From a virus (Duplodnaviria; Caudoviricetes): DNA of 64,000 nt. The notes under the pieces were generated by a model. It made no database searches, was not told the origin of the DNA, and saw only the letters and a list, made by a program, of their open reading frames with translations. The stretch is taken from the IMG/VR virus record IMGVR_UViG_3300037454_000194, positions 6,212 through 70,211 of that record, one strand, 5' to 3'. Below are positions 1-64,000 of this stretch, piece after piece. Each line of letters begins with the position of its first letter. Within the stretch, counting starts at the first letter, position 1. The translations under genes were made by a program, and so were the position numbers.

Positions 1-3
1 ATC

Positions 4-3000
4 ATGACTAACCAGAGTGACGAACAGAGCTCTATAAAGACCTCTATAAAAACGTTGGCGTCGTCTATCAAACTCATATATTCTATGGCAGTGTTAATTG
101 CTGCTATAGGTGTGGCTGTAGCTTTGATGGCGACTGGTCTTGCTGTTATAAAGAAATTTGATGTAGGAATTAAAGATTTACTGATACTTACCGGCGTGCT
201 GACAGTTTTAGTCGTATCCATACTTGGAATAGTTGAAGTAATAAAGATGCTTCCAGAAACCAAGAACGGCATTAAAGGTGCTGGATCATTGGCCGCGGTA
301 GCACTTGTTATATTTGCGATAGCATCTGCGATGACATCAGTTGCTATAGCATTAAAAGTTATGGAAGGAATGAGTACCGACGGTCTTATTGGCGCACTGT
401 CGGTATTATTTTCATTGATTGCAGGTATAGCAGTCATCATCGGCCTATCTGCATTGCTAGCTCAGTATAAGCCAGCTGCGATATTGGCCATCGCTGTTGT
501 TATAGCTGCTGTAGGATTTGCCCTATCGTCCATAATATTGTCGGTAGCCGCAGCCATGAACATAATGGCCCTTGCAAGTAATATCTCAAATGGAGACGCT
601 GATAGCATACTTCTGCCTATATTTGGTTTCCTTGGAATAGTTAGTATTGTCATATTAGCATTAATAGCCCTTATAGCAGTAGCTACCAAAACAGCTGAGC
701 AAGGAGACACCGGGGAAATTGTAGGAATCATGTTGTCGATGACGGCCCTTATAGGTTCTTTGGCAGCGGCGATTCTTCTTATAGGAGTCGCTCTTAAGCT
801 CATGGAGAATCTCAAGGCCGATCAGATGATATCTATCACTACAATGATGGCTGTTGTTCTTGGTGGTATAGCATTACTTACAAGAGAATTCTCAAATGCG
901 GATCCAAAGCAGCTTCTTTCAGGTGCAGTTACGGTAGCAGCGGTCGGAGCTTCCATGCTATTACTGGCAATGGCTATAAAGAAACTTGCTAGAATTTCAT
1001 TTGCATCTACTGGTTTGCTTGTAGCGATTGGTGTTATATCTTTGGTAATCCTCATGTTCTCTAGGATGACTGCACTGAAAAAAGCGGCAGGAGACCTTTC
1101 TGATCTGTCATCAAGCATGAGAGATATTAAGACAACCCTTGCATACGTTGTCGCTGGAATTCTTGCGTTTGCAGTATCGATGTTAATTGTTGCGAAAGCA
1201 TTTGAAGTAATGGATGGACTGAAAGATGTTGGTCAGAGTGCTCTTGCAATGGTCGGAGTACTCGTGGTCATTGCAGGCGTTGTGGCGCTTCTTACAGTGA
1301 TCGCTAGCAAATCCTTTAATAGCGGAGATGCACTGCTATCTGTAGGTGCCGCGTTTATAATGATTGCAGGTGCTATGCTTATATTTGCATTCGCGGTTGA
1401 AAGAATGTCGTCCAGCAATGCAGACCTTCTCGGAATAGTTATAGTATTCGGTGTACTTGCTGCTATCATGGCGGTACTAGCGGCCATTGCTGCTAAATTC
1501 CCAAAGTTCGGCGAAGCTATGATTACGATTGGAAAAGCGTTCTTGTATGCTGGTATTGGTGCCGTTTTAGTTGGCGCTGGTATTTGGCTTGTGTGCGACG
1601 CCCTTAAATCGTTGATGCCTGTGATACCGGCGTTGATAATTGATGCTAACCTGTTTTTCACCATGCTTGAAGACCATTATCCGGTTCTGATAATCATTAC
1701 TATAATTGTAGTCGCATTAACAGTGGCTATTGTTGCTCTTGGGGCTACAGTCGGACCGATAATCAAGAGTGTAGCTGAAGTCATAGCATCCGGTGCTCAA
1801 GTGGTACTTAACTTACTTGACAGCCTTGCGACAGGAGCTAAGAACTTTGTATCAGGTCTCAGTACCAAGGGAAAAGCCGCTATAGCTGGACTAATAACGG
1901 CTCTGTGTGGTGCCCTAACAAAAGCATCTCCTGAAGTATTTAAGACTATAGGCAATCTCATTATCAAGGTTCTTGGTTATCTTGGTAGCATTATCGGCAC
2001 CATTGCTTCGGCGCTGCTTGAGTTTATCATCAATCTTATTAACGGACTTGCAGAAGCTATAAGGTCTCATTCTAACCGAGTAGCGGCCTCTATATTTAAT
2101 CTTTTGTATGCGTTGATCGACGTAGTGCTTGCCGTGCTCAAAGAAATAGTAAATATTATTTTCGGCAATATGTTCGGTGGAAAAGTTGCAGATCTTTTGG
2201 GCGATTTCCTTGATTATGGTCAGGAATCACTCGACGCCCATGCTGCAAAGATGCTTGCTGATGCTGAAGCCGCAGACGCTGCGAAAGCTTCTCTTAGTGG
2301 CTATAACAAAGAACTAGAGAAGCAAGCAAAGGCCATAGCTGATAGCGAGACTGGAGGATCTAGTACCGGTTCGTCTTATAGCACTGGAGGAGGCGGAGGT
2401 TTCTTAGGCGGAGCGTCCGAAATCAAGGAAAAACTTGGTATAGGTAACTTTGTGGACATGGACTCTATCGAAGGTTTTGATATTTCGAAGTCCATCAACA
2501 TGGAAGGTGCCGGTGCCAACGAATTCCAAAAGTACATGTCAAATCTTGGCGGAGACCAGTCCTACGCAACGGGCTATGATACTGCTAGCATGTTTGATGA
2601 AGGCGCTTCGGATTACTTTGATACCGAAGGATACGACTCCGCAGAAGGAACCGGAACAACATACACGACTACCATTGCCGACTCCATGACAAGTGACCAA
2701 TCGATTGAGGAAGTCAAGTCTGCTACAACAGATGTTACTGATGCGATTGATGAAGAACTTGATACTTACCATACGACCCTCACAACGACTACAATTCCGA
2801 AAGCTATGCACGGAGTATATTCTGCGATGGTTGTGAACTCGTCCGAAACCACTAAGGGTGCAAAATTTATTGTAGACGGCATTCTCAGAGCCATTAACAG
2901 CGGAATGGATTCTATATACAATGCAGGCGCAATCGTTGGAGACGGACTCCATGCAGGCTTTGTTGGTCCGAGAGGAATCGATGCGAATTCCCCGTCGAAA

Positions 3001-3489
3001 AAGTTCTATCAGGGTGGTCTGTATTGTGTTATGGGTGTCGAAGAGGCTATCAAAGACAATTCTTATCTTGCAACAGATGCCATGACCGACCTCTCATCTC
3101 AGATGATCGACTCTTTCGGTAATCCTCTCGATTATATTTCGAAAGTGGCTTCTGGTGAAATTGCATACGACCCGACGATTAGACCCGTTATGGACATGAG
3201 TGACGCGTATAGGGCATCTCTTGACGTAAATAGCATGTTCCGAAACCAGTCTATCTCTCTTAGCGGACTTTCTGGACAGATTGCGTACGATATGACGAAT
3301 CTTAACGGTTCTAATGCGGCCGTGGTCTCTGAGATTCAGGCACTTCGCGAAGATATGGACTTCATGACAGATGAACTGACCAACATGCAAATTGTTATGG
3401 ATACCGGAGCTCTCGTAGGTTCCACTGTTGGTGCTTATGACCAGGCTCTTGGTTCGAGACAAGTTTATTCTAAAAGGGGGACAATCTAA
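4..3489 (+). CDS. Tail tape measure protein, C-terminal part (5' end lies outside the window)
   Basis: More than 1100 aa of Ala/Ile/Leu-rich amphipathic repeats; frame open at window edge; C-terminal GIDANSPSKKF motif typical of TMPs; directly upstream of Dit. Confidence 0.85.
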   Translation: MTNQSDEQSSIKTSIKTLASSIKLIYSMAVLIAAIGVAVALMATGLAVIKKFDVGIKDLLILTGVLTVLVVSILGIVEVIKMLPETKNGIKGAGSLAAVALVIFAIASAMTSVAIALKVMEGMSTDGLIGALSVLFSLIAGIAVIIGLSALLAQYKPAAILAIAVVIAAVGFALSSIILSVAAAMNIMALASNISNGDADSILLPIFGFLGIVSIVILALIALIAVATKTAEQGDTGEIVGIMLSMTALIGSLAAAILLIGVALKLMENLKADQMISITTMMAVVLGGIALLTREFSNADPKQLLSGAVTVAAVGASMLLLAMAIKKLARISFASTGLLVAIGVISLVILMFSRMTALKKAAGDLSDLSSSMRDIKTTLAYVVAGILAFAVSMLIVAKAFEVMDGLKDVGQSALAMVGVLVVIAGVVALLTVIASKSFNSGDALLSVGAAFIMIAGAMLIFAFAVERMSSSNADLLGIVIVFGVLAAIMAVLAAIAAKFPKFGEAMITIGKAFLYAGIGAVLVGAGIWLVCDALKSLMPVIPALIIDANLFFTMLEDHYPVLIIITIIVVALTVAIVALGATVGPIIKSVAEVIASGAQVVLNLLDSLATGAKNFVSGLSTKGKAAIAGLITALCGALTKASPEVFKTIGNLIIKVLGYLGSIIGTIASALLEFIINLINGLAEAIRSHSNRVAASIFNLLYALIDVVLAVLKEIVNIIFGNMFGGKVADLLGDFLDYGQESLDAHAAKMLADAEAADAAKASLSGYNKELEKQAKAIADSETGGSSTGSSYSTGGGGGFLGGASEIKEKLGIGNFVDMDSIEGFDISKSINMEGAGANEFQKYMSNLGGDQSYATGYDTASMFDEGASDYFDTEGYDSAEGTGTTYTTTIADSMTSDQSIEEVKSATTDVTDAIDEELDTYHTTLTTTTIPKAMHGVYSAMVVNSSETTKGAKFIVDGILRAINSGMDSIYNAGAIVGDGLHAGFVGPRGIDANSPSKKFYQGGLYCVMGVEEAIKDNSYLATDAMTDLSSQMIDSFGNPLDYISKVASGEIAYDPTIRPVMDMSDAYRASLDVNSMFRNQSISLSGLSGQIAYDMTNLNGSNAAVVSEIQALREDMDFMTDELTNMQIVMDTGALVGSTVGAYDQALGSRQVYSKRGTI

Positions 3490-4467
3490 ATGCAGGTAAG
3501 TTATGACGGCGTACATTCAATCCTTATCGGAGACTTTGTTAATGGCACGTTCGACGAATCAGGATTTATTGATACGTGGAAAGACCTTCACCTCATCCCG
3601 ACTTCTGTACCTGTCATTCAGCCTCCGCCCCTGAAGACTAGCACTGTCGAAGTTCCGGGCTCTAACGGTATCGTTGATATGACAGAAATTCTCGTAGGGC
3701 GTCCGCTTTACCAAAATAGAACAGGCAGTATCGACTTTTATATCGACAACTCGGCTGACGACTACAATTCTCACGGGCAGTATAGATGGGATTATGCTTA
3801 TGATCTGCTGCTCAATACGCTTCACGGCTTTAGGAAAAAGGTAATTCTGACGGATGCGCGCTCCTTTTATTACGAGGGGCGCGTCTCTGTTAACTCCTAC
3901 AAGTCCGATAAGCTCACCGGAACCATTACTCTCGACTACGATCTCGACCCTTTCAAAATGATGCTGTTTACTACAACAGAAAGATGGAAGTGGAACCCCT
4001 TTGATTTTGCAGAGGGTAAGATCCCTCAGAACATCCAGCAATATTTCCATTGTCATGTGACAGAAGGAGAGTCTCAAGGCTTTGGAATCGGTAATGACGT
4101 TACTGGCGTTGTTCCTCTAATCCCGACCATTACAGCAATTCCGAGTACAGGTACTGAAGTGGACTGGACCCAAACAATGAGTCATGAACCCCCGACGATC
4201 CCCGGAATTGTTTTCTGGCCAGACGTCTCGACATCACAGCAGTACATGATTATCGATTTTAGAGAGACGGATAAAGTCATAGATCCAAAACTTGGAACTA
4301 TCTATCGTATTACAAATCCAACAGCATCGAATGGCTATCTACTGACAATAGGCGACCCGAAACCGAATTACAGATTTGAATGGAAGTATAAAAATTACTT
4401 CAGAGATTCATCTGGTGATATTATCCCAACAGAATTTCTCTTTGACTTCAGACCAAGGAGGCTATAA
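3490..4467 (+). CDS. Distal tail protein (Dit)
   Basis: Position after TMP; VEVPGSNGIVDMTE, YQNRTGSIDF and YYEGRVSV...DYDLDPF motifs of Firmicutes siphophage Dit. Confidence 0.8.
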   Translation: MQVSYDGVHSILIGDFVNGTFDESGFIDTWKDLHLIPTSVPVIQPPPLKTSTVEVPGSNGIVDMTEILVGRPLYQNRTGSIDFYIDNSADDYNSHGQYRWDYAYDLLLNTLHGFRKKVILTDARSFYYEGRVSVNSYKSDKLTGTITLDYDLDPFKMMLFTTTERWKWNPFDFAEGKIPQNIQQYFHCHVTEGESQGFGIGNDVTGVVPLIPTITAIPSTGTEVDWTQTMSHEPPTIPGIVFWPDVSTSQQYMIIDFRETDKVIDPKLGTIYRITNPTASNGYLLTIGDPKPNYRFEWKYKNYFRDSSGDIIPTEFLFDFRPRRL

Positions 4468-6821
4468 TGAATTTTCGAATCTTCATTAGAAAGAAACTCC
4501 CTGGCGACGGTAATTTCACAAGGGAGTTCTGTATTCAAGATGGATTTTCTGGACTTAAAGAGCTTGAGCTTATAGAACCAAAACTCCATATGACGAAGAG
4601 CGCCGCTGGATCTTTCGAATGTACCTTTCATAAGGACTCCGTGGTTTATAAGTCTAATGCGAATGATGGTAAACCATGGGTTGAGATGGGCAAGACGAGA
4701 GTTATCGTACGGCGCTACAAAGACAAGTTTGACGACGGAGAGACGATGTGGGAAGGTCGAATCCTCAGTGTAAACTATGACTTCTATGGACAGGAGCATA
4801 TTTACGCTGAGGGTGCTCTTTCATATCTTAATGACTCGATCCAGCCGATTCAGACTTATAAACTGAGTGCTCCGAATTATGGAAAGAACGCTTCATACTA
4901 CATCATGCAAGCCCTTCTAGCTAACCACAACGCTTCTTGCCCCGATAAGAAAATCGAGATGCAGGAAATGGGCAAGATGACGAATAAGGACCTCCTACCG
5001 ACCGAGCCTCTTAACGACATCAAAGAACTTACCTTTGGTAACGAGACTACCATGTCAGCTGTTAGTAAGATGATATCTGCATTTGGTGGTAACATGCGTA
5101 TCATCTATGACGGGAATGACGCAAAGCTTGAGTGGTATAAGACTGGAGCTCCATTCTTTCAGACCGATTATACGCCAGATACCAAGATAGCTCAGATTAT
5201 ATTTACTGAAAACATGCTCGACTGCGAACGAAAGCGCGACCTTACTTCTTTGGTTTCGTACGTATACCCGAGAGGCTACAAGGCTTATAGTGCTGGAGAC
5301 TACGCTGTCGGGGACGATATGATGCTGCCTATGGAGGACACAGATTGGTGCAGAGTCACATGGACTACTGGAGCTTATATCCATACGGTTAGTGATCAGC
5401 AGGGCGCAGTATATGAGTGGGTTCTGTCTGACGGAGATTATCACGATACGATGGCCACCGGATTCTATAAGTCGCTAAGAGCCGTTGGTCCAGAAGGCGT
5501 ATATCCTAATCAAGACCCTCGGCGTAGAGTAGATCCTGACGATCCAAATAGTCAAGTTGCCGATACGCTTGAAGTACACCCAGGGGAATATTATTATATA
5601 ACACTTACGCAGTCAAACAGCAGAACTTGTTATATAGTTACTGCCAATGACCTAGGTACCAATCCCGCTTATATTTTGGCATCACAATCGGCGTCTTCAT
5701 CGGATTACCCTTCAAGTCAGACCGAACCTGATCGTTATGGACAGGTGCAGGTTACATACCCAACAACATGGAGATACCAAAAGATACAGATTCCAACCGA
5801 TGATAAAATCCCAGATGATTGGAAGGAAAAAGAAAACGGAGTAATAAAGACTGATGCTGACGGAAAACCGATCTATAATAAGAAGTTTTACCTTAACGTA
5901 TCTTCAAGAGGTACGTTTAATAAAACTGGAGTTGATTTAGGCAAAGACGGCACATACTCTTACCTTTTCGACGACGCGGGCAACCGCAAAGTAGGTATCT
6001 GGAAAGGTCGCTACATCCCAGCAGATGAATACATCACGCTCAAAGGTCTTGGCGATGGCTCCTATGATATTTTCTTTGCAACCGTCAGTGGTACGTCAGT
6101 CCCGCTTAAGATGGAATCTCAGGCTGGTAAGGACCGAGAGATTTTGTATCCGAAAAGCGTTGATACCATAGTTGTTGATGATATTTCTGGTCGTCCAGCT
6201 GTGACCAACCCAGAAGATATATGCTACGTTAAGAATACTAACGAACGCTGGGTGTTTAATCATGAGCATACATGGGAGCTCTGTGCAAAAGACAAAGCCG
6301 AAGAACTCTCGGGTATTCAGGCGAAAAAGGGCAGTACATGGTTTGTAAGAGAAGACAACTCGTGGTGGGTAGCTCAGGTTGATACTGATAAGAATCGAGA
6401 CATCAACTCCTGGCTTCGTCAAAAGACTTTTCATAGAGATGGTTACTACATCTACATGGATAGTCTCAAGTCACAATACGGACGTATCGAGAAATTTATC
6501 GACTATTCAAATGTTGTAAACCCAGATACCCTTGAGGATTGTGGACTTGCGTATCTCTATACATCAGAATTCGAGTCTTTGAACTTAACGGTTAAGGCTG
6601 TAGACCTTGCTGTTATCAATCCTGACTATAGTAATGTGCTGATGTTCGAAGTTCTCGGTCAGGTTCAGGTTACGTCTACCTATCACGGTATCTCCGATGC
6701 GTTCTACATTCAGGAAATAGAGTACGACTTTGCTGACCTCGGCAACACTACGATTGAAGTCGGTTACTCCAAAGTCCTTAGAATAACTGACACAACCAAA
6801 GACCTAGTAAAGTTTGGGTGA
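4467..6821 (+). CDS. Tail-associated baseplate hub/endopeptidase-like protein (Tal) with large central insertion
   Basis: AAGSFECT, WEGRILS, EGALSYLNDSIQP, ENMLD N-terminal motifs; YGRIEKFIDYSNV and VKAVDLA C-terminal motifs. Confidence 0.8.
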   Translation: MNFRIFIRKKLPGDGNFTREFCIQDGFSGLKELELIEPKLHMTKSAAGSFECTFHKDSVVYKSNANDGKPWVEMGKTRVIVRRYKDKFDDGETMWEGRILSVNYDFYGQEHIYAEGALSYLNDSIQPIQTYKLSAPNYGKNASYYIMQALLANHNASCPDKKIEMQEMGKMTNKDLLPTEPLNDIKELTFGNETTMSAVSKMISAFGGNMRIIYDGNDAKLEWYKTGAPFFQTDYTPDTKIAQIIFTENMLDCERKRDLTSLVSYVYPRGYKAYSAGDYAVGDDMMLPMEDTDWCRVTWTTGAYIHTVSDQQGAVYEWVLSDGDYHDTMATGFYKSLRAVGPEGVYPNQDPRRRVDPDDPNSQVADTLEVHPGEYYYITLTQSNSRTCYIVTANDLGTNPAYILASQSASSSDYPSSQTEPDRYGQVQVTYPTTWRYQKIQIPTDDKIPDDWKEKENGVIKTDADGKPIYNKKFYLNVSSRGTFNKTGVDLGKDGTYSYLFDDAGNRKVGIWKGRYIPADEYITLKGLGDGSYDIFFATVSGTSVPLKMESQAGKDREILYPKSVDTIVVDDISGRPAVTNPEDICYVKNTNERWVFNHEHTWELCAKDKAEELSGIQAKKGSTWFVREDNSWWVAQVDTDKNRDINSWLRQKTFHRDGYYIYMDSLKSQYGRIEKFIDYSNVVNPDTLEDCGLAYLYTSEFESLNLTVKAVDLAVINPDYSNVLMFEVLGQVQVTSTYHGISDAFYIQEIEYDFADLGNTTIEVGYSKVLRITDTTKDLVKFG

Positions 6822-6828
6822 TTTCAAA

Positions 6829-7113
6829 ATGGCTAACATTACTCGGGAACTTCAGGACATAAGAGTCGGACGCTATGGCGTTGATATTCGTTTCCCAATT
6901 CACGACGCTCTTGAGAAACTCGCAAACGAGACCCCCGCCATAGATCCAGATGGCCCATGGTATATCATAACCTCTGAAGGGGATTTTGTTACGACAAACA
7001 CCGATGAGGATTATGTTATAGCATACGGGCGAGATATGTATTATCTGGTTACCAATCTCAATGAGTATATAGTATCCAGTACAGAAGAAGACTATTGCCA
7101 AGCAAGGGAGTGA
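6829..7113 (+). CDS. Short tail/baseplate accessory protein
   Basis: N-terminus MANITRELQDIRVGRYGVDIRFPIHDALEKL resembles the adaptor segment at the start of Firmicutes phage fibre proteins. Confidence 0.5.
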   Translation: MANITRELQDIRVGRYGVDIRFPIHDALEKLANETPAIDPDGPWYIITSEGDFVTTNTDEDYVIAYGRDMYYLVTNLNEYIVSSTEEDYCQARE

Positions 7114-7118
7114 TATTT

Positions 7119-7850
7119 ATGGCAACTACATTCAATCCGCTTGACTTCAACAGAGCAGATTTCAATACAGCGCTCGGTGGCGGTAGAGATTATGCCGCAA
7201 AACAGGGGGCGATCGATAGTGACATTGCTTCACTAAAGACATCTATGACGGATGCAACAGCGACAATTAATAGCATATTAAATGATGTTCAGCAACATAA
7301 AGCTTCGAACGTCACATCTTTTAACAAGGTTGACGACGATTTCTCATCGGTAAAAGATATTCTTGAACAGATTATCTATAAGGGGTCCAATAACCAGATC
7401 GACCTTTCTGGAGCTACTCTCTCTTTCTCTCCTTCTGGTATTGATGACTATCTATCTATCGACAACGGCGTCATCACCTTTATTAAACCTGCTGCCTCAG
7501 AGACTGATTGGGAGATTACTGTAAGTGGTTTCACACTTGCTACTGGTGGGTACTACAAGTGCACCGGTGACGATATTCCGTCTGATGCTGGTGAAGTAGT
7601 CGACATGCAATTCTGGGATGGTCCTAAAGGGTCTCCTTCCGATTGGCTCGGCGTTTCCGTTAAGAATACTGATGATATGTCAGGTTTTTATTACGAGGTC
7701 GAGAACGCGGTTTCCAATGGCGATATCGTTATTACTATTGACAAGGACTACGTCACAAATGTCTGGCGTCACCTCGTTCCAACATTCGCAAAAGAGCTCT
7801 ACGACAAAGAATGGTCTCTTCCCAAATTCTCTCCGCTTTCGGGGGTGTAA
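7119..7850 (+). CDS. Tail fibre/receptor-binding-like protein
   Basis: Position in tail module; coiled-coil N-terminus followed by a beta-rich acidic domain; RBS GGGAG. Confidence 0.45.
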   Translation: MATTFNPLDFNRADFNTALGGGRDYAAKQGAIDSDIASLKTSMTDATATINSILNDVQQHKASNVTSFNKVDDDFSSVKDILEQIIYKGSNNQIDLSGATLSFSPSGIDDYLSIDNGVITFIKPAASETDWEITVSGFTLATGGYYKCTGDDIPSDAGEVVDMQFWDGPKGSPSDWLGVSVKNTDDMSGFYYEVENAVSNGDIVITIDKDYVTNVWRHLVPTFAKELYDKEWSLPKFSPLSGV

Positions 7851-7853
7851 GAT

Positions 7854-8126
7854 ATGGCAGATTACGAAACTGTTGACATCACATCTGAGCTTCTTATCAT
7901 TGCAAACGAGGTTGACGGTGCAACGGTTAAAGATGCTATATGGACAGCTCTCGATAAGCTCAATCAAGCGAAATCAGGCCCCGGACCAGAACCAGGCCCC
8001 GGACCTGAACCAACCCCATCACCGGACATTTGTATTCCGGAAAAGATTCTATATCTACCACATCGAACTCCCGCCGATCTTTATATAGGTTTGCCGGAGC
8101 ATATCACAGAGCCTGCTTTGGCATGA
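7854..8126 (+). CDS. Short tail accessory protein with PGPEP linker
   Basis: N-terminus similar to 6829 ORF (DITSELL...IWTALDKL); Pro-rich GPGPEPGPGPEPTP linker. Confidence 0.5.
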   Translation: MADYETVDITSELLIIANEVDGATVKDAIWTALDKLNQAKSGPGPEPGPGPEPTPSPDICIPEKILYLPHRTPADLYIGLPEHITEPALA

Positions 8127-8144
8127 TGAAGGGAGGAATTCAAA

Positions 8145-8780
8145 ATGGCAACGTACACAAGAATAGCTACGGCTAATGGAGACATCAGTGCTAGCAGTTT
8201 CAGGACTGTTCTTGAAGACTCCGGTCTCTTTACTACTGTAGAAAGAGATGGATACTATGACATCAATTGTTATATCGGAGAAAATAAATTTATAAATTTC
8301 CAGTTTGAGAACAGTGGTCATACTGGGAAAACTACAGTTTATACTCAAGGAGGAACTGTCACCGGATCTGCTTCAAAAGGTCACTGGTATATGGATGCGT
8401 ATCAGTGTTCTGGCGGTTTGATTATTATATGCAAGGAGAACCGCATCGTTCTGACTACGAATCAGGACGGGGAAACGGTAATTATTTGTGGTAATATCAC
8501 GTCGTCAACTACCACTATCGACACCATAATGGCAACGATGTATGCCATGAAGTATACTGACGCCGTTACCCCAATTCCGTACACAACAAATCAGGTTCTC
8601 GCGAAGCAGACAATGTTGATGCCCGTATGTACCTCTGCTGATCCGTCCAGCGTGTCGTATACGGAAAAGGCAAAATTCGCCACATACGCCGAATACAGAA
8701 CCGTCGGAAATATCTATTACAACGGAATCAGATATTTCTACGATGGCTATTTCGCAGTGGAAGACGAACTTACAACGTAA
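8145..8780 (+). CDS. Putative virion/tail protein, beta-rich
   Basis: RBS GGGAGG; 211 aa Thr/Tyr-rich; end of tail module. Confidence 0.45.
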   Translation: MATYTRIATANGDISASSFRTVLEDSGLFTTVERDGYYDINCYIGENKFINFQFENSGHTGKTTVYTQGGTVTGSASKGHWYMDAYQCSGGLIIICKENRIVLTTNQDGETVIICGNITSSTTTIDTIMATMYAMKYTDAVTPIPYTTNQVLAKQTMLMPVCTSADPSSVSYTEKAKFATYAEYRTVGNIYYNGIRYFYDGYFAVEDELTT

Positions 8781-8794
8781 AGGAGGTCTCAATA

Positions 8795-8992
8795 ATGTAC
8801 TACGTAATCATCATTCAGAACTCAGACACGCAGGCGGTATACGTCTATGAGTCTCTTGACACGGCTCTCTCGGTCTTCCATAGTGAGCTTGCATACAGAG
8901 CCGAGGGACGCTTCTCTACAACCTGTGTCATCATCAACGCTATCGGCGAGACCATCAAGACAGACCACTGGGAAAAGCAGCTTACTGAATAA
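8795..8992 (+). CDS. Small hypothetical protein (type often found after tail fibre genes)
   Basis: RBS AAGGAGG; 65 aa. Confidence 0.6.
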   Translation: MYYVIIIQNSDTQAVYVYESLDTALSVFHSELAYRAEGRFSTTCVIINAIGETIKTDHWEKQLTE

Positions 8993-9032
8993 CTAACCAC
9001 ACCACTCCATCACACCAATCTCCTTTCTAATA

Positions 9033-9050
9033 TTTTCAACCCGTATAATG
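9033..9050 (+). promoter_or_regulatory. Phage promoter motif TTTTCA-N5-TATAAT-G
   Basis: TTTTCA ACCCG TATAAT G, then hairpin GGTCA/TGACT. Confidence 0.8.
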
Positions 9051-9088
9051 GTCATATGTTGACTAATTTACTTGAAAGGAGGTGAATT

Positions 9089-9406
9089 GTGATGGAACTT
9101 TTTCATAAGGGTTTGGATTTCGACAGACTCGCGGACGAGCAGGCTGCTCGAATCTATGAAAAGCTCGATGAGACGGAAGTTGGTACGAAAGAGTACCGAG
9201 AGCTCCAGAACCAGTTGGGGGCCTTTGAGATCATGAAAGAAAAAAGAAGAAACGGAACGATCACAAAGGCACAATGGGTGATGTGGGTACTCGATTTCTT
9301 GAAAAGTACCACAACTCTCGGGCTTATTCTGACAGCAGATTTCTTGCTGCCTCGAATTATCGAGAAACTCAAACTCAATGAAGGCATCACTAGATTGTTT
9401 AAGTAA
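9089..9406 (+). CDS. Hypothetical membrane protein (cassette gene)
   Basis: Own promoter at 9033, RBS AAAGGAGG, C-terminal hydrophobic helix, terminator at 9422. Confidence 0.7.
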   Translation: MMELFHKGLDFDRLADEQAARIYEKLDETEVGTKEYRELQNQLGAFEIMKEKRRNGTITKAQWVMWVLDFLKSTTTLGLILTADFLLPRIIEKLKLNEGITRLFK

Positions 9407-9421
9407 CTTAGTGATATGGCC

Positions 9422-9460
9422 AAAGGAGCGATAGGATCTATTCAGGTCCTATCCTCTTTT
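9422..9460 (+). terminator. Cassette 3' hairpin
   Basis: ATAGGA/TCCTAT stem with outer AAAGGAG/CCTCTTT, followed by T-run. Confidence 0.65.
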
Positions 9461-9492
9461 GCAACAAACTTTAATTTAGGAGGTACAAAGGA

Positions 9493-9786
9493 ATGTTTTT
9501 CACTCACAAGAAGCACACAGAAACCCTCAAACCAGAGGAGTCCACAATCAATCAAGAAAGGGAGGAACCCGAAATGAATGTAAACGAGCCACTCGACAGA
9601 ACGAAGCTTCATACCGATATGTTCGAGGCTATTGCAAGCATCGTCATCGAACACGAGACCGTCATGAATTCTCCAATAGACGGTTCTCCTATCGGTGTGG
9701 TGCGTACTGAGGATGTCCTGAATTCTATCACAGAGTACTTTGGCATAGACATCGGTAAGACAAAGTTTTCTGAGTATAGAAAGTAA
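9493..9786 (+). CDS. Hypothetical protein
   Basis: RBS AGGAGG; 97 aa. Confidence 0.65.
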   Translation: MFFTHKKHTETLKPEESTINQEREEPEMNVNEPLDRTKLHTDMFEAIASIVIEHETVMNSPIDGSPIGVVRTEDVLNSITEYFGIDIGKTKFSEYRK

Positions 9787-9800
9787 AAGGAGAACTCAAA

Positions 9801-10022
9801 ATGAACAAGAAAGGTCCATGCCAAGGTTGCCCCGATCGAACCGCTGAACCCAATTGTCACGTCACTTGTTACGATCGGTACATACCATGGGCTCAGAAGG
9901 TCAAAGAAGAAAGGCTACGAGAGAGCCGCATGAGAAAACAAGAGTTAGACGCATGTCGTGTCCGTAATCAGCGTAATGTAACCGGGCATGCCATAGCAAA
10001 GAAGGTGAAAAATCGTGGTTGA
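9801..10022 (+). CDS. Small Cys-rich hypothetical protein (CxGCxxR..CHxxC)
   Basis: RBS AAGGAG; PCQGCPDRTAEPNCHVTC. Confidence 0.7.
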   Translation: MNKKGPCQGCPDRTAEPNCHVTCYDRYIPWAQKVKEERLRESRMRKQELDACRVRNQRNVTGHAIAKKVKNRG

Positions 10023-10308
10023 ATTCGATGCAGAGTATCTTATCATCATTATATTTGGGATTGGTCTTGGAATACCGTTTCTTGTGACGTGTTTTCACAT
10101 CATAAGAAGGCTCAGAGAACTCCACAAAGAGCATAACAAGTATGAAGGAGAGCTATTTGTCTCAGATGGTGGAGAGATTTTCTCAGAATTCCACATCCCA
10201 ATAGGAGAACTAACATCTAAGGACTATATTTTACTAAAAGTCACAAAAGTCGAGCCTAAAGGAGGTAATACTAATGGCAACGTATCAGCAGAGACTTACA
10301 AAACCTGA
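10015..10308 (+). CDS. Single-TM protein upstream of lysin, possible holin or lysis accessory
   Basis: One N-terminal TM segment; overlaps the lysin start. Confidence 0.4.
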   Translation: MVEFDAEYLIIIIFGIGLGIPFLVTCFHIIRRLRELHKEHNKYEGELFVSDGGEIFSEFHIPIGELTSKDYILLKVTKVEPKGGNTNGNVSAETYKT

Positions 10309-11077
10309 AAACGGTAACAAATTCTTCAATACCGTAGGAAAAGGCGGATGGTCTACAGCTATTGTAGGAAGTCCAAAAGACGCTGGATGCGATGTTCTGT
10401 CAAACTGTGTAGGCTATGCGTTTGGTAGATTCAACGAAATCGCATACCAGCTTCTCGGCGAAGAAGGAGTCAAGAAGCTCTTTAAGGAAAACGGAGGAAC
10501 TCTTAAAAACCTCAACGCCAACTCCAGAATGCCCCTCCTCCAGCCCCTTAACGCAGAAAACTTTTACGACGTAGCCCTCACCCAGGGTCTCACAGTATCT
10601 CAGACACCTTCTCTCGGAGCTTGCATGGTCTGGCAGAATGGCAACACAAGAGACTACAAAGATGGATCGGGGCATGTGGCAATTGTCGAAGAGATCATCT
10701 CGGTCGATTGCATCAAATCCTCTGAGTCTGGCTATGGATGCATAAATCCCTTCTTGACTCAGCTTAGATATAAGAGCAACGGTAACTGGGGTGCTGGAAG
10801 TGGGTATAAATTCCTTGGCTTTATTAAGAATCCTGCTGTAGACTCTCCAAAAGATCCGTATCCGATGCCTACGAGAACTCTTAAGGAAGGTATGACCGGA
10901 GATGATGTCAAATGGGTGCAGTGGAAACTAAAAAACCTCTGCTATCTTAACGACTCGATCGATGGTTGGTTCGGCATTCATACTTGCGAAGCGGTTCTTT
11001 ACTTCCAGCTTAAGAATGGTCTCTCTTGTGATGGCATTGTCGGAAATGCTACAAGAGAGTTGCTTAGTAAGGTGTAA
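10274..11077 (+). CDS. Endolysin: CHAP amidase plus C-terminal peptidoglycan-binding domain
   Basis: SNCVGYA catalytic Cys, GHVAIVE catalytic His, SESGY; C-terminal TLKEGMTGDDVKWVQ..IDGWFG..FQLKNGLSCDGIVG. Confidence 0.9.
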   Translation: MATYQQRLTKPENGNKFFNTVGKGGWSTAIVGSPKDAGCDVLSNCVGYAFGRFNEIAYQLLGEEGVKKLFKENGGTLKNLNANSRMPLLQPLNAENFYDVALTQGLTVSQTPSLGACMVWQNGNTRDYKDGSGHVAIVEEIISVDCIKSSESGYGCINPFLTQLRYKSNGNWGAGSGYKFLGFIKNPAVDSPKDPYPMPTRTLKEGMTGDDVKWVQWKLKNLCYLNDSIDGWFGIHTCEAVLYFQLKNGLSCDGIVGNATRELLSKV

Positions 11078-11079
11078 AA

Positions 11080-11097
11080 TTTTCATTTTCTATAATG
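11080..11097 (+). promoter_or_regulatory. Phage promoter motif
   Basis: TTTTCA TTTTC TATAAT G, then hairpin GACTAGC/GCTGGTC. Confidence 0.8.
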
Positions 11098-11139
11098 GAC
11101 TAGCATGTTGTATGGCTGGTCGATTTCATTGTAGAAAGG

Positions 11140-11505
11140 ATGAAAACTATGGAAACTATGGAAAACAAGAAGAAGCTTTCCACAAAGGAGAAACTGAAAA
11201 GCGCAAAAACAAAAGCCGTTCAGTTCTACAAAGATCACGAAGGCGTGATATGGTTGATAGGAGGAACCGCTGTTGGAATTCTCTCACTTATCGGGGCTGT
11301 AAAGCTTGATAAGCACATGAGAGAGATTCAGGAGCAGTTTATATCCCATGATAACTATACGCCCGTACGGCTCTTTGATAAGAACGGGAAAGAGTTCAGG
11401 CTCTTTCAGTGGGACTCGGGAAATTGTGGAGACCCTATGGATGCTATGTTCTTTCCAGACATCCAGGTAGGATGGAGCAAGGAGATCGATTGGGATAAAC
11501 TGTAA
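11140..11505 (+). CDS. Hypothetical membrane-anchored protein (cassette gene)
   Basis: Promoter 11080, basic amphipathic N-terminus plus one TM, terminator 11511. Confidence 0.7.
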   Translation: MKTMETMENKKKLSTKEKLKSAKTKAVQFYKDHEGVIWLIGGTAVGILSLIGAVKLDKHMREIQEQFISHDNYTPVRLFDKNGKEFRLFQWDSGNCGDPMDAMFFPDIQVGWSKEIDWDKL

Positions 11506-11510
11506 ATCCA

Positions 11511-11560
11511 AAAGAGCTCTTATGCCCTGTGCGTTATTTACACAGGGCATAATCTCTTTC
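11511..11560 (+). terminator. Cassette 3' hairpin
   Basis: TTATGCCCTGTG/CACAGGGCATAA. Confidence 0.75.
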
Positions 11561-11598
11561 TATAGTTTTTCGAAACAAACTTTAAAGGAGGTAATTAT

Positions 11599-11973
11599 GT
11601 GACAGAGACAACATTTGATTCGGTCGAGACAAAGATTCTCGCACTCGGACATGCTCTTGGTAAAGACGACTTGTATATACTTGAGTTAATTCAAAATGAG
11701 GGCCTTTATGGGGCATTTGAGAGGCTCCTGTCTATCAGACGCTCTTTTTATAAGGAAGACGGAACGTGGATGCGAGATTTTATAGACCTTCGTGCGGCTG
11801 TGGAGGCGGTAGACATCTGCAAATACAATCCAAAAGAGCAGAAGAAAGCCTATAACTCACTTGTTATATTTATTAAGGCAAGAAATTTCTCACCATGGGA
11901 GCACGTGGTACACGACAAGGCTTTCGGAAATCTTATATTATTCGAGGAGGACGAAAATGACGATACGAAGTGA
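11599..11973 (+). CDS. Hypothetical protein
   Basis: RBS AAAGGAGG, GTG start. Confidence 0.65.
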   Translation: MTETTFDSVETKILALGHALGKDDLYILELIQNEGLYGAFERLLSIRRSFYKEDGTWMRDFIDLRAAVEAVDICKYNPKEQKKAYNSLVIFIKARNFSPWEHVVHDKAFGNLILFEEDENDDTK

Positions 11974-12247
11974 CAGGAGAAGGTTTCTAGGCACGTTTGC
12001 TCAAAGTATGAGACTATCTCTAGGACTTACCCAGAATGATATTTCGGAAGGAACTGGGTTTAGCATCCAGACAATCTCAAAGTTTGAAAACGGGCATTCT
12101 AATCCATTCTCATATTCCTCAAGAGAAATCATAGGTTATCTATGTGCTCTCGGGATGCATGAGGGATGGAACGTAGACGAGCGCTTTGACGAATTCTGTT
12201 TTAACATGGAAGTAATGGAGCGGCAGGACTGGGTATACGATAGCTGA
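11957..12247 (+). CDS. XRE-family HTH protein
   Basis: MRLSLGLTQNDISEGTGFSIQTISKFENG helix-turn-helix pattern; RBS GAGGAGG. Confidence 0.8.
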   Translation: MTIRSDRRRFLGTFAQSMRLSLGLTQNDISEGTGFSIQTISKFENGHSNPFSYSSREIIGYLCALGMHEGWNVDERFDEFCFNMEVMERQDWVYDS

Positions 12248-12250
12248 AAA

Positions 12251-12268
12251 TTTTCAACTCGTATAATG
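12251..12268 (+). promoter_or_regulatory. Phage promoter motif
   Basis: TTTTCA ACTCG TATAAT G, then ACCG/CGGT hairpin. Confidence 0.8.
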
Positions 12269-12310
12269 GACCGTGTAAAAAGCGGTACTACTTTATAAGG
12301 AGGTCTTTAT

Positions 12311-12697
12311 ATGGAAGACAAAAAAATAGTAATCATCGGGGACGACGGAAAACCCGACGAGAAAGCGATGTTCTATGAGAAAGCAAAGGAGTTTCTCAAG
12401 GACGTAGGAAACAAGGCGATGTCTGTAACCAAAGAAACGTTTAACTTCGTTCGTGACAACAAAGAGACCATAGCCTTTATGGTCCCGATTATCACTGGTA
12501 TTGTTGCAAAAGTTGGCAGCAATTCTGGTGGTGGTCGGAACTATCGGGAGGACTCAATGTTTTACGATAGGAGCACAGGAACGTACTGGCAGCTTCGCCG
12601 AAAGATGACGAACAGAGAGATGTCGGAATACCTGGAACGTCGCGAAAACGGTGAAAAACCCGATGAAATTCTCTATTCCATGAGACTGCTGAAGTAA
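12311..12697 (+). CDS. Hypothetical membrane-associated protein (cassette gene)
   Basis: Promoter 12251, RBS AAGGAGG, terminator 12714. Confidence 0.75.
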   Translation: MEDKKIVIIGDDGKPDEKAMFYEKAKEFLKDVGNKAMSVTKETFNFVRDNKETIAFMVPIITGIVAKVGSNSGGGRNYREDSMFYDRSTGTYWQLRRKMTNREMSEYLERRENGEKPDEILYSMRLLK

Positions 12698-12713
12698 AGT
12701 AAGGAGGTGACAT

Positions 12714-12746
12714 GAGAGGTGTTGGCTGAAAAGTTCAATGCCTCTC
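12714..12746 (+). terminator. Cassette 3' hairpin
   Basis: GAGAGGTGTTG/CAATGCCTCTC. Confidence 0.65.
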
Positions 12747-12753
12747 AAATTTT

Positions 12754-13026
12754 ATGAACGAAATTCAAAATGTGAAGGCTGAATTCAAGTCGAGCATCGA
12801 AAGACTTGAGGCTCTTAAGGCACAGGAATGGGATACCATTAAGGACCTCATGTATCTGGACCTCGAAGATCCGATGAACGATGAAGCTCACAGGCAGGCT
12901 ATCGAGGCACACACGCTTTCCATCCACGTTATCAACATGCTTATAGAGCTCTCACGAAATGGTATAGATCTTCTCGGTGACCTTAACAATCCAGATATTG
13001 GTATTAAGACCATACTGAAAACCTAA
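12754..13026 (+). CDS. Hypothetical protein
   Basis: 90-aa helical ORF filling the gap between cassettes. Confidence 0.6.
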   Translation: MNEIQNVKAEFKSSIERLEALKAQEWDTIKDLMYLDLEDPMNDEAHRQAIEAHTLSIHVINMLIELSRNGIDLLGDLNNPDIGIKTILKT

Positions 13027-13034
13027 CCACAAAA

Positions 13035-13052
13035 TTTTCAATCGCTATAACG
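13035..13052 (+). promoter_or_regulatory. Phage promoter motif (variant)
   Basis: TTTTCA ATCGC TATAAC G. Confidence 0.7.
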
Positions 13053-13128
13053 GAGAGGTGTAACGGGACTGTGACCTTTGAATGAGCAATAGCTTGTTCA
13101 CTGGGATGATCAGTTCCTTATACCTTTC
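13052..13128 (+). ncRNA. Long structured 5' leader or small RNA
   Basis: Stems 13053-63/13118-28, 13065-71/13111-17, 13079-87/13092-100 with G-U pairs; starts at the promoter G. Confidence 0.6.
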
Positions 13129-13160
13129 ACTTCATTATATTTTTAAGGAGGGTTCCACAC

Positions 13161-14090
13161 ATGAAAGGAATCAACGTAAATGGGTCCACGGTAAAGTCTC
13201 TTCTTAAGAACGGGGCAAAGTTCGTGGAAAAGCAGGCACCAGCAATTTGCGCAGGTATTGCAGTTGCTGGTCTGATTGGAGCGGTCGTATCTGCTGTAAA
13301 GGCCGGTCCTGAACTGAAGGAGGCACTGGAAGAAGCGCATATCAGAAAGAACGAGGAGGCTCTCAAGATGCGCAGAGAAGGTAGTGATGATATTCCTATC
13401 GAAGAACTCAACCTCAAGGAAAAAGCTCCTATCTACGCCCGGCATCTGTGGAAGACAACAGTTTATGGTGTAATTTCCATCGTATTTATTGCCGCATCGG
13501 TATGCTTTGGTCATAAGCAAATCAAGACTCTTACGGTACTTGCAGCGGCCGCAGAGTCAAACCTTATCAACTTCGAGGGCGCAGTCAAAGACGTCGTTGG
13601 TGATAAGAAGTTTGACGAGATTAAGCGCAAGGTACTTGACAACGCGCCCGACCCGCAGGAAGAATTCATCATCGAGACTGGACAGGGTGATACCCTTTGC
13701 TATGAACCGTGGTTCCGTACGTACTTCCGTATGAGCATTGAGGCGGCGAAGAGCATTGCTAAAGACTGTGAGCTCTCGTATCACAAGGGCGGAGAACTTA
13801 CCTTTGATGAAATCTACGAGCGGTACCATCTTAGCAAGGCACCCAATATTGCAGAAATCATGCGCCGCTTTAACGAAGGTAGAGAAGAAGAGGACCTTCT
13901 TAGCGACCATGGTTACTTCTCAGATCCAGAGGGTGAATTCAACTATCCGCCGTCCTTTGAACCGTATAGCAAGGAAGTGCTCCTTAACGGAAAGGAAGAA
14001 ACTTGCTATGTCGTAGCGTTCAACAGACCTAAGTCTCGCTGGATGTACGAGCACGAAAGTGAGAAGTTCTTTCGTCGGAAGAATCGCTGA
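13161..14090 (+). CDS. Conserved phage protein with N-terminal TM (DUF6353-like), paralog of 18530
   Basis: FVEKQAPAICAGIAVAGLIGAVVSAVKA start and YARHLWKT/ISIVFIAASVCFGHK segment parallel to the 18530 ORF. Confidence 0.65.
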   Translation: MKGINVNGSTVKSLLKNGAKFVEKQAPAICAGIAVAGLIGAVVSAVKAGPELKEALEEAHIRKNEEALKMRREGSDDIPIEELNLKEKAPIYARHLWKTTVYGVISIVFIAASVCFGHKQIKTLTVLAAAAESNLINFEGAVKDVVGDKKFDEIKRKVLDNAPDPQEEFIIETGQGDTLCYEPWFRTYFRMSIEAAKSIAKDCELSYHKGGELTFDEIYERYHLSKAPNIAEIMRRFNEGREEEDLLSDHGYFSDPEGEFNYPPSFEPYSKEVLLNGKEETCYVVAFNRPKSRWMYEHESEKFFRRKNR

Positions 14091-14256
14091 CGAATGGGAA
14101 AGCTTTCATGAGCCTCTTGTAGACTTCGATGATGACCCGTATACAGACGAGGAAATCAGAGAAGCTACAAGAGACTACGTACGAGAAATGGTTGAAGAGG
14201 GTCTTGAAACATAGACCCTCTAATTCCATTCTAACAATTCAAAATAGGAGGACTTT

Positions 14257-14490
14257 ATGGCACTCTTTCAGAAACTTACTAAGAAGGTCGCTGGCAGTGT
14301 AAAGGACACAGTCAAAGAAACCGTTCGAGAAGAAACCCATAAGACAACAGAGGAACTAAAGAGCGATGTTATTGGAAAAGTAAAGGAGTATCTTCCCCAG
14401 ATTGTGGCAATGGCATGCGGTCTGATATTCCTTTATGCCGCAAGAAGACCCGTACCGGTCGTGGTAAAGGTTGTCGTCAAGCAGGTATAA
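14257..14490 (+). CDS. Small membrane-anchored hypothetical protein
   Basis: RBS AGGAGG; C-terminal hydrophobic segment. Confidence 0.65.
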   Translation: MALFQKLTKKVAGSVKDTVKETVREETHKTTEELKSDVIGKVKEYLPQIVAMACGLIFLYAARRPVPVVVKVVVKQV

Positions 14491-14494
14491 GCCT

Positions 14495-14713
14495 ATGTAT
14501 AAGTTCAGACGAGTTATATTTATAGGAGCGGACCTGTTTGCATATTGGATTACTGTTTTCATGGAAATAAATCTGTTTTTGCATCTATATGCCATGCTCG
14601 GTGTAGGTTTTGATGACTATAATCTTACAATGATGAGCATGGAACTACCTATTATAGCTTTCGGTGCGTTCCTAAGTGTCCTTGCGGAAGGGGCACTTGA
14701 GAGATTCGGCTGA
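14495..14713 (+). CDS. Small two-TM hypothetical protein
   Basis: Two hydrophobic segments; weak RBS. Confidence 0.5.
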   Translation: MYKFRRVIFIGADLFAYWITVFMEINLFLHLYAMLGVGFDDYNLTMMSMELPIIAFGAFLSVLAEGALERFG

Positions 14714-14801
14714 ACAATAGAAGTATCAATTAGCAGTATTGACTTGAAGTATTGAATCCTTAACCCCAGCACACATTTATATTTTTAAGGAGGACTTCAA
14801 G

Positions 14802-15431
14802 ATGGCTGAAGTTAAAGATGTCAAAGCGCCTGAGTCAAACTACAAACCGAAAGATTCCAAAGAAAAGAAGGTTATCTCTACTGGTAAGATTAAGGAGAAA
14901 ACCTTCTGGGCAAGAGTGAAGGATAGCTTCATCAGCGAAGAGGTACATGACGTAAAGTCGTATCTTGTGTTTGATATCGCTATTCCTGCCGTAAAGCGTA
15001 CTCTTCGTTCTCTTCTTGTAAACACTGTTGACATGACACTCTTTGGCAAGCCTATGGGTGACGAGAGAAAGTCAGAACAGCGTGGAGGTTCGACATACAT
15101 CGCATATGACAGAGCCTATGACCGTGCGTATGGTGGCGGACCTGCAAGAGGAGAGCGTCAGAAGAACAATAATCTCACAGTCGGCATCCGAGAGCTTGAC
15201 CGAGTCATTTTCAATGAGAAATCCGATGCAGTAGACGTGCTCTCATTCCTCTTTGACAACATTGAGGAATACGGAGTTGCGTCTGTTGCGGATTTCCTTG
15301 CCGCTGCAAATGTTGAGGTCACACCCATTGCTCACAAATGGGCATGGACAGACCTCAGAGGAGCATCTGTTGAAGAGTGTCCGGACGGAAGTGGATACTA
15401 CATCAGATTCCCAAAGACAAAACCGATTTAA
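14802..15431 (+). CDS. Conserved hypothetical phage protein
   Basis: RBS AAGGAGG; EEYGVASVADF..WAWTDLRGASVE..GYYIRFPK C-terminal motif; host-like codon usage. Confidence 0.75.
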   Translation: MAEVKDVKAPESNYKPKDSKEKKVISTGKIKEKTFWARVKDSFISEEVHDVKSYLVFDIAIPAVKRTLRSLLVNTVDMTLFGKPMGDERKSEQRGGSTYIAYDRAYDRAYGGGPARGERQKNNNLTVGIRELDRVIFNEKSDAVDVLSFLFDNIEEYGVASVADFLAAANVEVTPIAHKWAWTDLRGASVEECPDGSGYYIRFPKTKPI

Positions 15432-15433
15432 TA

Positions 15434-15451
15434 ATTTCAAGTCCTATAATG
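15434..15451 (+). promoter_or_regulatory. Phage promoter motif
   Basis: ATTTCA AGTCC TATAAT G, then ACTCG/CGGGT hairpin. Confidence 0.75.
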
Positions 15452-15489
15452 GACTCGTGTAAGAAGCGGGTACTATTCTAGGAAGGAGG

Positions 15490-15741
15490 ATGGAGCTCAT
15501 GTTTATTGAGATTACGTCTGTGTCACTTAAAAGGGCTCAGATGTATGTCGGAAAAGCGGCTTTAAGTATCATGAGAATGCATGGCAACACAAATCTTGAC
15601 GAGGTGTTAAAATACATGACACCCCGTTATGATCGGGACAGCCATCGATTGATACTAAAGATTGCTGGAGAAGACATCATCGAAAGAGTTTATGGCGATA
15701 TAGGCGGAGATCGTGATGAGTACATCTATCTTCGCGAATGA
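15490..15741 (+). CDS. Hypothetical protein (cassette gene)
   Basis: Promoter 15434, RBS GGAAGGAGG. Confidence 0.6.
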   Translation: MELMFIEITSVSLKRAQMYVGKAALSIMRMHGNTNLDEVLKYMTPRYDRDSHRLILKIAGEDIIERVYGDIGGDRDEYIYLRE

Positions 15742-15824
15742 CACAAAGAGCTTGTGGACTTTGATTTATTCAGAGCCCATAAGTTCTTTCAAAACTAGAA
15801 TTCAAAATCAGGAGGTATTTAACA

Positions 15825-16739
15825 ATGGGTAAACCTAGAAAGGAAGTAGCTCTAATCGACATGATGATCTCCATCCTCGATAGAGTAAAGAACACGCTTG
15901 AGCTCATCAAAGAAGACAAGATGAGCGTCAAAGAAGCTTGCAGACGTAATGATATTTCATATGCTGCCGTACGCCGTATCCTCTTTGCGACAAACTGGGA
16001 GGAGCTTGAGGACGAAACGGAATACGAAAACTTCAAGAAGAAATTCTCAGAGACCATTCCCCTCTATCATTGGACTGAGATTCTATTTTGTGATGTATTC
16101 GCGCTCCCTCGTAACCCTGATTCCATTACCAAAATGCCTCCTGATGTACGAGAGACTGTTGAAAAGGCAGTCCATAGTCTTACAGAACGCGAGGAAAAGG
16201 TTATCAGACTCTTCTACGAGGACAACATGACCAAGGAAGAGGTCGCTGCTGAGATTGGTAGAAGCTACGAGAGAGTGAGACAGATTAAGGCAAAGGCTAT
16301 GAGGAAGCTCAAGCACCCCTCACGCATGGGCTATACTGTTTTTGGAGACGGTTACTACTGCTCCAAGAGAAAAGCCTACGATGATGTATACAACGACACG
16401 GTTTTGCAGGCTCGTAACGATGAAGCAAACAAGCTCAGAATCGTTGTTGAGGAGCGAAAGAAGCAGATTCAAGTAATTGACTCCATGTCTCTCCCTAGAG
16501 GATTCTTTGGTACAGAAGAAATCTCTGAACTTAATCTCTCTGTAAGAAGCTTCAACTGTCTTTGGAGAGCGGGTATCCATACCATCGAGGACCTTCGTAA
16601 TACAACATACGATGAGCTCAGCAAGGTGCGCAATCTCGGTAAGAAATCCCTTGATGAGATTCTAGATGTCATGGAGAGAGAAGGAATTGAGCTCAACAGT
16701 GTAAAACTTGATAAGAATGATAAGGAGAATTCAAAATGA
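15825..16739 (+). CDS. Sigma70 region-4 HTH fused to an RNA polymerase alpha C-terminal domain
   Basis: [45 protein letters not shown] (sigma4); [40 protein letters not shown] (alpha-CTD). Confidence 0.9.
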
Positions 16740-16963
16740 AGTCAAAAACTGTAAATCAGGTAGAACTTGAATACGTCTATGGACAGAAACTTACTTTCCG
16801 TCGCTCTGGATACAGCAAGGCGGCGTGGAAGAATCTCGTAGCTTCATTCCATATCACAAAAATCCCTCCTGAGACCATACAGTCTATCACCATCACCAAC
16901 TCTTCTTGCGAGGGTGTGGACGAGTTCGGACGGCTTAGAGTCTCGCTTATTGTTGAAGAATGA
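16736..16963 (+). CDS. Hypothetical protein
   Basis: RBS AAGGAG; coupled to the upstream stop. Confidence 0.65.
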
Positions 16964-16982
16964 TATTTTCTAGGAGGTACAT

Positions 16983-17264
16983 ATGCGAGTAGAGGAAAAC
17001 AACTTTGTTCTGTCGGTATCTGAGTGGGTCTATGCGAATTGTCAAAGAAAAGACCTTTGTCGAGTCAATAGAATGTGGCTTCGGCATCTGGACAGAACTG
17101 TAGGACGTGACGCTCCGCTCTGGGAGAAGGAGGAAGAATACAAGAGATGGTGCAATTCTGACTTCTCTAACAAAGAGTGGGACGCTTGCGGTATCAAGAA
17201 GGAGGTTCGTGATAGCGGCGAGCTCCTTACTAAATTTAGAAAGGTGGCGATTGGTCTTGAGTGA
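16983..17264 (+). CDS. Hypothetical protein (Trp/Cys-rich)
   Basis: RBS AGGAGG. Confidence 0.65.
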   Translation: MRVEENNFVLSVSEWVYANCQRKDLCRVNRMWLRHLDRTVGRDAPLWEKEEEYKRWCNSDFSNKEWDACGIKKEVRDSGELLTKFRKVAIGLE

Positions 17265-17664
17265 TATCGTCAGAGAATGGGGCTATAAGCTCTTCTTCAC
17301 CAAACTCAAGATGTGCGGTGGAGATAGCTTTGAGTTCTTCAAACAGCATCAAATTAAGAAATGGAATCTCGCAGAGTCCGTCTCTCACTGTCTTAAGGTC
17401 TACAAGGATGTCCTGTGGATGAGGCTTCTTGAGGCGAACGAGGGTATTAGACTTCCAAATGGTTGTAGAATGCCGGTTTATATCCCATTCTTCTCTCCTG
17501 CTCCTAACTGGTATCGGTTTAGAAGCCTCCTCAATCATTCCGGAGTGGAAATCGTAGACATGGAAGCGTTTCTTAAGTCTCGTGCTTGGGAGATTCACAC
17601 GTTTAGAGAGGAGGATAAGGATGGTAGAAATCGGATACGAGTGGAAGAAAGCGGAAAAGCGTAA
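17257..17664 (+). CDS. Hypothetical protein
   Basis: TTG start coupled to the upstream stop; start uncertain. Confidence 0.5.
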   Translation: MSDIVREWGYKLFFTKLKMCGGDSFEFFKQHQIKKWNLAESVSHCLKVYKDVLWMRLLEANEGIRLPNGCRMPVYIPFFSPAPNWYRFRSLLNHSGVEIVDMEAFLKSRAWEIHTFREEDKDGRNRIRVEESGKA

Positions 17665-17947
17665 ACCGAGAGCCTTTGAAGTTCTGAAGTTCCGCAGAGT
17701 AGATGTAGATGACGATAAGGAATACTTCGCCTGCTGGAATGGCGAGAGGTTCTATGTCTTTGATATTTACTCTGGAAGATGGAAGACCCTGGAGCAGAAA
17801 CTCTTTGCCTACCCTGAAGAGAATGTGAGAGCGGAACTTCTCGGATGGGAGTACGCCTATATTCCGAAAGAACAAACACGATATGTCCCTTATTGGGCTA
17901 TCGCGTTCTCAAGACTCAGGGAGGTAAAAAATGGCGAAAGTCGTTAA
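17621..17947 (+). CDS. Hypothetical protein
   Basis: RBS GAGGAGG. Confidence 0.6.
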   Translation: MVEIGYEWKKAEKRKPRAFEVLKFRRVDVDDDKEYFACWNGERFYVFDIYSGRWKTLEQKLFAYPEENVRAELLGWEYAYIPKEQTRYVPYWAIAFSRLREVKNGESR

Positions 17948-18179
17948 GAGTAACGTGAACCATCCGTCTCATTACAATCAGGGTGGCGTTGAATGCATCG
18001 ATGCTATTAAGTCAGCAACTGAAGGACTTAGCGGTATTGAGAGCTTCTGCACCGGCAACGCTATTAAGTATCTGTGGCGGTGGAAGCACAAGAACGGAAC
18101 CGAAGACCTTGATAAAGCCGTTTGGTACATTCTAAAACTTAAGGAGGAAATTCAAAATGGGCAACCTGAGAAAGAATGA
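17931..18179 (+). CDS. DUF3310 / T7 gp1.7-like nucleotide kinase domain protein
   Basis: SNVNHPSHYNQGGVECIDAI..FCTGNAIKYLWRWKHKNGTEDLDKAVWY. Confidence 0.85.
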   Translation: MAKVVKSNVNHPSHYNQGGVECIDAIKSATEGLSGIESFCTGNAIKYLWRWKHKNGTEDLDKAVWYILKLKEEIQNGQPEKE

Positions 18180-18366
18180 CAGCGAAGTAACTGCTGTTGT
18201 AACACTGACTCTCACTGATATTTTCAAAGTGAGTAACGACATTGAAAAGGTGGATACCGAGACTAACGTAGAGCTCAAGCGTCTTATTGAGTCTATCCGC
18301 AATATTCCGGGTGTTGACCATCTGGAAATAAACAAGACGAAGGTCTTTCCTAACGTGAAAGAATGA
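18157..18366 (+). CDS. Small hypothetical protein
   Basis: RBS AAGGAGG; VDHLEINKTKVF. Confidence 0.7.
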   Translation: MGNLRKNDSEVTAVVTLTLTDIFKVSNDIEKVDTETNVELKRLIESIRNIPGVDHLEINKTKVFPNVKE

Positions 18367-18389
18367 TATTTTCGCATCTGATCACAAAA

Positions 18390-18407
18390 TTTTCAATCCT
18401 TATAGTG
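18390..18407 (+). promoter_or_regulatory. Phage promoter motif (variant)
   Basis: TTTTCA ATCCT TATAGT G. Confidence 0.7.
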
Positions 18408-18486
18408 GAGAGGTACGGATGGTGTAACTGGTAACACACTCGCTGGAACGCGAGAGATTGTTGGTTCGAGTCCAACTCCTATCTCT
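18407..18486 (+). ncRNA. tRNA-like cloverleaf with 6-nt anticodon loop and extended, bulged acceptor stem, forming a 5' leader
   Basis: D arm GTGT/ACAC, CTCGC-TGGAAC-GCGAG, T arm GTTGG-TTCGAGT-CCAAC; no CCA. Confidence 0.7.
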
Positions 18487-18529
18487 TTTCACCTTATTAT
18501 ATTTTTAACCCATGAAAGGAGTAATAAGT

Positions 18530-19546
18530 ATGGGTATCAAGGAATCTTTTGTACATGGTATGAAGTCTCTCGGTAGAGGCATCAAGGCTAAGAGTCCTAC
18601 AATCCTCGTGGTTGCGGGTACTATTGGTCTTGTTGGTGCAGGTGTCGCAGCTGTCATCAAGACCAAGGACGGCCTTCAGGAAGTTCTGGACCAGCACAAG
18701 AAGGATGTCGAGGCACTGAAGGACATCAAGGAGGGCAGAGTGATTCTCAGTGACTGCACAACAGAAGAGTTTGTTGAGAAGCGCTATAAGAAGTATCTCA
18801 CAGCTCAGTATTTTACAACGGTAGCGAGACTAGCGAAGTTCTATGCTCTCCCGCTTCTGATGGCAGCACTGTCTATCACTGCTATCATGACAGGTCACGG
18901 TATTCTTAATAAGTGGCATCTGACTGCGGTTGCAGAGTGTTACTCTGTTAAGGAGACACTCGATGAGTACCGTAAGAGAGTTGCGGGCGTTGTTGGTGAC
19001 GAGAAGGAAAAAGATATTTTCTTTGATAGAGCCAAAGAGATTATCACTGAGACTGTCACCGACGAAAACGGAGAGGAGAAGCAGGTCTCTAGAGAGGTGA
19101 CAACCAGTACTTGCCCGAGAACAAGCTATACCTATATTGTTTCGGAAGAGACAATGTGCGACTGCATCGATTTCAGATGGACGGCAGACGTTGAGAACAG
19201 ACTCCATATTCTTCTGAACAACGCAAATGAGTACTTCACCAGACATGACAGAGCCTGCACGCTCAATGACTTCATGGTACACCACTGGAAGGACGAATAT
19301 CTGATGGCTCATCCTGAAGTCTTTACAGATGGCTGGATGAAACACAACCCGCTTGTCGATGAGACTCTTCCGGACATCAATCCGATTGAGATGGAAGTTC
19401 ACAAGATCTCTGGTCCTGGCGAGCCGCTTAAGTACTCTGTAACCTTCAACGCACAGGGTAATATTGTTAATGCTGTTGCAGCTGCTAATGCCAAGAAGAG
19501 AGCGGCGAAGAAGCTTAACAAAAAAGTCAAAGCAAGAGTTATCTAA
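18530..19546 (+). CDS. Conserved phage protein with N-terminal TM (DUF6353-like), paralog of 13161
   Basis: IKAKSPTILVVAGTIGLVGAGVAAVIKT; LAKFYALPLLMAALSITAIMTGHGIL..YRKRVAGVVGDEKEKDI. Confidence 0.7.
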   Translation: MGIKESFVHGMKSLGRGIKAKSPTILVVAGTIGLVGAGVAAVIKTKDGLQEVLDQHKKDVEALKDIKEGRVILSDCTTEEFVEKRYKKYLTAQYFTTVARLAKFYALPLLMAALSITAIMTGHGILNKWHLTAVAECYSVKETLDEYRKRVAGVVGDEKEKDIFFDRAKEIITETVTDENGEEKQVSREVTTSTCPRTSYTYIVSEETMCDCIDFRWTADVENRLHILLNNANEYFTRHDRACTLNDFMVHHWKDEYLMAHPEVFTDGWMKHNPLVDETLPDINPIEMEVHKISGPGEPLKYSVTFNAQGNIVNAVAAANAKKRAAKKLNKKVKARVI

Positions 19547-19562
19547 TAGGAGGTGAGACGAG

Positions 19563-19742
19563 ATGAGTAAGGCAAAGACTGTAAAGGTTGTGGCCCTGGC
19601 AATTGCTGGGGCTCTCCTTACTCTCTACAGCTATGTCACTGGTACAATTGATGGCAAAAATCAAAATGAGCCGTTTGACGTGACACCTGTAGGAGAGGAT
19701 GAAAGTGAGGACCCTGAGGAAGTAGCTCAGGACACTCAGTAA
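19563..19742 (+). CDS. 59-aa membrane-anchored protein with acidic tail (not in ORF track)
   Basis: RBS AGGAGGTGA; MSKAKTVKVVALAIAGALLTLYSYVTG..EDESEDPEEVAQDTQ. Confidence 0.7.
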   Translation: MSKAKTVKVVALAIAGALLTLYSYVTGTIDGKNQNEPFDVTPVGEDESEDPEEVAQDTQ

Positions 19743-19775
19743 GTTATATTTATGAATTCTAAGGAGGAAGTATCA

Positions 19776-20276
19776 ATGATGAATTACAATAAGACTGGAT
19801 ACAGCACCAGAGAGGTTGCTCAGATTCTCGGCTGCATCCCTCAGACCGTTATCAATAAGATCAACAGCGGAGACCTTAAAGCTCTCGTAGATGGCGGACT
19901 CGAAAAAGGCAAGCGCCGCAAAATCCGCATCACCAGAGACCAGCTCTGTGACTTCTTTAAGAGACATAAAGATTACTACGAGAAGGAGACTGTCAAAGCC
20001 TTCATGAAGTCGTGTAATGTGACAGAAGATTTGACACTTGAAGAGACTCCAGAGGTTCATGACATCAAAGAACTCACAGGAGCATGGGCTGATATTGTCG
20101 GTAACACCGTTGATACTTCTGGCCTTAAATCAACTGAAACCAACCAGCTCTTAGTAGACGGGCGTATCATGGTATGTAACGTCGAAAAGAAAACAATCAA
20201 AGCCATTCTCGATGCATTGCTTGAAGACTCTCAATTCCAGGCGACAAGCATTGAGATTAAGCTCGGAAAGGAGTGA
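19776..20276 (+). CDS. Excisionase-like (HTH_17) DNA-binding protein
   Basis: YSTREVAQILGCIPQTVINKINSGDLKA..RKIRITRDQLCDF. Confidence 0.8.
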   Translation: MMNYNKTGYSTREVAQILGCIPQTVINKINSGDLKALVDGGLEKGKRRKIRITRDQLCDFFKRHKDYYEKETVKAFMKSCNVTEDLTLEETPEVHDIKELTGAWADIVGNTVDTSGLKSTETNQLLVDGRIMVCNVEKKTIKAILDALLEDSQFQATSIEIKLGKE

Positions 20277-20281
20277 TATTT

Positions 20282-20569
20282 TTGGCTGAATCTGTGCTCA
20301 TCAGACGAAATGACTACATCGCAAGTATTAAGGCTGATATTTCTAACATGAAACAGCTCATTAAGACTTGCGATGACGAGATCAGTTCTGCAAACGCTCT
20401 TCTTGACATGTGTCGTGAGAACAAGACTCTCCGGAAGTTCAAGAAGGTTGTGAAGTACGATCTCAAATGTGTTACGAAAGAGAAGAAATTCTACGAACGT
20501 AACATGAAATCTCTCTACAAGCTGCTACTTAAGGCCGAGAAATACACCCCTGGAAGTAATCAACAGTGA
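20282..20569 (+). CDS. Hypothetical coiled-coil protein
   Basis: RBS AAGGAG, TTG start. Confidence 0.6.
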   Translation: MAESVLIRRNDYIASIKADISNMKQLIKTCDDEISSANALLDMCRENKTLRKFKKVVKYDLKCVTKEKKFYERNMKSLYKLLLKAEKYTPGSNQQ

Positions 20570-20579
20570 GGTGTAGTAA

Positions 20580-20858
20580 TTGGACTACAGAAACTTCGAG
20601 TACTACTTCCCTCGTAGACTTGAAGAGGCACTAACCATGAGGGGCTACGATGAAAAGACTTTAGAGGATTTGGGGGTTATCTCCCAGTCCTCTATTCGTA
20701 GCTATATTCAGGGAGAAGTGGTTCCTAATTTAAGAACCGCTGTAAAACTTGCTGAATTTCTCGATGTGTCTCTCGATTACCTATGCGGAGAAGGAGCAGA
20801 TAGTGATATTTACAGCGAAATAGCCATGAGGGACGACAGGAAGGCTCCGTGGCTATAA
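20580..20858 (+). CDS. XRE-family HTH protein
   Basis: ISQSSIRSYIQGEVVPNLRTAVKLAEFLDVSLDYLCG. Confidence 0.85.
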   Translation: MDYRNFEYYFPRRLEEALTMRGYDEKTLEDLGVISQSSIRSYIQGEVVPNLRTAVKLAEFLDVSLDYLCGEGADSDIYSEIAMRDDRKAPWL

Positions 20859-20886
20859 GTTCTGTCTTTTAAGGGAGGTCTTTATC

Positions 20887-21066
20887 TTGATATTTAAAGA
20901 AGTGGAACGTCATGGAGGGTATGGCGTTGCTAAGAAACGTAAGAAAGAGATTGAAGAAAAGACCAATTGTAAGGTTTTCGTCTTCAAAGATCTCTCGAAC
21001 AACCCTTTTACCTCGTTTCGTACAGATCAGTACATCGTGGCAATAGAGGAGCGTAACGATGACTGA
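20887..21066 (+). CDS. 59-aa hypothetical protein (not in ORF track)
   Basis: RBS GGGAGG, TTG start, fills the gap and overlaps the next ATG. Confidence 0.55.
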   Translation: MIFKEVERHGGYGVAKKRKKEIEEKTNCKVFVFKDLSNNPFTSFRTDQYIVAIEERNDD

Positions 21067-21259
21067 CACCCATATTTACTGTGACAGATGTGGGAAGGAG
21101 CTCAAAGGTCCTTATATTTCTCAGCTTAGAGTTCTGGATTACAGCGTTAGTGACAAGTATCAGCAGTATGATATTTGTCCTTCTTGTATGAGAGGGTTAT
21201 GGAACTTTATGGAGCGGAGGGTTCTTTCCTATTCTGATATTACTAAGGAGGATTTTTGA
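21059..21259 (+). CDS. Small zinc-ribbon protein
   Basis: YCDRCGKE...DICPSC. Confidence 0.75.
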   Translation: MTDTHIYCDRCGKELKGPYISQLRVLDYSVSDKYQQYDICPSCMRGLWNFMERRVLSYSDITKEDF

Positions 21260-21260
21260 T

Positions 21261-21902
21261 ATGAAATCTATTATTTGTGGACTTCTGGGATTTACACTGG
21301 GCGGTGCTATTGGATATTTTGTAGCTTACCGTCAGTTCAAGAAAAAGCTCGAAAAGGAAATTGCCAAAGTAGAGCAAACTCAGAAAGATATTTACGAGAA
21401 AAAACTCAAAGACCAAGAAGAAGAGTTCAACGATGATTACGACGACGGTGTTGTAGACTCAGATAAAGTTGTCTGGGACAATGCCGAAGAAGAGAGAGAA
21501 AGCGAATATGAGCCGCCTAAAGAAGACGATAACGACGCCGTAGATGAGGACGAGGAAGAATGGATCGACTACGACGAGAGAGCAAGGTATGAATTTTACA
21601 AAAAGTTTGAGGATTATATTGGAACGTGTATTCCGTATCCTATTACACAGGATCAGTATGAAGACAGAGAGACACTTCATACCCAGATTGAACTCGTCTA
21701 TTACCCTGAAGAGGATAAGGCCTTCTGCAAGCTTGACAATGAGGAATACGAGTCGTTCCATAGCGACATTGGTGATGAGGACTATGATACCCTTAATGAG
21801 GCCAACTGCTTTGACTATCCTGGGGTGTGGTATATTAGAAACGACGGCGAGGGTATTGACTATCAGGTAGAAATTGGCAATAGAATTCTCGAGAATTTGT
21901 GA
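21261..21902 (+). CDS. Membrane-anchored acidic hypothetical protein
   Basis: N-terminal TM, coiled coil, very acidic middle, WYIRND..DYQV C-terminus. Confidence 0.75.
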   Translation: MKSIICGLLGFTLGGAIGYFVAYRQFKKKLEKEIAKVEQTQKDIYEKKLKDQEEEFNDDYDDGVVDSDKVVWDNAEEERESEYEPPKEDDNDAVDEDEEEWIDYDERARYEFYKKFEDYIGTCIPYPITQDQYEDRETLHTQIELVYYPEEDKAFCKLDNEEYESFHSDIGDEDYDTLNEANCFDYPGVWYIRNDGEGIDYQVEIGNRILENL

Positions 21903-21904
21903 TA

Positions 21905-21922
21905 TTTTCAGTTTCTATAATG
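21905..21922 (+). promoter_or_regulatory. Phage promoter motif
   Basis: TTTTCA GTTTC TATAAT G. Confidence 0.8.
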
Positions 21923-22054
21923 AAGGAAGAAAGCGGATGTGGCATTTAAGAAGAGGCGTTTAGTATTCCCTAATTGACTATATGGATGTATAGAATAGGG
22001 CGGATTAACTCAGGTTGACGCACTGGCGTAGGGGGGTAGCACCTTCCCTTCCTT
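21922..22054 (+). ncRNA. Candidate rod-shaped structured RNA
   Basis: Starts at the promoter G; GAAGGAAG closes with CTTCCCTTCC; nested CCCTA/TAGGG and CTATAT/GTATAG stems; no ORF. Confidence 0.5.
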
Positions 22055-22077
22055 ATAATTTTTGAAAGGAGGAACTC

Positions 22078-22755
22078 ATGTTACTAGGAATGTTAATAAG
22101 GCGCTTTGAAGCTATCGACCTCGAGCGAAGAGACACCTTAACTCGTTACAAAATAGCAAAGCACCTTGATAAGAAAAAGGAGGAACGGCAAATGCATAAC
22201 CCTGACGAAATGAACATGATATTTAACGCGACAGTAGCAGACTGCAACAATAAAGGCAAATACGGTATAGCACCAACTGAAGTAAAACCACAAAAGCGTA
22301 TCTCCAAGGACTTATATTATTTGGAGATTGCAAAGGCTGTGTCTCTAAGAAGTACGTGTCTAAGACGAAGATATGGCGCGGTGCTTGTAAAAGATGACCG
22401 CATTGTATCTACAGGTTACAATGGTGCCCCAAGAGGCAGAGAGAACTGTTGTGACACTGGGTTTTGCAAGAGAAAAGCACTTAATATCCCGGCAGGACAA
22501 CAGTACGAGCTTTGCAAGTCTGTCCATGCCGAACAAAACGCTATTATTGCAGCTGGATACAGATATTCAGAAGGTGCAACATTATATTTAGCAGGGATTG
22601 AAGCTGATAGTGGAAAGCCAATCGAGAAACCTGATTGCTGCATGATGTGTAAGAGGGTAATCATCAATGCGGGAGTTCAGAAAGTTATATTCTTAAATAG
22701 CGACGGGACTATAAGAGTTCAGAACGTTTCTGACTGGGTCAATAGCGAGGAGTGA
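22078..22755 (+). CDS. dCMP deaminase (alternative start 22192)
   Basis: RSTCLRRRYGAVLVKDDRIVSTGYNGAP, SVHAEQNAII, PDCCMMCKRVIINAG zinc motifs. Confidence 0.95.
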   Translation: MLLGMLIRRFEAIDLERRDTLTRYKIAKHLDKKKEERQMHNPDEMNMIFNATVADCNNKGKYGIAPTEVKPQKRISKDLYYLEIAKAVSLRSTCLRRRYGAVLVKDDRIVSTGYNGAPRGRENCCDTGFCKRKALNIPAGQQYELCKSVHAEQNAIIAAGYRYSEGATLYLAGIEADSGKPIEKPDCCMMCKRVIINAGVQKVIFLNSDGTIRVQNVSDWVNSEE

Positions 22756-22762
22756 AAATCGT

Positions 22763-22867
22763 ATGAAGGATAAGAAAGACATGAAGACTACGATATTTGC
22801 GATTCTTGGCATTATTGCTCTTGTCGCGTTCGGTGGTTTTCTATGGTATTTGGGAGGAACTTACTAA
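22763..22867 (+). CDS. 34-aa single-TM peptide (not in ORF track)
   Basis: MKDKKDMKTTIFAILGIIALVAFGGFLWYLGGTY; stop overlaps the next ATG. Confidence 0.5.
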   Translation: MKDKKDMKTTIFAILGIIALVAFGGFLWYLGGTY

Positions 22868-23256
22868 TGGGAGAATATACCAAGAGATTTGATCGTATTG
22901 AAGAATGTTATATTCCGGGAACAGCAATGCCTCCTGTCAAAGATGAATGGAGGTTCGCGTCATCCTATCACATATGGAAGTCTTTAGTTACTGGCATTGG
23001 AGAGAAGCCTAAAAAGTACGCTCCTTTTAAATCACGCGTTAGACCTGAAGTAAGCGGTAACGTAATTTCTATCTGTGTCAACGAGCAGGACGAAGAACCT
23101 CGTTGTGTATTCATCCCGTTTTCTGAGCTTACTATTTCGAAGTACGTAGTGAAGACGATGTACAAGCTGATATCAGACGATGATGAGGGCGTCTTAATTG
23201 CTTGCAAGGAATTAGAGCCAATAGCTATTCTAGATACGGAGTGCTGGTACCCATGA
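22867..23256 (+). CDS. Hypothetical protein
   Basis: Translationally coupled on both sides. Confidence 0.6.
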   Translation: MGEYTKRFDRIEECYIPGTAMPPVKDEWRFASSYHIWKSLVTGIGEKPKKYAPFKSRVRPEVSGNVISICVNEQDEEPRCVFIPFSELTISKYVVKTMYKLISDDDEGVLIACKELEPIAILDTECWYP

Positions 23257-23510
23257 GATTAAGAGTGATTTACGAGCTCCAAGAAGTCGACACTATTGAT
23301 CTTACTCCCGCTGATATCAACTATTTATTCGGCATCGAGATTGAGGCAATAGAGTACGACTTTGACATCGCTCATCAAGAGATAATCTTAACCGCTGCAA
23401 CATCACAAATAAATAACTATCTTCGCGGTGTTGACATAGCCTTTAGAAAGAAACTTGATGAGCTCGGAGCCAATTTTATAGGAAGGAGCGAGTACGTTGG
23501 GGATTCGTGA
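23253..23510 (+). CDS. Hypothetical protein
   Basis: ATGA overlap with the upstream stop. Confidence 0.55.
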   Translation: MRLRVIYELQEVDTIDLTPADINYLFGIEIEAIEYDFDIAHQEIILTAATSQINNYLRGVDIAFRKKLDELGANFIGRSEYVGDS

Positions 23511-23784
23511 CGATGATATTTCTAAGATGTCTCCTGAAAGAGCGAGGCGAACTAGGGAGTCATTCGAGCAACAACTAAGAATCAATCGAGATAAGCTCAT
23601 AATCCTTAAGAACAGACGGCATAAGATACTCAAAAAACTTGATAAAGAAATCGCTGACGTAGAAGAACATATCTCAATATTAGCAAATACCATTCACGAG
23701 ATAGATACCTGCCACTTCAGTAATGTTCCTGACCTGGAGCTTGACGGGGAGGAGGTGGAGTACGAGTATGAAGATCTTTTGTGA
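23497..23784 (+). CDS. Hypothetical coiled-coil protein
   Basis: RBS GGAG, TTG start. Confidence 0.6.
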   Translation: MGIRDDDISKMSPERARRTRESFEQQLRINRDKLIILKNRRHKILKKLDKEIADVEEHISILANTIHEIDTCHFSNVPDLELDGEEVEYEYEDLL

Positions 23785-24259
23785 GTACAATGGCTACTTT
23801 TTGTATCTTCTAAGAGTCATAGGTGTCGAAGAGGATGATATCTTAGTCAAGAACTTAGTGCGGATGTTTGAGCGAGAGTACTATTGGAAAAATCCGATCG
23901 ATAGCTCTATAACAGGCCATGTTGACGAGCTACGAGCCAATGCCATGAGATACGGAGATGTAAGTCCTACTGATATTCCAAATAGACCTGTATCAGTGTT
24001 AGAGACTCTTACTGCTCTTGCTATACTGATTGACTTAAAGCTCTTATACGATGAGGATAATCCAGGCGGGAACGTCGGATTATATTTTATGGACCTCGTA
24101 GAAGAGCTTGGGTTTGACTGTGACAAGGACAGTATTGACTCCGCTATCGACGACTTTCTGGATGGCAAGAGAAAGATAGCGAAACTCGGAGACACTCTAT
24201 GGCAACAATGCAATAACAAGTTCTCAGAATACTTTGACATCATGACAGGCGACGAGTGA
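23768..24259 (+). CDS. Conserved hypothetical phage protein
   Basis: RBS GGAGGAGG region; PVSVLETLTALA motif. Confidence 0.7.
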   Translation: MKIFCEYNGYFLYLLRVIGVEEDDILVKNLVRMFEREYYWKNPIDSSITGHVDELRANAMRYGDVSPTDIPNRPVSVLETLTALAILIDLKLLYDEDNPGGNVGLYFMDLVEELGFDCDKDSIDSAIDDFLDGKRKIAKLGDTLWQQCNNKFSEYFDIMTGDE

Positions 24260-24283
24260 TATTTTACAAGCATACTCTCAACA

Positions 24284-24301
24284 TTTTCAAGTCATATAAT
24301 G
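24284..24301 (+). promoter_or_regulatory. Phage promoter motif
   Basis: TTTTCA AGTCA TATAAT G, then ACTCGG/CCGGGT hairpin. Confidence 0.8.
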
Positions 24302-24354
24302 GACTCGGAGATACCGGGTTCCTAGATGACTTATATTTATAGGAGGTAATACTT

Positions 24355-24636
24355 ATGGCTATTGTGAGAACGGTGTTCAAAGGAGTGAGTCACACACTCG
24401 GAGAAGTAGCAGTAGTTGGATTAGCTCTCGGAACTGCCTGGGCGTGTGGTTTCGTGAAAGGATCCAACCTGAAATCTGAGGTGCGTGGCTTTTGCAACCG
24501 TATCGAGAAAGACCTCAAGGAAACCATGAAGAACACGGAATCAAAGGAACCTGCTGCAGAACACGAAGCGGAGTCCGAACGGGGAACCACTGCTCCCCCT
24601 ATCAAAGTGAGTAGTAACGACCAGCCGGAGGACTGA
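24355..24636 (+). CDS. Membrane-anchored protein with acidic tail (cassette gene)
   Basis: Promoter 24284, RBS AGGAGG, terminator 24643. Confidence 0.75.
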   Translation: MAIVRTVFKGVSHTLGEVAVVGLALGTAWACGFVKGSNLKSEVRGFCNRIEKDLKETMKNTESKEPAAEHEAESERGTTAPPIKVSSNDQPED

Positions 24637-24642
24637 CCGGCA

Positions 24643-24679
24643 AGGCAGGGCCCTAGAGAAATCTGGGGCTCTAGTCCTT
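24643..24679 (+). terminator. Cassette 3' hairpin
   Basis: AGGGCCCTAGA/TCTGGGGCTCT. Confidence 0.65.
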
Positions 24680-24711
24680 ATATTTTCTGAAATTTAAAAA
24701 GGAGTATTGAT

Positions 24712-24888
24712 ATGAAAGTACAATTCATGAGATATAGTCTCGTTGATGGTAAGTATGTAAAGCTTGGTAAGGTAAGAGACATGACACAGGAGTCTATCGA
24801 ACTCAAACTGCAGGAGTACTCTGAGAAGAATCCTTACTCGCATTACTACGTAGTCTATCCTGAATCACAAAAATTTCAACGCGTATAA
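24712..24888 (+). CDS. 58-aa hypothetical protein (not in ORF track); its stop is the TAA of the next promoter's TATAAT
   Basis: RBS AAAGGAG; MKVQFMRYSLVDGKYVKLGK..SQKFQRV. Confidence 0.65.
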   Translation: MKVQFMRYSLVDGKYVKLGKVRDMTQESIELKLQEYSEKNPYSHYYVVYPESQKFQRV

Positions 24889-24890
24889 TG
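24873..24890 (+). promoter_or_regulatory. Phage promoter motif
   Basis: ATTTCA ACGCG TATAAT G. Confidence 0.75.
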
Positions 24891-24985
24891 GTCTAAGACC
24901 GACGTTGCCACTCCAATGGCAAAACTTTGTTCTTGAGACTGATTTGATTTGAGCCACAGATAGAACGGACAAGTTCAGTGGCTAT
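24890..24985 (+). ncRNA. Candidate small RNA (ORF-less cassette)
   Basis: Promoter 24873, stems GTCTAAGA/TCTTGAGAC and TTGCCA/TGGCAA, terminator 24951; no RBS-led ORF. Confidence 0.5.
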
Positions 24986-24990
24986 TTCTT
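24951..24990 (+). terminator. Cassette 3' hairpin
   Basis: AGCCAC/GTGGCT with inner GAAC/GTTC. Confidence 0.55.
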
Positions 24991-24995
24991 TTATA

Positions 24996-25013
24996 TTTTC
25001 AACGCCTCTAATG
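24996..25013 (+). promoter_or_regulatory. Phage promoter motif (variant)
   Basis: TTTTCA ACGCC TCTAAT G, then RBS directly. Confidence 0.7.
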
Positions 25014-25029
25014 AAAGGAGGTGATAGCT

Positions 25030-25200
25030 ATGACAGAAAACATTAGAGCACGAGAAGCTGCTAGAATGTATGTTACGTACGTTAAGGAACTTAAAACGAT
25101 TGACAAAGAAAAAGATCCTTATACGTATGAGAAAACATTACAACTGGTTTGGATTTGTGCTATGATGTTAAAAAGATATAACGTAAAGATCACACTTTAA
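25030..25200 (+). CDS. 56-aa hypothetical protein (cassette gene, not in ORF track)
   Basis: Promoter 24996, RBS AAAGGAGGTGA, terminator 25209. Confidence 0.7.
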   Translation: MTENIRAREAARMYVTYVKELKTIDKEKDPYTYEKTLQLVWICAMMLKRYNVKITL

Positions 25201-25208
25201 CTTATATT

Positions 25209-25240
25209 TAGAGCTGCTAATTCAGTGGCTCTATTTTCTT
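25209..25240 (+). terminator. Cassette 3' hairpin
   Basis: TAGAGCTGC/GTGGCTCTA followed by TTTTCTT. Confidence 0.65.
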
Positions 25241-25267
25241 AAATAAAAAAAATAGGAGGAATCCAAT

Positions 25268-25834
25268 ATGTCTAGTAAAAAACACGATGACGAATATGTT
25301 GAGATAGAAAATTATCCTGATTATTATATAAATAGAAGCGGGGATGTTATAAGTAAAAAAGGTATAAAAGAAAGACACCTATCAACGAAACCATTAGATA
25401 AAGGATATAAAAATGTTAAAATGATAAACAAGAATGGAGAGAGACGGAGAGAATTTATACATAGAATATTAGCAAAAACTTTTATAGAAAATACAGACAA
25501 TCAATCAATCGTACGCCATCTCGATGATAATAAATTAAATAATACTTTGGATAATTTAGCATGGGGAAATCAGCAAGATAATACAGATGACGCAGTTCGA
25601 AATGGAATTATAATACGAAATAGTATATATTGCTATGAAACAGATACCATTTATACGAGCGCTCATGAGGCTTCACAAAAAATCGGAATAAGAGAATCTA
25701 GCATACAACAAGCAGCTAGAGGTCTTATGTGCCATGCTAAAGGATATCACTTTTGTTATGAAAAAGACATGGACGAAAAATTAAGCAATATTAATGAATG
25801 GATTGTTTGCAAAAATAAACCACATAATCGTTAA
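25268..25834 (+). CDS. Free-standing HNH homing endonuclease (NUMOD4-like N-terminus, HNH, C-terminal NUMOD1-like)
   Basis: IENYPDYYINRSGDVIS, IHRILAKTF..IVRHLDDNKLNNTLDNLAWGNQQDN; markedly AT-rich relative to its neighbours. Confidence 0.9.
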   Translation: MSSKKHDDEYVEIENYPDYYINRSGDVISKKGIKERHLSTKPLDKGYKNVKMINKNGERRREFIHRILAKTFIENTDNQSIVRHLDDNKLNNTLDNLAWGNQQDNTDDAVRNGIIIRNSIYCYETDTIYTSAHEASQKIGIRESSIQQAARGLMCHAKGYHFCYEKDMDEKLSNINEWIVCKNKPHNR

Positions 25835-25851
25835 CGTTTGAACACAAAAGA

Positions 25852-25926
25852 GCCCTAGTACCCTCAATCGGTTAGAGGATCGGTCTTATAAACCGGAAGT
25901 TCTGGGTTCGAGTCCCAGCTAGGGTA
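25852..25926 (+). tRNA. tRNA-Ile(UAU)
   Basis: Acceptor GCCCTAG/CTAGGGT, D arm, anticodon stem TCGGT/ACCGG with loop CT-TAT-AA, T arm CTGGG-TTCGAGT-CCCAG; no encoded CCA. Confidence 0.9.
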
Positions 25927-25947
25927 TTGTATTTTTCAACCTCATTT

Positions 25948-25965
25948 TTTTCAACTCGTATAATG
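25948..25965 (+). promoter_or_regulatory. Phage promoter motif
   Basis: TTTTCA ACTCG TATAAT G, then GNRA hairpin. Confidence 0.8.
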
Positions 25966-26012
25966 GACCGTTTGAGAAAGCGGTACTATTTTACTAAAGG
26001 AGGTCTATACTT

Positions 26013-26384
26013 ATGACCGAAAAAGAAATGATTGAATATCTGGAGTCGCATGGATACAAAGTGCGAAGAAAGGATAGTTGGACAAAACCAACATTCGACA
26101 AACTTGCAGAATATGCCTTTGAGGTCGGATATCTTGACTCAGATGACCCTAAAATACACAAAGTATACAATAGGGATAAATGGGGAAAGATAAATTCGAT
26201 CTTAAGGCACATTGCAAGAAGACGATTTGATTGGAAGAAAGGAGGAAGCTGGTCCTGGGAATTCGTAGAAGAAAACAGGAGAGACGAAGCCAGAGAATTG
26301 ATCATGTATTACGGAAAGAAGATAATAGAAGGTAAAATCGTATTTAATCGGAAAACTAAAAAGTATGAGGAAGTCCCTGATTAA
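26013..26384 (+). CDS. Hypothetical basic protein (cassette gene)
   Basis: Promoter 25948, RBS AAAGGAGG, terminator 26372. Confidence 0.75.
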   Translation: MTEKEMIEYLESHGYKVRRKDSWTKPTFDKLAEYAFEVGYLDSDDPKIHKVYNRDKWGKINSILRHIARRRFDWKKGGSWSWEFVEENRRDEARELIMYYGKKIIEGKIVFNRKTKKYEEVPD

Positions 26385-26405
26385 TTTCAGGGGCTCTCCC
26401 TTTTT
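26372..26405 (+). terminator. Cassette 3' hairpin overlapping the ORF end
   Basis: AGTCCCTGA/TCAGGGGCT followed by T-run. Confidence 0.65.
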
Positions 26406-26409
26406 ATAT

Positions 26410-26427
26410 TTTTCAACCCTTATAATG
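26410..26427 (+). promoter_or_regulatory. Phage promoter motif
   Basis: TTTTCA ACCCT TATAAT G, then hairpin. Confidence 0.8.
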
Positions 26428-26473
26428 GACCGTTTGAGAAAAGCGGTACTATTTTACTAAAGGAGGTACGTAT

Positions 26474-26800
26474 ATGCGTATCAATATCTTTACGGCGATA
26501 CCATTAGGAGTGTATCTGCACAAAGTTGAAAAGGAAAGAAAGGATGGATGGGAAGACACGGATAAATGGATCCAAGATGCGGCGAAGCTGATTTACGAAA
26601 GCGAATGTAGCTGCGGAAAGAAAATGAACAAAAGCAAATTTGGTTCATTGGAAAACTGTCATGCTGCGTATGATCTTCTGAAATGGAGAGCTTCGGATCT
26701 TGGGCTCGATCTGATTCTTTTCACCATGGATGCCTGTAACTGGGCAGATCGGTACAAAAGATATGTGAAGGATTATCCGAAATCCAAAAGTAAAATCTAA
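26474..26800 (+). CDS. Hypothetical protein (cassette gene)
   Basis: Promoter 26410, RBS AAAGGAGG, terminator 26806. Confidence 0.75.
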   Translation: MRINIFTAIPLGVYLHKVEKERKDGWEDTDKWIQDAAKLIYESECSCGKKMNKSKFGSLENCHAAYDLLKWRASDLGLDLILFTMDACNWADRYKRYVKDYPKSKSKI

Positions 26801-26805
26801 TCTAA

Positions 26806-26840
26806 TGAGAGGGGCTAACTAATCAGCTCCTCTCAATTCT
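26806..26840 (+). terminator. Cassette 3' hairpin
   Basis: GAGAGGGGCT/AGCTCCTCTC. Confidence 0.7.
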
Positions 26841-26859
26841 CTCCTTTTAAGTCACAAAT

Positions 26860-26877
26860 TTTTCAGCGACTATAATG
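26860..26877 (+). promoter_or_regulatory. Phage promoter motif
   Basis: TTTTCA GCGAC TATAAT G, then GAGGA/TCCTC. Confidence 0.8.
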
Positions 26878-26921
26878 AGGAGGATAACAAGGTCCTCCCG
26901 CTTGTGAAAAGGAGGATAACT

Positions 26922-27167
26922 ATGAAGAAAATGGTTTATATGATTTCGGACACATGCTGGGGAAATAGCATGCTTGTAGACGAAGGCGTATTCATGAACG
27001 AGAACGACGCAAAAGCAAGAGCGAAAGAAATTGCTGAGGCTGATGCGAAGGATCGCAATGGACACGTTGAGGAAAAGATTGACAAGTACAGCGGAGAAAC
27101 CGAGTATTGGGTATACTGGAAAACATGCAGCCACTGCTTCAGAGTAGCAAAACTGGAAGCAAGATAA
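26922..27167 (+). CDS. Hypothetical protein (cassette gene)
   Basis: Promoter 26860, RBS AAAGGAGG, terminator 27180. Confidence 0.75.
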   Translation: MKKMVYMISDTCWGNSMLVDEGVFMNENDAKARAKEIAEADAKDRNGHVEEKIDKYSGETEYWVYWKTCSHCFRVAKLEAR

Positions 27168-27179
27168 CTTTGTTGAACA

Positions 27180-27207
27180 GAGGCGTTGAACGTGCAATCA
27201 ATGCCTC
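27180..27207 (+). terminator. Cassette 3' hairpin
   Basis: GAGGCGTTGA/TCAATGCCTC. Confidence 0.65.
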
Positions 27208-27224
27208 ATAGTTCATGCTCAACA

Positions 27225-27242
27225 TTTTCAATCTCTATAATG
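27225..27242 (+). promoter_or_regulatory. Phage promoter motif
   Basis: TTTTCA ATCTC TATAAT G, then CGAG-GAAA-CTCG. Confidence 0.8.
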
Positions 27243-27280
27243 CCGAGGAAACTCGAGTATTTTATAAGGAGGAGATCATT

Positions 27281-27520
27281 ATGATCTTAGATGAAATCAG
27301 AAAGGCAATCATGGTAAAGAAGACGAGGACGCTTCAAATCATCAGTGCGGACGTTTTCGGGAATGAAATCGTCCCGACTGTTGAAAAGAAATGCTACTTT
27401 GTCCTTGACCAGACCTGGGATCTCATGAAGGTCAAGATCAAAGAAAAATACACACGGGTAGACGAATTAGACGAGGACCATTTAATCGCCTACGTCAGAA
27501 AGGAGGTAAAAAAGGATTAA
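27281..27520 (+). CDS. Hypothetical protein (cassette gene)
   Basis: Promoter 27225, RBS AAGGAGG, terminator 27527. Confidence 0.75.
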   Translation: MILDEIRKAIMVKKTRTLQIISADVFGNEIVPTVEKKCYFVLDQTWDLMKVKIKEKYTRVDELDEDHLIAYVRKEVKKD

Positions 27521-27526
27521 ACATAA

Positions 27527-27565
27527 AAACTCCAGCCTGAGATAATATCAAAGGCTATGGAGTTT
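27527..27565 (+). terminator. Cassette 3' hairpin
   Basis: AAACTCCA-GCCT/AGGC-TA-TGGAGTTT. Confidence 0.65.
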
Positions 27566-27612
27566 GTCAAGCCTTATATTCTTTACGAAACAAACTTTAA
27601 GGAGGATTTTAC

Positions 27613-27768
27613 ATGAAGTATCCTACACCCAATCAGAAGAAAGCGGTGTTCAACAATCAGAGCTATCGCAGTAATCGCAAGACACGGAATACTTTCTACG
27701 GGAGACACGATCTCTTGAAGCGTTTCCATGTCACCGACAAACACAAGTCCTGGAAGGAGGAAATCTAA
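27613..27768 (+). CDS. 51-aa basic protein (not in ORF track)
   Basis: RBS AAGGAGG; stop overlaps the next ATG. Confidence 0.65.
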   Translation: MKYPTPNQKKAVFNNQSYRSNRKTRNTFYGRHDLLKRFHVTDKHKSWKEEI

Positions 27769-28364
27769 TGGACTTCACAAGAAATGGAAGAGAAGTGAGT
27801 TATATTCACTACTCTAAAACTGACTGCGACCACTTTGACAAATCCAGAATGTATCCCATACGCAATAAGGAAAACTGGATCAAGCCTTATGGCGGTTTAT
27901 GGGCATCTCCTGTTGACGCAGAGCGGGGATGGAAAGACTGGTGCGAATGCGAAGACTTCAGAGAATGCAAGGAAGAATACTCCTTCACATTCAAACTTCG
28001 AGACCCGTCAAAAATCTACTTTGTGGATTCTAAGGAGGCCTACGACAATCTCGTAGAACATTACGGGATTAAGAACACGCGCTCCTATGGCTACACCCCG
28101 AACTACATCGACTATGAGAAAATGATATCTGACGGTTGGGATGCTTTAGAGCTCTCACTCACAGACTACTGGCAGCTTTACGACCTCTTCTACGGATGGG
28201 ACTGCGATTCTATCATTATATTCAATGCAGAGGCTATTGTCGAAGAAAAGGAGGACGATGAGGATGACGAAAGCGACCTTGCCGCCGTATTCGAAAGAGA
28301 GGCTATGGGTGAGGGGGTATTCGGAGAATGGGAGACCCTCGTATCTCATAACCAGTTCTCCTGA
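27768..28364 (+). CDS. Conserved phage protein with KPxGGLWxSP and YGWDCDS motifs (possible ADP-ribosyltransferase-like fold)
   Basis: RBS AAGGAGG; motifs read from the translation; fold assignment is speculative. Confidence 0.6.
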   Translation: MDFTRNGREVSYIHYSKTDCDHFDKSRMYPIRNKENWIKPYGGLWASPVDAERGWKDWCECEDFRECKEEYSFTFKLRDPSKIYFVDSKEAYDNLVEHYGIKNTRSYGYTPNYIDYEKMISDGWDALELSLTDYWQLYDLFYGWDCDSIIIFNAEAIVEEKEDDEDDESDLAAVFEREAMGEGVFGEWETLVSHNQFS

Positions 28365-28476
28365 TAGGTCTGTCTATTATATTTACCGGATAAAGAAAGG
28401 AGGTGAAGTTATCCGGGTTGGAAAAGGCAAGAACCCACAAAAACTTGAGATGATGTTTTTAAATGGGAGCTTGTAA
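28264..28476 (+). CDS. Small conserved phage protein overlapping the upstream gene by 101 nt
   Basis: RBS AAGGAGG 9 nt upstream; ERLWVRGY..YLITSSPDRSVYYIY..VGKGKNPQKLE. Confidence 0.6.
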   Translation: MTKATLPPYSKERLWVRGYSENGRPSYLITSSPDRSVYYIYRIKKGGEVIRVGKGKNPQKLEMMFLNGSL

Positions 28477-28497
28477 ATGGGCGATGAGGTCTCAACA

Positions 28498-28515
28498 TTT
28501 TCAACCCGTATAATG
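28498..28515 (+). promoter_or_regulatory. Phage promoter motif
   Basis: TTTTCA ACCCG TATAAT G, then GNRA hairpin. Confidence 0.8.
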
Positions 28516-28562
28516 GACCGTTTGAGAAAGCGGTACTATTATTTAGGAAAGGCGGTAGTCTT

Positions 28563-28889
28563 ATGAAAATTATGAAAAGACGACACAAGAAAAACACGAA
28601 AGGAGGTATCATCCTTGCTCTGATCTCCACAGTTGGAGTGATTGGCTGGATCCGTAGCATTATCGCTTGCAAGGAGCTCGATGAGACCACGAAGGAGAAG
28701 AATGACGTGACTGAAGAACGCGACTGTTACAGATCATTCATTCATCTCTGGAGGGATACATTGAAACGGCATGCAGAGAACGATAATGACTGGAAAGCCC
28801 AATACAAAATGCGTGGCAAAGACAGCAAGGAAATTCTCAAGGAAGTGGTCGAATACTATTACGAGGACTATGACGACGTAACTGAATAA
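28563..28889 (+). CDS. Membrane-anchored hypothetical protein (cassette gene)
   Basis: Promoter 28498, N-terminal TM, terminator 28902. Confidence 0.75.
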   Translation: MKIMKRRHKKNTKGGIILALISTVGVIGWIRSIIACKELDETTKEKNDVTEERDCYRSFIHLWRDTLKRHAENDNDWKAQYKMRGKDSKEILKEVVEYYYEDYDDVTE

Positions 28890-28901
28890 TCTAAATCTAA
28901 C

Positions 28902-28935
28902 AAAAGCTGGTGGGATTCAATTCCTATCAGCTTTT
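28902..28935 (+). terminator. Cassette 3' hairpin
   Basis: AAAAGCTGGTGGGA/TTCCTATCAGCTTTT. Confidence 0.75.
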
Positions 28936-28970
28936 ATATTCTTTAAGAAAGCAAATTAAGGAGGAATTTT

Positions 28971-29522
28971 ATGATCGAAACGGAAGTAAAGTACATCATT
29001 TGCGATAGCACTGAGCAGAATTTCTTGACTGATCCTGTAACAAAGGCGATGTCAAAGTATAGAGAAAACGCATACGAATGGGAGATGAAGAAGTCTGCAG
29101 AGGCTGTTCTCCCCAAAGTGGCTCCTGGCTGCAAGGTTATCGAGTCCTATACTTACAAGGCAGATGTGGACGACTGTCTTATGATGGATTGTCAGACTAT
29201 TGAGAACTTTCTTGATATTGTAAAAGAGTCTCAGACGCAGGTGCCAATCCTCGAAAGGCGCCTTGACGTTCTCAATAGGCAGATAACAGACATTGAACAT
29301 TTCATCCAGTTTAAAGACCTGAACGTCCCATCAGGCTACAAGATCTACAAGAAGCTCCAAGAGAAGCGTCGCGATAGAGCATTCGTCAAAGGTAAGATTC
29401 GTATCCTTAAAGATATTCGTAACTTACGGATTGACGACAAAGTGCTTGAAGACCTCGTGAAGCTCTTTAAGGAGCAGCTGACCTATAAACCAAGAGAACT
29501 TAACTTCGAGGAGATGCTTTGA
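28971..29522 (+). CDS. Conserved coiled-coil phage protein
   Basis: RBS AAGGAGG; RQITDIEHFIQFKDLNVPSGYKIYKKLQEKRRDR. Confidence 0.75.
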   Translation: MIETEVKYIICDSTEQNFLTDPVTKAMSKYRENAYEWEMKKSAEAVLPKVAPGCKVIESYTYKADVDDCLMMDCQTIENFLDIVKESQTQVPILERRLDVLNRQITDIEHFIQFKDLNVPSGYKIYKKLQEKRRDRAFVKGKIRILKDIRNLRIDDKVLEDLVKLFKEQLTYKPRELNFEEML

Positions 29523-29525
29523 TAT

Positions 29526-30131
29526 ATGGAACACAAGAACTACGTCGAATTCACAGATGATATTCTGGAATTCTTTGAAGATGAGAAACGCAAGGGAGAC
29601 AAGGTCTATCTTATATTCTTCTGTAGTGGTGACTGCTATCCACATTGTGATGTTTTGGGTAATGCAATTGACTATCACTATAATTTCTCTCAGGAAGTTA
29701 TTAGTGATATTGCAGAACACTATCCGAACTTCTATCGTGGTGGATGGGAGTTCAACAGGAGATTCAGAAAGTGGCGCAAGATGAGAGAACCTGGAGTATG
29801 GCAGTCTATCACTCACACATGCTCTATTGGGGAGATTGAGTTTACAGAGAAGGTTAAAGATATTCTCGGACTTGTTACTCGCGTTTGGTTCGATGATGAG
29901 GTCCAAGATGAGAACTTCAAAGAGTCCTTTAAGATGTTAAAGCAGAGGATATTCACAGAATGGTACTTCACCAAAGACAAAAACTCAAGTCCTATCCACC
30001 TTATCATTCCGAGATTTGGTGGAGGAGCTGATAGACTTGATGACGAGACGTTTAAGAGGATGATATTTGACGAATTTAAAGACCTCATGGATAAGAATGC
30101 AGTAAGAATAAGTGTTGTAAGGAGAGTATAA
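29526..30131 (+). CDS. Divergent macrodomain-like protein (Poa1p/TARG1/DarG-like)
   Basis: C-terminal HLIIPRFGGGADRLDDETFKRMIFDEF matches the MPRIGCGLDRL.W..V..II pattern; N-terminal FFCSGD echoes HCISxD. Confidence 0.55.
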   Translation: MEHKNYVEFTDDILEFFEDEKRKGDKVYLIFFCSGDCYPHCDVLGNAIDYHYNFSQEVISDIAEHYPNFYRGGWEFNRRFRKWRKMREPGVWQSITHTCSIGEIEFTEKVKDILGLVTRVWFDDEVQDENFKESFKMLKQRIFTEWYFTKDKNSSPIHLIIPRFGGGADRLDDETFKRMIFDEFKDLMDKNAVRISVVRRV

Positions 30132-30132
30132 A

Positions 30133-30348
30133 ATGATTGTGATAAGGCCCGGAGACCCCAAAAAGGTAGAGTCCCTCAGAAACCCTATTAACCCTCAGAG
30201 AATGAGCTGCGCTTTTTGCGATGCTATCTTTGAGATTGATACATACGACGCACGGGATTGCTACGTTGACAATACACATAAGACGCCGGTAGGGTATACG
30301 ACATGCCCTTGTTGCGGGACTACGATGTGGTTTAAACCGGAAGACTGA
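30133..30348 (+). CDS. Small zinc-ribbon protein
   Basis: CAFCDAIFE..TCPCCG. Confidence 0.75.
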   Translation: MIVIRPGDPKKVESLRNPINPQRMSCAFCDAIFEIDTYDARDCYVDNTHKTPVGYTTCPCCGTTMWFKPED

Positions 30349-30363
30349 GGGAGGTTATATTTT

Positions 30364-30567
30364 ATGGAACTGTGGCAGAAGACCCTCGCTCTTCATCTTA
30401 AGGGGCTTTCTGATTTGGAGATTGCAAGACTCATGACTGATCAGATTGATTGTCACGAGTGTCCTTTCTGGGAAGGATGTGACCCTAGTAAAATAGATCA
30501 GCCTCCTGCTTATTGTGATGATATTTGGCTTAAACGTATGCATGAGGAGGTGAAAACTGATGGATGA
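30364..30567 (+). CDS. Small Cys-rich protein
   Basis: RBS GGGAGG; DCHECPFWEGC. Confidence 0.7.
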   Translation: MELWQKTLALHLKGLSDLEIARLMTDQIDCHECPFWEGCDPSKIDQPPAYCDDIWLKRMHEEVKTDG

Positions 30568-30802
30568 GCTCTACGTCATCAATTTACTGAAAGACACCCT
30601 AGACGACAAGACTGAAGAACTCGAGAAGACGACTAAGGCAATTCATTTCATTAGAGGAAAACTTGAGGATGCTGAGACAAATTTCAATGATGCGAAATGG
30701 CTATCAAAGGATTTAACAGTCCTTGAGGGTGATAGAAGAGAACTTCGTGGCCAGTGTAGCGCTTTAAGACAGGCCATTGCGAAACTTGAAAGAGAGGAAT
30801 GA
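30560..30802 (+). CDS. Hypothetical coiled-coil protein
   Basis: RBS GAGGAGGTGA. Confidence 0.7.
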   Translation: MDELYVINLLKDTLDDKTEELEKTTKAIHFIRGKLEDAETNFNDAKWLSKDLTVLEGDRRELRGQCSALRQAIAKLEREE

Positions 30803-31272
30803 GAAAAATGTATTACAGGTATAGTAGCGAAGAGATTTTATCCGATGCGTTTCTTGAACAGTTCAGAATGGACCTTCCTGTTATCATGGGGTTTGCAGGA
30901 TTGTCTAACGACGATATGGCATTGAATCTAGGACTCACAAAGACTACGTTCATTAGAATGCGTAATACTCCTGGACATTTGAGACCCGTTTATTACCTTG
31001 CCATCTGCAAACTGATTGACGATTATATTTTGCAGAATGGTAAAGACTGCTATCTCCAGAAGGCAATCGACGTGCTTAATGGTGATATTGGTATTGTGTC
31101 TAATAGAGATGAACTCGTTGATCAGTTTGTCATCACAAGGAAACAGACGTCACGGAGACTCGGCAAGAAAGGATTTAAGGAGGCCCTTGAGAAACTTCCT
31201 ATTGTGAACTTTACTTATGTAGGAAAGGATGAGGCGGTATGGGTTACAGAATTGAAGAGCTCCTTGAAGTAA
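30799..31272 (+). CDS. Divergent XRE-like HTH protein
   Basis: GLSNDDMALNLGLTKTTFIRMRN. Confidence 0.55.
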   Translation: MRKMYYRYSSEEILSDAFLEQFRMDLPVIMGFAGLSNDDMALNLGLTKTTFIRMRNTPGHLRPVYYLAICKLIDDYILQNGKDCYLQKAIDVLNGDIGIVSNRDELVDQFVITRKQTSRRLGKKGFKEALEKLPIVNFTYVGKDEAVWVTELKSSLK

Positions 31273-31502
31273 TCTCTGACATGGACAAGATTGATTATAT
31301 TAATCGTGTATTTGGTGAGAACCCTGATACAGAGGAACTTTCTTACGGAGAAGTCAAAAAGGAACTCAAAGCCTCAATGGAATGCAGGGAGATACCTGCT
31401 GAAACTGAGACCGAGAGAAATCTCTTAACTGAGAAACTTGATATTTCAAAAGAGATGGCGCTTTTAGAGAAGTGGGCGTCAAATCAGAATAAGAAAGGAT
31501 AA
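31239..31502 (+). CDS. Hypothetical protein
   Basis: RBS GAGGCGG; 87 aa. Confidence 0.6.
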   Translation: MGYRIEELLEVISDMDKIDYINRVFGENPDTEELSYGEVKKELKASMECREIPAETETERNLLTEKLDISKEMALLEKWASNQNKKG

Positions 31503-31510
31503 GATGCGTT

Positions 31511-31717
31511 ATGAAAAATGTCGATATTGTGGTGAAGATTGGTGCTAAGGAAATTGTGGCCCTTTGTGTTGGCGTCCCTCTGATGTATAAGAAGCTCCGC
31601 GACATCAAACTGAAGTACGATGTTAAAGAGAAGGCTGGTAAGAGCGATGCAGATACCATTATATTTTCTGACGTGATCATCGACCAGAATGGAACTAAGT
31701 GGAGAAAGGAGGTGTGA
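31511..31717 (+). CDS. Small hypothetical protein with hydrophobic segment
   Basis: RBS AAAGGA. Confidence 0.65.
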   Translation: MKNVDIVVKIGAKEIVALCVGVPLMYKKLRDIKLKYDVKEKAGKSDADTIIFSDVIIDQNGTKWRKEV

Positions 31718-31915
31718 GAGGATGAAAAAAGCTAATGCCAGTCTTACGTACCATCTTAATAATCTTATTTCTATGGTATTTGCGAGGAGAAGAAACAACT
31801 TTGCTCTTTTCCTACAATTTGTGATCTTGGTGACTTCGGAGCAAAATACGATGAGTGGTATATAAACAATCGCTCTAAAGAATAATACTATAAATTAGAA
31901 GGAGGTATAAACTCA

Positions 31916-32227
31916 ATGGCTAAAGAGTATCATTTATATCTTAATCCGAGTCCTATGGTGAGAGTGTGGCATGATGACTTCTGCCTTACTTATCATGACT
32001 TTGAGGAAGCGATAGAACGCGGAGATGAGGTCATTGATACATTTCAACTCGTAACTTGCACAACTGAGCTATTTACTCTTGGCTACAGGATATTTGTGCA
32101 CGACATGAATAACGACCTCTTTGAGATAACTCTTGGGAAATGTGACAGAACCAACAGGGAAATCCGGATGGGTCATTGTCTATATAAGATGATTCTCGCT
32201 GGTGAATTTGATATTTTTGGGAGGTAA
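31916..32227 (+). CDS. Hypothetical protein
   Basis: RBS AAGGAGG; CDRTNREIRMGHCLYKMILAGEF. Confidence 0.75.
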   Translation: MAKEYHLYLNPSPMVRVWHDDFCLTYHDFEEAIERGDEVIDTFQLVTCTTELFTLGYRIFVHDMNNDLFEITLGKCDRTNREIRMGHCLYKMILAGEFDIFGR

Positions 32228-32232
32228 GAGAA

Positions 32233-32499
32233 ATGAACATTCTAAAACACGGAAGTCTTGAGAAGGCTTTCAAGTATGACAATAAGCATCTTTACATTAC
32301 GTTCGAGTGCGATAGATGTGGATGCTGTTTTAGTGCAGATCCTAGTAAAAAGGAAGTAATGACAAATCAGTACGATGGAGACAGTGCTATATGCCCTGAA
32401 TGCAATTTCCAGACATTTCATACCATCAACCTTGACGACGTTGAAGTTGGGTATGACGACTATGACAAGTATCCTGACGATGAATTTCTTAGATTTTGA
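32233..32499 (+). CDS. Small zinc-ribbon protein, paralog-like to 30133 and the 34134 N-terminus
   Basis: ILKHGS..FECDRCGCCFSA..AICPEC. Confidence 0.75.
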   Translation: MNILKHGSLEKAFKYDNKHLYITFECDRCGCCFSADPSKKEVMTNQYDGDSAICPECNFQTFHTINLDDVEVGYDDYDKYPDDEFLRF

Positions 32500-32939
32500 A
32501 AGGAATGATATTTGTGGTTGGTGACCGTAAGTACTCTGACAAAAGTGATGAGTACGTTGTAAAGGTTCATGGATACGAGCAAGATAAGACGAACGAAACA
32601 GGGAACTTTAAGTCTGTGCTGCTGTGTCCTGAATGCCTATCCGATGACGTAGAAATAACTGAGGAATGGCATGATCAGACCTATCAAGAGAAAGAGCTCT
32701 ATAAACTTAAATACGATAAGCAGTTTTGTCGTTGTAAGACTTGTCAGTGCAAGTTCGAACGGAACAGCGCTCTTTGGAAGGAATGGAAACGGTATAGATT
32801 TAAAGAGCTCCTGCAGATGACTGGGGTTCTACTGGTTCTACTTGTTATCGCTGGACTTCTGATATGGTTCTTGCTTGCAATCGAGCCAGAAGTTCAGAGC
32901 GGATTTGAGCTTTGGATGGATGCCAAGAATGGAGGTTGA
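32496..32939 (+). CDS. Zinc-ribbon protein with C-terminal TM (start uncertain)
   Basis: LCPECLSDD..CRCKTCQCKF; TM at the C-terminus; similar layout to 35913 and 50073. Confidence 0.65.
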   Translation: MKGMIFVVGDRKYSDKSDEYVVKVHGYEQDKTNETGNFKSVLLCPECLSDDVEITEEWHDQTYQEKELYKLKYDKQFCRCKTCQCKFERNSALWKEWKRYRFKELLQMTGVLLVLLVIAGLLIWFLLAIEPEVQSGFELWMDAKNGG

Positions 32940-32942
32940 ATA

Positions 32943-33437
32943 ATGGATCACAATTTGTTTATAGCTTCTGGAGACCTTTACGTAGCTGGCGACAAGATTG
33001 GAACTACGGATTATATTATTGCAGAAGACTATCTTCCGAGTCTCGCTAGTAACCATAGAGGACCGATTCATGTTGTAGACCGTCTTGATAGTGATATTCG
33101 GCTGCGTGATGCTAACATTATCGGTATGGCAACAATCGAATATGTCCCTGAAGAAGGAGATCGTAAAGCAAGACTTCGTGCTACTATCGACTTCAATGAG
33201 ACAAATAGTGATATTTATGAGAAAATCATTACGAATCCTGAAACTCGTAATATGCTTAGACTTGGATTTTTTATGACTAGAATCGACCTATCGCTTTCAA
33301 AAGATAAGATTATCCGGAATGGTAGATTTTCAGCAATAGCGTTGTCGGAAACCTGTACTGGCGGTGTCATTGATAATTTCCTCTGTACATTGAGGCCTGA
33401 TGATATTGACGTTTTGAGAGAATCTGATTTTAGATAA
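32943..33437 (+). CDS. Hypothetical protein
   Basis: RBS GGAGG. Confidence 0.65.
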   Translation: MDHNLFIASGDLYVAGDKIGTTDYIIAEDYLPSLASNHRGPIHVVDRLDSDIRLRDANIIGMATIEYVPEEGDRKARLRATIDFNETNSDIYEKIITNPETRNMLRLGFFMTRIDLSLSKDKIIRNGRFSAIALSETCTGGVIDNFLCTLRPDDIDVLRESDFR

Positions 33438-33455
33438 GGAAAGGAATGATATTTT

Positions 33456-33863
33456 ATGGAAGTAACTGCATGTCTTGAACTTACCATTAATGAGAGAAAG
33501 GCTTTTACAATGCTTTGCGATGCTCTCGACATTAAGGAACTTATACAAAGTGATAAGGATCTAGTTATCAAAGACGGTTATGTCCAAGTGCGAACACCGT
33601 CTGGAGGATATCTCGTTGTGGATAATCGTGCAGACCTCTTTGCAGCACTTAGAAACGTTGCAAACTGCATCACGCCTAATTGCGAGTTCCGTAGCGACCC
33701 TTATATTACTCACTATGATGAATGTGATGAAGTCGAGCATAATTATGATGTTTGTGATATTTGCGATCTTTTGGAACGGGTTAAGGAATTAGAGGCTCGA
33801 GCGAAGTCGCTAGAGAAACGTATGGATACTACCGAAAAAGAATATGGAGGTAACGTAACATGA
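33456..33863 (+). CDS. Hypothetical protein
   Basis: RBS AAGGA; LFAALRNVANCITPNCEFR. Confidence 0.7.
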   Translation: MEVTACLELTINERKAFTMLCDALDIKELIQSDKDLVIKDGYVQVRTPSGGYLVVDNRADLFAALRNVANCITPNCEFRSDPYITHYDECDEVEHNYDVCDICDLLERVKELEARAKSLEKRMDTTEKEYGGNVT

Positions 33864-34126
33864 CAAGAGATCACTTTAAAAAACTTCAGGACCTTCTTGC
33901 TAATATTGAGGATCTGGAAGACCAGCTTGAAGTTCTCGAGAAGGCTAAGACGAACCCTGAGTATGACATGTTTACTCTTGTAGGGAGGTTCAATGGTGAC
34001 GAACTCGGACAGTCTGATCCACTGTTATATTTTGACGAAGAGAGTCATCCTGGACTTCTTGACCTTATCATCAACTACATTAGAGAGCGCCGGGATAGAT
34101 ACCTAAAAGAATTCGAGGAAGGGTGA
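33860..34126 (+). CDS. Hypothetical protein
   Basis: RBS GGAGG. Confidence 0.7.
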   Translation: MTRDHFKKLQDLLANIEDLEDQLEVLEKAKTNPEYDMFTLVGRFNGDELGQSDPLLYFDEESHPGLLDLIINYIRERRDRYLKEFEEG

Positions 34127-34133
34127 TATTTTT

Positions 34134-34646
34134 ATGGTAATCAGAAAAAATGGTAATCAGCAGAAACTCAAGGCTCAGAGAGATGCGAAGATTCTGCGAT
34201 TTACTTGTAACATCTGTGGTTGTGTATGGGAAGCAAGTTATGATGAGAAATGCGTCATCGTAAATCCCTTTTTAAAGTCTTGGCAGTCTAGTTGTCCAGA
34301 GGAAGGTTGCAGCGGCGTAGGGCTTGTAGAAATGTGGTCCAGTGGCAAAGAAATCGCAGAAAAGCCATCAAATTACGAGATTGATATTTACCCGCTCACT
34401 ATCGTAATGGATCGTTATAGCGGTACGTATTCTGGTGGGCGATACGTTGCTTGGAATTGCCAGCCCGACATGGTTCCGCTGGATGGACAGGAAGATGATA
34501 TTACAGCTGCTGAGTTTTGGAGTGGTCAAGAGGGATATGAAACTGTTGATATTCCTGCTTATGCGGTTGGTGATACTATTGAGGATGCAATCAGAAATCT
34601 GTATCAAAAGATCAAGAATAGAAAGGATGGCAATAACGATGCTTAA
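34134..34646 (+). CDS. Zinc ribbon fused to a conserved phage domain
   Basis: FTCNICGCVWEA..CPEEGC then IVMDRYSGTYSGGRYVAWN..DDITAAEFW. Confidence 0.7.
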   Translation: MVIRKNGNQQKLKAQRDAKILRFTCNICGCVWEASYDEKCVIVNPFLKSWQSSCPEEGCSGVGLVEMWSSGKEIAEKPSNYEIDIYPLTIVMDRYSGTYSGGRYVAWNCQPDMVPLDGQEDDITAAEFWSGQEGYETVDIPAYAVGDTIEDAIRNLYQKIKNRKDGNNDA

Positions 34647-35610
34647 ATTCGAAAATGTCAAAGTTGCGGGTTTTGAGCCTGCATTCCGTGGTATGAGAAA
34701 TCCTAAGAACAGTTGGGAGAAGAGTGACTCATTTTTCAACGGAGGAGATGTTCAGCTTGGGCCTAATGATTTGAAACTTGCTCTCCAGCTTTGCAAAGGA
34801 GGTAGTGTCCATGCGAAGTTCAGAAGAATGATTGTTGTATATGTGGATATTACGGCTCCTCTTTACTGGTGGAAGGAATACGACACATATAAGGTTGGAA
34901 CCGTTGCGAATTCCTGCTCTACCATGCATAAGATTCAGGAGAAAGAGTTTACAGAAGAGGACTTTAGCATCGAGCATCTTGAAGAGTTCAAATGGACAGA
35001 TGAGATGGGAGACCATCGATTCGATATCCGACGCGATTTTGTTCAGACAATCAAAGCATTAAACTGGGCAAGAGAAAAATTTATTGAAACAAATGACAAA
35101 AGATACTGGTGGCAGATGATTCAGCTTCTTCCGTCGTCTTACAACCAGAAGCGGACGGTTATGCTCTCGTATGAGGTGCTCGCTAACATCTACCATGGCG
35201 GACGCTTAACTCATAAACTTGACGAGTGGCGTATTGACTTTATGAAGTTCATAGACACTCTTCCTTATAATGAGCTCATCAAGACAGCTCCTGCAAAGGG
35301 CGGTATTTCTTATGATGAGGTGTACGCTTGGCTGCTTAGTGCTGTCGACCTCATGACTCCAGAGCAGTATCTTCCTCTTTACAAGATGTTTAGGTCTCCT
35401 CGGTATGCAACTGTTATTGAGGCGATGCGGCCATCCGCAGAAGGGGCTCGGGATCTTACAGATGATGAGGCTGAAAGATATGATGATTGGATTAACCACC
35501 AGTCTATTTCTCTGCCAGGATCTGTTCTCACTAGGACTGAGATAGAAAGAGTTCTAAAAGGAGAGGAGGTGCCGCATGATGAGTACGAAGGAAGCGATGA
35601 ACACGTTTGA
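34639..35610 (+). CDS. Divergent ThyX-like (flavin-dependent thymidylate synthase-related) phage protein with C-terminal extension
   Basis: RGMRNPKNSWEKSDS, HAKFRRMIVVYVDITAPLYWWKEYDTYK..NSCSTMHKI, QLLPSSYNQKRT; the canonical RHR motif is absent. Confidence 0.55.
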   Translation: MLKFENVKVAGFEPAFRGMRNPKNSWEKSDSFFNGGDVQLGPNDLKLALQLCKGGSVHAKFRRMIVVYVDITAPLYWWKEYDTYKVGTVANSCSTMHKIQEKEFTEEDFSIEHLEEFKWTDEMGDHRFDIRRDFVQTIKALNWAREKFIETNDKRYWWQMIQLLPSSYNQKRTVMLSYEVLANIYHGGRLTHKLDEWRIDFMKFIDTLPYNELIKTAPAKGGISYDEVYAWLLSAVDLMTPEQYLPLYKMFRSPRYATVIEAMRPSAEGARDLTDDEAERYDDWINHQSISLPGSVLTRTEIERVLKGEEVPHDEYEGSDEHV

Positions 35611-35926
35611 CCTTGCAGATCAGCTTGATATACGCATCAAGGCTTTCGATGAGGATATAGCAAAACTTGACAATGAACAGAAAGTAATAAGAGAAGCAAT
35701 CGAAGAGGAACGAAAACGTCATGACGACACTATGAAAAACTTAGAGCGTCGCCTGAACAAAAGTATCGAATGCCGAAAGAAAATGTTCAAGCAGAAGGCA
35801 TACCTTTACGAAGCAATGTGCGTCCTTGTTCCTAGTAGAGACTGTAGAGGATGCGTGAATGTCCCTGCTAAAGAGAGGACATACGTAAGGCAGATGGAGG
35901 AGGCTCTTTGTGATGAAAGCACGTAA
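35576..35926 (+). CDS. Hypothetical coiled-coil protein
   Basis: RBS GAGGAGGTG. Confidence 0.7.
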   Translation: MMSTKEAMNTFDLADQLDIRIKAFDEDIAKLDNEQKVIREAIEEERKRHDDTMKNLERRLNKSIECRKKMFKQKAYLYEAMCVLVPSRDCRGCVNVPAKERTYVRQMEEALCDEST

Positions 35927-36536
35927 CGAATCTGGTTTCCACATTATATCTGGACAAACAAAAGATGATGAGAACCTTCGTGCTTATATTTGTCCTAATT
36001 GCGGCAATACTGACGAGGAAATTAAAGCATATCATGATAGGGTCGGCTATGTAACAGTAAGATGCTGGGGAGGTTTTGGACGTAAGAAATACCATTACCT
36101 CCCTCATAAGTGCACTTCTTGTGGGTGTAAGTTCGTGGCATGGGAGTCTAGCAAGGAAATTAATGGTGGAGTCGTTGGACTTTTATTTGCTGTTGCATTC
36201 TTTGCAGCCCTTGGGTCAGTACTCATGGCATTGGCTATAACGGTCTGCACTGTACTGGGGTTCACTGTTGGAATGTGCCTGTTTATAATATTGCGTCTAT
36301 GCTGTGCTATTGATGAGTCTACCGATGACGAAGATAAGGGCATGGAATCTATAGAAGATGACATGAGTTTTATGTGCTTTGATGATGATGAGGACGAGGA
36401 TGAAGACTTGACCGATGATTTGCTTTCTCATCTAGCAGATAACACGACGATATCTTCAGACGATTTAAGAGAGGTTTTGAGGGATAGAATCAAATCACAA
36501 ACGGCTTTTATGTCTGATAAGATTTGGAAATTGTGA
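35913..36536 (+). CDS. Zinc-ribbon plus two-TM protein with acidic tail
   Basis: ICPNCGN..HKCTSCGCKF; two hydrophobic segments. Confidence 0.7.
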   Translation: MKARNESGFHIISGQTKDDENLRAYICPNCGNTDEEIKAYHDRVGYVTVRCWGGFGRKKYHYLPHKCTSCGCKFVAWESSKEINGGVVGLLFAVAFFAALGSVLMALAITVCTVLGFTVGMCLFIILRLCCAIDESTDDEDKGMESIEDDMSFMCFDDDEDEDEDLTDDLLSHLADNTTISSDDLREVLRDRIKSQTAFMSDKIWKL

Positions 36537-36553
36537 AAGTGAGGGAAATAACA

Positions 36554-37078
36554 ATGACTGATATTCAGCTGGCAAAGAACGTTATGTATATTTGGGACAA
36601 GGAGTGGCCGCCTAAGGAAGAGTCCCTTATGAGAGATTGCCATCATGGAGGAGGAATCTATGGATACGGTTACTCCTTTGATGATATTATGGAGGAGCTT
36701 CAGAAGGATGAGCCTGATATGGAGATCGTGTTTGATTATATTTTCAACGCGTTCTACTATGAAGTTCTGAAATTCTGTGGTTGCGGGAGCCCTCCTGAGA
36801 TGATGATGGCACTTTTAGACCTTCTGGAGTGCTATACTATTGACGAGGACTACGACCGTTTATCTGTACCCTATTTCGGTTTTACAGGTGAGAAACTCTT
36901 TAAGGAGAAGTTTCGTACAGAAGATCCAAGACTTATGGAATTCATGGTGAAGTATCTAGAAACTCTTGACCTTTGTGAGCACGGTACTTCATGGCATGGT
37001 TCATGGCTCACTTCTAAAGGTATTACTTACAGAGAGCTTTTAAGAAAATGCAAAGAAAGGGAGTTTGAGGATATATGA
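36554..37078 (+). CDS. Conserved phage protein (CGCGxP / EHGxS..WLT motifs)
   Basis: LKFCGCGSP; LCEHGTSWHGSWLTSKG. Confidence 0.7.
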   Translation: MTDIQLAKNVMYIWDKEWPPKEESLMRDCHHGGGIYGYGYSFDDIMEELQKDEPDMEIVFDYIFNAFYYEVLKFCGCGSPPEMMMALLDLLECYTIDEDYDRLSVPYFGFTGEKLFKEKFRTEDPRLMEFMVKYLETLDLCEHGTSWHGSWLTSKGITYRELLRKCKEREFEDI

Positions 37079-37323
37079 GCGATTTCAGCAACCTCATTGA
37101 GGACAGACTAAATGAAATCAACGAAAACATAAAAGATGCAGAAGACGAGAAAGAGTTTTTACTCGCAGTTTTGCACGTTGTAGATTATATTTCTGGAGTA
37201 AATCCTCCTATCAATAAAGACCTTGATGTCATTAGTAATTACGTTACACGAAAAATCGGTGATGCGGAAGACCGTATTAAGCGTAACGAGAAGGCTCGTG
37301 ATATTTGGATGGAAAGGGAGTAA
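37075..37323 (+). CDS. Hypothetical protein
   Basis: RBS GAGGA; coupled start. Confidence 0.7.
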   Translation: MSDFSNLIEDRLNEINENIKDAEDEKEFLLAVLHVVDYISGVNPPINKDLDVISNYVTRKIGDAEDRIKRNEKARDIWMERE

Positions 37324-37327
37324 ATTT

Positions 37328-37594
37328 GTGACTGGATACAAAGAACCGACAAAAGGTTATATTTCGACTACTGTCTTTGATACCAATTACTTTGAGATTG
37401 GTAGGGCGTTTTGTATGAAGAGAAACGTTCCTCCCTGCATGGTTCGTGACGTTCTCATTGCGGGGTTTGACGAAGGGCTGTCTGAGATGATAGTGTTCCT
37501 CTTTGACAAAGGCGAGCTTTCAAAGGACACAATTGATATTAGAGACTACATGGACGGGAAGATCGAGTTTCTGGAGCTCGATACGAAGGAATGA
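37328..37594 (+). CDS. Hypothetical protein
   Basis: RBS AGGGAG, GTG start. Confidence 0.55.
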   Translation: MTGYKEPTKGYISTTVFDTNYFEIGRAFCMKRNVPPCMVRDVLIAGFDEGLSEMIVFLFDKGELSKDTIDIRDYMDGKIEFLELDTKE

Positions 37595-37654
37595 TATTTT
37601 CCTTCGGACTGCATCTCACTTTTTTCGAATAGTCCTACGGACGAGATCTCAATT

Positions 37655-37672
37655 CTTTCAATCTCTATAATG
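37655..37672 (+). promoter_or_regulatory. Phage promoter motif
   Basis: CTTTCA ATCTC TATAAT G, then hairpin. Confidence 0.75.
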
Positions 37673-37719
37673 GATCCGTATGGAAAGCGGGTACTATTGA
37701 TTGAAAGGAGGGAGAACCT

Positions 37720-37965
37720 ATGTGGGATTGGAGTAACAAAATAGCATCCACTGGCATTGAATACTCTCGCTACATTGCTTCCTGGCTCAATGTTGGAGGT
37801 CAGAAAGAAAAGCTTGTCAGATTATACGACACGCAATTCTATAATTGGCTTTTGACTACGGGTCTTGAAGAGATCGAAGCGAAAGAGATTGCCAATATGT
37901 GGACGAATGGAAAACTCGAACTCCAGGAGTCCGCAAAGGCTTTTCTGAAAAAATCGAACAAATAA
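37720..37965 (+). CDS. Conserved small phage protein (cassette gene)
   Basis: Promoter 37655, RBS AAAGGAGG, terminator 37971. Confidence 0.8.
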   Translation: MWDWSNKIASTGIEYSRYIASWLNVGGQKEKLVRLYDTQFYNWLLTTGLEEIEAKEIANMWTNGKLELQESAKAFLKKSNK

Positions 37966-37970
37966 TCCAT

Positions 37971-38004
37971 AAGCGGTAGGGGCTTTTAACAGCTTCTATC
38001 GCTT
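37971..38004 (+). terminator. Cassette 3' hairpin
   Basis: AAGCGGTAGGGGCT/AGCTTCTATCGCTT. Confidence 0.75.
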
Positions 38005-38028
38005 ATATTTTTAAGGAGGTAAATTACA

Positions 38029-38823
38029 ATGGGCGAAAGAATCTCAAAAGAAAATCTTGACAAGATTATTGAAGAACATAAGCATTGGCTTAAAGAAGAC
38101 TGCCCTGATTGGGAAACGAAACGTGCTGATTTACGTGGTGCTAAGTTATATAGTGCTGATTTAAGTGGTGTTAATTTACGTGGTGCTGATTTACGTGATG
38201 CTGATTTATATGGTGCTGATTTACGTGATGCTAAGTTATATAGTGCTGATTTAAGTGGTGCTGATTTACGTTATGCTACGTTATATGGTGCTGATTTACG
38301 TGATGCTGATTTATATGGTGCTAATTTAAGTGGTGTTAATTTACGTGATGCTGATTTACGTGATGCTGATTTATATGGTGTTAATTTACGTGGTGTTAAT
38401 TTACGTGGTGCTGATTTAAGTGGTGCGGATTTACGTGATGCTGATTTATATGGTGTTAAGTTATATTGTGCCAAAAATGTCCCGTTTATTCCAATGGCTT
38501 GCCCTGAAGTTGGTGAGTTCATAGGATGGAAGCAATGCCAATGTGATCTTATTGTAAAACTTAAGATTCCAGAAACCGCAAAAAGGTCATCTGCAACTGG
38601 AAGAAAGTGCCGTTGCAGCGAGGCTATAGTTCTTTCAATAGAAACAATGTCAGGACATGTTTCACAATTTAAAGTCGCGAAGAGTATACATGATGGGGCT
38701 TTCGTATACGAAGTCGGAAAGACTGTAAAAGTAGATGATTTCTGTGAAGATCGTTTTAAAGAGTGTGCACCTGGCATCCATTTCTTTATAAATCGTCAGG
38801 AAGCTGTTGATTATGTATATTAA
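38029..38823 (+). CDS. Pentapeptide-repeat protein with C-terminal DUF5758-like domain
   Basis: About 22 A(D/N)LxG/D pentapeptides; C-terminal KRSSATGRKCRCSEA..FCEDRFKECAPGIHFFINRQEA. Confidence 0.9.
   Translation: MGERISKENLDKIIEEHKHWLKEDCPDWETKRADLRGAKLYSADLSGVNLRGADLRDADLYGADLRDAKLYSADLSGADLRYATLYGADLRDADLYGANLSGVNLRDADLRDADLYGVNLRGVNLRGADLSGADLRDADLYGVKLYCAKNVPFIPMACPEVGEFIGWKQCQCDLIVKLKIPETAKRSSATGRKCRCSEAIVLSIETMSGHVSQFKVAKSIHDGAFVYEVGKTVKVDDFCEDRFKECAPGIHFFINRQEAVDYVY
38125..38465 (+). repeat. 15-bp tandem array encoding the pentapeptide repeats
   Basis: Units such as GCTGATTTACGTGAT, GCTGATTTATATGGT, GCTGATTTAAGTGGT with near-zero synonymous divergence. Confidence 0.9.
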
Positions 38824-38840
38824 CCAGGAGGTAAATAAAA

Positions 38841-39542
38841 ATGGGCGAAAGATTGGTATTTCAGTGTATTAAAAACGAAGAGAAAATCGCGACCTTATAT
38901 TTTCATTGGTCTGCGTACACCATCGAGTGCTATAATGTGGCGAGGGACTTAATCCAGTCTCTTAAGAAGCGCGACTATTCTCCCTCGTGGACTAAGGAGC
39001 AGCTTCAGTGCTGTCTTGCTGATATTTTGTGGGAGGACTTTGTTATCGAAGAGCATGACATGAAGGACTCTAAGGGTAATGTCATCTGTCATGTTAAGGA
39101 TGAGCATGGAGGTATTGACGGAAGTAAAGACGAAAACGGAGAGCTCTACGAATACAAGGCGTTTGATAAACTCGGGTATGATGTTTCTAAGATTGACCTC
39201 AATAAGGTAAGCAGGTCTTGCGGCCTTATCTCTATTACAGAAAGAGGTATGCAAGAATCAGAAGATTTGGCGGAAGCTATCGAAGAATTTAATTTCGATG
39301 AAGAATATTTTACGAATGGAATCTGTTACTGCTGCGGGTGCGATGAAATTGATATGCCCGATGAGGAATACGAGAAGCTTCCTCTTTTTGATCCTCCTGA
39401 AGAACTTTGGGATGTGATTCCTTGGGACAGAGCGGAGGATGCCTTTGCTTGGTTTAAAGAGACGTACCAGGAGGGCGGGCATTATATTTTAGGAAAGGCA
39501 AGCTACGACTATGACGGTCGGGTCGTTTGTGCGGTGATGTGA
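38841..39542 (+). CDS. Conserved hypothetical phage protein (LYFHWSAY motif)
   Basis: RBS AGGAGG; acidic 233 aa. Confidence 0.75.
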   Translation: MGERLVFQCIKNEEKIATLYFHWSAYTIECYNVARDLIQSLKKRDYSPSWTKEQLQCCLADILWEDFVIEEHDMKDSKGNVICHVKDEHGGIDGSKDENGELYEYKAFDKLGYDVSKIDLNKVSRSCGLISITERGMQESEDLAEAIEEFNFDEEYFTNGICYCCGCDEIDMPDEEYEKLPLFDPPEELWDVIPWDRAEDAFAWFKETYQEGGHYILGKASYDYDGRVVCAVM

Positions 39543-39543
39543 G

Positions 39544-39918
39544 ATGAAACATTACGAGATTAACGTAATTCCACCTATTAATAGTGTTGATGCTGTTGAC
39601 GGGTTTGGATGCGTTATTAGACATGCAATGGAGAAGTGGGTTCCTGATGAGATAAACTCTTGCAAGCTTCGTGGGCATGTAGATATTCATGACAAATTCA
39701 AACTCGAGGATCGTGAGCAGTGGTGTATGGATTTCAGAATAGCTATCGAAGTTATCGGCCCTTATATGACTTCTCATGAGACTTTTATAGTAGGCGGCAT
39801 TAGTTCCTGGCCTCTTGTGTGGGATCAGGAGATTGAGAATAAAGTTCGAGACATGCTGCCTGATATTCTCAAATGGACAGAAGAGCATATGAATGACAGG
39901 ATACCTATTAGGTGGTGA
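39544..39918 (+). CDS. Hypothetical protein
   Basis: Follows the upstream stop by 1 nt. Confidence 0.65.
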   Translation: MKHYEINVIPPINSVDAVDGFGCVIRHAMEKWVPDEINSCKLRGHVDIHDKFKLEDREQWCMDFRIAIEVIGPYMTSHETFIVGGISSWPLVWDQEIENKVRDMLPDILKWTEEHMNDRIPIRW

Positions 39919-39920
39919 TA

Positions 39921-39938
39921 TTTTCAGCTCCTATAATG
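39921..39938 (+). promoter_or_regulatory. Phage promoter motif
   Basis: TTTTCA GCTCC TATAAT G, then GGTCGA/TCGGCC. Confidence 0.8.
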
Positions 39939-39974
39939 GTCGAGTGACTATCGGCCAGAAAGGAGGTGATATTT

Positions 39975-40010
39975 ATGTATGTTATTATAGAATCGCATCT
40001 TTCACTATAA
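39975..40010 (+). CDS. 11-codon micro-ORF MYVIIESHLSL in a complete expression cassette
   Basis: Promoter 39921, 5' hairpin, RBS AAAGGAGGTGA, terminator 40031. Confidence 0.45.
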   Translation: MYVIIESHLSL

Positions 40011-40030
40011 AGAAACTTTAAGTCAGAAAA

Positions 40031-40061
40031 GAGAGGTTCTCGATTAATTTCGGGGCCTCTC
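40031..40061 (+). terminator. Cassette 3' hairpin
   Basis: GAGAGGTTCTCGA/TCGGGGCCTCTC. Confidence 0.7.
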
Positions 40062-40075
40062 AATTCTTTCCAATA

Positions 40076-40093
40076 CTTTCAACCCCTATAATG
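40076..40093 (+). promoter_or_regulatory. Phage promoter motif
   Basis: CTTTCA ACCCC TATAAT G, then GGTCATAT/ATGTGACT. Confidence 0.75.
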
Positions 40094-40142
40094 GTCATAT
40101 GATTGGATGTGACTGAAATTATATTTATAGGAGGTACTAGGT

Positions 40143-40541
40143 ATGAAAGACTACAAAGCTTTCGTAATCTGGCGAGATGAGAACGGAGAAGAAGTTAACC
40201 CGACTATGGAACTTCTAGACTCTGAGGAAAGGCTCTATGTGCGGTTTTACAACAAAGCCGTGTCATTACTGAATCCGTGCTACGAAGCGTGGAATCGAAC
40301 ATTCGAACAAGCTCATCCTGATCAAAATGAGGCAGGGTGGCAAGAAGAATATGACGGTACCATCATGGAAAAAGCAAACAGGGTTCTTGAGCGTATGATG
40401 CGGAAAGATGAAGAGGCACATGGAAACAAAATCAAAGTACGAATGATGATATTTCCAGGTGAAGATTCTCCAGAGCTCGTCGGAACAGTAAAGGCTAATG
40501 GTAAGACGTATCTTTGTTCTATAAGAATAAAGAAAGATTAA
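40143..40541 (+). CDS. Hypothetical protein (cassette gene)
   Basis: Promoter 40076, RBS AGGAGG, terminator 40551. Confidence 0.75.
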   Translation: MKDYKAFVIWRDENGEEVNPTMELLDSEERLYVRFYNKAVSLLNPCYEAWNRTFEQAHPDQNEAGWQEEYDGTIMEKANRVLERMMRKDEEAHGNKIKVRMMIFPGEDSPELVGTVKANGKTYLCSIRIKKD

Positions 40542-40550
40542 TCCAATCGA

Positions 40551-40583
40551 AGAAGGCGTTTGAACGTGCATTCAGCGCCTTCT
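40551..40583 (+). terminator. Cassette 3' hairpin
   Basis: AGAAGGCGTTTGAA/TTCAGCGCCTTCT. Confidence 0.7.
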
Positions 40584-40621
40584 ATTTCTGTCTATTATAT
40601 TTTAGTAAAGGAGGTGATTCT

Positions 40622-40810
40622 ATGGAACTTGCATTTGTAGTAGCTAAGGCTCTTGCATATTATCACGCCACTTGTGTTGATATTACAAACTGTCTTGGCC
40701 AACTTCACTTAATATCTGACGAGGAGTGGGAAGAACGTAATAAGAAACACGTGATGGCAGTATTTACGAACCCTGTGATCGAGACGATGCGTAACAAGCA
40801 GAAGAAATGA
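40622..40810 (+). CDS. Small hypothetical protein
   Basis: RBS AAAGGAGGTGA. Confidence 0.65.
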   Translation: MELAFVVAKALAYYHATCVDITNCLGQLHLISDEEWEERNKKHVMAVFTNPVIETMRNKQKK

Positions 40811-40832
40811 GTCTTACACAAAAGCAACAATA

Positions 40833-40850
40833 TTTTCAATCTCTATAATG
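40833..40850 (+). promoter_or_regulatory. Phage promoter motif
   Basis: TTTTCA ATCTC TATAAT G, then GGTCGAG/CTTGACC. Confidence 0.8.
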
Positions 40851-40905
40851 GTCGAGCATGGATGACTTGACCGTCAAATCTTTATATTTTATGGAGGTGT
40901 TCTTT

Positions 40906-41133
40906 ATGAACAAAACTAAGCTTTTTAAGATTGGTGCTAGCATCATCGGTTTGCTGGCAACGGCGGCGATCGGGTATCTTGTAAAGCGTCCTGATATTTC
41001 AGGGCTGAACAAGAGATCTGAAGCAGACGACAGAGGCGATGACTGCTGCACCGAAGGAGAAGGCGACAACAACATTGTTGAGATGCCACCTGAAAATGTT
41101 CCCGAAGAGGAAGAGGACGAGACGGAAGAGTAA
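40906..41133 (+). CDS. Membrane-anchored protein with acidic tail (cassette gene)
   Basis: Promoter 40833, RBS GGAGGTG, terminator 41152. Confidence 0.75.
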   Translation: MNKTKLFKIGASIIGLLATAAIGYLVKRPDISGLNKRSEADDRGDDCCTEGEGDNNIVEMPPENVPEEEEDETEE

Positions 41134-41151
41134 GTTGACTTAACCAGAAGC

Positions 41152-41180
41152 GAGAGGGCTTGAGTAATTCAGGTCCTCTC
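41152..41180 (+). terminator. Cassette 3' hairpin
   Basis: GAGAGGGCTTGA/TCAGGTCCTCTC. Confidence 0.7.
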
Positions 41181-41212
41181 AATTCTTTATATTTTTTAGG
41201 AGGTAATTAACA

Positions 41213-43297
41213 ATGGGTATGATTTTTATGAACTTTCGTAATGCTCTGAGACAGCATTTCGATAATATGTGTGGGAGATCTGCGCGACTCTTTGTGATGG
41301 ACGTGGATAAGGATAAGATGTGGGAGACGTATCTCTCTGCGTTTCCGGAAGGAACTAATCCTATCTTCAAAACTAAAACATGGCATGATTGCTCCTGCTG
41401 CAGACATTTTATCAAGGCTCTCAGTAATGTGGTTGCAATTCATGATGGAGAGATTGAGACTATCTGGGATTTCGATACTAAGAATGACCCCACGTATGAG
41501 CCGGTGAGAGTTGCGATGCGGGAGTTTGTGCTTGCTGGCAAAGTTTCCGGGGTTTATATTTCTTCGGAGAGGGCTATTGGCTGCGAGGTTAACCGTTCTG
41601 TTAACGATGACGGACATATCAACGAATTCTTCCATTTCCGTGTGGATATTCCGAATACATTCTACAGCGCGTCCAATGTTCACAAGAACGAAATCATCTC
41701 GGAGTCCCGCTCTGGCAAAGAAGTCTTTTTAAGAGCTCTTCGTGAGATTGATCTTGAGGCTCTAAATGTTGTTCTTGACCTTATCTCTGAGAACTCTCTT
41801 TACAAAGGTCCTGAATACAGAAAGACACTCGAAGGATTTAAAAGAGAAAAGCTTCAGTTCTTGTCCCTTTCCGACGAGAAGGCAGAAGATATTTTCGCAT
41901 GGGAGAGATCTGTCATTGTGAGTCCTGCAGTTCGTCACATTAAGAACTCTGCTATTGGTACGCTTCTCATGGATATTTCTGGGGGCATGGAACTCGATGA
42001 GGCTGTTCGCAGATACGAGACTATCACAGCTCCTTCTAACTACAAGAGATCAAAGCCTATATTCTCTAAGAAGCAGCTCGAGGATACAAAGAAGACTATC
42101 ACAGAGCTTGGATTCTCTGATAGCCTTGAACGCAGATTTGCAAAAGAATCCGATGTAACTATTAACGATATTCTCTTTGTCGATGCAGACACCGCAAGGG
42201 AACTTAAGGAGCCTGTTGATATTTTCGACACTCTTTCTAAAATGGCAGAGGGAGGGCATAAGGAGAACTTTGACAGGGTAGAGGAGATTTCGCCCGATGC
42301 CTTTGTGGATATTTTGAAATCTGCTTCTGGGGCTGAGGTCTATGTTGAAAACTCTCACTCTAATAATCTTGTATCCCTCATTGCACCTAAGAATTCTGAC
42401 TCTAAATCTCTCTTCAAATGGGGTAACTCCTTTAGCTGGGCGTACACTGGTAACCTCACAGACTCCATGATGAAGGAGAGGGTTAAGGAATTTGGCGGTA
42501 AGGTAGATGGCGATCTTCGGTTCAGCATCCAGTGGAATGAATCCGGAGAGGATAACTGTGACCTTGATGCCCATTGCCTGGAACCTATGAAGTATGGTTG
42601 TTGCTACGAAATCTACTTTGGGTCTGCTAAAAAACCTAATTTCTCTCCGACTAAGGGCCAGCTTGACGTGGATATTATTGAGCCTAATGGCCAGGTGGCA
42701 GTTGAGAATATTACTTGGGAGACTAGGGACACAATGGTTTCTGGCTCTTATAGATTCTTTGTTCATGTATATTCTGGGCAGGCAAAGCATGGTTTCAGAG
42801 CAGAGATTGAGTTCGACGGGAACATTTACTCGTTCGACTATCCTAACAGTATGTGTTATCATCAGAGGGTGGATATTGCAGATGTGATATATGACCATAA
42901 GACTCGAAAATTCACATTGAAGCCTCTTCTGCCCGAATCTCATCAGACAAAGACTATGTGGGGTGTTAAGACTAATAACTTTGTTCCTGTGAGTCTTATT
43001 TGCTATTCTCCGAATCACTGGTCTACTGCTGACGTGAAGAGCGGTCATAAACATCTCTTCTTCATGCTCAAAGGCTGCATGTCCGATGAGACTCCAAGTG
43101 GCATGTTCAATGAGTACCTTTGCGATGAGTTATATTCTCACAGACGTGTTATGGAGGCTCTTTCTGGTCAGATGAGAGTAGAACCGTCCGATAACCAGCT
43201 CTCTGGTCTTGGCTTTGCTCTTGATAAGAGGGGCGAGGTCGTTGTGAGAGTAACAAAGTATGATGGATCCAAGCGGGTTTACAAGATCAAATTCTAA
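41213..43297 (+). CDS. Large conserved phage protein of unknown function (HDCSCC motif; C-terminal DLDAHC/QLDVDII/AVENITW domain, YfaP/TerD-like)
   Basis: 694 aa; motifs read from the translation; RBS AGGAGG. Confidence 0.8.
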   Translation: MGMIFMNFRNALRQHFDNMCGRSARLFVMDVDKDKMWETYLSAFPEGTNPIFKTKTWHDCSCCRHFIKALSNVVAIHDGEIETIWDFDTKNDPTYEPVRVAMREFVLAGKVSGVYISSERAIGCEVNRSVNDDGHINEFFHFRVDIPNTFYSASNVHKNEIISESRSGKEVFLRALREIDLEALNVVLDLISENSLYKGPEYRKTLEGFKREKLQFLSLSDEKAEDIFAWERSVIVSPAVRHIKNSAIGTLLMDISGGMELDEAVRRYETITAPSNYKRSKPIFSKKQLEDTKKTITELGFSDSLERRFAKESDVTINDILFVDADTARELKEPVDIFDTLSKMAEGGHKENFDRVEEISPDAFVDILKSASGAEVYVENSHSNNLVSLIAPKNSDSKSLFKWGNSFSWAYTGNLTDSMMKERVKEFGGKVDGDLRFSIQWNESGEDNCDLDAHCLEPMKYGCCYEIYFGSAKKPNFSPTKGQLDVDIIEPNGQVAVENITWETRDTMVSGSYRFFVHVYSGQAKHGFRAEIEFDGNIYSFDYPNSMCYHQRVDIADVIYDHKTRKFTLKPLLPESHQTKTMWGVKTNNFVPVSLICYSPNHWSTADVKSGHKHLFFMLKGCMSDETPSGMFNEYLCDELYSHRRVMEALSGQMRVEPSDNQLSGLGFALDKRGEVVVRVTKYDGSKRVYKIKF

Positions 43298-43347
43298 TCC
43301 TGCTTGTTTCTCATAAAATCTATTATATTTTCTGGAGGTAATGAAAA

Positions 43348-43746
43348 ATGAAAGTAACCGACAACATCTTTAAGTACGCCCTTGAGCTTCACCTGAGATT
43401 TCCTTACAAGGGCTCTGCATCTGTTGAAGACTTGTTCTTTCTGAATCTTGAGGAGCTTGACTCTATCTATAAGATTTTAAAGAAGCAGGCTCGTGCACTT
43501 GACGAAGAGGGTCTTATCACTGAGAAGGAAGTTGAGGATGATATTCTCTTTGTGAAGATGGAAATTGTCAAAGAGATCTTCCTTGATAAGCAGGCTCAGA
43601 TTGAGAGGGCAAGAAAGCGCCTTGAGAATAAGGAGAAGGAACAGAAGCTCCTCGCGATTCTCAAAGCAAAACAGGACGCGGCTCTTGAGGGTCTTTCTGA
43701 GGAGGAGCTCAAAGCTCAGATTGAGGCTCTGCAGGAAGAAATTTGA
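43348..43746 (+). CDS. Conserved coiled-coil partner of the 41213 protein
   Basis: LRFPYKGSASVEDLFFL..LDSIYKIL..KMEIVKEIF..QDAALEGLSEEEL. Confidence 0.8.
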   Translation: MKVTDNIFKYALELHLRFPYKGSASVEDLFFLNLEELDSIYKILKKQARALDEEGLITEKEVEDDILFVKMEIVKEIFLDKQAQIERARKRLENKEKEQKLLAILKAKQDAALEGLSEEELKAQIEALQEEI

Positions 43747-43758
43747 GGACATGGAATT

Positions 43759-43796
43759 GGTGTGGTGCTCTTGGAATAATCTGAGGGCACCATACT
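43759..43796 (+). terminator. Hairpin closing the 41213-43746 module
   Basis: GGTGTGGTGCTCTT/GAGGGCACCATACT. Confidence 0.65.
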
Positions 43797-43871
43797 GCTT
43801 TATATTTTTAGGAGGTAATTTATAATGTCTAGGCTATTAATGATGAAAACAGGCAGAAAGGGTGATATTTT

Positions 43872-44351
43872 GTGAAGTGTTACGTTACTTGCTATGAAGA
43901 GAAGGCTGGCTACTCTTGCTATCAGGTAATGGCGGAAGAGGAGCAGGCTCTTGCTATTGCTGATATTTACAAGGCTTATAGCAATGATGTGGAAGTCTTA
44001 GAGCTTGATTTGCCCGATTCCCTCCTTAGTGGGGACAAGCTTGAGGCTCTCCTTTCCATGCCTCTTCATTATATTTATTACTTCCGTGAGGATATGGCTG
44101 TAGATGTGAAGAACCTTGGAGTCGATCAGTTACTCTCTTACAAGGGATACGATACCCGCAGGATATTTGCCTTTAGTATCTATGGGGTAGAATACTCTGA
44201 CTCTCTTTCTAAAGTAGTCATCCGTCATGCTGAGAACGAAGATGAGGCTCGGCGCGGCGTTGATGGTATTATTTCGAGCCTTCTTTGGGAGATTGAGAAG
44301 GTCCGTCGTTGTTGTGATAATGGAGCAGAAGAGAAAGGAGGTGATATTTGA
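43872..44351 (+). CDS. Hypothetical protein
   Basis: GTG start, RBS AAAGGGTG. Confidence 0.65.
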   Translation: MKCYVTCYEEKAGYSCYQVMAEEEQALAIADIYKAYSNDVEVLELDLPDSLLSGDKLEALLSMPLHYIYYFREDMAVDVKNLGVDQLLSYKGYDTRRIFAFSIYGVEYSDSLSKVVIRHAENEDEARRGVDGIISSLLWEIEKVRRCCDNGAEEKGGDI

Positions 44352-44578
44352 TGCTGTTTGATGAGGCTATTAAGCTTATGCGAAAGGGTAAGAGGGTTAC
44401 TCGCAAGAAGTGGAATGGGGCTTATATTTTCATTGGCAAGGATGTTGAGAGTCTTGAGGAGCATATCTATTGTGGGACTCGGCATACTGATAGGATTTAT
44501 AAGGTAAGAAACTTTGATGCGAGTGGGATTACTTCTGATGATTGGAGTATCGTGGAGGAAGATAATAAGGAGGAATGA
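44348..44578 (+). CDS. DUF2829 / Tad2-like small protein
   Basis: FDEAIKLMRKGKRVTRKKWNGAYIFI ... SDDWSIVE pattern. Confidence 0.7.
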   Translation: MMLFDEAIKLMRKGKRVTRKKWNGAYIFIGKDVESLEEHIYCGTRHTDRIYKVRNFDASGITSDDWSIVEEDNKEE

Positions 44579-44581
44579 GTT

Positions 44582-44875
44582 ATGCCACATAAAGCTCATG
44601 ATTTGTCTGATATTTTGAAAGGTCATTATGTTAAGTGTGGGGAAAGTTTAATGGCCAAGGTTGAGTGCCCGTGCTGTGGGGCTCTACATTTTAAAGATTC
44701 GATTGATTGTAATGTAAGACATCTAGAGTATTGTGAGTATCCTGATGGTGCACATAAAGACTTTGTTGCTGATACTACCTGTGAAAATTGCGGGTATTAC
44801 GTTGAGGATTGTCCTCTATATGAGATTGGTAAAGTTGCCGATATGTATAGAGACTATAAATTTGAGGAGGAATGA
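44582..44875 (+). CDS. Zinc-ribbon protein
   Basis: VECPCCGA..TTCENCG. Confidence 0.75.
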   Translation: MPHKAHDLSDILKGHYVKCGESLMAKVECPCCGALHFKDSIDCNVRHLEYCEYPDGAHKDFVADTTCENCGYYVEDCPLYEIGKVADMYRDYKFEEE

Positions 44876-44878
44876 GTT

Positions 44879-46462
44879 ATGAGACTTGAGAATGCGGAAA
44901 TCGGTCAGTGGGAGACGAAACTTAGTAATAATCTTACTGATACCATTGAGGTTACTATTCGGGCTGTTGTTATTAAGGACCTGCTTGGACCTACCTTTGC
45001 ATCACCTATGGTAAGAAAAGACTTTGAGAATTATATTTCTAAGTACGAATATGGCGATGGGCTCGTTGGCGGCGAGAAGACTAAGAGTGAATTGTTCCAA
45101 GAGCTTTGCCGTGTTAAGAAAGAGCTTTCTGATATGAAACTTGAGAACACTTCTCTTAAGATGAAAGTTAAGGACCTTGAAGATGGTCTTGAAGCTAATC
45201 GTGAGGAGCAGAAGGAGTGGCGTCAGAGATTTTTAAACATGAGAAACACCCTTGGCGGTCTTATAGATAGCGAATACGGTGGATATTTGCCTGATGATAA
45301 GATTATTGGACATTTTACAGAGATTGAGAAAGAGCTTGAGTCAGAAAAAGAAGCTCATAGAAAGTGGGAACAGAAATTCGTATCTTTCAGAAACAGACTT
45401 GGTGATATTTTTGATCCCATGTACACCTGCTATCATGATGAGGATGATATTGTTGTGAGATTCACGGCCATGAGGAACGATGCGAGATACACCGAGAAAC
45501 GTAATACTGAACTTGAAAAGGACCTTATGGCTGTGGCTGATATTTTGCAGGTTACTGGTCGGCGGACTGTTCACGATATTCTTGACAAGGCGCATTACTG
45601 GGTTCATGAAAGAAGCGTGGACGACGAAGAGCTTAAGATGATTCTCAAAATGGATCTTGATGCTAGTCGCGAGGATATTCTTGATAGGATTGATTTGATG
45701 GTAAAAGAGGCCTGCGAGTGCGAAGAGGCTCATGCGGCGCTTATGAATGTCTACAACGCTTGTCTTCCTGCTAAAATGAACCTCGCTGCTGATGCCAGCG
45801 TAATGGATATGTCTAAAGAGATTGTGCATATTATCACTAATAAGGAGAAACTCAGAAACATGGATGCTGTAATTCTTGGAGATTTCCTGTCCTTTAGAGA
45901 TAAGGTTAAGAAGATGGTTGGATGTGAGTCTAATGAATGCTCTGAGATTCTGGATATTTTGAATAGGCATCTTGAGGAGAAGAAGGATCTTTCTGGTAAA
46001 CTTGAGATGATCTGCAGATTCCGTGATGATATTGCGGCAACTCTTGGTTCCGTTGGTGACTATTCTCTGGATGATATTGTGTGTGAGGTTCATCGTGAGG
46101 TTCGTCGTGCAGTACTTCTTGCTGAGAAGGTGGAATTTATCTGTGGATATTTTAATGTCAAACAGATTCCTCTTACAGCTCTTGCAGAAAATCTTTGTCT
46201 TGAGATTAAAGAGAATGTCATCTCTAAGTACAAAACTGAGGTGGCTCTCAAACGCGGTGATGCTATTCGTGATGCTGCAAAGAAGGCCGGATCTGCTGGT
46301 AACGGTGTATATCTTGATGGTATGACAGTTGAGCAGAATCTTAGAGCTGAGAACGTAAGACTTAAAGCGGAATGTGAGAAACACAAGGAGTACATTGAAG
46401 AGCTTGAGGGTCATCTTGATATTATTCATGGTGAGGCTGCTGCGGCTCTTGGGTATGAGTGA
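44879..46462 (+). CDS. Long coiled-coil protein with internal repeats of about 45 aa
   Basis: WRQRF..RNTLGGLID / WEQKF..RNRLGDIFD repeat; helical throughout. Confidence 0.75.
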   Translation: MRLENAEIGQWETKLSNNLTDTIEVTIRAVVIKDLLGPTFASPMVRKDFENYISKYEYGDGLVGGEKTKSELFQELCRVKKELSDMKLENTSLKMKVKDLEDGLEANREEQKEWRQRFLNMRNTLGGLIDSEYGGYLPDDKIIGHFTEIEKELESEKEAHRKWEQKFVSFRNRLGDIFDPMYTCYHDEDDIVVRFTAMRNDARYTEKRNTELEKDLMAVADILQVTGRRTVHDILDKAHYWVHERSVDDEELKMILKMDLDASREDILDRIDLMVKEACECEEAHAALMNVYNACLPAKMNLAADASVMDMSKEIVHIITNKEKLRNMDAVILGDFLSFRDKVKKMVGCESNECSEILDILNRHLEEKKDLSGKLEMICRFRDDIAATLGSVGDYSLDDIVCEVHREVRRAVLLAEKVEFICGYFNVKQIPLTALAENLCLEIKENVISKYKTEVALKRGDAIRDAAKKAGSAGNGVYLDGMTVEQNLRAENVRLKAECEKHKEYIEELEGHLDIIHGEAAAALGYE

Positions 46463-46562
46463 TGATTTTAGATAAGTATAAGGCAAAGACCCGTGGGATG
46501 TTATATTCTGCGGGTCTAAAAAGCCCAGCACCTCTATTAATCATACCCACCTTATAAGATAA

Positions 46563-46642
46563 GCCCAGGTGGTGGAATTGGCAGACACGTTGGATTTAGG
46601 TTCCAATGAGAAATCATGCGGGTTCGAGTCCCGTCCTGGGTA
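46563..46642 (+). tRNA. tRNA-Leu(UAG)
   Basis: Acceptor GCCCAGG/CCTGGGT, D arm GTGGAATTGGCAGACAC, anticodon stem TTGGA/TCCAA with loop TT-TAG-GT, variable arm, T arm GCGGG-TTCGAGT-CCCGT. Confidence 0.92.
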
Positions 46643-46671
46643 TTATATTTCTAGCGAACGGGTTCTCAAAA

Positions 46672-46689
46672 TTTTCAATCCCTATAATG
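46672..46689 (+). promoter_or_regulatory. Phage promoter motif
   Basis: TTTTCA ATCCC TATAAT G. Confidence 0.8.
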
Positions 46690-46816
46690 GAGGAGGATAA
46701 TGAAGTGTAGCTAATCGAATCTACACGATGGATTTGAAACTCCGAACTATATTATAGAGGACTTAAAGACGTAATTGATCAAAATTAATGATTAAGGGTC
46801 AAGTCCTCTACTTTTT
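46689..46816 (+). ncRNA. Candidate small RNA downstream of tRNA-Leu
   Basis: Promoter 46672; hairpins GTGTAG/CTACAC and TAGAGGACTT/AAGTCCTCTA followed by a T-run; only 4- and 9-codon ORFs. Confidence 0.45.
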
Positions 46817-46861
46817 GGACTCTATAATCAGGGTCTATTATATTTTATAGGAGGTAATACT

Positions 46862-47278
46862 ATGGATGCTTTAAGAGAGGAGCTTGATGACATGGAGAAG
46901 GATAAAAGACGCAAGGGGACGGAAGCTCTTGACAGGTTCTTTGCGGAGCTTGATAGGAATCCGATGGCTTTTATGCGAGATGGGTCGGTTGGGATGACTG
47001 AAGTTTTGGAGCACAGTCGTCAGATGGAGAAGGCTCGTTGCATGCGGAAGATTACTGTCATGAAAGCAAGACTTGAATCATTATATTCTGAGATGCAAAG
47101 CTTGGGTCTTGATATGATGGAGGACAAGGCCTATGCTTCTAAGGGTGAGGAGGTTATGCATCATCTTAATGCGGCTATCACTGGGTATTATGAGCTTATC
47201 GACTACTACACTGAAGAGCTTAGCATCTTGGGATTTCGTGTCTTAGATTTGGAGGTTGAAGCTAATGGTCATCAGTGA
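46862..47278 (+). CDS. Hypothetical helical protein
   Basis: RBS AGGAGG. Confidence 0.7.
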   Translation: MDALREELDDMEKDKRRKGTEALDRFFAELDRNPMAFMRDGSVGMTEVLEHSRQMEKARCMRKITVMKARLESLYSEMQSLGLDMMEDKAYASKGEEVMHHLNAAITGYYELIDYYTEELSILGFRVLDLEVEANGHQ

Positions 47279-47624
47279 AGATGCTATCTTTAACATGGCA
47301 TATCGCGGGTCGGATGGGGATATTTACGACTTCTTTAACATCTCTGACGAAGGAATTGGGGTTCTTGAGGGGTCTGCTGCGGATATTTACACTGTCGAGG
47401 ACGCTGTTGATAAGCTTCTTGAGCATATTGACTGGATTAACGACAAAATCTCTGAGACTTACAATGGTTACAAACACGTAGGGATGTTGCAGCTTGAGCA
47501 TCGTGATACTGACTATAGTGGAGTGTATGAGAAGATTAATGAGGATATCGCATACTACATGACGGCTAAGGAGTGTCTTATAGATGATATTACTCGGCTT
47601 ACAGGTCATCAGGTTCCGTGGTGA
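47265..47624 (+). CDS. Hypothetical protein
   Basis: RBS GGAGG; C-terminal half resembles the C-terminal half of the 46862 ORF (helical, YY..K/E). Confidence 0.7.
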   Translation: MVISEDAIFNMAYRGSDGDIYDFFNISDEGIGVLEGSAADIYTVEDAVDKLLEHIDWINDKISETYNGYKHVGMLQLEHRDTDYSGVYEKINEDIAYYMTAKECLIDDITRLTGHQVPW

Positions 47625-47642
47625 TGAAGTCAATTAAGAAAT

Positions 47643-47677
47643 AAAGCTATATGCTCAATTCAGGGCCTATAGCTTTT
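47643..47677 (+). terminator. 3' hairpin
   Basis: AAAGCTATA/TATAGCTTT. Confidence 0.6.
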
Positions 47678-47737
47678 CTCTATTATATTCTGAATGGAAC
47701 TATAAACTAAAGTTAGATGCTCTACAATGCCTCTAGC

Positions 47738-47850
47738 AGCCTCTGAGAGCTTCGTATAGGCGTTTTAAGAGGGGTTTCTCCTACACTATATTACCAGTGT
47801 TTCAAACATACAAGGCGTCTCTGTGCGTCTGTACGGGGCTCTGAGAGGCT
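47738..47850 (+). ncRNA. Long intergenic stem with a multi-hairpin interior
   Basis: 25-nt arms 47738-62 and 47826-50 pair with four G-T wobbles and one mismatch. Confidence 0.45.
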
Positions 47851-47892
47851 ATCTGGGAGTGGTTTTTGTTATATTTTTGTAATGTCTTAATT

Positions 47893-47910
47893 CTTTCAGC
47901 CTCTATAATG
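47893..47910 (+). promoter_or_regulatory. Phage promoter motif
   Basis: CTTTCA GCCTC TATAAT G, then GGAA-ACTA-TTCC. Confidence 0.75.
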
Positions 47911-47939
47911 GAAACTATTCCGGAAAGGAGGTGATATTT

Positions 47940-48158
47940 ATGAGAAGTAAGGAAGAAATTGCAATGATAGCCAATGAGATACATGAAGCTGTACAAAGGA
48001 AAATAATACTTGATGATTCAAAGCGGCTAATGAAGAAGTATGCACCGAATATTATGCATACTATCGGACTGGCTGCGATTATCAATGGTGTTACGATTCC
48101 GACATTGAAGAATAAAAGCATCATGACAGCGGCGGAACGCATATTAAATGAAAAATAG
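47940..48158 (+). CDS. Small hypothetical protein (cassette gene)
   Basis: Promoter 47893, RBS AAAGGAGGTGA. Confidence 0.7.
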   Translation: MRSKEEIAMIANEIHEAVQRKIILDDSKRLMKKYAPNIMHTIGLAAIINGVTIPTLKNKSIMTAAERILNEK

Positions 48159-48212
48159 AACGATAAGGTTTCCAATAAGGATACGCTCTAATCAAGGGCT
48201 ATCCTTATTATA

Positions 48213-48230
48213 TTTTCAGCTCCTCTAATG
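48213..48230 (+). promoter_or_regulatory. Phage promoter motif (variant)
   Basis: TTTTCA GCTCC TCTAAT G, then RBS directly. Confidence 0.7.
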
Positions 48231-48246
48231 AAAGGAGGTGGAAAGA

Positions 48247-48516
48247 ATGGTAATAAAGTTTATAAGATTCTTGGCAGTATTTATATTCTGCATTCCTGTT
48301 TTGGCTATTACTGCGATACATGTAGTTGCGGAGTTCTTTATTTTTCGTTATTACTGTCTCGAAATGGAGATGTTTCGGGATTTTGGTGACGAAGATGGCA
48401 TGAATAAAATGGCTTCTATGGCTGTAGACGCTTTGAGCATTAGTCCAAAACAAGCTAGGATGTTGAACGAGGCGGCCGGGAAAGAAGTCGTTACTATTAC
48501 TACTACCCGAAAATAA
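48247..48516 (+). CDS. Membrane protein (cassette gene)
   Basis: Promoter 48213, N-terminal TM, terminator 48523. Confidence 0.7.
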   Translation: MVIKFIRFLAVFIFCIPVLAITAIHVVAEFFIFRYYCLEMEMFRDFGDEDGMNKMASMAVDALSISPKQARMLNEAAGKEVVTITTTRK

Positions 48517-48522
48517 CTATTT

Positions 48523-48577
48523 AAAGAGCCCTGTCGAACTGTAAAAGGTTCAGGGGCTCTAATCTTTCTCTATTTTT
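48523..48577 (+). terminator. 3' hairpin, copy 1 of an approximately 55-bp direct repeat
   Basis: AGAGCCCTGTCGAACTGT..GTTCAGGGGCTCTAATCTTTCTCTATTTTT. Confidence 0.75.
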
Positions 48578-48583
48578 GTGTTA

Positions 48584-48601
48584 TTTTCAGCCTCTATAAT
48601 G
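48584..48601 (+). promoter_or_regulatory. Phage promoter motif
   Basis: TTTTCA GCCTC TATAAT G, then GGTC-GAAA-GGCC. Confidence 0.8.
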
Positions 48602-48628
48602 GTCGAAAGGCCAGAAAGGAGTGGTAAT

Positions 48629-49063
48629 ATGGATATTACTAAGAAAAAGTACCCTTTTGTAAAATGGGTGAAGAAAGGAGGTAAAATAAGTCCAATAGAA
48701 GAGCTTGTCTTGGATAGATTTTTATCTAAGAGGTTTTCTTCGTATGATGAATTTGCAAGGCTCTTGTTTAACGAGAGAATCGACTCTTGGAACGAGGATG
48801 CTAATCTGGTATTTCAAAACACGCGTTTCGGAATTGAATCGTTGTTTGACTATTATGATTACATTAGAAGAGAGTATGATGATACTGTTCGTAAATGTAA
48901 GGAATTGCAAGATCTTGTATGTTTTGGAAAACTAAGAGTAAAGAAGATCAACAAGGCACATGGATATGCTCTGATATGGGAAATCGGTAAATACTGTTGT
49001 ATCCAGTGTACACGAGAGTACGAAGATTGGTATAAATTCATTTATCGCAAGATTGATGACTAA
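48629..49063 (+). CDS. Hypothetical protein (cassette gene flanked by a direct repeat)
   Basis: Promoter 48584, RBS AAAGGAG, terminator 49074. Confidence 0.75.
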   Translation: MDITKKKYPFVKWVKKGGKISPIEELVLDRFLSKRFSSYDEFARLLFNERIDSWNEDANLVFQNTRFGIESLFDYYDYIRREYDDTVRKCKELQDLVCFGKLRVKKINKAHGYALIWEIGKYCCIQCTREYEDWYKFIYRKIDD

Positions 49064-49073
49064 ATGACCACTA

Positions 49074-49128
49074 AAAGAGCCCTGTCGGACTGTAATTAGT
49101 TCAGGGGCTCTAATCTTTCTCTATTTTT
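49074..49128 (+). terminator. 3' hairpin, copy 2 of an approximately 55-bp direct repeat
   Basis: AGAGCCCTGTCGGACTGT..GTTCAGGGGCTCTAATCTTTCTCTATTTTT. Confidence 0.75.
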
Positions 49129-49148
49129 ATTATATTTAGGAGGTTTTT

Positions 49149-49358
49149 ATGTTTGATTATGCGATTTCTGTACTGAAGAGTCGTCAAGAAGAGCTTTTGC
49201 GTGAGAAAATAGGCGATGGACGGGTTAATGAAGTGAATCTTGGGCTTATTATGGCTCGAGAAAGTCGTATTTTGGAGCTAGGAGACGTTATTGAGCTTCT
49301 TTCTGGGCTCTCTTCGGATATTTGTAAAGATTTGGAGGGTAAAGATGACCAATTTTGA
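49149..49358 (+). CDS. Small hypothetical protein
   Basis: RBS AGGAGG. Confidence 0.65.
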   Translation: MFDYAISVLKSRQEELLREKIGDGRVNEVNLGLIMARESRILELGDVIELLSGLSSDICKDLEGKDDQF

Positions 49359-49551
49359 CTCTATTAAAGCGGGTTCCCCTGAGGATATTGCTGATATTTT
49401 GGTGTTTGCGTGGCTTAGTGGCATGCTTTGTGAGAGATTTCCTTTTGATGAGTTTACCAAAGACGATGTCATGCGTATTGCTGGGCTAGAAAAGGGTCGG
49501 AAACTCAAAGAATTCTACCTTAAATGGCTTGAGACTGAGGCAGAGGAGTGA
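49345..49551 (+). CDS. Small conserved phage protein (MTNFDxIK...KWLxxE type)
   Basis: RBS GGAGGG; TNFDSIKAGSPEDIADIL..LKWLETEAE. Confidence 0.7.
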   Translation: MTNFDSIKAGSPEDIADILVFAWLSGMLCERFPFDEFTKDDVMRIAGLEKGRKLKEFYLKWLETEAEE

Positions 49552-49746
49552 TATTTTGTGGATTTTTTGTTAGGACAAGTTGAAAATGTGTTGTAAGCGC
49601 CCCTTGTTCACTGATTTTTCGCTGTGAGGTGCGAGATTTTTGTGAGAAGGTGGGCGGATTGTGGACTCGGAGGTTTAAACTTTGATGCGAAATGTGATAG
49701 TTTTGTGATAGAAATGTGAAAATTGTGTGATATTTTGGAGGTTTTT

Positions 49747-50076
49747 ATGGGTAAATTAGATGATACGACTCGTGAGATCATTGAAAAGGATATTTCTAAT
49801 GCTAAAATGCTTCAGAAGTCCTTAGCTACGGATAGTATGAGCACTATTGATGGTGTTTTGGATACTATTAACGCTCAGCTTCATGTATATTCGTTGCTTT
49901 TGGGTGGCAGCACTGCTGGAAATCCTGATCATGAGTATTATAAGCGAGCTGTTGCATACTATGAAGAGCAAAAATTCCTTATGAATTGGATTAAAAAGGG
50001 GTTCAAAGGCATAGAATCGAGCACTTTAAACTATGTTGCGGGTCTTGAGAAGGATATTTTGGGTGTTAAGGAGTGA
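49747..50076 (+). CDS. Hypothetical helical protein
   Basis: RBS GGAGG. Confidence 0.7.
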   Translation: MGKLDDTTREIIEKDISNAKMLQKSLATDSMSTIDGVLDTINAQLHVYSLLLGGSTAGNPDHEYYKRAVAYYEEQKFLMNWIKKGFKGIESSTLNYVAGLEKDILGVKE

Positions 50077-50495
50077 AAATTGTGAAGAAAAAGGGTAAAA
50101 TTGGGTCTGTAATCGTCGATTATCATGGAAAATTTGCCTCAGAAGAGCCTGATTTGGACTTAGAATTCGGTTTTCCGGTGTGTCCTGAGTGTTTTTCGGC
50201 GGATATTTTTTGTGAAGAGGTCGCTTTTGAGGGGCCTGTTAAGCATTTTTGTGGGATTTTGGAGGTTAGAACGCGGTATAGGACATGCTTTTGCGAGAAT
50301 TGTGAGTGTAGATTTCGTCAAATTGGTAAGAAAAAGTACCATTTTAAGCCTCTAAATCTTATACTTTGGGGGTCTTGGGTGGCGATTGTAGCGGGTTTAG
50401 TACTTCCTTTTGTGTTTGATGAGGGGACTTTTGTGATGCTTTTTGCGTTCGGATTGGTTGTTTTGGCCATTTGTTGCGATGTTTCGGATATTTGA
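50073..50495 (+). CDS. Zinc-ribbon plus TM protein
   Basis: VCPECFSAD..CFCENCECRF; two C-terminal hydrophobic segments. Confidence 0.7.
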   Translation: MKIVKKKGKIGSVIVDYHGKFASEEPDLDLEFGFPVCPECFSADIFCEEVAFEGPVKHFCGILEVRTRYRTCFCENCECRFRQIGKKKYHFKPLNLILWGSWVAIVAGLVLPFVFDEGTFVMLFAFGLVVLAICCDVSDI

Positions 50496-50498
50496 GAG

Positions 50499-50753
50499 GT
50501 GATTTTTGAGGTGAAAAAGGGTGCTGATGAGTGGAATAATGATGGTAAAAATAAGCTCAGAAGGTTCAAAATTATAGCTATTTTGCGGGTTGTGTGTGTT
50601 GTTTTAAGCATTATTTTCTTGACTTTTGCTCGGTTTTTTAGTAGAAATCGGGAGGGGAATGGCGTTCTTTTGGGTTGGATTTCTTCTATTTTGAGCCTCA
50701 TTTTTGGGGTTTTAGGAGTCTTTTTAGAGAAGGTTTTGAGGAGTGAAATTTGA
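50499..50753 (+). CDS. Two-TM hypothetical protein (start uncertain)
   Basis: Two hydrophobic helices; very T/G-rich DNA. Confidence 0.5.
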   Translation: MIFEVKKGADEWNNDGKNKLRRFKIIAILRVVCVVLSIIFLTFARFFSRNREGNGVLLGWISSILSLIFGVLGVFLEKVLRSEI

Positions 50754-50789
50754 GTTTTTGAGGTCATTTTACGGATATTTTTGGGCTAT

Positions 50790-51200
50790 TTGTGAGGGGT
50801 TAAAATGTCTGTAAATTTGGTCGATTTTTATGTAAATTTTGCCTCATTTTGGCACTAAAAATTGCACTATTTTTGCACGGAAAAATTTTTGGGTCATTTT
50901 TTAGGCCATTTTTGAGTGATTTTTCGAGGCAAAAAATGGTCGATTTTGGGGGTCTGCACGGAAAAAAAGGGTGCATGCACGGAAAATTTTTCAAAAAGGG
51001 TGCAGAAAAAACCACGTAATATGGCCAAAAAATGACTCTCTGCACGGAATCACGGAAAATTTTACTATTTTTAATTAGTATATAAATGTTGTTATATATA
51101 TATAGATTAAAAAAGCAAAAAAGGTGCAGATTTTCCGTGCAAAAGTATTAATTTGCAAGAGGTCGATTTGAGGGTTAAAATGAGGCAAAAATGACATGAT
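50790..51200. other. Putative replication origin (iterons plus AT-rich unwinding element)
   Basis: (G)CACGGAA(A) at 50875, 50956, 50977, 51042, 51051 and inverted TTTTCCGTGC at 51131, flanking an AT-rich tract at 51061-51120; non-coding; directly upstream of the helicase-primase gene. Confidence 0.7.
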
Positions 51201-51250
51201 TTTAGGTGACAAAATGGCGTTTCAGGCATTATATTTTCAGGAGGTAAACT

Positions 51251-54202
51251 ATGCTTGATTTTTTAAAATTTGGGTATGAATTTATTAATCGTGAGAGCAG
51301 AATCACTGTACAGTACGCGTCCTCGACAAGAGTCAAAGATTTGATGATACGAGGTGGGTGCTTTTATGCGGCTTGGGATTTTGAGAATGAAGAGTGGACG
51401 CAAAACATTTGCAGAGTATATGAGCTCATTGATGCGTCGATTCAGGAATTTGTGAAAAGTCAAATGGAAACTCTCAAGATGGATGAGTACGAATACAGAC
51501 AAAGATATAAAATCCCGGTTGCAACACTCAGTGGAAGTAAGATACCAGAAAACTTTATCAAGTATACAAAACAAGTACAGGATAATTTTAAGCCGCTCAA
51601 TACCAAAGTAGTCTTCAAGAGTGATAAGGCGGCAAGAGAATTATATTCTTCGAAAAGACTCCCTTACGACCCTATTGAGATGGAGACTCCTGCATATGAT
51701 AGACTGATGTCCGTATTATATTCTGACAGTGAGAGACAAAAGATCGAGTGGCTTATAGGAGCTGGACTTTGCAGAGACAATGGAAAGATTCAGAAGTTCG
51801 GAGTTTTGTACGGTGAACCTGGAACTGGTAAGGGTACAGTACTTGATATTATCATGATGCTCTTTGAAGGCTATACCTCGGCGTTCGAAGCTGATGCGCT
51901 TGGGCATAAAAGCGACTCCTTTGCCCTTGAGCCGTTTAAGACAAATCCTGTTATTGCTATTCAAACTGATGGCAATCTTTCTAGAATAGAGAGTAACGCG
52001 AGACTTAACACGTTAATATCTCACGAGACAATGACCGTCAATGAGAAGTTTAAGAATAAATATACTGCGAAATTTGACACTATTCTTCTCATGGGCACTA
52101 ATAATCCAGTTCGTATAACAGATGCAAAATCGGGTCTTTTAAGAAGACTTATCGATATAGAACCAACTGGCAACACAATTCCGAAAGACGAGTACGATGA
52201 GATTAAAGAAAAGCTTCCTTTCGAGATCTCAGGTATTGCTTATCGTTGCATGGAATTATATTCTAACAACAAGAAGCTTTATAACGCCTACAGACCGATG
52301 ACAATGATGTCAAAGACTAACGAGTTCTATGACTTCGTACTCGAGTACTACGACCAGTTCTGTGCTGAGGATTATATTTTGCTGTCGACCGCTTGGACCT
52401 GGTATAAGAAATACGTTGAGGACTCAAACGCTTACACAAAGCTTTCTCGTAGAGCGTTCGCATCAGAGCTCTGCGCATATTTTGAAGAAGGACAGCACGA
52501 TGAGTGGTATGTAGATGAGGATGGGTCGCGCAAGCATCTCTCTTCCGTATATCGTGGTTTCAGACGTGAAAGGTTCAAGAACGTTAGGAATCGCGGAATC
52601 GGAGAAGTTAAGGTTGTGAAGAGTAAGAAGAGTTCTTCAGGCGCTGGAGAAGGTGGTTCGTCGGATGTAGCGGAGGAGAGCAAAGCGGATATTCTGAAGA
52701 ATCTTCCTAAATGGCTCAAGCTCAAAGACGTAAGCGGCATGAGTGATGACGATCTGATGGAGAATCCTCTCAATGTATATTTGAAAGATGCAAAAGCTCA
52801 GTATGCTGTTCCTACAGATACCGGTGGGTCAAAGCCGAAGAATAGCTGGGACTACACAAGGTCGAAGCTTAACGCGATCAACACTTTAAGAGAACATTAT
52901 ATTCTGACGCAGAGTATTGACCCGAGACTTATATGCATTGACTTTGACCTTAAGGACCCTGAAACGGGAGAGAAGAGTCTTGAGAGAAATCTTCTTGCCG
53001 CTGCAAAGTTCCCTAAAACCTATGCAGAGACTTCTAAATCTGGAAAGGGTCTTCATCTCTATTATATTTACGATGGAAATGTTGATGACCTTTCGATGCT
53101 TTATGATACAGAGATTGAGATTAAGGTCTTTACTGGAAAGTCTGCTTTAAGAAGAATGCTGTATCTTTGTAATACTGAGGAGATTAGTCACATTAATAGC
53201 GGTCTCCCATTGAAGGAAGTGAAGAAGATGATAAATTGGGAAGGTGTTCAAAATGAGAAGCACCTTAGAGCTCTTATAGAAAAAGGACTTAAGAAGCAAG
53301 TATTCCCCAACACAAAGCCGTCTATAGATTATATTTCCCATTGTCTCGAAGAAGCTTATAACAGTGGAGTGTCATATGACGTTACAGACATGAGACAAAA
53401 GGTTTTGAATATGGCTTATGCTGCTACCAATCAATCTGAGTATTGTGTCGAAGCTGTTTTAAAAATGAAGTTTAATAGCCCAGATAAAGAAAACGTAGAG
53501 GACGAAGAGCTTACCGAAGAACGAGAATCCGTATATTCTGAGAAAAAGATTGCTTTTTATGATATAGAGATTTTTCCTAATTTAGCTGTCGTTTGCTATA
53601 AAGTTGAAGGCGGAGTTGTTGGTAACGCTGGAAAAGACGAAGTTGTAACGCTTATTAACCCAACCGCTAATGAGATATCAGAACTGGTAGACACATACAA
53701 CCTTATCGGATTTAACAATTTTGCTTATGATGATCGATTACTTTATGCTATGATCCTCGGATATTCTAACGAAAGACTTTTCCAAATATCGCAAGCCATA
53801 ATTGTTCATGGAGAGAGAGTTTTTCAAAACAACCATATTGGTTATGCGGATATTCGTGATTTTGCTTCGAACAAACAAAGTCTTAAAAAGTATGAAATAG
53901 AAATCGGAAACGCGCAACCAGAATTGGATCTGCAACATCAGGAACTGGGGCTTCCGTGGGAAGAACCCGTTGACAAAAGTAAATGGGATCTTGTCGCTAG
54001 TTATTGTGCGAATGACGTTGTCGCCACAGAAGCAACTTTTTATTATTTAAAAGCCGATTGGACCGCAAGAAAGATGCTTGCTGAGATTGCTGATATGCCT
54101 GTATCGACATCTACAAATAACCTAACCGCTCAGATTATATTTGGAAATGTTCGCAATCCAAAACTCATGTATACAAATCTTAAAACTGGTGAGAGGAGCT
54201 AA
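51251..54202 (+). CDS. Fusion: SF3/D5-like helicase, primase-polymerase (AEP) domain and 3'-5' exonuclease domain
   Basis: Walker A GEPGTGKGT; CIDFDLKD and ETSKSGKGLHLYY (prim-pol); FYDIEIFPN, IGFNNFAYDD and YCANDV exonuclease motifs. Confidence 0.85.
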   Translation: MLDFLKFGYEFINRESRITVQYASSTRVKDLMIRGGCFYAAWDFENEEWTQNICRVYELIDASIQEFVKSQMETLKMDEYEYRQRYKIPVATLSGSKIPENFIKYTKQVQDNFKPLNTKVVFKSDKAARELYSSKRLPYDPIEMETPAYDRLMSVLYSDSERQKIEWLIGAGLCRDNGKIQKFGVLYGEPGTGKGTVLDIIMMLFEGYTSAFEADALGHKSDSFALEPFKTNPVIAIQTDGNLSRIESNARLNTLISHETMTVNEKFKNKYTAKFDTILLMGTNNPVRITDAKSGLLRRLIDIEPTGNTIPKDEYDEIKEKLPFEISGIAYRCMELYSNNKKLYNAYRPMTMMSKTNEFYDFVLEYYDQFCAEDYILLSTAWTWYKKYVEDSNAYTKLSRRAFASELCAYFEEGQHDEWYVDEDGSRKHLSSVYRGFRRERFKNVRNRGIGEVKVVKSKKSSSGAGEGGSSDVAEESKADILKNLPKWLKLKDVSGMSDDDLMENPLNVYLKDAKAQYAVPTDTGGSKPKNSWDYTRSKLNAINTLREHYILTQSIDPRLICIDFDLKDPETGEKSLERNLLAAAKFPKTYAETSKSGKGLHLYYIYDGNVDDLSMLYDTEIEIKVFTGKSALRRMLYLCNTEEISHINSGLPLKEVKKMINWEGVQNEKHLRALIEKGLKKQVFPNTKPSIDYISHCLEEAYNSGVSYDVTDMRQKVLNMAYAATNQSEYCVEAVLKMKFNSPDKENVEDEELTEERESVYSEKKIAFYDIEIFPNLAVVCYKVEGGVVGNAGKDEVVTLINPTANEISELVDTYNLIGFNNFAYDDRLLYAMILGYSNERLFQISQAIIVHGERVFQNNHIGYADIRDFASNKQSLKKYEIEIGNAQPELDLQHQELGLPWEEPVDKSKWDLVASYCANDVVATEATFYYLKADWTARKMLAEIADMPVSTSTNNLTAQIIFGNVRNPKLMYTNLKTGERS

Positions 54203-54207
54203 CCACT

Positions 54208-55464
54208 ATGGAGGGAATCATTCAAGCTTTTCCTGAGTACGAAATGATAACGGACGAAACTGGAAAACGCTGGATTGCTAATATGTATAAGGGGATTGAC
54301 GTTGGACGCGGAGGGTACGTATATTCTGTTCCAGGAATTTATAGGAACGTAGCTTTGTGCGACGTTGCGTCCATGCATCCACATTCCATCATCGCCATGA
54401 ACTATTTTGGTGAATACACAAAAAACTATGCCGACTTGGTAAATGCTAGAGTAGCAATCAAGCATAGAGACTTTGATACACTGCGTACATTGCTAGATGG
54501 AAAATTAGAAAAATACACACATGACGAGGAAATATTAGCCACACTAGATAAGGTGCTCAAATATCCCATAAATGCAACGTACGGAGAATCTGCCGCTAAG
54601 CATACCAATCGATTTCGTGATGAACGCAACATTAACAACATAGTTGCGCTTCGCGGTGCTTTGTTTATGGTAGACCTTAAAGAAGCCGTTGAAAAAGAAG
54701 GATATAAAGTCTGCCATATAAAAACAGATTCGATAAAAATACCGGATAGTGACGAGTATATTGTAGATTTTGTTCAAAAGTTTGCTGTTAAGTATGGATA
54801 TACAATGGAACACGAGGCAACATACGATAGAATTTGTCTTGTTAATAAATCAACGTATATCGCTAAGTATGACGCTAAAGGAATTCGCAATAAAGGCGGA
54901 AAACATGCTAATGAATGGACAGCAACCGGAGCAGAATTCCAACATCCGTATATTTTTAAAACACTTTTTAGTCACGAACCGATTTTGTTCGCAGACTACT
55001 GTGAGACAAAGAGTGTAAAAGGTGACGATGATATTTATCTAGATATGAACAAAGATCTAGTTCGTGATCTAGAAAAAGATGCTAACGATATTCGAAGTAA
55101 GATTCTTGAATGGCCTAAAGGCGTTCCGGGTATTATGGATATTAAGAGGAAATTAAAAGCCATAGAAAACGAGATTGAGTCAATACACAGTTTGAAGTTT
55201 GTAGGAAAATGTGGACAGTTTACTCCTGTAGATGATGCCGTTTCCGGAGGAGTTCTTATAAGATCATTAAAAGATTCCAAGACAGGAACCGTTAAGTATC
55301 AATCTGTTTCCGGATCAATTGGATATAGGTGGCTCGAGTCATATTATATTAAGAAAAACGGACTTGAAGATCATATAGATATGCGATACTTTAGAAAACT
55401 TGTAGATGATGCTTGCGGAACAATTTCTAAGTTTGGAGACGTTGATGAATTCATCAATGGGTAA
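54208..55464 (+). CDS. Family B-like DNA polymerase, polymerase domain only
   Basis: GGYVYSVPG, LCDVASMHPHS (motif A), LKYPINATYG (motif B), HIKTDSIK (motif C); RBS GAGGAG. Confidence 0.85.
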   Translation: MEGIIQAFPEYEMITDETGKRWIANMYKGIDVGRGGYVYSVPGIYRNVALCDVASMHPHSIIAMNYFGEYTKNYADLVNARVAIKHRDFDTLRTLLDGKLEKYTHDEEILATLDKVLKYPINATYGESAAKHTNRFRDERNINNIVALRGALFMVDLKEAVEKEGYKVCHIKTDSIKIPDSDEYIVDFVQKFAVKYGYTMEHEATYDRICLVNKSTYIAKYDAKGIRNKGGKHANEWTATGAEFQHPYIFKTLFSHEPILFADYCETKSVKGDDDIYLDMNKDLVRDLEKDANDIRSKILEWPKGVPGIMDIKRKLKAIENEIESIHSLKFVGKCGQFTPVDDAVSGGVLIRSLKDSKTGTVKYQSVSGSIGYRWLESYYIKKNGLEDHIDMRYFRKLVDDACGTISKFGDVDEFING

Positions 55465-55485
55465 GAAAGGAGAAACGTATATTTT

Positions 55486-56289
55486 ATGTCAATAGCCAAT
55501 TATTCTGTGCCATATAGCATGACATCTGATGAGCTCATGGAATATGAACGTGAATGGGCTATCTTTGAAGCAGAGGCCCAGTATGACGGAAGTCCTGAAA
55601 TAAGACCGCTCAAAAACTATCCAGGATACGAAGTGTCTTCATATGGAGACGTGATAAGCCTATTAGGTAAAGAAGAAAGGTCTTTGAAACCGTGTGCTAC
55701 TAATCATGGCCATCTTTATGTGTCGGTAATTGATAAAAACGGAAAAAAGTCTAAGAAACTAGTTCATAGACTTGTTGCTGAAGCCTTCTTAGAAAACCTG
55801 GAAAATTATCCGTTGGTTAGGCATTTGGATGACGATCCGACTCATAACGAAGTTGATAATTTAGCATGGGGTACCAAGCAGGACAATTACGCAGACATGA
55901 TTCGTAATGGGCATGACGTTTGCAGAAAAGCCGTTTACTGTTATGAGAATAATAAAGAGTACGAAAGCTGTGCAGAGGCCGCGAAAGATTTGGACGTTAG
56001 CAAGGCGTCTGTTACCATAGCTTGCCAAGGGAAAATATCGCATGTAAAAGGTTATCATTTATGTTATTTAAAAGATAAAGAATTCTATTTTAAACATTTG
56101 TTTGAATGGCTTAGAGATAAACCAATCGAAAAACCGGTCCATGCTAGAAATCTTGACACCGGAGAAACATTATATTTCAAAAGTGTTAATGAAGCGTCTG
56201 CTTATCTTGGAATACCGGCGTGCGGCATAAGCTCCACTTTACACGGGCACACAAAACACACCCATCGCTGGTTCTTCTGGGAAGACTAA
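55486..56289 (+). CDS. Free-standing HNH homing endonuclease (NUMOD4, HNH, NUMOD1 repeats)
   Basis: LKNYPGYEVSSYGDVIS; VHRLVAEAF..LVRHLDDDPTHNEVDNLAWGT; two YESxxEAAxxL-type motifs. Confidence 0.9.
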   Translation: MSIANYSVPYSMTSDELMEYEREWAIFEAEAQYDGSPEIRPLKNYPGYEVSSYGDVISLLGKEERSLKPCATNHGHLYVSVIDKNGKKSKKLVHRLVAEAFLENLENYPLVRHLDDDPTHNEVDNLAWGTKQDNYADMIRNGHDVCRKAVYCYENNKEYESCAEAAKDLDVSKASVTIACQGKISHVKGYHLCYLKDKEFYFKHLFEWLRDKPIEKPVHARNLDTGETLYFKSVNEASAYLGIPACGISSTLHGHTKHTHRWFFWED

Positions 56290-56373
56290 TTATATTTCAT
56301 TACAGTTAGTTAGCGCTTTTGTCATTTGCGCTTTCTATATATTTTAAATTAATTCTTAAGGAGGAATTTTAAA

Positions 56374-56877
56374 ATGACTAAGGAAAAGATCACCATCATG
56401 AACGCAAAGCTCTGCTACAAGAACTTTGCAGGCAAGGAAACCGAGTTCAATGCAGCCGGCGCACGCAACTTCAGCGTGATTCTGGATGACGAACTCGCGC
56501 AGGAGCTCATGTCCAAGGGCTACAATGTTAAAGTTAAGCCGCCTCGTGAGGGTTACGATGATGACGGCAATTTTAACACTCTTAAGATTAATGTTAAGTT
56601 CGGTTCTAATCCGGCACTTAACCCGCAGATCATCCGTATTATGAACGGTAAGAAGGTGAACCTCAACGAGCGCACCATCGGTTCCCTTGACTGGGATGAG
56701 ATTGAGAACGTTGATCTTCGAATCCGTCCGTACAGCTGGGCAAGAGCAGGTCGCTCTGGAGTTGCTGCTTATCTTGAGTCGATGTATGTGACTGTTGTTG
56801 ACGACCCGCTCGCTGCGAAGTATCAGGATGAGCACATCGACGACTTCATTTCCGACGAGGAAGTCCCGTTCGAGTAA
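56374..56877 (+). CDS. ssb: Phage single-stranded DNA-binding protein
   Basis: YKNFAGKETEFNAAGARNFSVIL..DLRIRPYSW..AYLESMYVT; acidic tail ending EEVPFE; inside the replication module. Confidence 0.75.
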   Translation: MTKEKITIMNAKLCYKNFAGKETEFNAAGARNFSVILDDELAQELMSKGYNVKVKPPREGYDDDGNFNTLKINVKFGSNPALNPQIIRIMNGKKVNLNERTIGSLDWDEIENVDLRIRPYSWARAGRSGVAAYLESMYVTVVDDPLAAKYQDEHIDDFISDEEVPFE

Positions 56878-56885
56878 GTTCATTA

Positions 56886-56903
56886 TTTTCAGCTCCTATA
56901 ATG
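56886..56903 (+). promoter_or_regulatory. Phage promoter motif
   Basis: TTTTCA GCTCC TATAAT G, then GCCT-GAAG-AGGC. Confidence 0.8.
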
Positions 56904-56943
56904 CCTGAAGAGGCGACAGTATATTTATAGGAGGTGAATCGAA

Positions 56944-57165
56944 ATGGGCATTTTTAAGATCAAAACCACAAAGGATGCGTTTGGGAAAATTGCAAGAAAG
57001 GCTCTCAGAACATTTTTTGGGAAAGATATTGAGTTCACAGAACTTAGTATATCCCTTAAAATGGAAGAGATGCCTGACGAGCAGTTCCTCGAAAAGCTGA
57101 CGGCGGGTCTTAAGAAAGCAGGTATTGACACCGAAAAGGTAAAAGGTACTTGGATCAAGATCTGA
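56944..57165 (+). CDS. Small hypothetical protein (cassette gene inserted in the replication module)
   Basis: Promoter 56886, RBS AGGAGGTGA, terminator 57170. Confidence 0.75.
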   Translation: MGIFKIKTTKDAFGKIARKALRTFFGKDIEFTELSISLKMEEMPDEQFLEKLTAGLKKAGIDTEKVKGTWIKI

Positions 57166-57169
57166 CGGC

Positions 57170-57212
57170 ATAGGGGTTATGGGATATATTCTCGTAACCC
57201 CTATAACTTTTT
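57170..57212 (+). terminator. Cassette 3' hairpin
   Basis: TAGGGGTTATGGGA/TCTCGTAACCCCTA. Confidence 0.75.
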
Positions 57213-57217
57213 CAATT

Positions 57218-57235
57218 TTTTCAATCCCTATAATG
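57218..57235 (+). promoter_or_regulatory. Phage promoter motif
   Basis: TTTTCA ATCCC TATAAT G, then GAAGG/CCTTC. Confidence 0.8.
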
Positions 57236-57292
57236 AAGGAAATAACCCTTCGTCCGATATATATTTTATGTGAATTTTGAGGAGGTATCATT

Positions 57293-57667
57293 ATGAGCAT
57301 TATGGGTAAAGTTGCATCGATTATGGTAAAGGCGATGGCGGAAGCGACAGTGGCGCGCGGAGTCGAAAGCGTTGCTACGGCAGCGATCAACCACACTGGC
57401 CTGCTTAAGGGCGCAACCCAGACAACAAAGACTGTTGTCAAGGTTGGCACTTACGTAGGATCGGCGGCGGTAGGATCGGCTGTAGTCAACAAGCTGGTTG
57501 ACAAAGCGAATGCTGACGGCTATCCGATCACCGGAAAGGCCAAGAACATCGAGATCAGAACTTACACACACGATGGAGTGCTGGTAGGCACCCCCGAACA
57601 CAAGAAGAACAAATCGGATTCTAAAGGAAGCACCGAAGTCATTGAGGTGGAGGTAATGGGCACCTGA
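57293..57667 (+). CDS. Hypothetical amphipathic protein (cassette gene)
   Basis: Promoter 57218, RBS GAGGAGG. Confidence 0.75.
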   Translation: MSIMGKVASIMVKAMAEATVARGVESVATAAINHTGLLKGATQTTKTVVKVGTYVGSAAVGSAVVNKLVDKANADGYPITGKAKNIEIRTYTHDGVLVGTPEHKKNKSDSKGSTEVIEVEVMGT

Positions 57668-57725
57668 ATTATCAGGGCCCATAGGCCTTATTCAGCTATT
57701 ATATTTTTTTTGTCGGAGGCCAACC

Positions 57726-59000
57726 ATGTCTGTTACACTGTACCAGCATCAAATGGATGCAATTAAGAAGATGAAGAATGGCTCGATACTCGTAGGTGGT
57801 GTCGGATCTGGGAAATCAAGGACCTCTTTAGGATATTTTTATAAAGAACATGGTGGGGGGTTTTCCCCCGTTACTGAGAATGTAGAAAATGAGGAGAGAA
57901 TCATAGGATATTCTATGACAAAAGGAATGAATGAAAAGCCGAGAACGCTTATCATCATTACTACAGCAAAGAAACGGGATTCAATGGAATGGGAAGATGA
58001 GCTTTTAACGTATAACATGTCAACCAACATGGAGCTTAATAAATATGGAAACAGAATTATAGTGGATAGTTGGAACAACATAGGAAAATACTCAAAGGCT
58101 CATAATTGTTTCTTCATATTTGATGAACAGAGAGTTGGTGGTACAGGAAAGTGGGCAAAGACGTTCATTAAGATCGCTAGAGAAAACAAATGGATATTAC
58201 TATCTGCGACGCCTGGAGATACATGGTCAGATTATGCACCAGTATTCATAGCGAACGGTTTTTACAAGAATTTCACAGAGTTTAGAAATAGACACTGCGT
58301 ATATTCTAGATTCGCAAAGTATCCAAAGATTGATCATTATGTAGAATGTGACATCTTAGAGGATCATAGATCAGAAGTTCTAGTATATATGAAGTTCGAA
58401 AGAAAAACTGTTGCTCATAAGAATTATATCCACGTAGAGTATCCTAAAGACGACTACGAAACTGTGTCTAAGAAACGTTGGGATATTTACAAGAACGAGC
58501 CTTGTCAAGAAATAGCTACAGTTTGTGCGGTTCTTCGCAAAGTCGTGAATTCTGATGGGTCCCGCATTGAGAAGATTCATGAGCTTCTTCAAGAGCATCC
58601 TAAAGCTATTATATTCTATAACTACGATTACGAACTTGAGATACTGAGAAAATATTGTGAAGATACAAATTACGTTTATGCCGAATGGAACGGGCATAAG
58701 CATGAGGAAGTACCAACTGGAGATGAGTGGTTGTATCTCGTTCAGTATAGAGCTGGTGCTGAAGGATGGAATTGTATAACAACAGATACAATTATATTCT
58801 ATTCCTTGACGTATTCATACAAGGATTCTGTGCAAGCAGCTGGAAGAATTGACAGGATGAATACACCGTTTGTGGATCTTCATTACTTTTACCTCATCTC
58901 TTCTTCTAAGATTGACCTTGCTATAAGTAAGTGTCTTCGTGGTAAGAAGAACTTTAACGAAAAGAGTTTCATTGAAAACGAAAGGAACGTATATTCATGA
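57726..59000 (+). CDS. Superfamily 2 (SNF2/DEAD-like) helicase
   Basis: GVGSGKSRT, FIFDEQR, LSATPGD, QYRAGAEGWN, QAAGRIDR. Confidence 0.9.
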   Translation: MSVTLYQHQMDAIKKMKNGSILVGGVGSGKSRTSLGYFYKEHGGGFSPVTENVENEERIIGYSMTKGMNEKPRTLIIITTAKKRDSMEWEDELLTYNMSTNMELNKYGNRIIVDSWNNIGKYSKAHNCFFIFDEQRVGGTGKWAKTFIKIARENKWILLSATPGDTWSDYAPVFIANGFYKNFTEFRNRHCVYSRFAKYPKIDHYVECDILEDHRSEVLVYMKFERKTVAHKNYIHVEYPKDDYETVSKKRWDIYKNEPCQEIATVCAVLRKVVNSDGSRIEKIHELLQEHPKAIIFYNYDYELEILRKYCEDTNYVYAEWNGHKHEEVPTGDEWLYLVQYRAGAEGWNCITTDTIIFYSLTYSYKDSVQAAGRIDRMNTPFVDLHYFYLISSSKIDLAISKCLRGKKNFNEKSFIENERNVYS

Positions 59001-59188
59001 ACAGAAAGAATGGAAGACCGCTTGAGAACAATAAGCGTGTCAAAATCGTAGAAACTGGAGAAGTCTATGGCAATTATCTGGAAGCGACAAAAGCCATTGA
59101 CGGAAATCGATCTTGCGTATATTTGTGTCTCAAAGGAGACCGGAAACATCATAAAGGTTATAGTTTTGTTTATGAGGAGGAAACATGA
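58997..59188 (+). CDS. Stand-alone NUMOD1-like HTH protein
   Basis: IVETGEVYGNYLEATKAIDGNRSCVYLCLKGDRKHHKGYSF. Confidence 0.75.
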   Translation: MNRKNGRPLENNKRVKIVETGEVYGNYLEATKAIDGNRSCVYLCLKGDRKHHKGYSFVYEEET

Positions 59189-59886
59189 TGGAAGAAAGTT
59201 GGAAATTGCTTGAAGAGTATCCTAACTATGAGGTGTCGACTTTTGGACGAGTAAGAAGAGTCTATAATGACGGAAGCTTTGAGATGGTGGAGCCTTATAG
59301 TGACTTTGAAGTTATTAAGGTTAAGCTAGACAACTACAGAGGTGTCGAAGAGGTTGCGCTAGCATGGCTTGTCCTAGGTACGTTTGATCCTTATCGAGGA
59401 CCTGGCGGATGGTCTCCAATTGTATATTTAGATGAGGACCCCTGGAACTGTTCGCTTAGTAATATGCGATGGAAAAAAAAGAACATGAGAAAAACGTACG
59501 AGAGGCAAGAAAAAGAATATATGGAACACCATAAAGTATATTGCTATGAAAACAAAAAGACATATGACACGGCAAACGATGCATCAAATGATCTTGGTGT
59601 TGATAGAAGTTCAATTACAAAATGCTGTTTAGGTGTGTATTCTACAGCAGGAGGCTATACGTTTTCGTATGAAAGAAATAAAAACGAGGCAACAAGGGTT
59701 TCAAAAAATAGTAGGGGTAGAAAAGTATATTGTAAAAACATGATTGACGGTAGCATACAAATTTTTAATAATCAAAAAGAAGCTTGTGAATCTTTGAATT
59801 TGCCTTCTATTAAGAAGGTTCTTTCTGGCCATTGTAAACGAACTGGAAATTATATTCTTTCGTATTCGAAAGATGATATATTGTAA
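59185..59886 (+). CDS. NUMOD4/HNH-derived protein with a degenerate nuclease site plus NUMOD1 repeats
   Basis: LLEEYPNYEVSTFGRVR; ALAWLVLGTF and IVYLDEDPWNCSLSNMRW lack the usual His residues. Confidence 0.75.
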   Translation: MMEESWKLLEEYPNYEVSTFGRVRRVYNDGSFEMVEPYSDFEVIKVKLDNYRGVEEVALAWLVLGTFDPYRGPGGWSPIVYLDEDPWNCSLSNMRWKKKNMRKTYERQEKEYMEHHKVYCYENKKTYDTANDASNDLGVDRSSITKCCLGVYSTAGGYTFSYERNKNEATRVSKNSRGRKVYCKNMIDGSIQIFNNQKEACESLNLPSIKKVLSGHCKRTGNYILSYSKDDIL

Positions 59887-59933
59887 TGTCGGTAATCGTT
59901 TCGGGAACCTTTTAGCACACCCAAAGCACAGTA

Positions 59934-59951
59934 ATATCACAGCCTATAATG
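59934..59951 (+). promoter_or_regulatory. Phage promoter motif (variant) upstream of VRR-NUC, exonuclease and RNAP-like genes
   Basis: ATATCA CAGCC TATAAT G, then GGAT-GGACC/GGTCC-AATCC hairpin. Confidence 0.6.
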
Positions 59952-60017
59952 GAGAGGATGGACCTATGTTTTTTTTTGTTGGTCCAATCCGTATATTTTT
60001 AAGGAGCGTTGATTCTT

Positions 60018-60308
60018 ATGAAAGAATCCAAATTCCAAAAAGACTTAATAGGTAAGATAAAGAACGCGTTTCCAGATTGCATTGTGATGAAGAATGATCC
60101 GAATTATATTCAGGGTATTCCGGATCTTTTGATTCTGAACGGAGATAAATGGGTTTCTCTAGAATGCAAGAAATCTGAGGGCGCTTCTCATCAACCTAAT
60201 CAGGACTATTATATTTCTAAAATGAATAAAATGTCCTACGCGTCTTTCGTATATCCGGAAAACGAAGAGGAGGTACTAAATGAAATTCAACGAGCATTAT
60301 CGCCTTAA
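60018..60308 (+). CDS. VRR-NUC domain nuclease
   Basis: KESKFQKDLI..QGIPDLLIL..SLECKKS..QPNQDYYI. Confidence 0.85.
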   Translation: MKESKFQKDLIGKIKNAFPDCIVMKNDPNYIQGIPDLLILNGDKWVSLECKKSEGASHQPNQDYYISKMNKMSYASFVYPENEEEVLNEIQRALSP

Positions 60309-60879
60309 GGATAAACACTCATTCCTTAGCGCGAGTAAATTCCATTGGATTAACTATGATGACGAAAAGTTAGTTCAGTCGTGGAACACATTTGAGGCAG
60401 CGCAACTCGGAACAAGAATACATGCCCTTGCTGCTGAACTTATAGAGCTTGGTGTTAGACTGCCTAAGCAGAAGAAGACGCTGAATCTATACGTGAATGA
60501 TGGAATAGGATACAAGATGCAGACCGAACAAGTATTATATTTCTCAGATAATGCTTTTGGAACTGCAGATACTATCAGCTTTAGAAAAGAAGCTAAGACC
60601 GGTAGAAATACGCTTCGTATCCATGACCTTAAAACGGGAACGATACCGGCTCATATGGAGCAGCTTATGATTTACGCTGCTTACTTTTGTCTTGAATATG
60701 GCTATAAACCTCGAGACATCGACATCGAGCTTCGAATCTATCAAAACGACGAGGTTCTTGTACACAATGCTAATGATGAGTTTAAAGAAGAAACTACAGG
60801 GTACGACATGATTGAACTTATCATTAAGAAAATCATCGCGTACGACAAAATCATCGATGAGCTTAAAATGGAAGGGTGA
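60280..60879 (+). CDS. PD-(D/E)XK (Cas4/YqaJ-like) exonuclease
   Basis: HSFLSASK, GTRIHALA, FGTADTI, IHDLKTG, QLMIYA. Confidence 0.8.
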   Translation: MKFNEHYRLKDKHSFLSASKFHWINYDDEKLVQSWNTFEAAQLGTRIHALAAELIELGVRLPKQKKTLNLYVNDGIGYKMQTEQVLYFSDNAFGTADTISFRKEAKTGRNTLRIHDLKTGTIPAHMEQLMIYAAYFCLEYGYKPRDIDIELRIYQNDEVLVHNANDEFKEETTGYDMIELIIKKIIAYDKIIDELKMEG

Positions 60880-60884
60880 TCACT

Positions 60885-63782
60885 ATGAACTTTGATGGCG
60901 CTTTGGTATATTCTGATGATGAGCTTCTTGAGCACTCTGGAGTTTCAAAGCGAGACGGAGCAAAAGTAGGATCAGGCAGATATCGCCTTGGTTCTGGAGA
61001 TAATCCATATCAGCATCTTGAAGGTCTGTATGGAGAGTATCGAAAACTAAAAAAGCAGGGTCTTTCCGATGGTGAAATTGCAGAGATGCTTAACATGTCG
61101 TCTGGAGATATGAGAGGACGACTGCAATATTATCAAGCACTAAAAAACAACAAAAAAATGTCTGATGCCGTATATTATCTAGATCAAGGTTTGACAATGA
61201 ATCAGATTGCTGAAAAGCTTGGCGTGTCTACGTCAACGGTATCTAATTATCTTAAAGCTTCCACTGAAGTTAGAGAAAACAAAATTATATCTACACGCAA
61301 TGCTTTAAAAGATAAGGTCGATACCGTCGGTTGGGTTGAAGTAGGAGACGGCACAGAAGCATGGATGGGTGTAAAGAAGACCCTTTTGGACGCGGCGGTT
61401 CTATCCTTATATGACGAGGGATACGAAGTATATTCTGACATAAGAGTTAAACAGGGTGGAAGCAAAAACTTTACTACACTTAAGGTTCTTGCCAAGCCAG
61501 GTATGACTCGAGGGGATATTCTCGCTGACAAAGGAAACATCGAAGCTACAATGGCGGATGTTAGATCTAGGGACGGTGGCGAAACTTTCGATAAGAAAGG
61601 ACCCCCGGTGAATATATCTTCTAAACGCATAGATATTAGATACGCCGACGATGAGCCCTCAGGCGTGGCGATGGATGGTATTATAGAGCTTCGCAGAGGT
61701 GTTCCGGACCTTAATATGGGCAATGCTCATTACGCACAGGTCAGAATCGCTGTGGATGGCAAGTATTATGCGAAAGGTATGGCCGTATATTCTGACGATT
61801 TGCCAGATGGAGTAGATGTTCGAGTAAATAGTAATAAGCCAAGATCTGGCGGTATATCTGAAGCTCTCAAGGCACAAAAACATGTAAATGGAGATAAGAA
61901 CCTCCCAATCGATGAGAACAATCCATTTGGAACAAATACCAAACAAGAGTGGGAACTGGAGAGAGCCAGTAATTTTTATATTGATCCAAAAGACGGAAAG
62001 AAAAAACAATCTGCTCTGAACTTTGTTAATGAAGAAGGCGGATGGGATGAATGGTCTAAAAACTTAGCATCTCAGTTTTTAGGAAAACAGCCACCCGAAT
62101 TAGCAAAACAGCAATTGAATCTTGATGTTCTCACCAGACAGCGCGAGTTTGAAAAGATTAAACAACTTACAAATCCGGTACTTAAAGCGGATCTGTTGTT
62201 AGACTTTGCTGACACATGTGATTCGGCAGCCGTGGATCTTAAGGCCGCAGCCCTTCCAAGGCAGGCAACTGCAACAATTGTACCGGCAAATTCATTACGA
62301 GAAAACGAGATATATGCTCCTCGAATGAAACATGGAGAAGAAGTTATACTTGTTCGTTTCCCACATGGAGGTATATTTGAAATTCCTAGATTGACAGTTA
62401 ACAATAAGAATAAAGAGGCTGAGCAAAGAATAGGAAACGCTGCGGTAGATGCCGTATGTATAAATTCTGAGACGGCTAAGGTGCTGTCAGGTGCAGATTT
62501 TGACGGTGATACAGTTCTTGTTATACCGACAAAAGGTCATAATATCGTTAATAAGAAACCTTACAAGGAACTTAAGGATTTTGACCCTCACGTCCAATAT
62601 GCTATGACAGACGAGGATATTTCTTCAGGAAAAGTTAAGTTATGGGAAAAAGGAAGTATGCGCGAGCATACGCAGATGGGTATTATATCTAACCTTATCA
62701 CGGACATGACGTTGCAAGGTGCTCCTGATGAAGATTTGATACCAGCAGTAAAGCACTCTATGGTTATAATTGACGTTGGAAAGCACAAACTTAATTGGAA
62801 GCAATCCGAAATCGATAATAACATAGACGCCTTACGAAAAAAATATCAGGTCAAAGTCGATCCTAAAACTGGTGATATAACTGGATACGGTGGGGCAGGA
62901 ACACTTCTCTCAAGATCGAAAGGTCAAGTAAGTGTACAGGCTGTTAAATCATATACCAATATTAACCAAAAAGGAAAGCCCTGGTACGATCCGACTAAGC
63001 CGGAAGGTGCCAAGATAAAGGTGCCTGATAATGAAATGGTAGCTGTTCGAAAAAAGACAGGAGAAATCAATCCAGAGACCGGTAAGCCAATATGGGAGAC
63101 CGTTGGGTATAAGACAAGAACCAGAAAGTCTTCCAGAATGATGGAGACAGATGATCCGTATGAGCTTACTTCTGGTGGTTCTAAGGAAAATCCTGGTACG
63201 CAAATCGAAGCAGTATACGCTGAATACGCAACCCGTATGAAAGCAATGGCCAACGAAGCTCGAAAAGAGTATATTAAGGCCGATAGCGAAGCTGAGAAGA
63301 AAAATCCAACAGCCGCTAAGACATATGCTAAAGAAGTAGACCATCTACTTTACCAAGTAAATGAGGCAAAAAAGAATGCTCCTCTTGAACGAAGAGCACA
63401 AGGTCTTGCTCAGATGACTGTTGAACTGGCAAAACAGAACAACATGAATATGTCTAAGGCTGAAGAGTCCAAAATGATGGATAAAGAGCTTAAACGTGCA
63501 AGAGAAATTGTGGGAGCTAGTCGATATAGAGTAAAAATTTCTGATAAGGAGTGGGAAGCGATTCAGTCAGGAGCTGTATCGAAGACGACTCAAAAAGAAA
63601 TATTTAGATACACTGACAACGATAGGCTTCGAGAATTGGCAATGCCGAAAACTCCAAAAGAGCTTCCTAAAGTATATTTAAATGCAGCGAAATCAATGGT
63701 TGATCGCGGCTATACGATAGCAGAGGTTGCAGATCGTTTCGATGTATCACCTTCCACACTGTCTAAACTCATTAATCAGTAA
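60885..63782 (+). CDS. Putative single-chain two-barrel RNA polymerase (YonO/QDE-1-like) with N- and C-terminal HTH domains
   Basis: AQVR..YAKGMAVYSDDLPDGVDVRVNSNK (DPBB-A-like); VILVRFPH..DAVCINSETAKVLSGADFDGDTVLVIP (DFDGD at 62496-62510); HTH patterns near both ends. Confidence 0.75.
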   Translation: MNFDGALVYSDDELLEHSGVSKRDGAKVGSGRYRLGSGDNPYQHLEGLYGEYRKLKKQGLSDGEIAEMLNMSSGDMRGRLQYYQALKNNKKMSDAVYYLDQGLTMNQIAEKLGVSTSTVSNYLKASTEVRENKIISTRNALKDKVDTVGWVEVGDGTEAWMGVKKTLLDAAVLSLYDEGYEVYSDIRVKQGGSKNFTTLKVLAKPGMTRGDILADKGNIEATMADVRSRDGGETFDKKGPPVNISSKRIDIRYADDEPSGVAMDGIIELRRGVPDLNMGNAHYAQVRIAVDGKYYAKGMAVYSDDLPDGVDVRVNSNKPRSGGISEALKAQKHVNGDKNLPIDENNPFGTNTKQEWELERASNFYIDPKDGKKKQSALNFVNEEGGWDEWSKNLASQFLGKQPPELAKQQLNLDVLTRQREFEKIKQLTNPVLKADLLLDFADTCDSAAVDLKAAALPRQATATIVPANSLRENEIYAPRMKHGEEVILVRFPHGGIFEIPRLTVNNKNKEAEQRIGNAAVDAVCINSETAKVLSGADFDGDTVLVIPTKGHNIVNKKPYKELKDFDPHVQYAMTDEDISSGKVKLWEKGSMREHTQMGIISNLITDMTLQGAPDEDLIPAVKHSMVIIDVGKHKLNWKQSEIDNNIDALRKKYQVKVDPKTGDITGYGGAGTLLSRSKGQVSVQAVKSYTNINQKGKPWYDPTKPEGAKIKVPDNEMVAVRKKTGEINPETGKPIWETVGYKTRTRKSSRMMETDDPYELTSGGSKENPGTQIEAVYAEYATRMKAMANEARKEYIKADSEAEKKNPTAAKTYAKEVDHLLYQVNEAKKNAPLERRAQGLAQMTVELAKQNNMNMSKAEESKMMDKELKRAREIVGASRYRVKISDKEWEAIQSGAVSKTTQKEIFRYTDNDRLRELAMPKTPKELPKVYLNAAKSMVDRGYTIAEVADRFDVSPSTLSKLINQ

Positions 63783-64000
63783 AGTATATTTTTGAGGTTG
63801 TTATCAGTCGCTCTTAAAAGCCCTCTTATACGAGAGTCCTAAAAGAGCCTTCTGATGGGGCCCTATTACCTCCTAAAGTATATTTTTGAGGTTGTTATCA
63901 GTCGCTCTTAAAAGCCCTCTTATACGAGAGTCCTAAAAGAGCCTTCTGATGGGGCCCTATTACCTCCTAAAGTATATTTTTGAGGTTGTTATCAGTCGCT
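63780..64000. repeat. Perfect 94-bp tandem repeat, at least 2.3 copies, runs off the window end
   Basis: TAAAGTATATTTTTGAGG... recurs at 63780, 63874, 63968. Confidence 0.95.

Follow-up and report, generated by a model that had tools for sequence, protein, structure and literature searches.

The closest described systems are phage RNA polymerases made of a single chain. Thermus phage P23-45 has two, the virion enzyme gp96 and the non-virion enzyme gp64, which use promoter motifs (bioRxiv 10.1101/2022.12.01.518664). YonO of Bacillus phage SPbeta is a single-chain two-barrel DNA-dependent RNA polymerase of about 100 kDa that is needed for phage genes, and its promoter sequence and cofactor need were left open (PMC5467207). 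PHROG 4291 is the putative RNA polymerase of the 1706/FP_oengus/AM-AU-AW-BI-CC-DJ-EL supercluster (Koert et al., bioRxiv 10.1101/842583), also named 'Sisseviridae' (PMC9723715); the sections of the preprint available to us predict the enzyme and do not name its promoter. Lastly, the Gordonia cluster DJ phages Vardy and Conley have an intergenic motif of 50 bp and 43 bp (PMC9671010, PMC10868162). In print it is said to contain a sigma70 -10, is not linked to a phage polymerase, and is not followed across phyla.

We analyzed a window of 64,000 nucleotides from a phage of the 1706/Oengus/actinophage supercluster. It contains many copies of a motif, TTTTCA-N5-TATAAT-G. This motif probably serves as promoter for the single-chain two-barrel RNA polymerase that the phage itself encodes, with RNA starting at the G that follows the hexamer (+1, or one base to either side). 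Every computational test favored this reading and none gave a result that would contradict it; both the start site and the enzyme are what we infer from these tests. The original prediction likened the system to the multisubunit enzymes of phiKZ and AR9. The idea of a phage polymerase held, but the single-chain P23-45 gp96 and gp64 and YonO are closer analogues.

The polymerase and its relatives

The gene had been placed at 60885. A two-barrel polymerase is indeed predicted there, although the reading frame is open from a GTG at 60876, and 60885 is the ATG of the recorded 965-aa protein. The predicted DFDGD polymerase has helix-turn-helix (HTH) domains at both termini (Table 1). Residues D541, D543, D545, R494, K300 and K332 are invariant in 76 sequences, and K300 and K332 presumably have a catalytic role. 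The structure model (pLDDT 81) matches QDE-1/RDR2 and P23-45 gp64 (Foldseek E = 2e-9 to QDE-1 and 7e-6 to gp64, with a global TM of only about 0.3), and the modeled fold is the two-barrel fold common to QDE-1/RDR2 and cellular RNA polymerase. A sequence search of the PDB with the polymerase gave no match. A single-sequence search of GTDB contigs gave none either, whereas an alignment-based search did.

The enzyme is an orthologue of the PHROG 4291 polymerase. It matches the profile over its full length (952 bits), is 35-41% identical over the full length to about 250 phage records, and has the same HTH-DxDGD-HTH layout and the same helicase-exonuclease-polymerase gene order. The family is large, with at least 8000 candidates at E <= 1e-10 in a protein search. 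Its carriers include cultured phages with easy hosts, and in many records the protein is annotated only as an HTH protein. The polymerase prediction is not new and dates from 2021; the literature that we searched held no biochemical report on DNA-templated RNA synthesis by this family. Compared with other PHROG 4291 phages, this clade has larger genomes (86-98 kb in relatives) and a promoter without a CGCR box. The label Heliusvirales was considered and rejected; the Heliusvirales paper mentions no RNA polymerase, promoter or Oengus.

Like the P23-45 enzymes, this polymerase is a predicted single-chain two-barrel protein associated with a private multi-copy motif, and gp64 and gp62 are structural matches. 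However, P23-45 has two enzymes and two motifs, and its gp96 is fused to a tape measure protein, whereas this phage has a single HTH-flanked enzyme and a single class of motif, and identity is about 13%. Profile similarity to YonO is insignificant (hhalign probability 0.8%), which does not support membership of the YonO family in the strict sense. By analogy, we propose that PHROG 4291 polymerases may work like YonO.

Table 1. Positions of the motif copies, the polymerase gene and associated features in the window.
Feature	Position	Strand
Promoter copy, exact, + G; stem from +1	9033..9050	+
Promoter copy, exact	11080..11097	+
Promoter copy, exact	12251..12268	+
Promoter copy, TATAAC; then long stem leader, ~77 nt	13035..13052	+
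Promoter copy, ATTTCA	15434..15451	+
HTH + sigma70 region 4 + alpha-CTD protein; rival reader	15825..16739	+
Promoter copy, TATAGT	18390..18407	+
Degenerate tRNA-like leader; acceptor stem reaches back to +2	18407..18490	+
Promoter copy, exact; ~130-nt structured leader closed via pairing with +2..+8	21905..21922	+
Promoter copy, exact; stem from +1	24284..24301	+
Promoter copy, ATTTCA; stem from +1	24873..24890	+
Promoter copy, TCTAAT; Shine-Dalgarno right after G, ATG at +18	24996..25013	+
Promoter copy, exact	25948..25965	+
Promoter copy, exact; terminator-like hairpin immediately upstream	26410..26427	+
Promoter copy, exact	26860..26877	+
Promoter copy, exact	27225..27242	+
Promoter copy, exact	28498..28515	+
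Promoter copy, CTTTCA	37655..37672	+
Promoter copy, exact; stem from +1	39921..39938	+
Promoter copy, CTTTCA; stem from +1	40076..40093	+
Promoter copy, exact; stem from +1	40833..40850	+
Promoter copy, exact; directly after tRNA-Leu	46672..46689	+
Promoter copy, CTTTCA	47893..47910	+
Promoter copy, TCTAAT; Shine-Dalgarno right after G, ATG at +18	48213..48230	+
Promoter copy, exact; GAAA-tetraloop stem from +1; last before primase-polymerase genes	48584..48601	+
Promoter copy, exact; stem from +1	56886..56903	+
Promoter copy, exact; stem from +1	57218..57235	+
Promoter copy, ATATCA; heads exonuclease-polymerase operon; position kept in 119/136 related loci	59934..59951	+
Cas4/PD-(D/E)XK exonuclease; conserved neighbor in polymerase operon	60280..60879	+
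Single-chain two-barrel RNA polymerase (PHROG 4291), 965-968 aa; proposed motif reader	60876..63782	+
N-terminal L-x-H-x-G...SGRY motif, low-confidence tail; candidate packaging tag (inferred)	60924..60998	+
Two N-terminal HTH units, ~aa 56-133	61041..61274	+
Catalytic DFDGD loop, aa 541-545	62496..62510	+
C-terminal HTH, aa 935-968	63678..63779	+

A repeated putative start signal

One and the same short, putative start signal precedes 26 gene blocks of the phage. All 26 predicted positions hold the motif on the plus strand, with a 5-nt spacer and a G after the hexamer. TTTTCA-N5-TATAAT is exact in 16 of them; nine have one mismatch and the copy at 59934 has two. A 27th copy, with the hexamer CATAAT, lies upstream of the window at window position -3029. 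The exact sequence occurs 17 times in the window against 0.01 expected, and none of 100 shuffles reached 17. Scored with a weight matrix built from them, every site reaches at least 16 bits, and nothing else exceeds 9.6. As predicted, the copies are non-coding (none lies within the plus-strand reading frames taken as genes). A single promoter class does not account for early and late timing. The 17th exact match, at 5196-5212, is on the minus strand within a tail gene, is followed by C, and looks like chance.

The motif is a shortened form of a family element, CGCR-N3-WWW(A/T)CA-N5-nnTWAT-R, of which the CGCR box has been lost in the clade of this phage. The Vardy motif is the same element (TCGCA-N3-ATTACA-N5-TATAAT-G). 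The element could in principle be a site of RNA processing, or of recombination and cassette exchange, with 5' stems marking cleavage ends. The layout is cassette-like, several copies lie 3-9 nt past a stop codon, and several leaders are near-duplicates. We give this explanation hardly any weight, because the three boxes keep a fixed spacing while the spacers vary in sequence, the purine at +1 is invariant, the copies point strictly towards a Shine-Dalgarno site and ATG, terminator-like hairpins lie upstream of seven sites, and continuous identity is too little for recombination.

The hexamer and the start site

This clade has the TATAAT hexamer in common with sigma-A/sigma70 promoters. T-12, A-11 and T-7 are all present in 22 or 23 of the 26 copies, and the hexamer stays near TATAAT in this phage and its close relative G010 (exact in 35 of 57 sites). 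Such hexamers could be usable by host sigma-A too. Unlike sigma-A promoters, however, the sites have a second box 5 nt off and an inferred start adjoining the hexamer. They also lack a -35 (best TTGACA match 2.33 of 6 against 2.94 in shuffles) and a TG extended -10 (0 of 27), as the original prediction had noticed. Over 197 homologous sites, the -11 position is T in 111, A in 71, G in 10 and C in 5, and A is thus missing in 126. TAnnnT is absent from every nearby register in 112 of the 197, in 14 of 14 Oengus sites and in 4 of 4 G003 sites. The commonest hexamer is TTTTAT (86 of 197), so the -11A of sigma-A appears dispensable in relatives. TATAAT is not the conserved part of the family element, and its likeness to a -10 seems largely incidental. 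This also corrects the sigma70 -10 interpretation given in the literature.

A dual use of the motif in this clade is unlikely: it would be a phage polymerase promoter that keeps TATAAT so that host sigma-A can also fire it weakly (from about +7) until the phage enzyme takes effect. The branch of this phage, 1706 and the actinophages does strongly retain TATAAT with its -11A, and prophage-rich relatives have TTTTAT or TGTTAT at the polymerase-proximal site, as if avoiding host reading. But the same branch has CATAAT, TCTAAT, AATAAT and AGTAAT variants, there is no -35 or TG extension, Shine-Dalgarno sites in G010 and G001 would be lost from an RNA that began at +7, and a packaged enzyme would need no host priming.

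Structure at the 5' end argues for a start at the G. In this phage, stems pairing from +1 or +2 occur at 18 of 27 sites against 10.4 expected (z 2.8), and at 7 against 7.8 expected if the RNA began at +7; the excess is gone at +7 in G010 as well. Across both phages, +1 closes the stem in 25 of 57 sites. These stems have 24 different sequences, with all pair types at +2 to +4, and their pairing does not reach beyond -1. The tRNA-like leaders found in this phage and in Oengus, Vardy and Pepy6 begin to pair between +1 and +3. Among the sites of relatives, 12 have a GGAGG that starts at +1 to +3, and these Shine-Dalgarno sites would be deleted by a start at +7. Since both stems and whole Shine-Dalgarno sites begin at the G, the start is likely to be at about +1 and not +7. 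The structure predicted at or near the G is therefore borne out as an excess of stems, except that the copies at 24996 and 48213 have a Shine-Dalgarno site instead. The same stem test gave weak 5' stems, or none, for actinophages and 1706. When the spacer was included in the folding, its pairing with the Shine-Dalgarno site confounded the outcome, and tests without this confounder were used instead. Two other roles for the stems were rejected: template-hairpin recognition of the N4 type, since the stems are downstream, differ in sequence and do not occur in many relatives, and operators, in view of 24 different sequences with G-U pairs.

Host RNA polymerase might also read TATAAT if redirected by a phage factor binding TTTTCA, either the sigma4/alpha-CTD protein or the HTHs of the DFDGD protein acting as an activator. 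Appropriation of the host enzyme, as by MotA and AsiA of T4, is a known mechanism, and the HTH, sigma4 and alpha-CTD protein is common to this phage and G010, both without a CGCR box. We nevertheless consider redirection highly unlikely. Among the genomes tested, only these two have the protein: ten other motif-bearing genomes have no sigma4/alpha-CTD homologue, and 25 more have no alpha-CTD domain over the cut-off. This protein, offered as the alternative reader in the original prediction, cannot explain a family-wide motif, because the gene is absent from relatives that carry the array. In addition, sigma regions 2-3 would cover a box only 5 nt away from the hexamer, -11A is dispensable across the family, the stems and Shine-Dalgarno sites indicate +1, and the DFDGD protein has invariant catalytic residues.

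Distribution of the element and a model for its use

In the sequences compared, the arrays track the polymerase across two host phyla, Firmicutes and Actinobacteria, in phages of Lactococcus, Faecalibacterium, Rhodococcus, Arthrobacter, Gordonia and Streptomyces. Further polymerase-bearing genomes had 5-20 same-strand copies in 21 of 25 cases, and a scan for the CGC-box form found no array in the other four. Across 104 loci we counted 197 distinct sites, compared with 4 on the opposite strand. Of 136 loci, 119 have a copy no more than 2.5 kb upstream of the polymerase gene. A scan of five Clostridia genomes (17.9 Mb) gave 39 matches, of which 36 fell in tight same-strand clusters, mostly on polymerase-bearing prophage contigs; the remaining three compare with four control matches, leaving host chromosomes near background. 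The predicted co-occurrence was thus found, with arrays in polymerase-bearing phages and not in host chromosomes or unrelated contigs. The lone array without a detected polymerase is that of G010, a syntenic relative whose contig ends before the locus. A polymerase search in 46 motif-selected records, run without a positive control, was empty. The hexamer type changes only about once on the polymerase tree, which therefore gives no support for co-evolution of motif and enzyme, and the co-occurrence also reflects shared ancestry.

We postulate that the polymerase would use its own HTH domains to bind the W-rich CA box (at roughly -17 to -12), open the T-W-A-T adjoining +1, and make short cassette mRNAs, often with a 5'-terminal hairpin that could plausibly guard them from 5'-end decay. 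More speculatively, the enzyme may be packaged in the virion, and the promoter at 59934 might drive the polymerase gene and also, through the junction of the joined genome ends, the head genes, which would create a self-amplifying loop independent of host sigma-A.

The 1706 orthologue (orf75) is labelled 'structural protein' in GenBank EU081845, as is orf7, which has an H-x-G N-terminal motif in common with it. Because the orthologue is listed as a structural protein, the enzyme may travel in the virion. The label reportedly comes from virion mass spectrometry by Garneau in 2008. The N-terminal motif of the polymerase resembles the DUF7211 N-termini found on proteins of the virion module. The Pfam model (PF23847) picks up small proteins of this module, but the tested polymerase N-termini fall below it and share with DUF7211 only L-x-H-x-G...aromatic-G. 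With somewhat less than even confidence, we envisage a single-polypeptide two-barrel polymerase that is loaded into the head by a short N-terminal tag common to other internal proteins, reads a double-stranded multi-box promoter with its own HTHs, initiates right after a sigma-A look-alike hexamer without a sigma factor or host enzyme, and runs the whole phage program in hosts of two phyla. If true, this virion-packaged enzyme would be a portable, T7-like orthogonal expression system on the cellular RNA polymerase fold. A private promoter and polymerase could also explain how these phages were able to move between Firmicutes and Actinobacteria. A large two-barrel family gains a candidate promoter with a predicted start, making the enzyme directly assayable and pointing to a possible orthogonal expression tool for Gram-positive bacteria. 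The clade without the CGCR box offers a natural comparison for assigning each box to the HTH that reads it.

YonO has one late promoter, compared with 26 copies here, and the family pattern is absent from SPbeta. With an assumed offset, the YonO start maps right after ATTGCA-N5-TCGGAT, a place that falls inside the primer bracket in print. Two relatives do not conserve the C, and we regard this sequence as no more than a weak lead.

Copies of the motif and the enzyme encoded beside them

All 26 proposed copies of TTTTCA-N5-TATAAT-G are on the + strand, each having a spacer of 5 nt and a G immediately after the hexamer, and the observation is confirmed. Sixteen copies match perfectly, nine have one mismatch, and one (59934) has two. 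The exact motif occurs 17 times in the window versus 0.01 expected; the seventeenth match is antisense, within a tail gene, and has no G after the hexamer. With a matrix built from the sites, motif copies score at least 16 bits and the remainder of the 70.2-kb contig scores below 9.7 bits; the scan also finds a 27th, which lies upstream of the window. The copies are intergenic, often a few bases past a stop codon, and, as described in the original prediction, have neither a -35 element nor a TG extension. They are oriented toward an ATG and its Shine-Dalgarno site.

The siphovirus genome on this contig is linear and incomplete (CheckV completeness 92%); it begins in the tail module, and thus the head genes seem to be missing. 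The host is probably a Firmicute, judging from the strong GGAGG sites and the relatives among Clostridia prophages. The predicted RNA polymerase (RNAP) has homologues in about 250 phage records (Arthrobacter, Gordonia, Streptomyces, Lactococcus, Faecalibacterium, and others), and its DFDGD sequence is invariant across 76 homologues. The AlphaFold model (pLDDT 81) matches QDE-1, RDR2 and P23-45 gp64. These phages make up the supercluster of Koert et al. (10.1101/842583), who predicted that the protein is an RNA polymerase carrying HTH domains at its N- and C-termini.

Features of the phage genome and of SPbeta discussed here (window positions unless stated)
Feature	Position	Strand	Remark
Degenerate tRNA-like element	genome ~3200-3305 (window -3012)		no valid anticodon; right behind a promoter
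PHROG 2152 paralogue	13161-14090		also DUF6353; behind a promoter and long structured leader
HTH + sigma70 region 4 + RNAP alpha-CTD fusion	15825-16739		
Degenerate tRNA-like element	18407-18490		no valid anticodon; right behind a promoter
PHROG 2152 paralogue	18512-19546		behind a promoter and long structured leader
tRNA-Ile(UAU)	25852-25926		intact; ends 20-30 nt ahead of a promoter copy
tRNA-Leu(UAG)	46563-46642		intact; ends 20-30 nt ahead of a promoter copy
Primase-helicase-polymerase (PHROG 4210)	51251-55464		split into 983 + 418 aa
HNH gene	55486		follows the split gene
Predicted RNAP	60876-63782		PHROG 4291, 952 bits; DFDGD at residues 541-545
Candidate YonO promoter, SPbeta, upstream of yonK	L228:2969-2952	minus	ATTGCA-N5-TCGGAT

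Distribution of the motif and its possible readers

Unseeded word-pair discovery showed that ten other genomes share this architecture, with a strong signal in most and a weak one in two fragments, G003 and G004. Sites in Pepy6, Vardy, Circum, G002 and G004 read TCGCA/G-N3-WWWACA-N5-TATAAT-R, and the 14 copies in Oengus read ACGCG-N3-AAnnCA-N5-CTTTAT-G; the hexamer is TATA(A/G)T in Rima, TATAGT-A in 1706 and AGTAAT-G in G003. The upstream CGCR box has been lost in the clade of the window phage. G003 and G004 (L003, L018) have enzymes that are 83% identical and promoters with AGTAAT versus TATAAT, and they are a natural pair for finding specificity residues.

When 160 further loci were scored with only the upstream part of the motif, T-W-A-T-R emerged downstream on the coding strand, and no downstream signal emerged on the opposite strand. 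The scan yielded 197 distinct sites, compared with 4 on the control strand, and TTTTAT is the most common hexamer. The position of the sigma70 -11A is T in 111 of the 197, and 112 lack TAnnnT in every nearby register. Of 25 additional genomes with the RNAP gene, 21 have five to 20 same-strand copies. Five Clostridia genomes gave 39 matches; 36 of these are clustered, mostly on prophage contigs, and the other three equal the control rate. In 119 of 136 loci the RNAP operon is immediately preceded by a copy, the counterpart here being 59934. In Clostridia prophages (L148-L204), the copy that precedes the RNAP gene by 0.5-1.5 kb is TTTTAT or TGTTAT, and others in the same genome can be TATTAT or TATAAT; the RNAP-proximal sequence may prevent host sigma-A from reading the operon in lysogens.

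The expected association of the motif with the DFDGD gene was upheld. Among 45 viral contigs chosen solely for having one exact match, 44 have 1-4 scattered matches, and the only array is in G010, with 17. Because G010 is collinear with the window phage and its contig stops before the replication and RNAP genes, it is a relative and not a counter-example, and we used it (about 30 sites) as an independent replicate.

The original prediction also raised the possibility that host polymerase is redirected to the motif by the fusion protein that combines HTH, sigma4 and alpha-CTD domains. The gene coincides with the CGCR-less clade in both genomes checked, the window phage and G010. However, no homologue was found in the ten other motif-bearing genomes and no alpha-CTD domain scored over the cut-off in the 25 further genomes, so this protein cannot be the family-wide reader; it may modulate host RNA polymerase. 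We consider it likely, on computational grounds, that the motif is the promoter of the phage RNAP with its start at the G.

Position of the start site and a proposed mechanism

The stems previously noted at the G are present: 18 of 27 sites in the window phage pair from +1/+2 (10.4 expected) versus seven from +7 (7.8 expected). The corresponding numbers in G010 are 22 (14.7 expected) and 8 (7.0 expected). In the pooled set, the G closes a stem in 25 of 57 sites, with 24 different sequences and all Watson-Crick pair types at +2 to +4. Pairing could include the T at -1 in 19 of the 25 stems, the next base being mostly a purine regardless, and -2 in just five, which places the boundary at -1 or +1. 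In relatives, 12 sites have a GGAGG whose first base falls at +1 to +3, with ATG shortly after, and a sigma-type start at +7 would delete it. In four phages, pairing in tRNA-like leaders begins at +1 to +3. All three arguments point indirectly to a start near +1. The degenerate tRNA-like elements of the window phage have counterparts behind the motif in Oengus, Pepy6, Vardy and 1706; such elements may act as leaders or as decoys for anticodon nucleases.

We propose that the HTH domains of the polymerase bind the W-rich CA box, plus the CGCR box in most relatives, and that the enzyme would melt TWAT and initiate at the adjoining purine. Separate promoters would serve short cassettes; terminator-like hairpins lie upstream of seven copies. 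The 5'-terminal hairpins would probably shield mRNAs, a reading based on the properties of RppH and RNase J. The 1706 orthologue, orf75, is annotated as a structural protein (GenBank EU081845), and the RNAP N-terminus and head-module DUF7211 proteins have a common L-x-H-x-G motif; the enzyme may therefore be packaged in the virion and injected. 1706 orf7, a DUF7211 protein of the head module, is likewise listed as structural. The RNAP gene may head an operon running on into head genes, an order seen in a relative.

Known systems and other observations

The predicted enzyme would work like the P23-45 polymerases (10.1101/2022.12.01.518664) and YonO (PMC5467207), although YonO has no detectable sequence homology to it. 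Two Gordonia genome announcements (PMC9671010, PMC10868162) note the motif as a sigma70 -10. Among the papers covered by our literature search, none was found to tie the motif to the polymerase. What the window contributes is a variant lacking the CGCR box, the largest set of stems anchored at +1, and the rejection of the sigma4/alpha-CTD protein as the family-wide reader. In SPbeta, the YonO start, positioned by an assumed offset, may directly follow a sequence resembling the CA-N5-hexamer-purine layout, although its C varies in two relatives.

TATATT is very strongly biased to the + strand of the whole contig (132 versus 4 on -; 25 and 31 expected). It is densest at 15000-63000, rare in the structural module, and threefold enriched immediately ahead of Shine-Dalgarno sites (22/132 versus 5.6%). 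The bias recurs in Pepy6 (54/0), Vardy (36/2), G010 (61/4), G001 (163/27) and Rima (13/0); it was not found in 1706 or Circum. TATATT may act as a polar signal in DNA or RNA, for pausing, termination or processing. In most relatives the split PHROG 4210 gene is one uninterrupted ORF, about 1370-1395 aa long. One relative (L223) has its split at the same position, where an HNH gene lies between the parts; the split is possibly an intron remnant or a natural one.

Follow-up and report, generated by a model that had tools for sequence, protein, structure and literature searches.

Stem-loops in register with a TATAAT-ending promoter class as putative 5'-terminal stabilisers of messages in a cattle-gut phage

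The late transcripts of phage T7, such as that from phi10 with its gene 10 leader (GGGAGA...), carry a 5'-terminal stem-loop that holds the 5' end. The conserved part of the T7 promoter ends at -1 (TATA, followed by G), and the transcript begins with G or GG. Bacterial 5' stabilisers include the stem-loops of the E. coli ompA and the B. subtilis ermC and aprE leaders, while 5'-proximal Shine-Dalgarno (SD) or polypurine stabilisers are found in phage SP82 and hbs, the enzymes acted against being RppH, RNase J1 and RNase E (PMC3997798). RppH of Bacillus requires at least two to three 5' nucleotides free of pairing, with a preference for G as the second one, and RNase J1 is blocked by bound ribosomes and by 5' structures (PMC3997798). 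Genes for HTH-flanked YonO-like RNA polymerases are the hallmark of a large supercluster of several hundred sequenced actinophages, lactococcal 1706-like phages and gut phages, in which the polymerase is the conserved HTH protein of the group (bioRxiv 10.1101/842583). No description of the promoters or start sites of these polymerases was found in the literature searched.

The window analysed here is the whole 64,000-nucleotide stretch of DNA from one phage of the Caudoviricetes. A weight-matrix scan of both strands across the whole window yielded 25 copies of the motif tCTCAA-N4-TTCAAC-N3-TATAAT-G, all of them on the plus strand (Table 1). This set comprises 18 promoters first found by a mismatch search, in which 18 matches with at most three mismatches compare with 0.33 expected, and seven added later by the weight matrix. 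The hexamer reads TATAAT in 21 promoters, the other four having TATAGT, TATAAC and, in two cases, TCTAAT. The two upstream boxes lie 3-5 bp and 14 bp 5' of it, and the base that follows is G in all 25 promoters, with a second G in 18. Measured against sigma-70/sigma-A promoters, the -10 hexamer is present, whereas both a -35 element (TTGACA, 16-18 bp upstream) and a TG extension (TGn) of TATAAT are absent from these promoters. Most likely, the motif marks phage-specific promoters, one per transcription unit, dividing this cattle-gut phage of about 70 kb into about 25 units. As for the host, there are weak hints of gut Clostridia.

Table 1. Promoters with their leader features, and the polymerase gene, in the window; +1 denotes the predicted first transcribed base.
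Feature	Position	Strand	Remark
Promoter core TTCAAC-N3-TATAAT (9035-9049) and 5' hairpin GGTCA/TGACT	9035..9064	+	+1 at 9050
Promoter and 7-bp hairpin from nt 2 after TATAAT	11082..11121	+	weight-matrix scan
Promoter and family-1 hairpin ACCGT/GCGGT	12253..12289	+	+1 at 12268
Promoter (TATAAC variant) and 77-nt rod-like leader, closing stem from nt 2	13037..13130	+	-37.8 kcal/mol, z=-5.9
Promoter and family-1 hairpin ACTCG/CGGGT, inserted T·G pair	15436..15474	+	+1 at 15451
Promoter (TATAGT) and tRNA-like gene starting 6 nt past the hexamer, without separate hairpin	18392..18485	+	
Promoter and long leader, nt 2-8 closing a fold of ~130 nt	21907..22054	+	whole fold not more stable than shuffled sequence (z=-0.16)
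Promoter and 8-bp hairpin GGACTCGG/CCGGGTTC	24286..24321	+	+1 at 24301
Promoter and leader, nt 1-9 closing a 51-nt fold; local GGTC/GACC stem as alternative	24875..24940	+	
Weaker promoter (TCTAAT) without hairpin; SD GAAAGGAGGTG from nt 1-2, ATG at +18	24998..25032	+	
Promoter and family-1 hairpin, GAGA loop	25950..25987	+	+1 at 25965
Promoter and family-1 hairpin, one extra A in loop	26412..26450	+	+1 at 26427
Promoter and 7-bp hairpin GGAGGAT/GTCCTCC from nt 3	26862..26898	+	weight-matrix scan
Promoter and hairpin CGAG-GAAA-CTCG from nt 3	27227..27258	+	weight-matrix scan
Promoter and family-1 hairpin, same as at 25965	28500..28537	+	+1 at 28515
Promoter and family-1 hairpin ATCCG/CGGGT	37657..37695	+	+1 at 37672
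Promoter and hairpin GGTCGA/TCGGCC	39923..39956	+	+1 at 39938
Promoter and 8-bp hairpin GGTCATAT/ATGTGACT	40078..40114	+	+1 at 40093
Promoter and hairpin GGTCGAG/CTTGACC	40835..40872	+	+1 at 40850
Promoter and leader, nt 1-4 (GGAG) closing a 55-nt fold	46674..46743	+	whole leader z=-3.2
Promoter and weak 4-bp hairpin GGAA/TTCC	47895..47921	+	+1 at 47910
Weaker promoter (TCTAAT) without hairpin; SD GAAAGGAGGTG at 5' end, ATG at +18	48215..48249	+	
Promoter and hairpin GGTC-GAAA-GGCC	48586..48612	+	+1 at 48601
Promoter and hairpin GCCT-GAAG-AGGC	56888..56914	+	+1 at 56903
Promoter and hairpin GAAGG/CCTTC	57220..57251	+	+1 at 57235
YonO/QDE-1-like single-chain two-barrel RNA polymerase, 968 aa, HTH at both ends, DFDGD at residues 541-545	60876..63782	+	

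A hairpin begins 0-2 nt past TATAAT, with a local stem from nt 1-3, in 20 of the 25 promoters. In three further promoters the first bases are paired within a longer fold or the leader enters a tRNA, the long leaders likewise pairing from nt 1-2, and the remaining two have a Shine-Dalgarno sequence at nt 2-11. The outermost pair involves the first base after TATAAT in 16 of the 18 promoters found first, and the same register recurs in five of the seven added by the weight matrix. With the hairpin anchored at nt 1-3, the median energy is -5.65 kcal/mol, compared with -1.45 kcal/mol at 600 random GG positions used as a control (Mann-Whitney p=2e-5). The signal is lost once the anchor is shifted by 3 nt or more downstream, and energies improve slightly (median -7.05) when the stem is permitted to begin up to 3 nt inside TATAAT. 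When arms were swapped between leaders, the median fell from -5.8 kcal/mol for native to -0.15 kcal/mol for chimeric combinations (p=2e-11), each 3' arm fitting only its own 5' arm. Stems of 4-9 bp, loops of 3-10 nt, some of the GNRA type, and unrelated sequences occur side by side. As expected of a 5'-terminal stabiliser, structure is kept over sequence. The plus strand folds better than its complement (-6.3 versus -3.0 kcal/mol, p=1e-4), and G·U pairs make up 20 of the 122 hairpin pairs. This strand bias, together with the G·U pairs, indicates structures of the sense RNA rather than a cruciform or an operator.

A sequence-only reading of the same DNA had described near-identical leaders at 25965, 26427 and 28515, covarying relatives at 12268, 15451, 24301 and 37672, and a second family with GGTC at 9050, 39938, 40093, 40850 and 48601. 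All of these positions were confirmed. The leader at 28515 repeats that at 25965 letter for letter, while the one at 26427 has an additional A in its loop. The minimum-energy fold is the stem ACCGTTT/AAGCGGT with its GAGA loop; the relatives keep the stem with an added T in the 5' arm that makes a T·G pair with a G added to the 3' arm, and the GGTC leaders fold as well. The argument that pairing is kept while sequence changes stands for the unrelated leaders, on the basis of the swap test and the strand asymmetry, but less so within family 1, where the true double-sided changes amount to two or three inserted T·G pairs. Family 1 copies resemble one another so closely because cassettes of promoter and leader were duplicated; selection on structure is better supported by the unrelated leaders. 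The phenomenon is also wider than first described, as hairpins follow 20 of the 25 promoter copies. A role as intrinsic terminators or attenuators was considered as well: only the family-1 leaders at 12270, 25967 and 26429 were flagged, with a weak ACTAYTTT tail, and a T run after the stem is absent from the other leaders inspected.

The only polymerase candidate in the window is the 968-aa protein, which matches phrog_4291 at an E-value of about 1e-285 and is most likely the reader of these promoters. Its subfamily belongs to the supercluster of actinophages, lactococcal 1706-like phages and gut phages (10.1101/842583). Five relatives were examined, namely Lactococcus phage P078, Arthrobacter phage Mudcat, an oral phage and two IMG/VR phages, all of which encode the same YonO-like polymerase at about 35-44% identity and which infect hosts from at least two phyla. 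The promoter architecture (CGCA/CTCA box, TT(A/T)CA box, N5, TATAAT, purine) was found in all five, so that promoter and polymerase gene occur together in six of six phages including this one, all phages examined being polymerase carriers. In this phage, the polymerase gene itself sits downstream of promoters of its own class (57220, with a variant at 59945), which counts against this enzyme as their reader, as the arrangement does not account for how the first polymerase molecules would be made or delivered. Hairpins are enriched in one relative, G001, where 7 of 12 reach -4 kcal/mol or better compared with 9% of controls and two promoters have no stem. At the same promoter class in P078, Mudcat, L135 and D_HF5_2C, hairpins are absent; leaders there are purine-rich and unstructured. 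Because four of five relatives lack the hairpins despite sharing the promoter class, they are not part of promoter recognition; they are lineage-specific and not needed for initiation.

We consider it reasonably probable that the stem-loops are 5'-terminal stabilisers of the phage messages, transcribed by the phage polymerase from the first G. The HTH domains of the polymerase would recognise the two upstream boxes, the enzyme would initiate at the G directly after TATAAT, and the first 12-28 nt of the RNA would fold into a stem-loop holding the 5' end in a helix. With this start, a local stem would begin at nt 1-3 in 20 of the 25 leaders, inside the 0-4 nt or so from the 5' end expected of a stabiliser. 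In two units, a strong Shine-Dalgarno sequence at the 5' end would replace the stem. The stem would then shield the triphosphate end from conversion by a Firmicute-type RppH and deny entry to RNase J, and messages would be longer-lived. Since 18 of the 25 predicted transcripts start with GG and carry the second-position G favoured by Bacillus RppH, they would be vulnerable with an unpaired end. This argument is weaker for the seven family-1 leaders, where the two outermost pairs (G1·U and G2-C with a bulge) are marginal and the minimum-energy fold leaves GG unpaired. Protection against RNase J/RppH was one of two interpretations offered by the sequence-only reading, and it agrees with everything that could be computed: stems from the first base, defined by structure, specific to the plus strand, rich in G·U, and variable in length and loop.

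The start site is critical for this explanation. Both arms of the hairpin would have to be transcribed, which would place the start no further downstream than the first base past TATAAT, most likely at the invariant G; such a geometry would not fit sigma-70. Alternatively, the host sigma-A polymerase could use TATAAT as a -10 element, helped by a phage activator on the upstream boxes and starting about 7 nt downstream, while the inverted repeat would act only in read-through RNA or DNA. This is unlikely, although several observations speak for it. Any primary sigma factor would find a perfect -10 element in TATAAT, and the phage encodes a fusion of HTH, sigma-70 region 4 and alpha-CTD (15825-16739) that is a candidate for an activator comparable to MotA/AsiA at T4 middle promoters. 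Here as well as in D_HF5_2C, the tRNA behind such a promoter begins 6 nt past the hexamer, the position where a sigma-type start would fall, which counts against a start at the first G. A polymerase gene behind such promoters would also fit a scheme of early host and late phage transcription like that of SPbeta (PMC5467207). Nevertheless, a start at nt 7 would leave the 5' arm untranscribed, yet the pairing of this arm is specific, confined to the plus strand and anchored at nt 1. SD-first leaders (two here, one in P078, two in G001) have GGAG at nt 5-9, so that such a start would cost them the SD core, which again favours the first G. The missing -35 element and TG extension, and a box architecture kept in phages of Actinobacteria and Firmicutes whose RNA polymerase is the group's conserved HTH protein (10.1101/842583), likewise speak against sigma-A. 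With transcription by the phage enzyme, the start may still lie 1-3 nt upstream of the first G, given the slightly better energies of stems entering TATAAT and the purine that, read directly from the sequence, follows most stems. Bovine-gut metatranscriptome contigs begin 11-36 nt downstream of five predicted starts and none begins just upstream; as assembled contigs cannot show a start, they are a weak hint of activity in situ.

Within the stabiliser explanation, it is quite unlikely that the stem is more than a passive shield, that is, a self-mark or a mechanistic aid specific to the polymerase lineage. As an aid, the nascent 5' hairpin would replace the missing lid and flap and strip the RNA off the template at promoter escape. 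As a self-mark, it would protect the phage's own messages if, during host shut-off, the phage directed an attack on RNAs with unstructured 5' ends.

A very unlikely alternative makes the hairpin a part of initiation by the two-barrel polymerase, either as a nascent-RNA hairpin driving promoter escape or as an extruded hairpin in the non-template DNA, the latter being the other interpretation of the sequence-only reading. The exact register with the promoter agrees with this, as does the lack of lid, rudder and flap in YonO-type enzymes (PMC5467207). However, leaders are unstructured in the four relatives that share promoter class and polymerase without the hairpin, and two promoters here and two in G001 have no stem. 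The G·U pairs, which correspond to C·A on the other strand, speak against double-stranded DNA or a structure of the template strand, and stem and loop sizes vary widely. The early promoters of the coliphage N4 virion RNA polymerase are similar in that a phage-encoded polymerase is combined with a small hairpin beside the start. The N4 hairpin lies upstream of +1, forms in DNA and has a fixed stem of 5-7 bp, a loop of 3 nt and conserved bases, in contrast to the hairpins described here, which lie downstream of the motif, have no fixed geometry, are rich in G·U and are lacking in most relatives. Here, the hairpin is not the recognised element, since it follows a 26-nt conserved linear motif that the relatives share without it, and the only candidate enzyme is a two-barrel YonO-like polymerase rather than a T7-like virion polymerase. 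The N4-like interpretation is thus unsupported.

Little credence can be given to a regulon made up of the seven family-1 leaders, GGAC(N)CG...CGG(N)TACTAYT, in which the stem and its ACTATT tail would bind a phage RNA- or DNA-binding regulator besides any stabilising role. Their sequence, including the single-stranded tail, is conserved across all seven units, and the terminator-like flag on a stem followed by a U-rich tail makes attenuation-type control conceivable. Against this, three of the seven are recent cassette duplicates, identical through the SD, the other 18 units have unrelated stems, and a candidate regulator was not identified. That the hairpins are functionless chance inverted repeats or by-products of cassette duplication is hardly credible: the family-1 copies are paralogues and the 4-bp stems at 47910 and 24890 are individually weak, but the same register in at least 20 leaders of unrelated sequence and the independent recurrence in G001 speak against it, and the swap, random-position and strand statistics contradict it.

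If both arms of the stem-loops are present in the RNA, they serve as an internal ruler that sets this promoter apart from a superficially similar host sigma promoter and makes the start site directly testable. Their register would provide a map, read from sequence only, of the starts of an uncharacterised RNA polymerase family, with TATAAT at -6 to -1. Among the phages examined, the 5' stem was added only in this lineage and in G001. The contrast between lineages, with stems here and in G001 and an SD in two units each, represents a natural experiment on 5'-end protection across hosts.

As such, the stem-loop is an ordinary kind of element. Like the T7 late leaders, the units described here combine a phage promoter ending at -1 and a predicted G(G) start with an immediate stem-loop that includes the 5' end. 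They differ in the enzyme, T7 RNA polymerase being single-subunit and Pol-I-like and the candidate in this phage a two-barrel YonO/QDE-1-like protein with HTH domains, and in that the promoter is tripartite, ends in TATAAT and is known from sequence alone. As in the bacterial 5' stabilisers, the structure lies 0-2 nt from the putative 5' end and depends on structure rather than sequence, and the alternative in the two stemless units, an SD at the 5' end, is the other known Bacillus 5' stabiliser. Unlike in those bacterial leaders, a stem with a putative stabilising effect is found systematically, on nearly all units of a single phage, and is coupled to a promoter whose transcripts would start with GG.

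The motif TTCAACYCGTATAATGG occurs 18 times in the window at three or fewer mismatches, compared with 0.33 expected matches. A weight matrix trained on these 18 matches added seven promoters, for a total of 25, every one of them on the plus strand. The consensus promoter is tCTCAA-N4-TTCAAC-N3-TATAAT-GG, in which the base directly after TATAAT (nt 1) is G in all promoters and the base after that in 18 of the 25. The promoters contain neither a -35 element at 16-18 bp nor a TG extension. An exact scan of IMG/VR for TTTCAAY-N3-TATAATGG yielded only single chance matches among the matches listed, and a literature search turned up no account of the promoters or their leaders. Ahead of the nuclease-polymerase genes, a variant promoter below the weight-matrix threshold, ATCACA-gcc-TATAAT-GG, is followed by a stem GGATGGACC/GGTCCAATCC that begins at nt 6, not at nt 1. 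Upstream of the window (L147, record bases 3289-3330), a tRNA-like 3' end is followed by TTTCAT-TTAC-TATAAT with T instead of G, preceding a structural-module ORF; this site may represent a version of the promoter class under different regulation. Relatives of high GC content (L130-L144, Mudcat 46016) have a similar conserved promoter about 0.9 kb before the polymerase gene, and Lactococcus phage P078 carries TTACATAAC-TATAGT-A near its left end.

The sequence-only reading had described hairpins in the leaders directly after the promoters, among them seven related GGACCG-type copies (family 1, at 12268, 15451, 24301, 25965, 26427, 28515 and 37672). All leaders it cited are present as described, and the observation now extends to about 25 units. 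The outermost pair of the best hairpin lies on nt 1 in 16 of the first 18 promoters. These anchored hairpins have a median energy of -5.65 kcal/mol compared with -1.45 kcal/mol at 600 random GG positions (p=2e-5), and the signal is lost when the anchor is shifted by at least 3 nt downstream. A stem from nt 1-3 was also found in five of the seven promoters added by the weight matrix, and stems can often be extended by 1-3 nt into TATAAT. The first bases of the long leaders 13052, 24890 and 46689 are paired within larger folds, as are those of leader 21922, whose whole fold is no better than shuffled sequence. The rod-like leader or small RNA beginning at 13052 reaches -37.8 kcal/mol (z=-5.9 against shuffles). 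At promoters 24998 and 48215, both with TCTAAT, GAAAGGAGGTG follows the hexamer immediately and an ATG lies at +18. Promoter 18392 leads into a tRNA-like gene, which begins 6 nt after its TATAGT; in the oral relative D_HF5_2C, a tRNA likewise begins 6 nt after the promoter hexamer.

When the 5' half of one leader was joined to the 3' half of another, the median energy changed from -5.8 kcal/mol (native) to -0.15 kcal/mol (chimeric; p=2e-11). Since this swap abolishes pairing, each 3' arm must have co-varied with its own 5' arm. The earlier claim that pairing is kept while sequence changes is thus correct in substance, but its main support comes from unrelated leaders because the true double-sided changes within family 1 are so few, being inserted T·G pairs only. 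MAFFT misplaces the 3'-arm insertion when aligning this family, and arm specificity was tested by the swap control instead. The leaders 25965, 26427 and 28515 hardly differ up to and including the Shine-Dalgarno (SD) sequence, owing to the duplication of promoter-leader cassettes. For the orthologous leader before the exonuclease-polymerase operon, RNAalifold gave no consensus structure across eight relatives, and single folds from seven relatives showed pairing from nt 1-2 in three. The plus strand folds better than its complement (-6.3 vs -3.0 kcal/mol, p=1e-4), and 20 of 122 pairs are G·U, which become C·A mismatches on the other strand. This asymmetry and the G·U pairs indicate that the hairpin is a sense-strand RNA structure rather than a cruciform or a palindromic site for protein binding. 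Several hairpins have a GAGA or GAAA loop. Terminators or attenuators were rejected as most stems are without a U tract, RNase III sites as the stems are too short, and operator palindromes as their sequences are not alike and the G·U pairs give the two strands different structures.

A tripartite architecture of a CGCA/CTCA box, TT(A/T)CA, N5, TATAAT and a purine is common to five relatives that all encode a YonO-like single-chain RNA polymerase. It occurs in P078 (10 copies), Arthrobacter phage Mudcat (7), D_HF5_2C (about 8) and the 64-kb phage G001 (12), and is present in the IMG/VR locus L135. Across the phages with this architecture, the hosts belong to at least two phyla and range from 36 to 56 % in GC content. 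G001 shows an enrichment of hairpins anchored at +1: 7 of 12 reach -4 kcal/mol or better, compared with 9 % for controls. Of its five remaining promoters, two are without any anchored stem, and one of these two has an SD-first leader, which carries the SD at its 5' end instead of a hairpin. In P078, Mudcat, L135 and D_HF5_2C, hairpins are absent and leaders are short, unstructured and purine-rich.

If one RNA contains both arms, transcription would start at or before nt 1. A start at this base would give TATAAT the positions -6 to -1 instead of -12 to -7. This predicted geometry is supported by the invariant G, the missing -35 element and TG extension, and the SD-first leaders (two in the window, one in P078 and two in G001), whose GGAG core lies at nt 5-9. 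Because the architecture is common to the relatives and their conserved protein with HTH domains is the polymerase, we infer that the YonO-like polymerase reads these promoters. The 968-aa protein matches phrog_4291 ('RNA-dependent RNA polymerase') over its full length (E about 1e-285) and carries HTH domains around residues 98-128 and 935-962, with a DFDGD motif at 541-545. Homologues with about 35-41 % identity are encoded by a late or last gene in phages of Arthrobacter, Gordonia, Streptomyces, Rhodococcus, Bifidobacterium, Lactococcus and Faecalibacterium and in phages from the human gut and mouth. A preprint describing this phage supercluster assigned the protein to YonO/QDE-1-like polymerases with HHpred (10.1101/842583). 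Alternatively, the host sigma-A RNA polymerase could read the promoters together with a phage activator. The polymerase gene itself sits downstream of promoters of the same class, which is a caveat to the polymerase as reader, and the encoded fusion of HTH, sigma-70 region 4 and alpha-CTD, which may be a transcription-takeover or promoter-recognition factor, could redirect the host enzyme. However, with sigma-type initiation, transcripts beginning at about nt 7 would lose part of the GGAG core of the SD-first leaders, and the two promoter elements are missing, which makes this alternative unlikely.

Coordinates of features in the window
Feature	Coordinates	Strand	Details
Tape-measure and tail genes	4-6821	+	
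Long run of small genes	after tape-measure and tail genes		
Rod-like leader or small RNA	13052-13130		77 nt, right after promoter 13037, upstream of ORF 13161
HTH fusion protein	15825-16739		304 aa; N-terminal HTH, sigma-70 region 4 (E=2e-16), alpha-CTD (E=5e-22)
tRNA-like gene	18412-18485		Rfam tRNA, 39 bits; 8-nt anticodon loop in ARAGORN fold (ct-GGAA-cg), acceptor-stem mismatch
Pentapeptide-repeat protein	38029-38823		E=5e-41; fused to DUF5758
Replication genes	51-59 kb	+	
Variant promoter	59930-59990		
968-aa polymerase	60876-63782	+	last gene of the window
Tandem repeats	63785-64000		about 94 bp each; from polymerase gene end to record end

The source record comprises 70,211 bp (window: bases 6212-70211) and is rated 92 % complete; in the window ORF survey, all long ORFs of note were on the plus strand. 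The terminal tandem repeats, each opening ...aaagTATATTTttgaggttgttatcagtcgc..., probably caused the assembly to stop and may mark the end of the genome or a region for packaging or late control. The pentapeptide-repeat protein is possibly a DNA mimic. A megablast search of 24000-30000 against phage records gave no match, and IMG/VR contained no close relatives, the highest polymerase identity being 39-44 %. The phage DNA was found in a bovine-gut metagenome; a gut Clostridium-like Firmicute as host is only a guess, and the match of the endolysin's peptidoglycan-binding domain alone in Lachnospiraceae and Acutalibacteraceae MAGs is a weak hint. Part of the same DNA is covered by bovine-gut metatranscriptome contigs (24312-24584, 25982-27506 in pieces, 28531-28882 and 40873-41128). 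Each of these blocks opens 11-36 nt downstream of a predicted start, and none sits immediately ahead of a promoter. This fits active promoters, although contigs do not resolve starts and repeats interrupt the assemblies at the shared leaders. Repeated promoter cassettes fragment assemblies in the source metagenome run as well: contigs end at the family-1 copies, and graph branches connect promoter 39923 to the leader of promoter 56888 (starts 39938 and 56903) because both share TTCAGCTCCTATAATG.

Across the whole window, the word T-[TG]ATATT[TC] has 209 plus-strand and 11 minus-strand occurrences (e.g. at 13136, 24332, 38004, 41188 and 43801), and TATATT has 131 and 4. The former has a median spacing of about 214 bp and falls in each of the three reading frames, most densely in intergenic DNA right ahead of SD sequences; it is probably an oriented DNA or RNA signal. 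Its skew is weaker in G001 (33 vs 10) and D_HF5_2C (70 vs 26) and is not seen in P078 or Mudcat; in these two phages, TTATGG is the word with the strongest skew (39:1 and 30:2).

Regarding the role of the hairpin, a stabilising 5' stem on the RNA, as the sequence-only reading had proposed, is the best supported and is favoured with moderate confidence. The sense-strand RNA hairpin at +1 agrees with it, with the qualifications that the two outermost pairs of family 1 are marginal, that many stems would reach 1-3 nt further, into TATAAT, and that a Firmicute host is a guess. In Firmicutes, a 5'-end stem or a ribosome at a 5'-proximal SD is a classic block to 5'-end-dependent decay; B. subtilis RppH requires a 5' end with at least 2-3 unpaired nucleotides and favours a G in second position, and RNase J1 then digests the RNA from that end (PMC3997798). 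Transcripts starting with GG would be good RppH/RNase J1 substrates unless their 5' end is paired, and a stem holding this end would block such decay of phage messages. The other earlier proposal, an N4-like DNA hairpin needed for initiation, is not supported: the relatives that share this promoter and polymerase mostly have no hairpin, and therefore such a requirement is unlikely. As this absence also counts against an obligatory function in promoter escape, any role in initiation appears quite improbable. There is an equally slim chance that the family-1 leader is a regulator site, which would not exclude the stabilising stem. The hairpins are valuable mainly because they fix where an uncharacterised family of phage polymerases is likely to start transcription. 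Late messages of phage T7 carry a 5' stabiliser stem, and the stems in this phage would be the same kind of element in a new setting.

Follow-up and report, generated by a model that had tools for sequence, protein, structure and literature searches.

The gene at positions 60885..63782 (+ strand) of the 64,000-nucleotide stretch of viral DNA analysed here, referred to below as the window, encodes a single chain of 965 residues that, judging from its computed fold and catalytic set, is very probably an active two-barrel RNA polymerase (RNAP) with a D-x-D-x-D metal site. It belongs to the phage-1706 family (PHROG 4291). We hypothesize that this single-chain enzyme would serve as the DNA-dependent RNAP for the non-structural genes of the phage and would use promoters of its own. 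Recognition of a three-box promoter without sigma, with a start at the purine directly after the hexamer, appears likely to us, and the complete model, that of a head-packaged, sigma-independent early polymerase, falls just short of being probable.

The ORF is real: its frame is open from GTG 60876 (an alternative start) or ATG 60885 to the TAA ending at 63782. Residues are numbered from the ATG; Pfam positions, counted from the GTG, are 3 residues higher. An earlier note on this DNA had quoted several polymerase motifs, all of which are present: QVR at residues 285-287, KG at 297-298, K318, RFP at 491-493 and DFDGD at 538-542, the latter inside nucleotides 62484-62522. The Ser of its 'SxxK' element was not conserved among homologues.

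A structure model was needed to see the fold, because a PDB sequence search with the RNAP returned no polymerase and only weak HTH matches. The AlphaFold model (pLDDT 85, pTM 0.75) matched QDE-1, and this match, together with a conserved catalytic set, bore out the idea of a single-chain two-barrel RNAP. The best Foldseek matches were QDE-1 (E 1.4e-8), RDR2 and the Thermus phage RNAPs gp62/gp64. Residues 240-797 of the model aligned with residues 681-1186 of QDE-1 (Z 16.7, 364 residues, rmsd 4.3), and the match to RDR2 had a Z of 15.5. QDE-1 of Neurospora and plant RDR2, the closest solved folds over the catalytic core (11-19% identity), are eukaryotic RNA-silencing enzymes without promoters. 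The eukaryotic RdRP family PF05183 was not among the 25 Pfam matches listed for this RNAP; one homologue (P0070) does match it.

The first double-psi barrel region (61602..62093, +) contains D264, Q285, R287, K297 and K318, followed by the conserved Q397/K401, with putative equivalences between its residues and those of QDE-1. The second, metal-binding barrel (62265..62528, +) contains R491, P493 and D538/D540/D542 and matches the beta-prime/Rpb1 barrels. In 150 homologues, Q285, R287, K297, G298, R491, P493, G536, A537, D538, D540, G541 and D542 were invariant, and D264 and K318 were conserved in at least 90%. The superfamily is defined by eight invariant residues, namely an R, a P and three D in one barrel and a D and two K in the other (PMC2919709). 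This set is present here as R491, P493, D538, D540, D542 and K297, all invariant, with D264 and K318; the equivalence of D264, K297 and K318 is a putative one drawn from order and spacing.

The gene in this window is no discovery of its own, since it belongs to a known family that was already predicted to be a polymerase, and the earlier note implied more novelty than is warranted. Descriptions of the family exist that cover its HTHs and DxDGD motif, the terminal HTHs together with a putative polymerase having been published in 2010 and 2021 (Ruprich-Robert & Thuriaux 2010, PMC2919709; bioRxiv 10.1101/842583). ORF75 of phage 1706 corresponds to PHROG 4291, to the 'putative RNA polymerase' of FP_oengus and to the 'HTH DNA-binding domain protein' of actinophage clusters AM/AU/AW/BI/CC/DJ/EL/FK (PMC2919709; bioRxiv 10.1101/842583). 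The RefSeq/PHROG label for the family is RNA-dependent RNA polymerase, and the earlier warning that such proteins are easily mis-annotated as HTH proteins proved true of most phage records among the matches listed. The match to the PHROG 4291 profile was full-length (8-906 of 909, E 9.7e-286). About 250 phage records matched at 34-42% identity; with one exception, these alignments covered 80% or more of the query, and the phage matches listed did not include SPbeta. At E values up to 1e-30, the family comprised 744 clusters at 50% identity. Our search, outside of which lay the 1706 and ReqiPepy6 papers as possible proteomics sources, turned up no member with an enzyme assay, a mapped start site or a virion proteome.

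The HTH-like segments of the earlier note were located at residues 60-72, 103-123 and 943-963, and Pfam placed HTHs at about 98-133 and 935-968 (GTG numbering). Pfam and DSSP delimit HTH1 and HTH2, with a long helix between them (residues 43-127; 61011..61265, +), and a C-terminal HTH (residues 929-965; 63669..63779, +; Pfam HTH_7). DSSP further showed a helix-helix-beta hairpin at residues about 150-205 (61332..61499, +), a winged-helix-like third N-terminal unit with weak Foldseek matches to TFE-alpha and eWH domains (E 0.05-0.09); a fold search with the N-terminal domain gave nothing at E up to 0.001. Obvious candidates for promoter reading would be these three N-terminal units, of HTH or winged-helix type, together with the C-terminal HTH. 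This third unit, the N-terminal L-x-H tag described below and the published family precedent are observations that go beyond the earlier note.

The TTTTCA-N5-TATAAT-G pattern that had been proposed as the promoter is real, with 27 matches at up to one mismatch versus 1.16 expected, and a weight matrix gave 27 promoter sites on the + strand and 0 on the - strand. One site lies 934 bp upstream of the RNAP gene (59926..59951, +; predicted +1 at G59951) and would drive the nuclease, the exonuclease and the RNAP, perhaps also structural genes past the end of the genome. Of 23 relatives, 14 likewise have a site 0.9-1.1 kb ahead of the RNAP gene. The 25 further motif promoters are spread over 9030..57236 (+), with predicted +1 positions at 9050, 11097, 12268, 13052, 15451, 18407, 21922, 24301, 24890, 25013, 25965, 26427, 26877, 27242, 28515, 37672, 39938, 40093, 40850, 46689, 47910, 48230, 48601, 56903 and 57235 (all +); a further site precedes the window by 3012 bp. 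Across the family, the motif consists of three boxes spaced about one helical turn apart, CGCR at -24..-21, WWCA at about -15..-12 and TATAAT (or CTTTAT) at -6..-1. Among family genomes, whose hosts belong to Bacillota and Actinomycetota, 41 of 42 have it, and without exception it lies on the gene strand.

The link between gene and motif held up in the reverse direction: near-complete contigs picked by the motif alone carried the gene in 41 of 43 cases (19/19 and 22/24 in two sets, both exceptions being explained). Since both motif and gene belong to a single phage family, these counts are not independent, and taken alone they do not distinguish the RNAP from other core genes. Of the window genes shared by 24/24 relatives, that of the RNAP was the only one recognizable as encoding a transcription protein. 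No motif site fell in the head-tail module (0 of 291 sites in 23 relatives, where its length would predict about 83). The strict motif occurred at close to chance level (98 stretches) in 596 Gb of prokaryote genomes, and the window-type pattern gave single matches in IMG/VR, mostly attributable to chance. An ORF for a sigma4-alphaCTD protein (15825-16739) was rejected as a family-wide reader of the motif; it was found in 0/24 relatives and is unrelated to the HTHs of the RNAP.

The CGC box was absent from all 27 sites of this phage, and its clade has, by sequence, lost this box, a statement that rests on this genome and about ten sites in 13-kb loci. One set of CGC fractions was biased by the seeding matrix; unbiased support comes from the emergence of the box outside the scanned columns. 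When HTH and promoter covariation was analysed, the top columns (289, 380 and 381) followed one RNAP clade, to which CTTTAT also maps, with a few reversions. There were also counter-examples, one homologue without the HTH2 Arg (G003) keeping the CGC box and 1706, with the Arg, being mostly without it. At the level of sequence, this covariation names no specificity residue.

The RNAP gene is preceded by a small endonuclease gene of the core operon (PHROG 93; 60009..60308, +) and, immediately before the RNAP start and tightly coupled to it, by a Cas4/PD-(D/E)XK exonuclease gene (PHROG 3953; 60280..60879, +), each present in 24/24 relatives. The order helicase, endonuclease, Cas4-like exonuclease, RNAP is common to the family, 1706 having extra genes between the exonuclease and the RNAP. 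The RNAP gene is near the right genome end, and it would stand under the last motif promoter, the structural genes coming next on the circular map. From the RNAP stop onward there is a perfect tandem array of 94 bp (63780..64000, +; about 4-5 copies by depth), at the place of the PHROG 4303 gene of relatives. An assembly artefact is unlikely, because in a 78%-identical relative (L035) there is a related array whose copies differ from one another.

We considered the possibility that the RNAP reads the motif but needs, as a subunit or for initiation, the PHROG 4303 protein or a different factor of phage or host origin, which would fit use inside or outside the virion. This gene, encoding an acidic protein of 75-105 residues, directly follows the RNAP gene in 14/14 annotated phages and in the assembled relatives except L035. 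Self-sufficiency of the RNAP is unproven, because this partner follows it in all annotated relatives examined except the nearest. Yet, neither this contig, which is 92% complete, nor L035 was found to carry the small gene, and an array follows the stop instead; the gene may lie beyond it, since the contig ends in the repeat array. Dependence on such a factor appears somewhat unlikely.

The RNAP starts with a low-confidence leader (60918..61010, +; pLDDT <50) that comprises an acidic L-x-H tag (L15-E16-H17) and an SGRY motif and is DUF7211-like (hhalign P 95%). The tag was present in 140 of 147 RNAP representatives. L-x-H was enriched 7-fold in the capsid scaffold (79 versus 11 expected) and 13-fold at portal N-termini (14 versus 1.1), in both cases in a spacing-specific manner. 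It occurred at 0.25 of expectation in the RNAP body, a depletion that non-virion controls share in part (0.6-0.8) and that DUF7211 bodies and the mature capsid do not show. Because the same motif is enriched in scaffold and portal N-termini, L-x-H is probably a prohead-protease site, and the leader a putative head-packaging tag that carries it. This protease evidence was drawn from relatives, because the present contig is without a head module. The T4 capsid-targeting sequence proteins and the SPN3US/phiKZ ejection proteins likewise have a short N-terminal leader, whose terminal prohead-protease site is also that of scaffold and portal (see PMC5694885); those sites end in Glu, whereas the putative site here ends in His. 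We propose that the RNAP would enter proheads via its leader, that the S78 prohead protease would clip it there, as for scaffold and portal, and that the enzyme would be ejected with the DNA, whereupon early transcription would begin. This step we consider fairly probable.

Alternatively, the RNAP might stay outside the virion and use the same promoters, its first copies being made by host RNAP through a leaky TATAAT or read-through and then amplifying themselves as with P23-45 gp64, the leader being vestigial or otherwise used. Consistent with this, the gene lies under a motif promoter here and in the 14 of 23 relatives mentioned above, the closest phage structures are the non-virion gp62/gp64, and RefSeq does not label 1706 orf75 as structural, though it does several other 1706 ORFs. 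However, the conservation of the tag among divergent homologues, its match to the scaffold, portal and DUF7211 motif, and the missing host sigma-A elements make a purely non-virion enzyme unlikely.

Could host RNAP, with sigma-A and perhaps a phage activator, instead read the motif as a -10 element, the phage enzyme transcribing the structural operon late in infection in the manner of YonO? The sequence TATAAT coincides with the -10 consensus of sigma-A, and in Gordonia phage Vardy it has been read as a sigma-70 -10 (PMC9671010). Furthermore, YonO transcribes late genes, a structural module without motif sites calls for another explanation, and a sigma4-alphaCTD protein is encoded here. Yet, in line with the sigma-independent RNAP of the earlier note, sigma-A does not explain the geometry of the motif: a -35 box at 16-18 bp or an extended -10 TG occurred at 0/27 sites in this phage, and among 534 family sites TG was found in 12 and a -35-like box in 52, versus 70 in the control. 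The CTTTAT of the Oengus clade lacks the T-A of sigma-A (0/15 sites), the sigma4-alphaCTD gene is absent from 24 motif-bearing relatives, and the motif is not enriched in bacterial genomes. In addition, ribosome sites and tRNA-like genes overlap the expected sigma-A start 6-8 nt after the hexamer, the Shine-Dalgarno core beginning at +1..+4 at 84 sites in 27 genomes and tRNA-like genes at +1..+8 in 12 genomes. We regard this host-RNAP reading as a whole as decidedly unlikely. Together with the hairpins that open at +1 in 18 of 27 window leaders (shuffles: mean 8.9, maximum 15), a signal seen in this genome and absent in other genomes, these positions point to a transcription start directly after the hexamer. 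Scoring hairpins on transcripts avoided a bias from the T at -1, which had lengthened stems in a first, null test. One metatranscriptome contained only contigs of scattered low cover, yielding neither start sites nor expression.

An RNA-dependent polymerase, a primase-like enzyme or a catalytically dead DNA-binding scaffold, as the 'RdRP' and 'HTH protein' labels would have it, is very improbable: QDE-1 and RDR2, the best structural matches, do use RNA templates, but this is a dsDNA phage whose genome encodes a separate primase-polymerase, the protein has four DNA-binding modules and an invariant catalytic set, and the assayed phage relatives YonO and gp64 are DNA-dependent.

The predicted DNA-dependent RNAP resembles the rest of the phage-1706 family in its full-length homology, its HTHs at both ends, GADFDGD, its place after the Cas4-like exonuclease and its promoter motif. 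In contrast to the others, it lies on a long branch (a rumen clade with a stem of 1.04 and the nearest relative at 79%), shares with that clade altered recognition helices in HTH1 and HTH2, lacks the CGC box and has the 94-bp array in place of the partner gene. Like YonO of the Bacillus prophage SPbeta, it is a single-chain two-barrel phage enzyme of about 100 kDa, and it was grouped as YonO-like in 2010, the 1706 set being treated as a family separate from YonO (PMC2919709). YonO is an assayed late-gene polymerase, whereas the motif here precedes non-structural genes; promoter recognition by YonO was stated to be unknown (PMC5467207). Structural matches to P23-45 gp64/gp96 and P74-26 gp62 had E values of 3e-5 to 5e-5 and Z of 11.6-13.9. 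These Thermus phage RNAPs are single-chain enzymes with private promoter motifs, and virion-borne gp96 drives an AT-rich early motif (bioRxiv 10.1101/2022.12.01.518664). P23-45 gp96 is fused to the tape measure protein and gp64, of about 600 residues, is non-virion, whereas the present phage has a single enzyme that combines HTH arms with a head tag putatively cleaved by protease. The two-barrel gp66 of crAss-like phi14:2 is virion-packaged and transcribes early genes, which is how our best model would work; it has about 2,200 residues, no report of HTH arms in it is known and its structural match was weak (E 0.04). As with the virion RNAPs (crAss gp66, P23-45 gp96 and N4 vRNAP), a private motif precedes non-structural, putatively early genes.

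A tentative reading, rather less likely than not, is that a widespread cross-phylum family packs a 110-kDa RNAP by means of a His-ending leader and that the HTH arms of this enzyme would read a 25-bp promoter without sigma or host RNAP. If a head-packed enzyme does read its promoter through its HTHs, early transcription would be host-independent, which could be part of the reason for jumps between hosts in Bacillota and Actinomycetota; such an enzyme would also offer a T7-like orthogonal expression system on a cellular-type fold. The promoter is now defined, its start base and the protease site are predicted, and natural promoter variants exist in the CTTTAT clade and the CGC-less clade of this phage. 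The family is large, is mostly mislabelled as HTH protein or RdRP and includes easily cultured phages; 1706, Mudcat, Rima and Tanis are among its cultured members.

The open reading frame that runs on the + strand from GTG 60876 or ATG 60885 to 63782 (RNAP residues are numbered from the ATG) had been proposed in an earlier note to encode a single-chain two-barrel RNA polymerase, and each of the motifs cited for this was present where it had been placed. Among 150 homologues, Q285, R287, K297, G298, R491, P493 and G536-A537-D538-x-D540-G541-D542 were invariant and D264 and K318 at least 90% conserved, which provides candidates for all eight positions listed as invariant in two-barrel polymerases (PMC2919709). 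The two-barrel fold was borne out by an AlphaFold model (pLDDT 85, pTM 0.75), which in a structure search matched QDE-1 (E 1.4e-8), RDR2 and the Thermus phage RNAPs gp62 and gp64, and aligned structurally with QDE-1 across 364 residues (Z 16.7). The predicted HTHs, two N-terminal and one C-terminal, were visible in this model, together with a third N-terminal unit, winged-helix-like (about aa 150-205), whose structural matches were weak. The polymerase assignment is sound.

RNAP belongs to PHROG 4291 (E 9.7e-286) and matches 250 phage records, with 249 of these matches covering the greater part of the protein. The records come from Arthrobacter, Gordonia, Streptomyces, Lactococcus, Faecalibacterium and others. 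As anticipated, 'HTH protein' is the commonest label among these records, some being labelled RdRP. The wider family comprises 744 clusters at 50% identity (E up to 1e-30). The phage 1706 family was named among YonO-like proteins by Ruprich-Robert and Thuriaux in 2010 (PMC2919709), and an RdRP-like core with DxDGD and HTHs at both termini has been described (bioRxiv 10.1101/842583); we found no biochemical study of the PHROG 4291/1706 family in the literature. RNAP sits in a long-branch clade, with its closest relatives at 79% and 68%. Within this known family it is a new and divergent member, with putative polymerase activity. The gene itself is unsurprising; the analysis makes an open question directly testable.

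The promoter motif occurs at 27 sites in this genome, every one on the gene strand, and is clear in 41 of the 42 genomes carrying the RNAP gene (G024 being unclear). It consists of CGCR at -24..-21, WWCA at about -15..-12 and TATAAT at -6..-1, followed by a purine; one gut clade has CTTTAT/TATTAT in place of TATAAT, and the CGC box is absent from the sites of this genome (0/27). The CGC-less clade also has altered HTH1 and HTH2, with G003 (another genome with the gene) and phage 1706 as counter-examples to such a pairing of HTHs and boxes. When near-complete contigs were selected on the motif alone, RNAP was present in 19/19 and 22/24 (two selections); one exception was truncated after the helicase and lacked the whole four-gene block, and the other had a single motif match and no family polymerase. 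Across 596 Gb of prokaryote genomes the strict motif occurred only 98 times, close to the roughly 70 estimated by chance. Because shared ancestry underlies these counts, what they link to the motif is the phage family rather than any single gene. Window genes kept in 24/24 relatives are a tail gene, primase-polymerase, helicase, endonuclease, exonuclease and RNAP, the last being the only recognisable transcription protein among them. The local sigma4-alphaCTD gene (15825-16739), a fusion of an HTH, sigma-70 region 4 and an RNAP alpha-CTD that may modulate host RNAP, was found in 0/24.

We considered the possibility that host sigma-A reads the motif as a -10 element, as interpreted in print for the Gordonia phage Vardy (PMC9671010). 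Four tests argue against this. TG is present at only 12/534 sites, -35-like hexamers are not commoner than in the control (52 versus 70; 0/27 in this genome), and the sites of Oengus lack T-A at the hexamer start (0/15). Furthermore, at 84 sites (27 genomes) a Shine-Dalgarno core starts within +1..+4 and would be cut if transcription began at about +7, as for sigma-A. In 12 genomes, tRNA-like genes (relaxed calls) start at +1..+8, at or before +6 in 10 of these; in the present contig, defective tRNA-like elements directly follow motif promoters at 18407-18485 (gene start 18412) and at 3199-3300 of the full contig, with similar ones at +1..+8 in 11 other genomes. A hairpin at +1 opens 18/27 leaders in this genome (shuffles: mean 8.9, maximum 15; four at +7), a signal not seen in the other genomes tested. 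Because of these Shine-Dalgarno, tRNA-like and hairpin positions, transcription likely starts at the purine directly after the hexamer. Related 5' leader hairpins begin at the predicted +1 at 12268, 15451, 24301, 25965, 26427, 28515 and 37672. Most likely, a sigma-independent polymerase, predicted to be RNAP, would read the three-box promoter.

In 23 complete relatives, 0/291 motif sites lie between the end of RNAP and the tape-measure gene (about 83 expected by length), and the motif thus serves non-structural genes; this genome has one exception, a tail-region site just ahead of a tRNA-like element. Of these relatives, 14/23 have a site 0.9-1.1 kb ahead of the RNAP gene, as this genome does at 59951. 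On the circular genome, this site, the last of the motif sites, could drive RNAP and then the structural genes. The promoter at 59926-59951 and its equivalents in four relatives (G002, G004, L034 and L035) differ from the other sites in the middle box and in having a purine-rich leader; these RNAP-operon promoters may represent a distinct, later class.

RNAP starts with an acidic L-x-H-x-G leader (here L15-E16-H17), found in 140/147 representatives. It aligns (hhalign P 95%) with the DUF7211 leader carried by small proteins of the head module; in this comparison, RNAPs made up most of the best 60 of 3,093 N-termini. Two DUF7211 copies are present in 1706 orf7, annotated as structural, and 1706 orf75, the RNAP of that phage, has no structural annotation. 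In this family the capsid is encoded as a fusion of S78 protease, scaffold and capsid parts (locus L019:6971-9031, with orthologues in 24 genomes); the fusion has many [LI]-x-H sites, all of them within the scaffold. There, L-x-H occurs 79 times versus 11 expected, at that spacing only and in 22/24 genomes; G or A usually follows the last one, with a capsid-sized remainder just beyond. Portal N-termini also carry it (14 versus 1.1 expected). The scaffold sites suggest that the S78 prohead protease of the family is His-specific, for which we found no description. On the simplest interpretation, L-x-H is a predicted prohead-protease site and leader-bearing proteins are putative head cargo, like the T4 internal proteins, which are head cargo with a prohead-protease leader. 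L-x-H is depleted in RNAP bodies, at 0.25 of the expected number (the lowest value for any of 20 residues), with none after H17 in this RNAP; as support for a tag this is weak, because the ratio is 0.6-0.8 in non-virion controls and 1.0 in DUF7211 bodies. If the promoter is indeed read independently of sigma, RNAP would probably be delivered from the phage head; the whole model, sigma-independent, promoter-reading and head-delivered, is proposed tentatively, at somewhat less than even chances.

The window is the final 64 kb of a linear 70,211-bp contig, 92% complete, which begins within tail genes and has no head module; the one run containing the whole stretch, a bovine gut metagenome, is possibly its source. 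The primase-polymerase (PHROG 4210; 51251-55464) is two ORFs here and a single ORF in L035 and L240, and an HNH gene occupies the same split point in L034 and L241. NUMOD4/HNH homing-endonuclease-like genes (55486-56289, 59185-59886, 25268-25834) are inserted in and around the replication module. Other features are a pentapeptide-repeat protein gene (38123-38471; 15-bp period, about 22 copies), a 209-aa gene without annotation or Pfam match kept in 21/24 relatives (14802-15431), tRNA-Ile(TAT) at 25852 and tRNA-Leu(TAG) at 46563.

Apart from L035, each of the other relatives examined has a small acidic gene (PHROG 4303) directly after RNAP. Its product (L034:12940-13194 and relatives), conserved, about 85 aa long and without a Pfam family, is a candidate RNAP subunit or cofactor. 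In this contig and in L035, a 78%-identical relative, the gene is replaced or displaced by a tandem array with a unit of about 94 bp, which begins at the RNAP stop codon. The array here (63780-64000) has about 4-5 copies by read depth, and that of L035 (12911-13267) is related and slightly variable.
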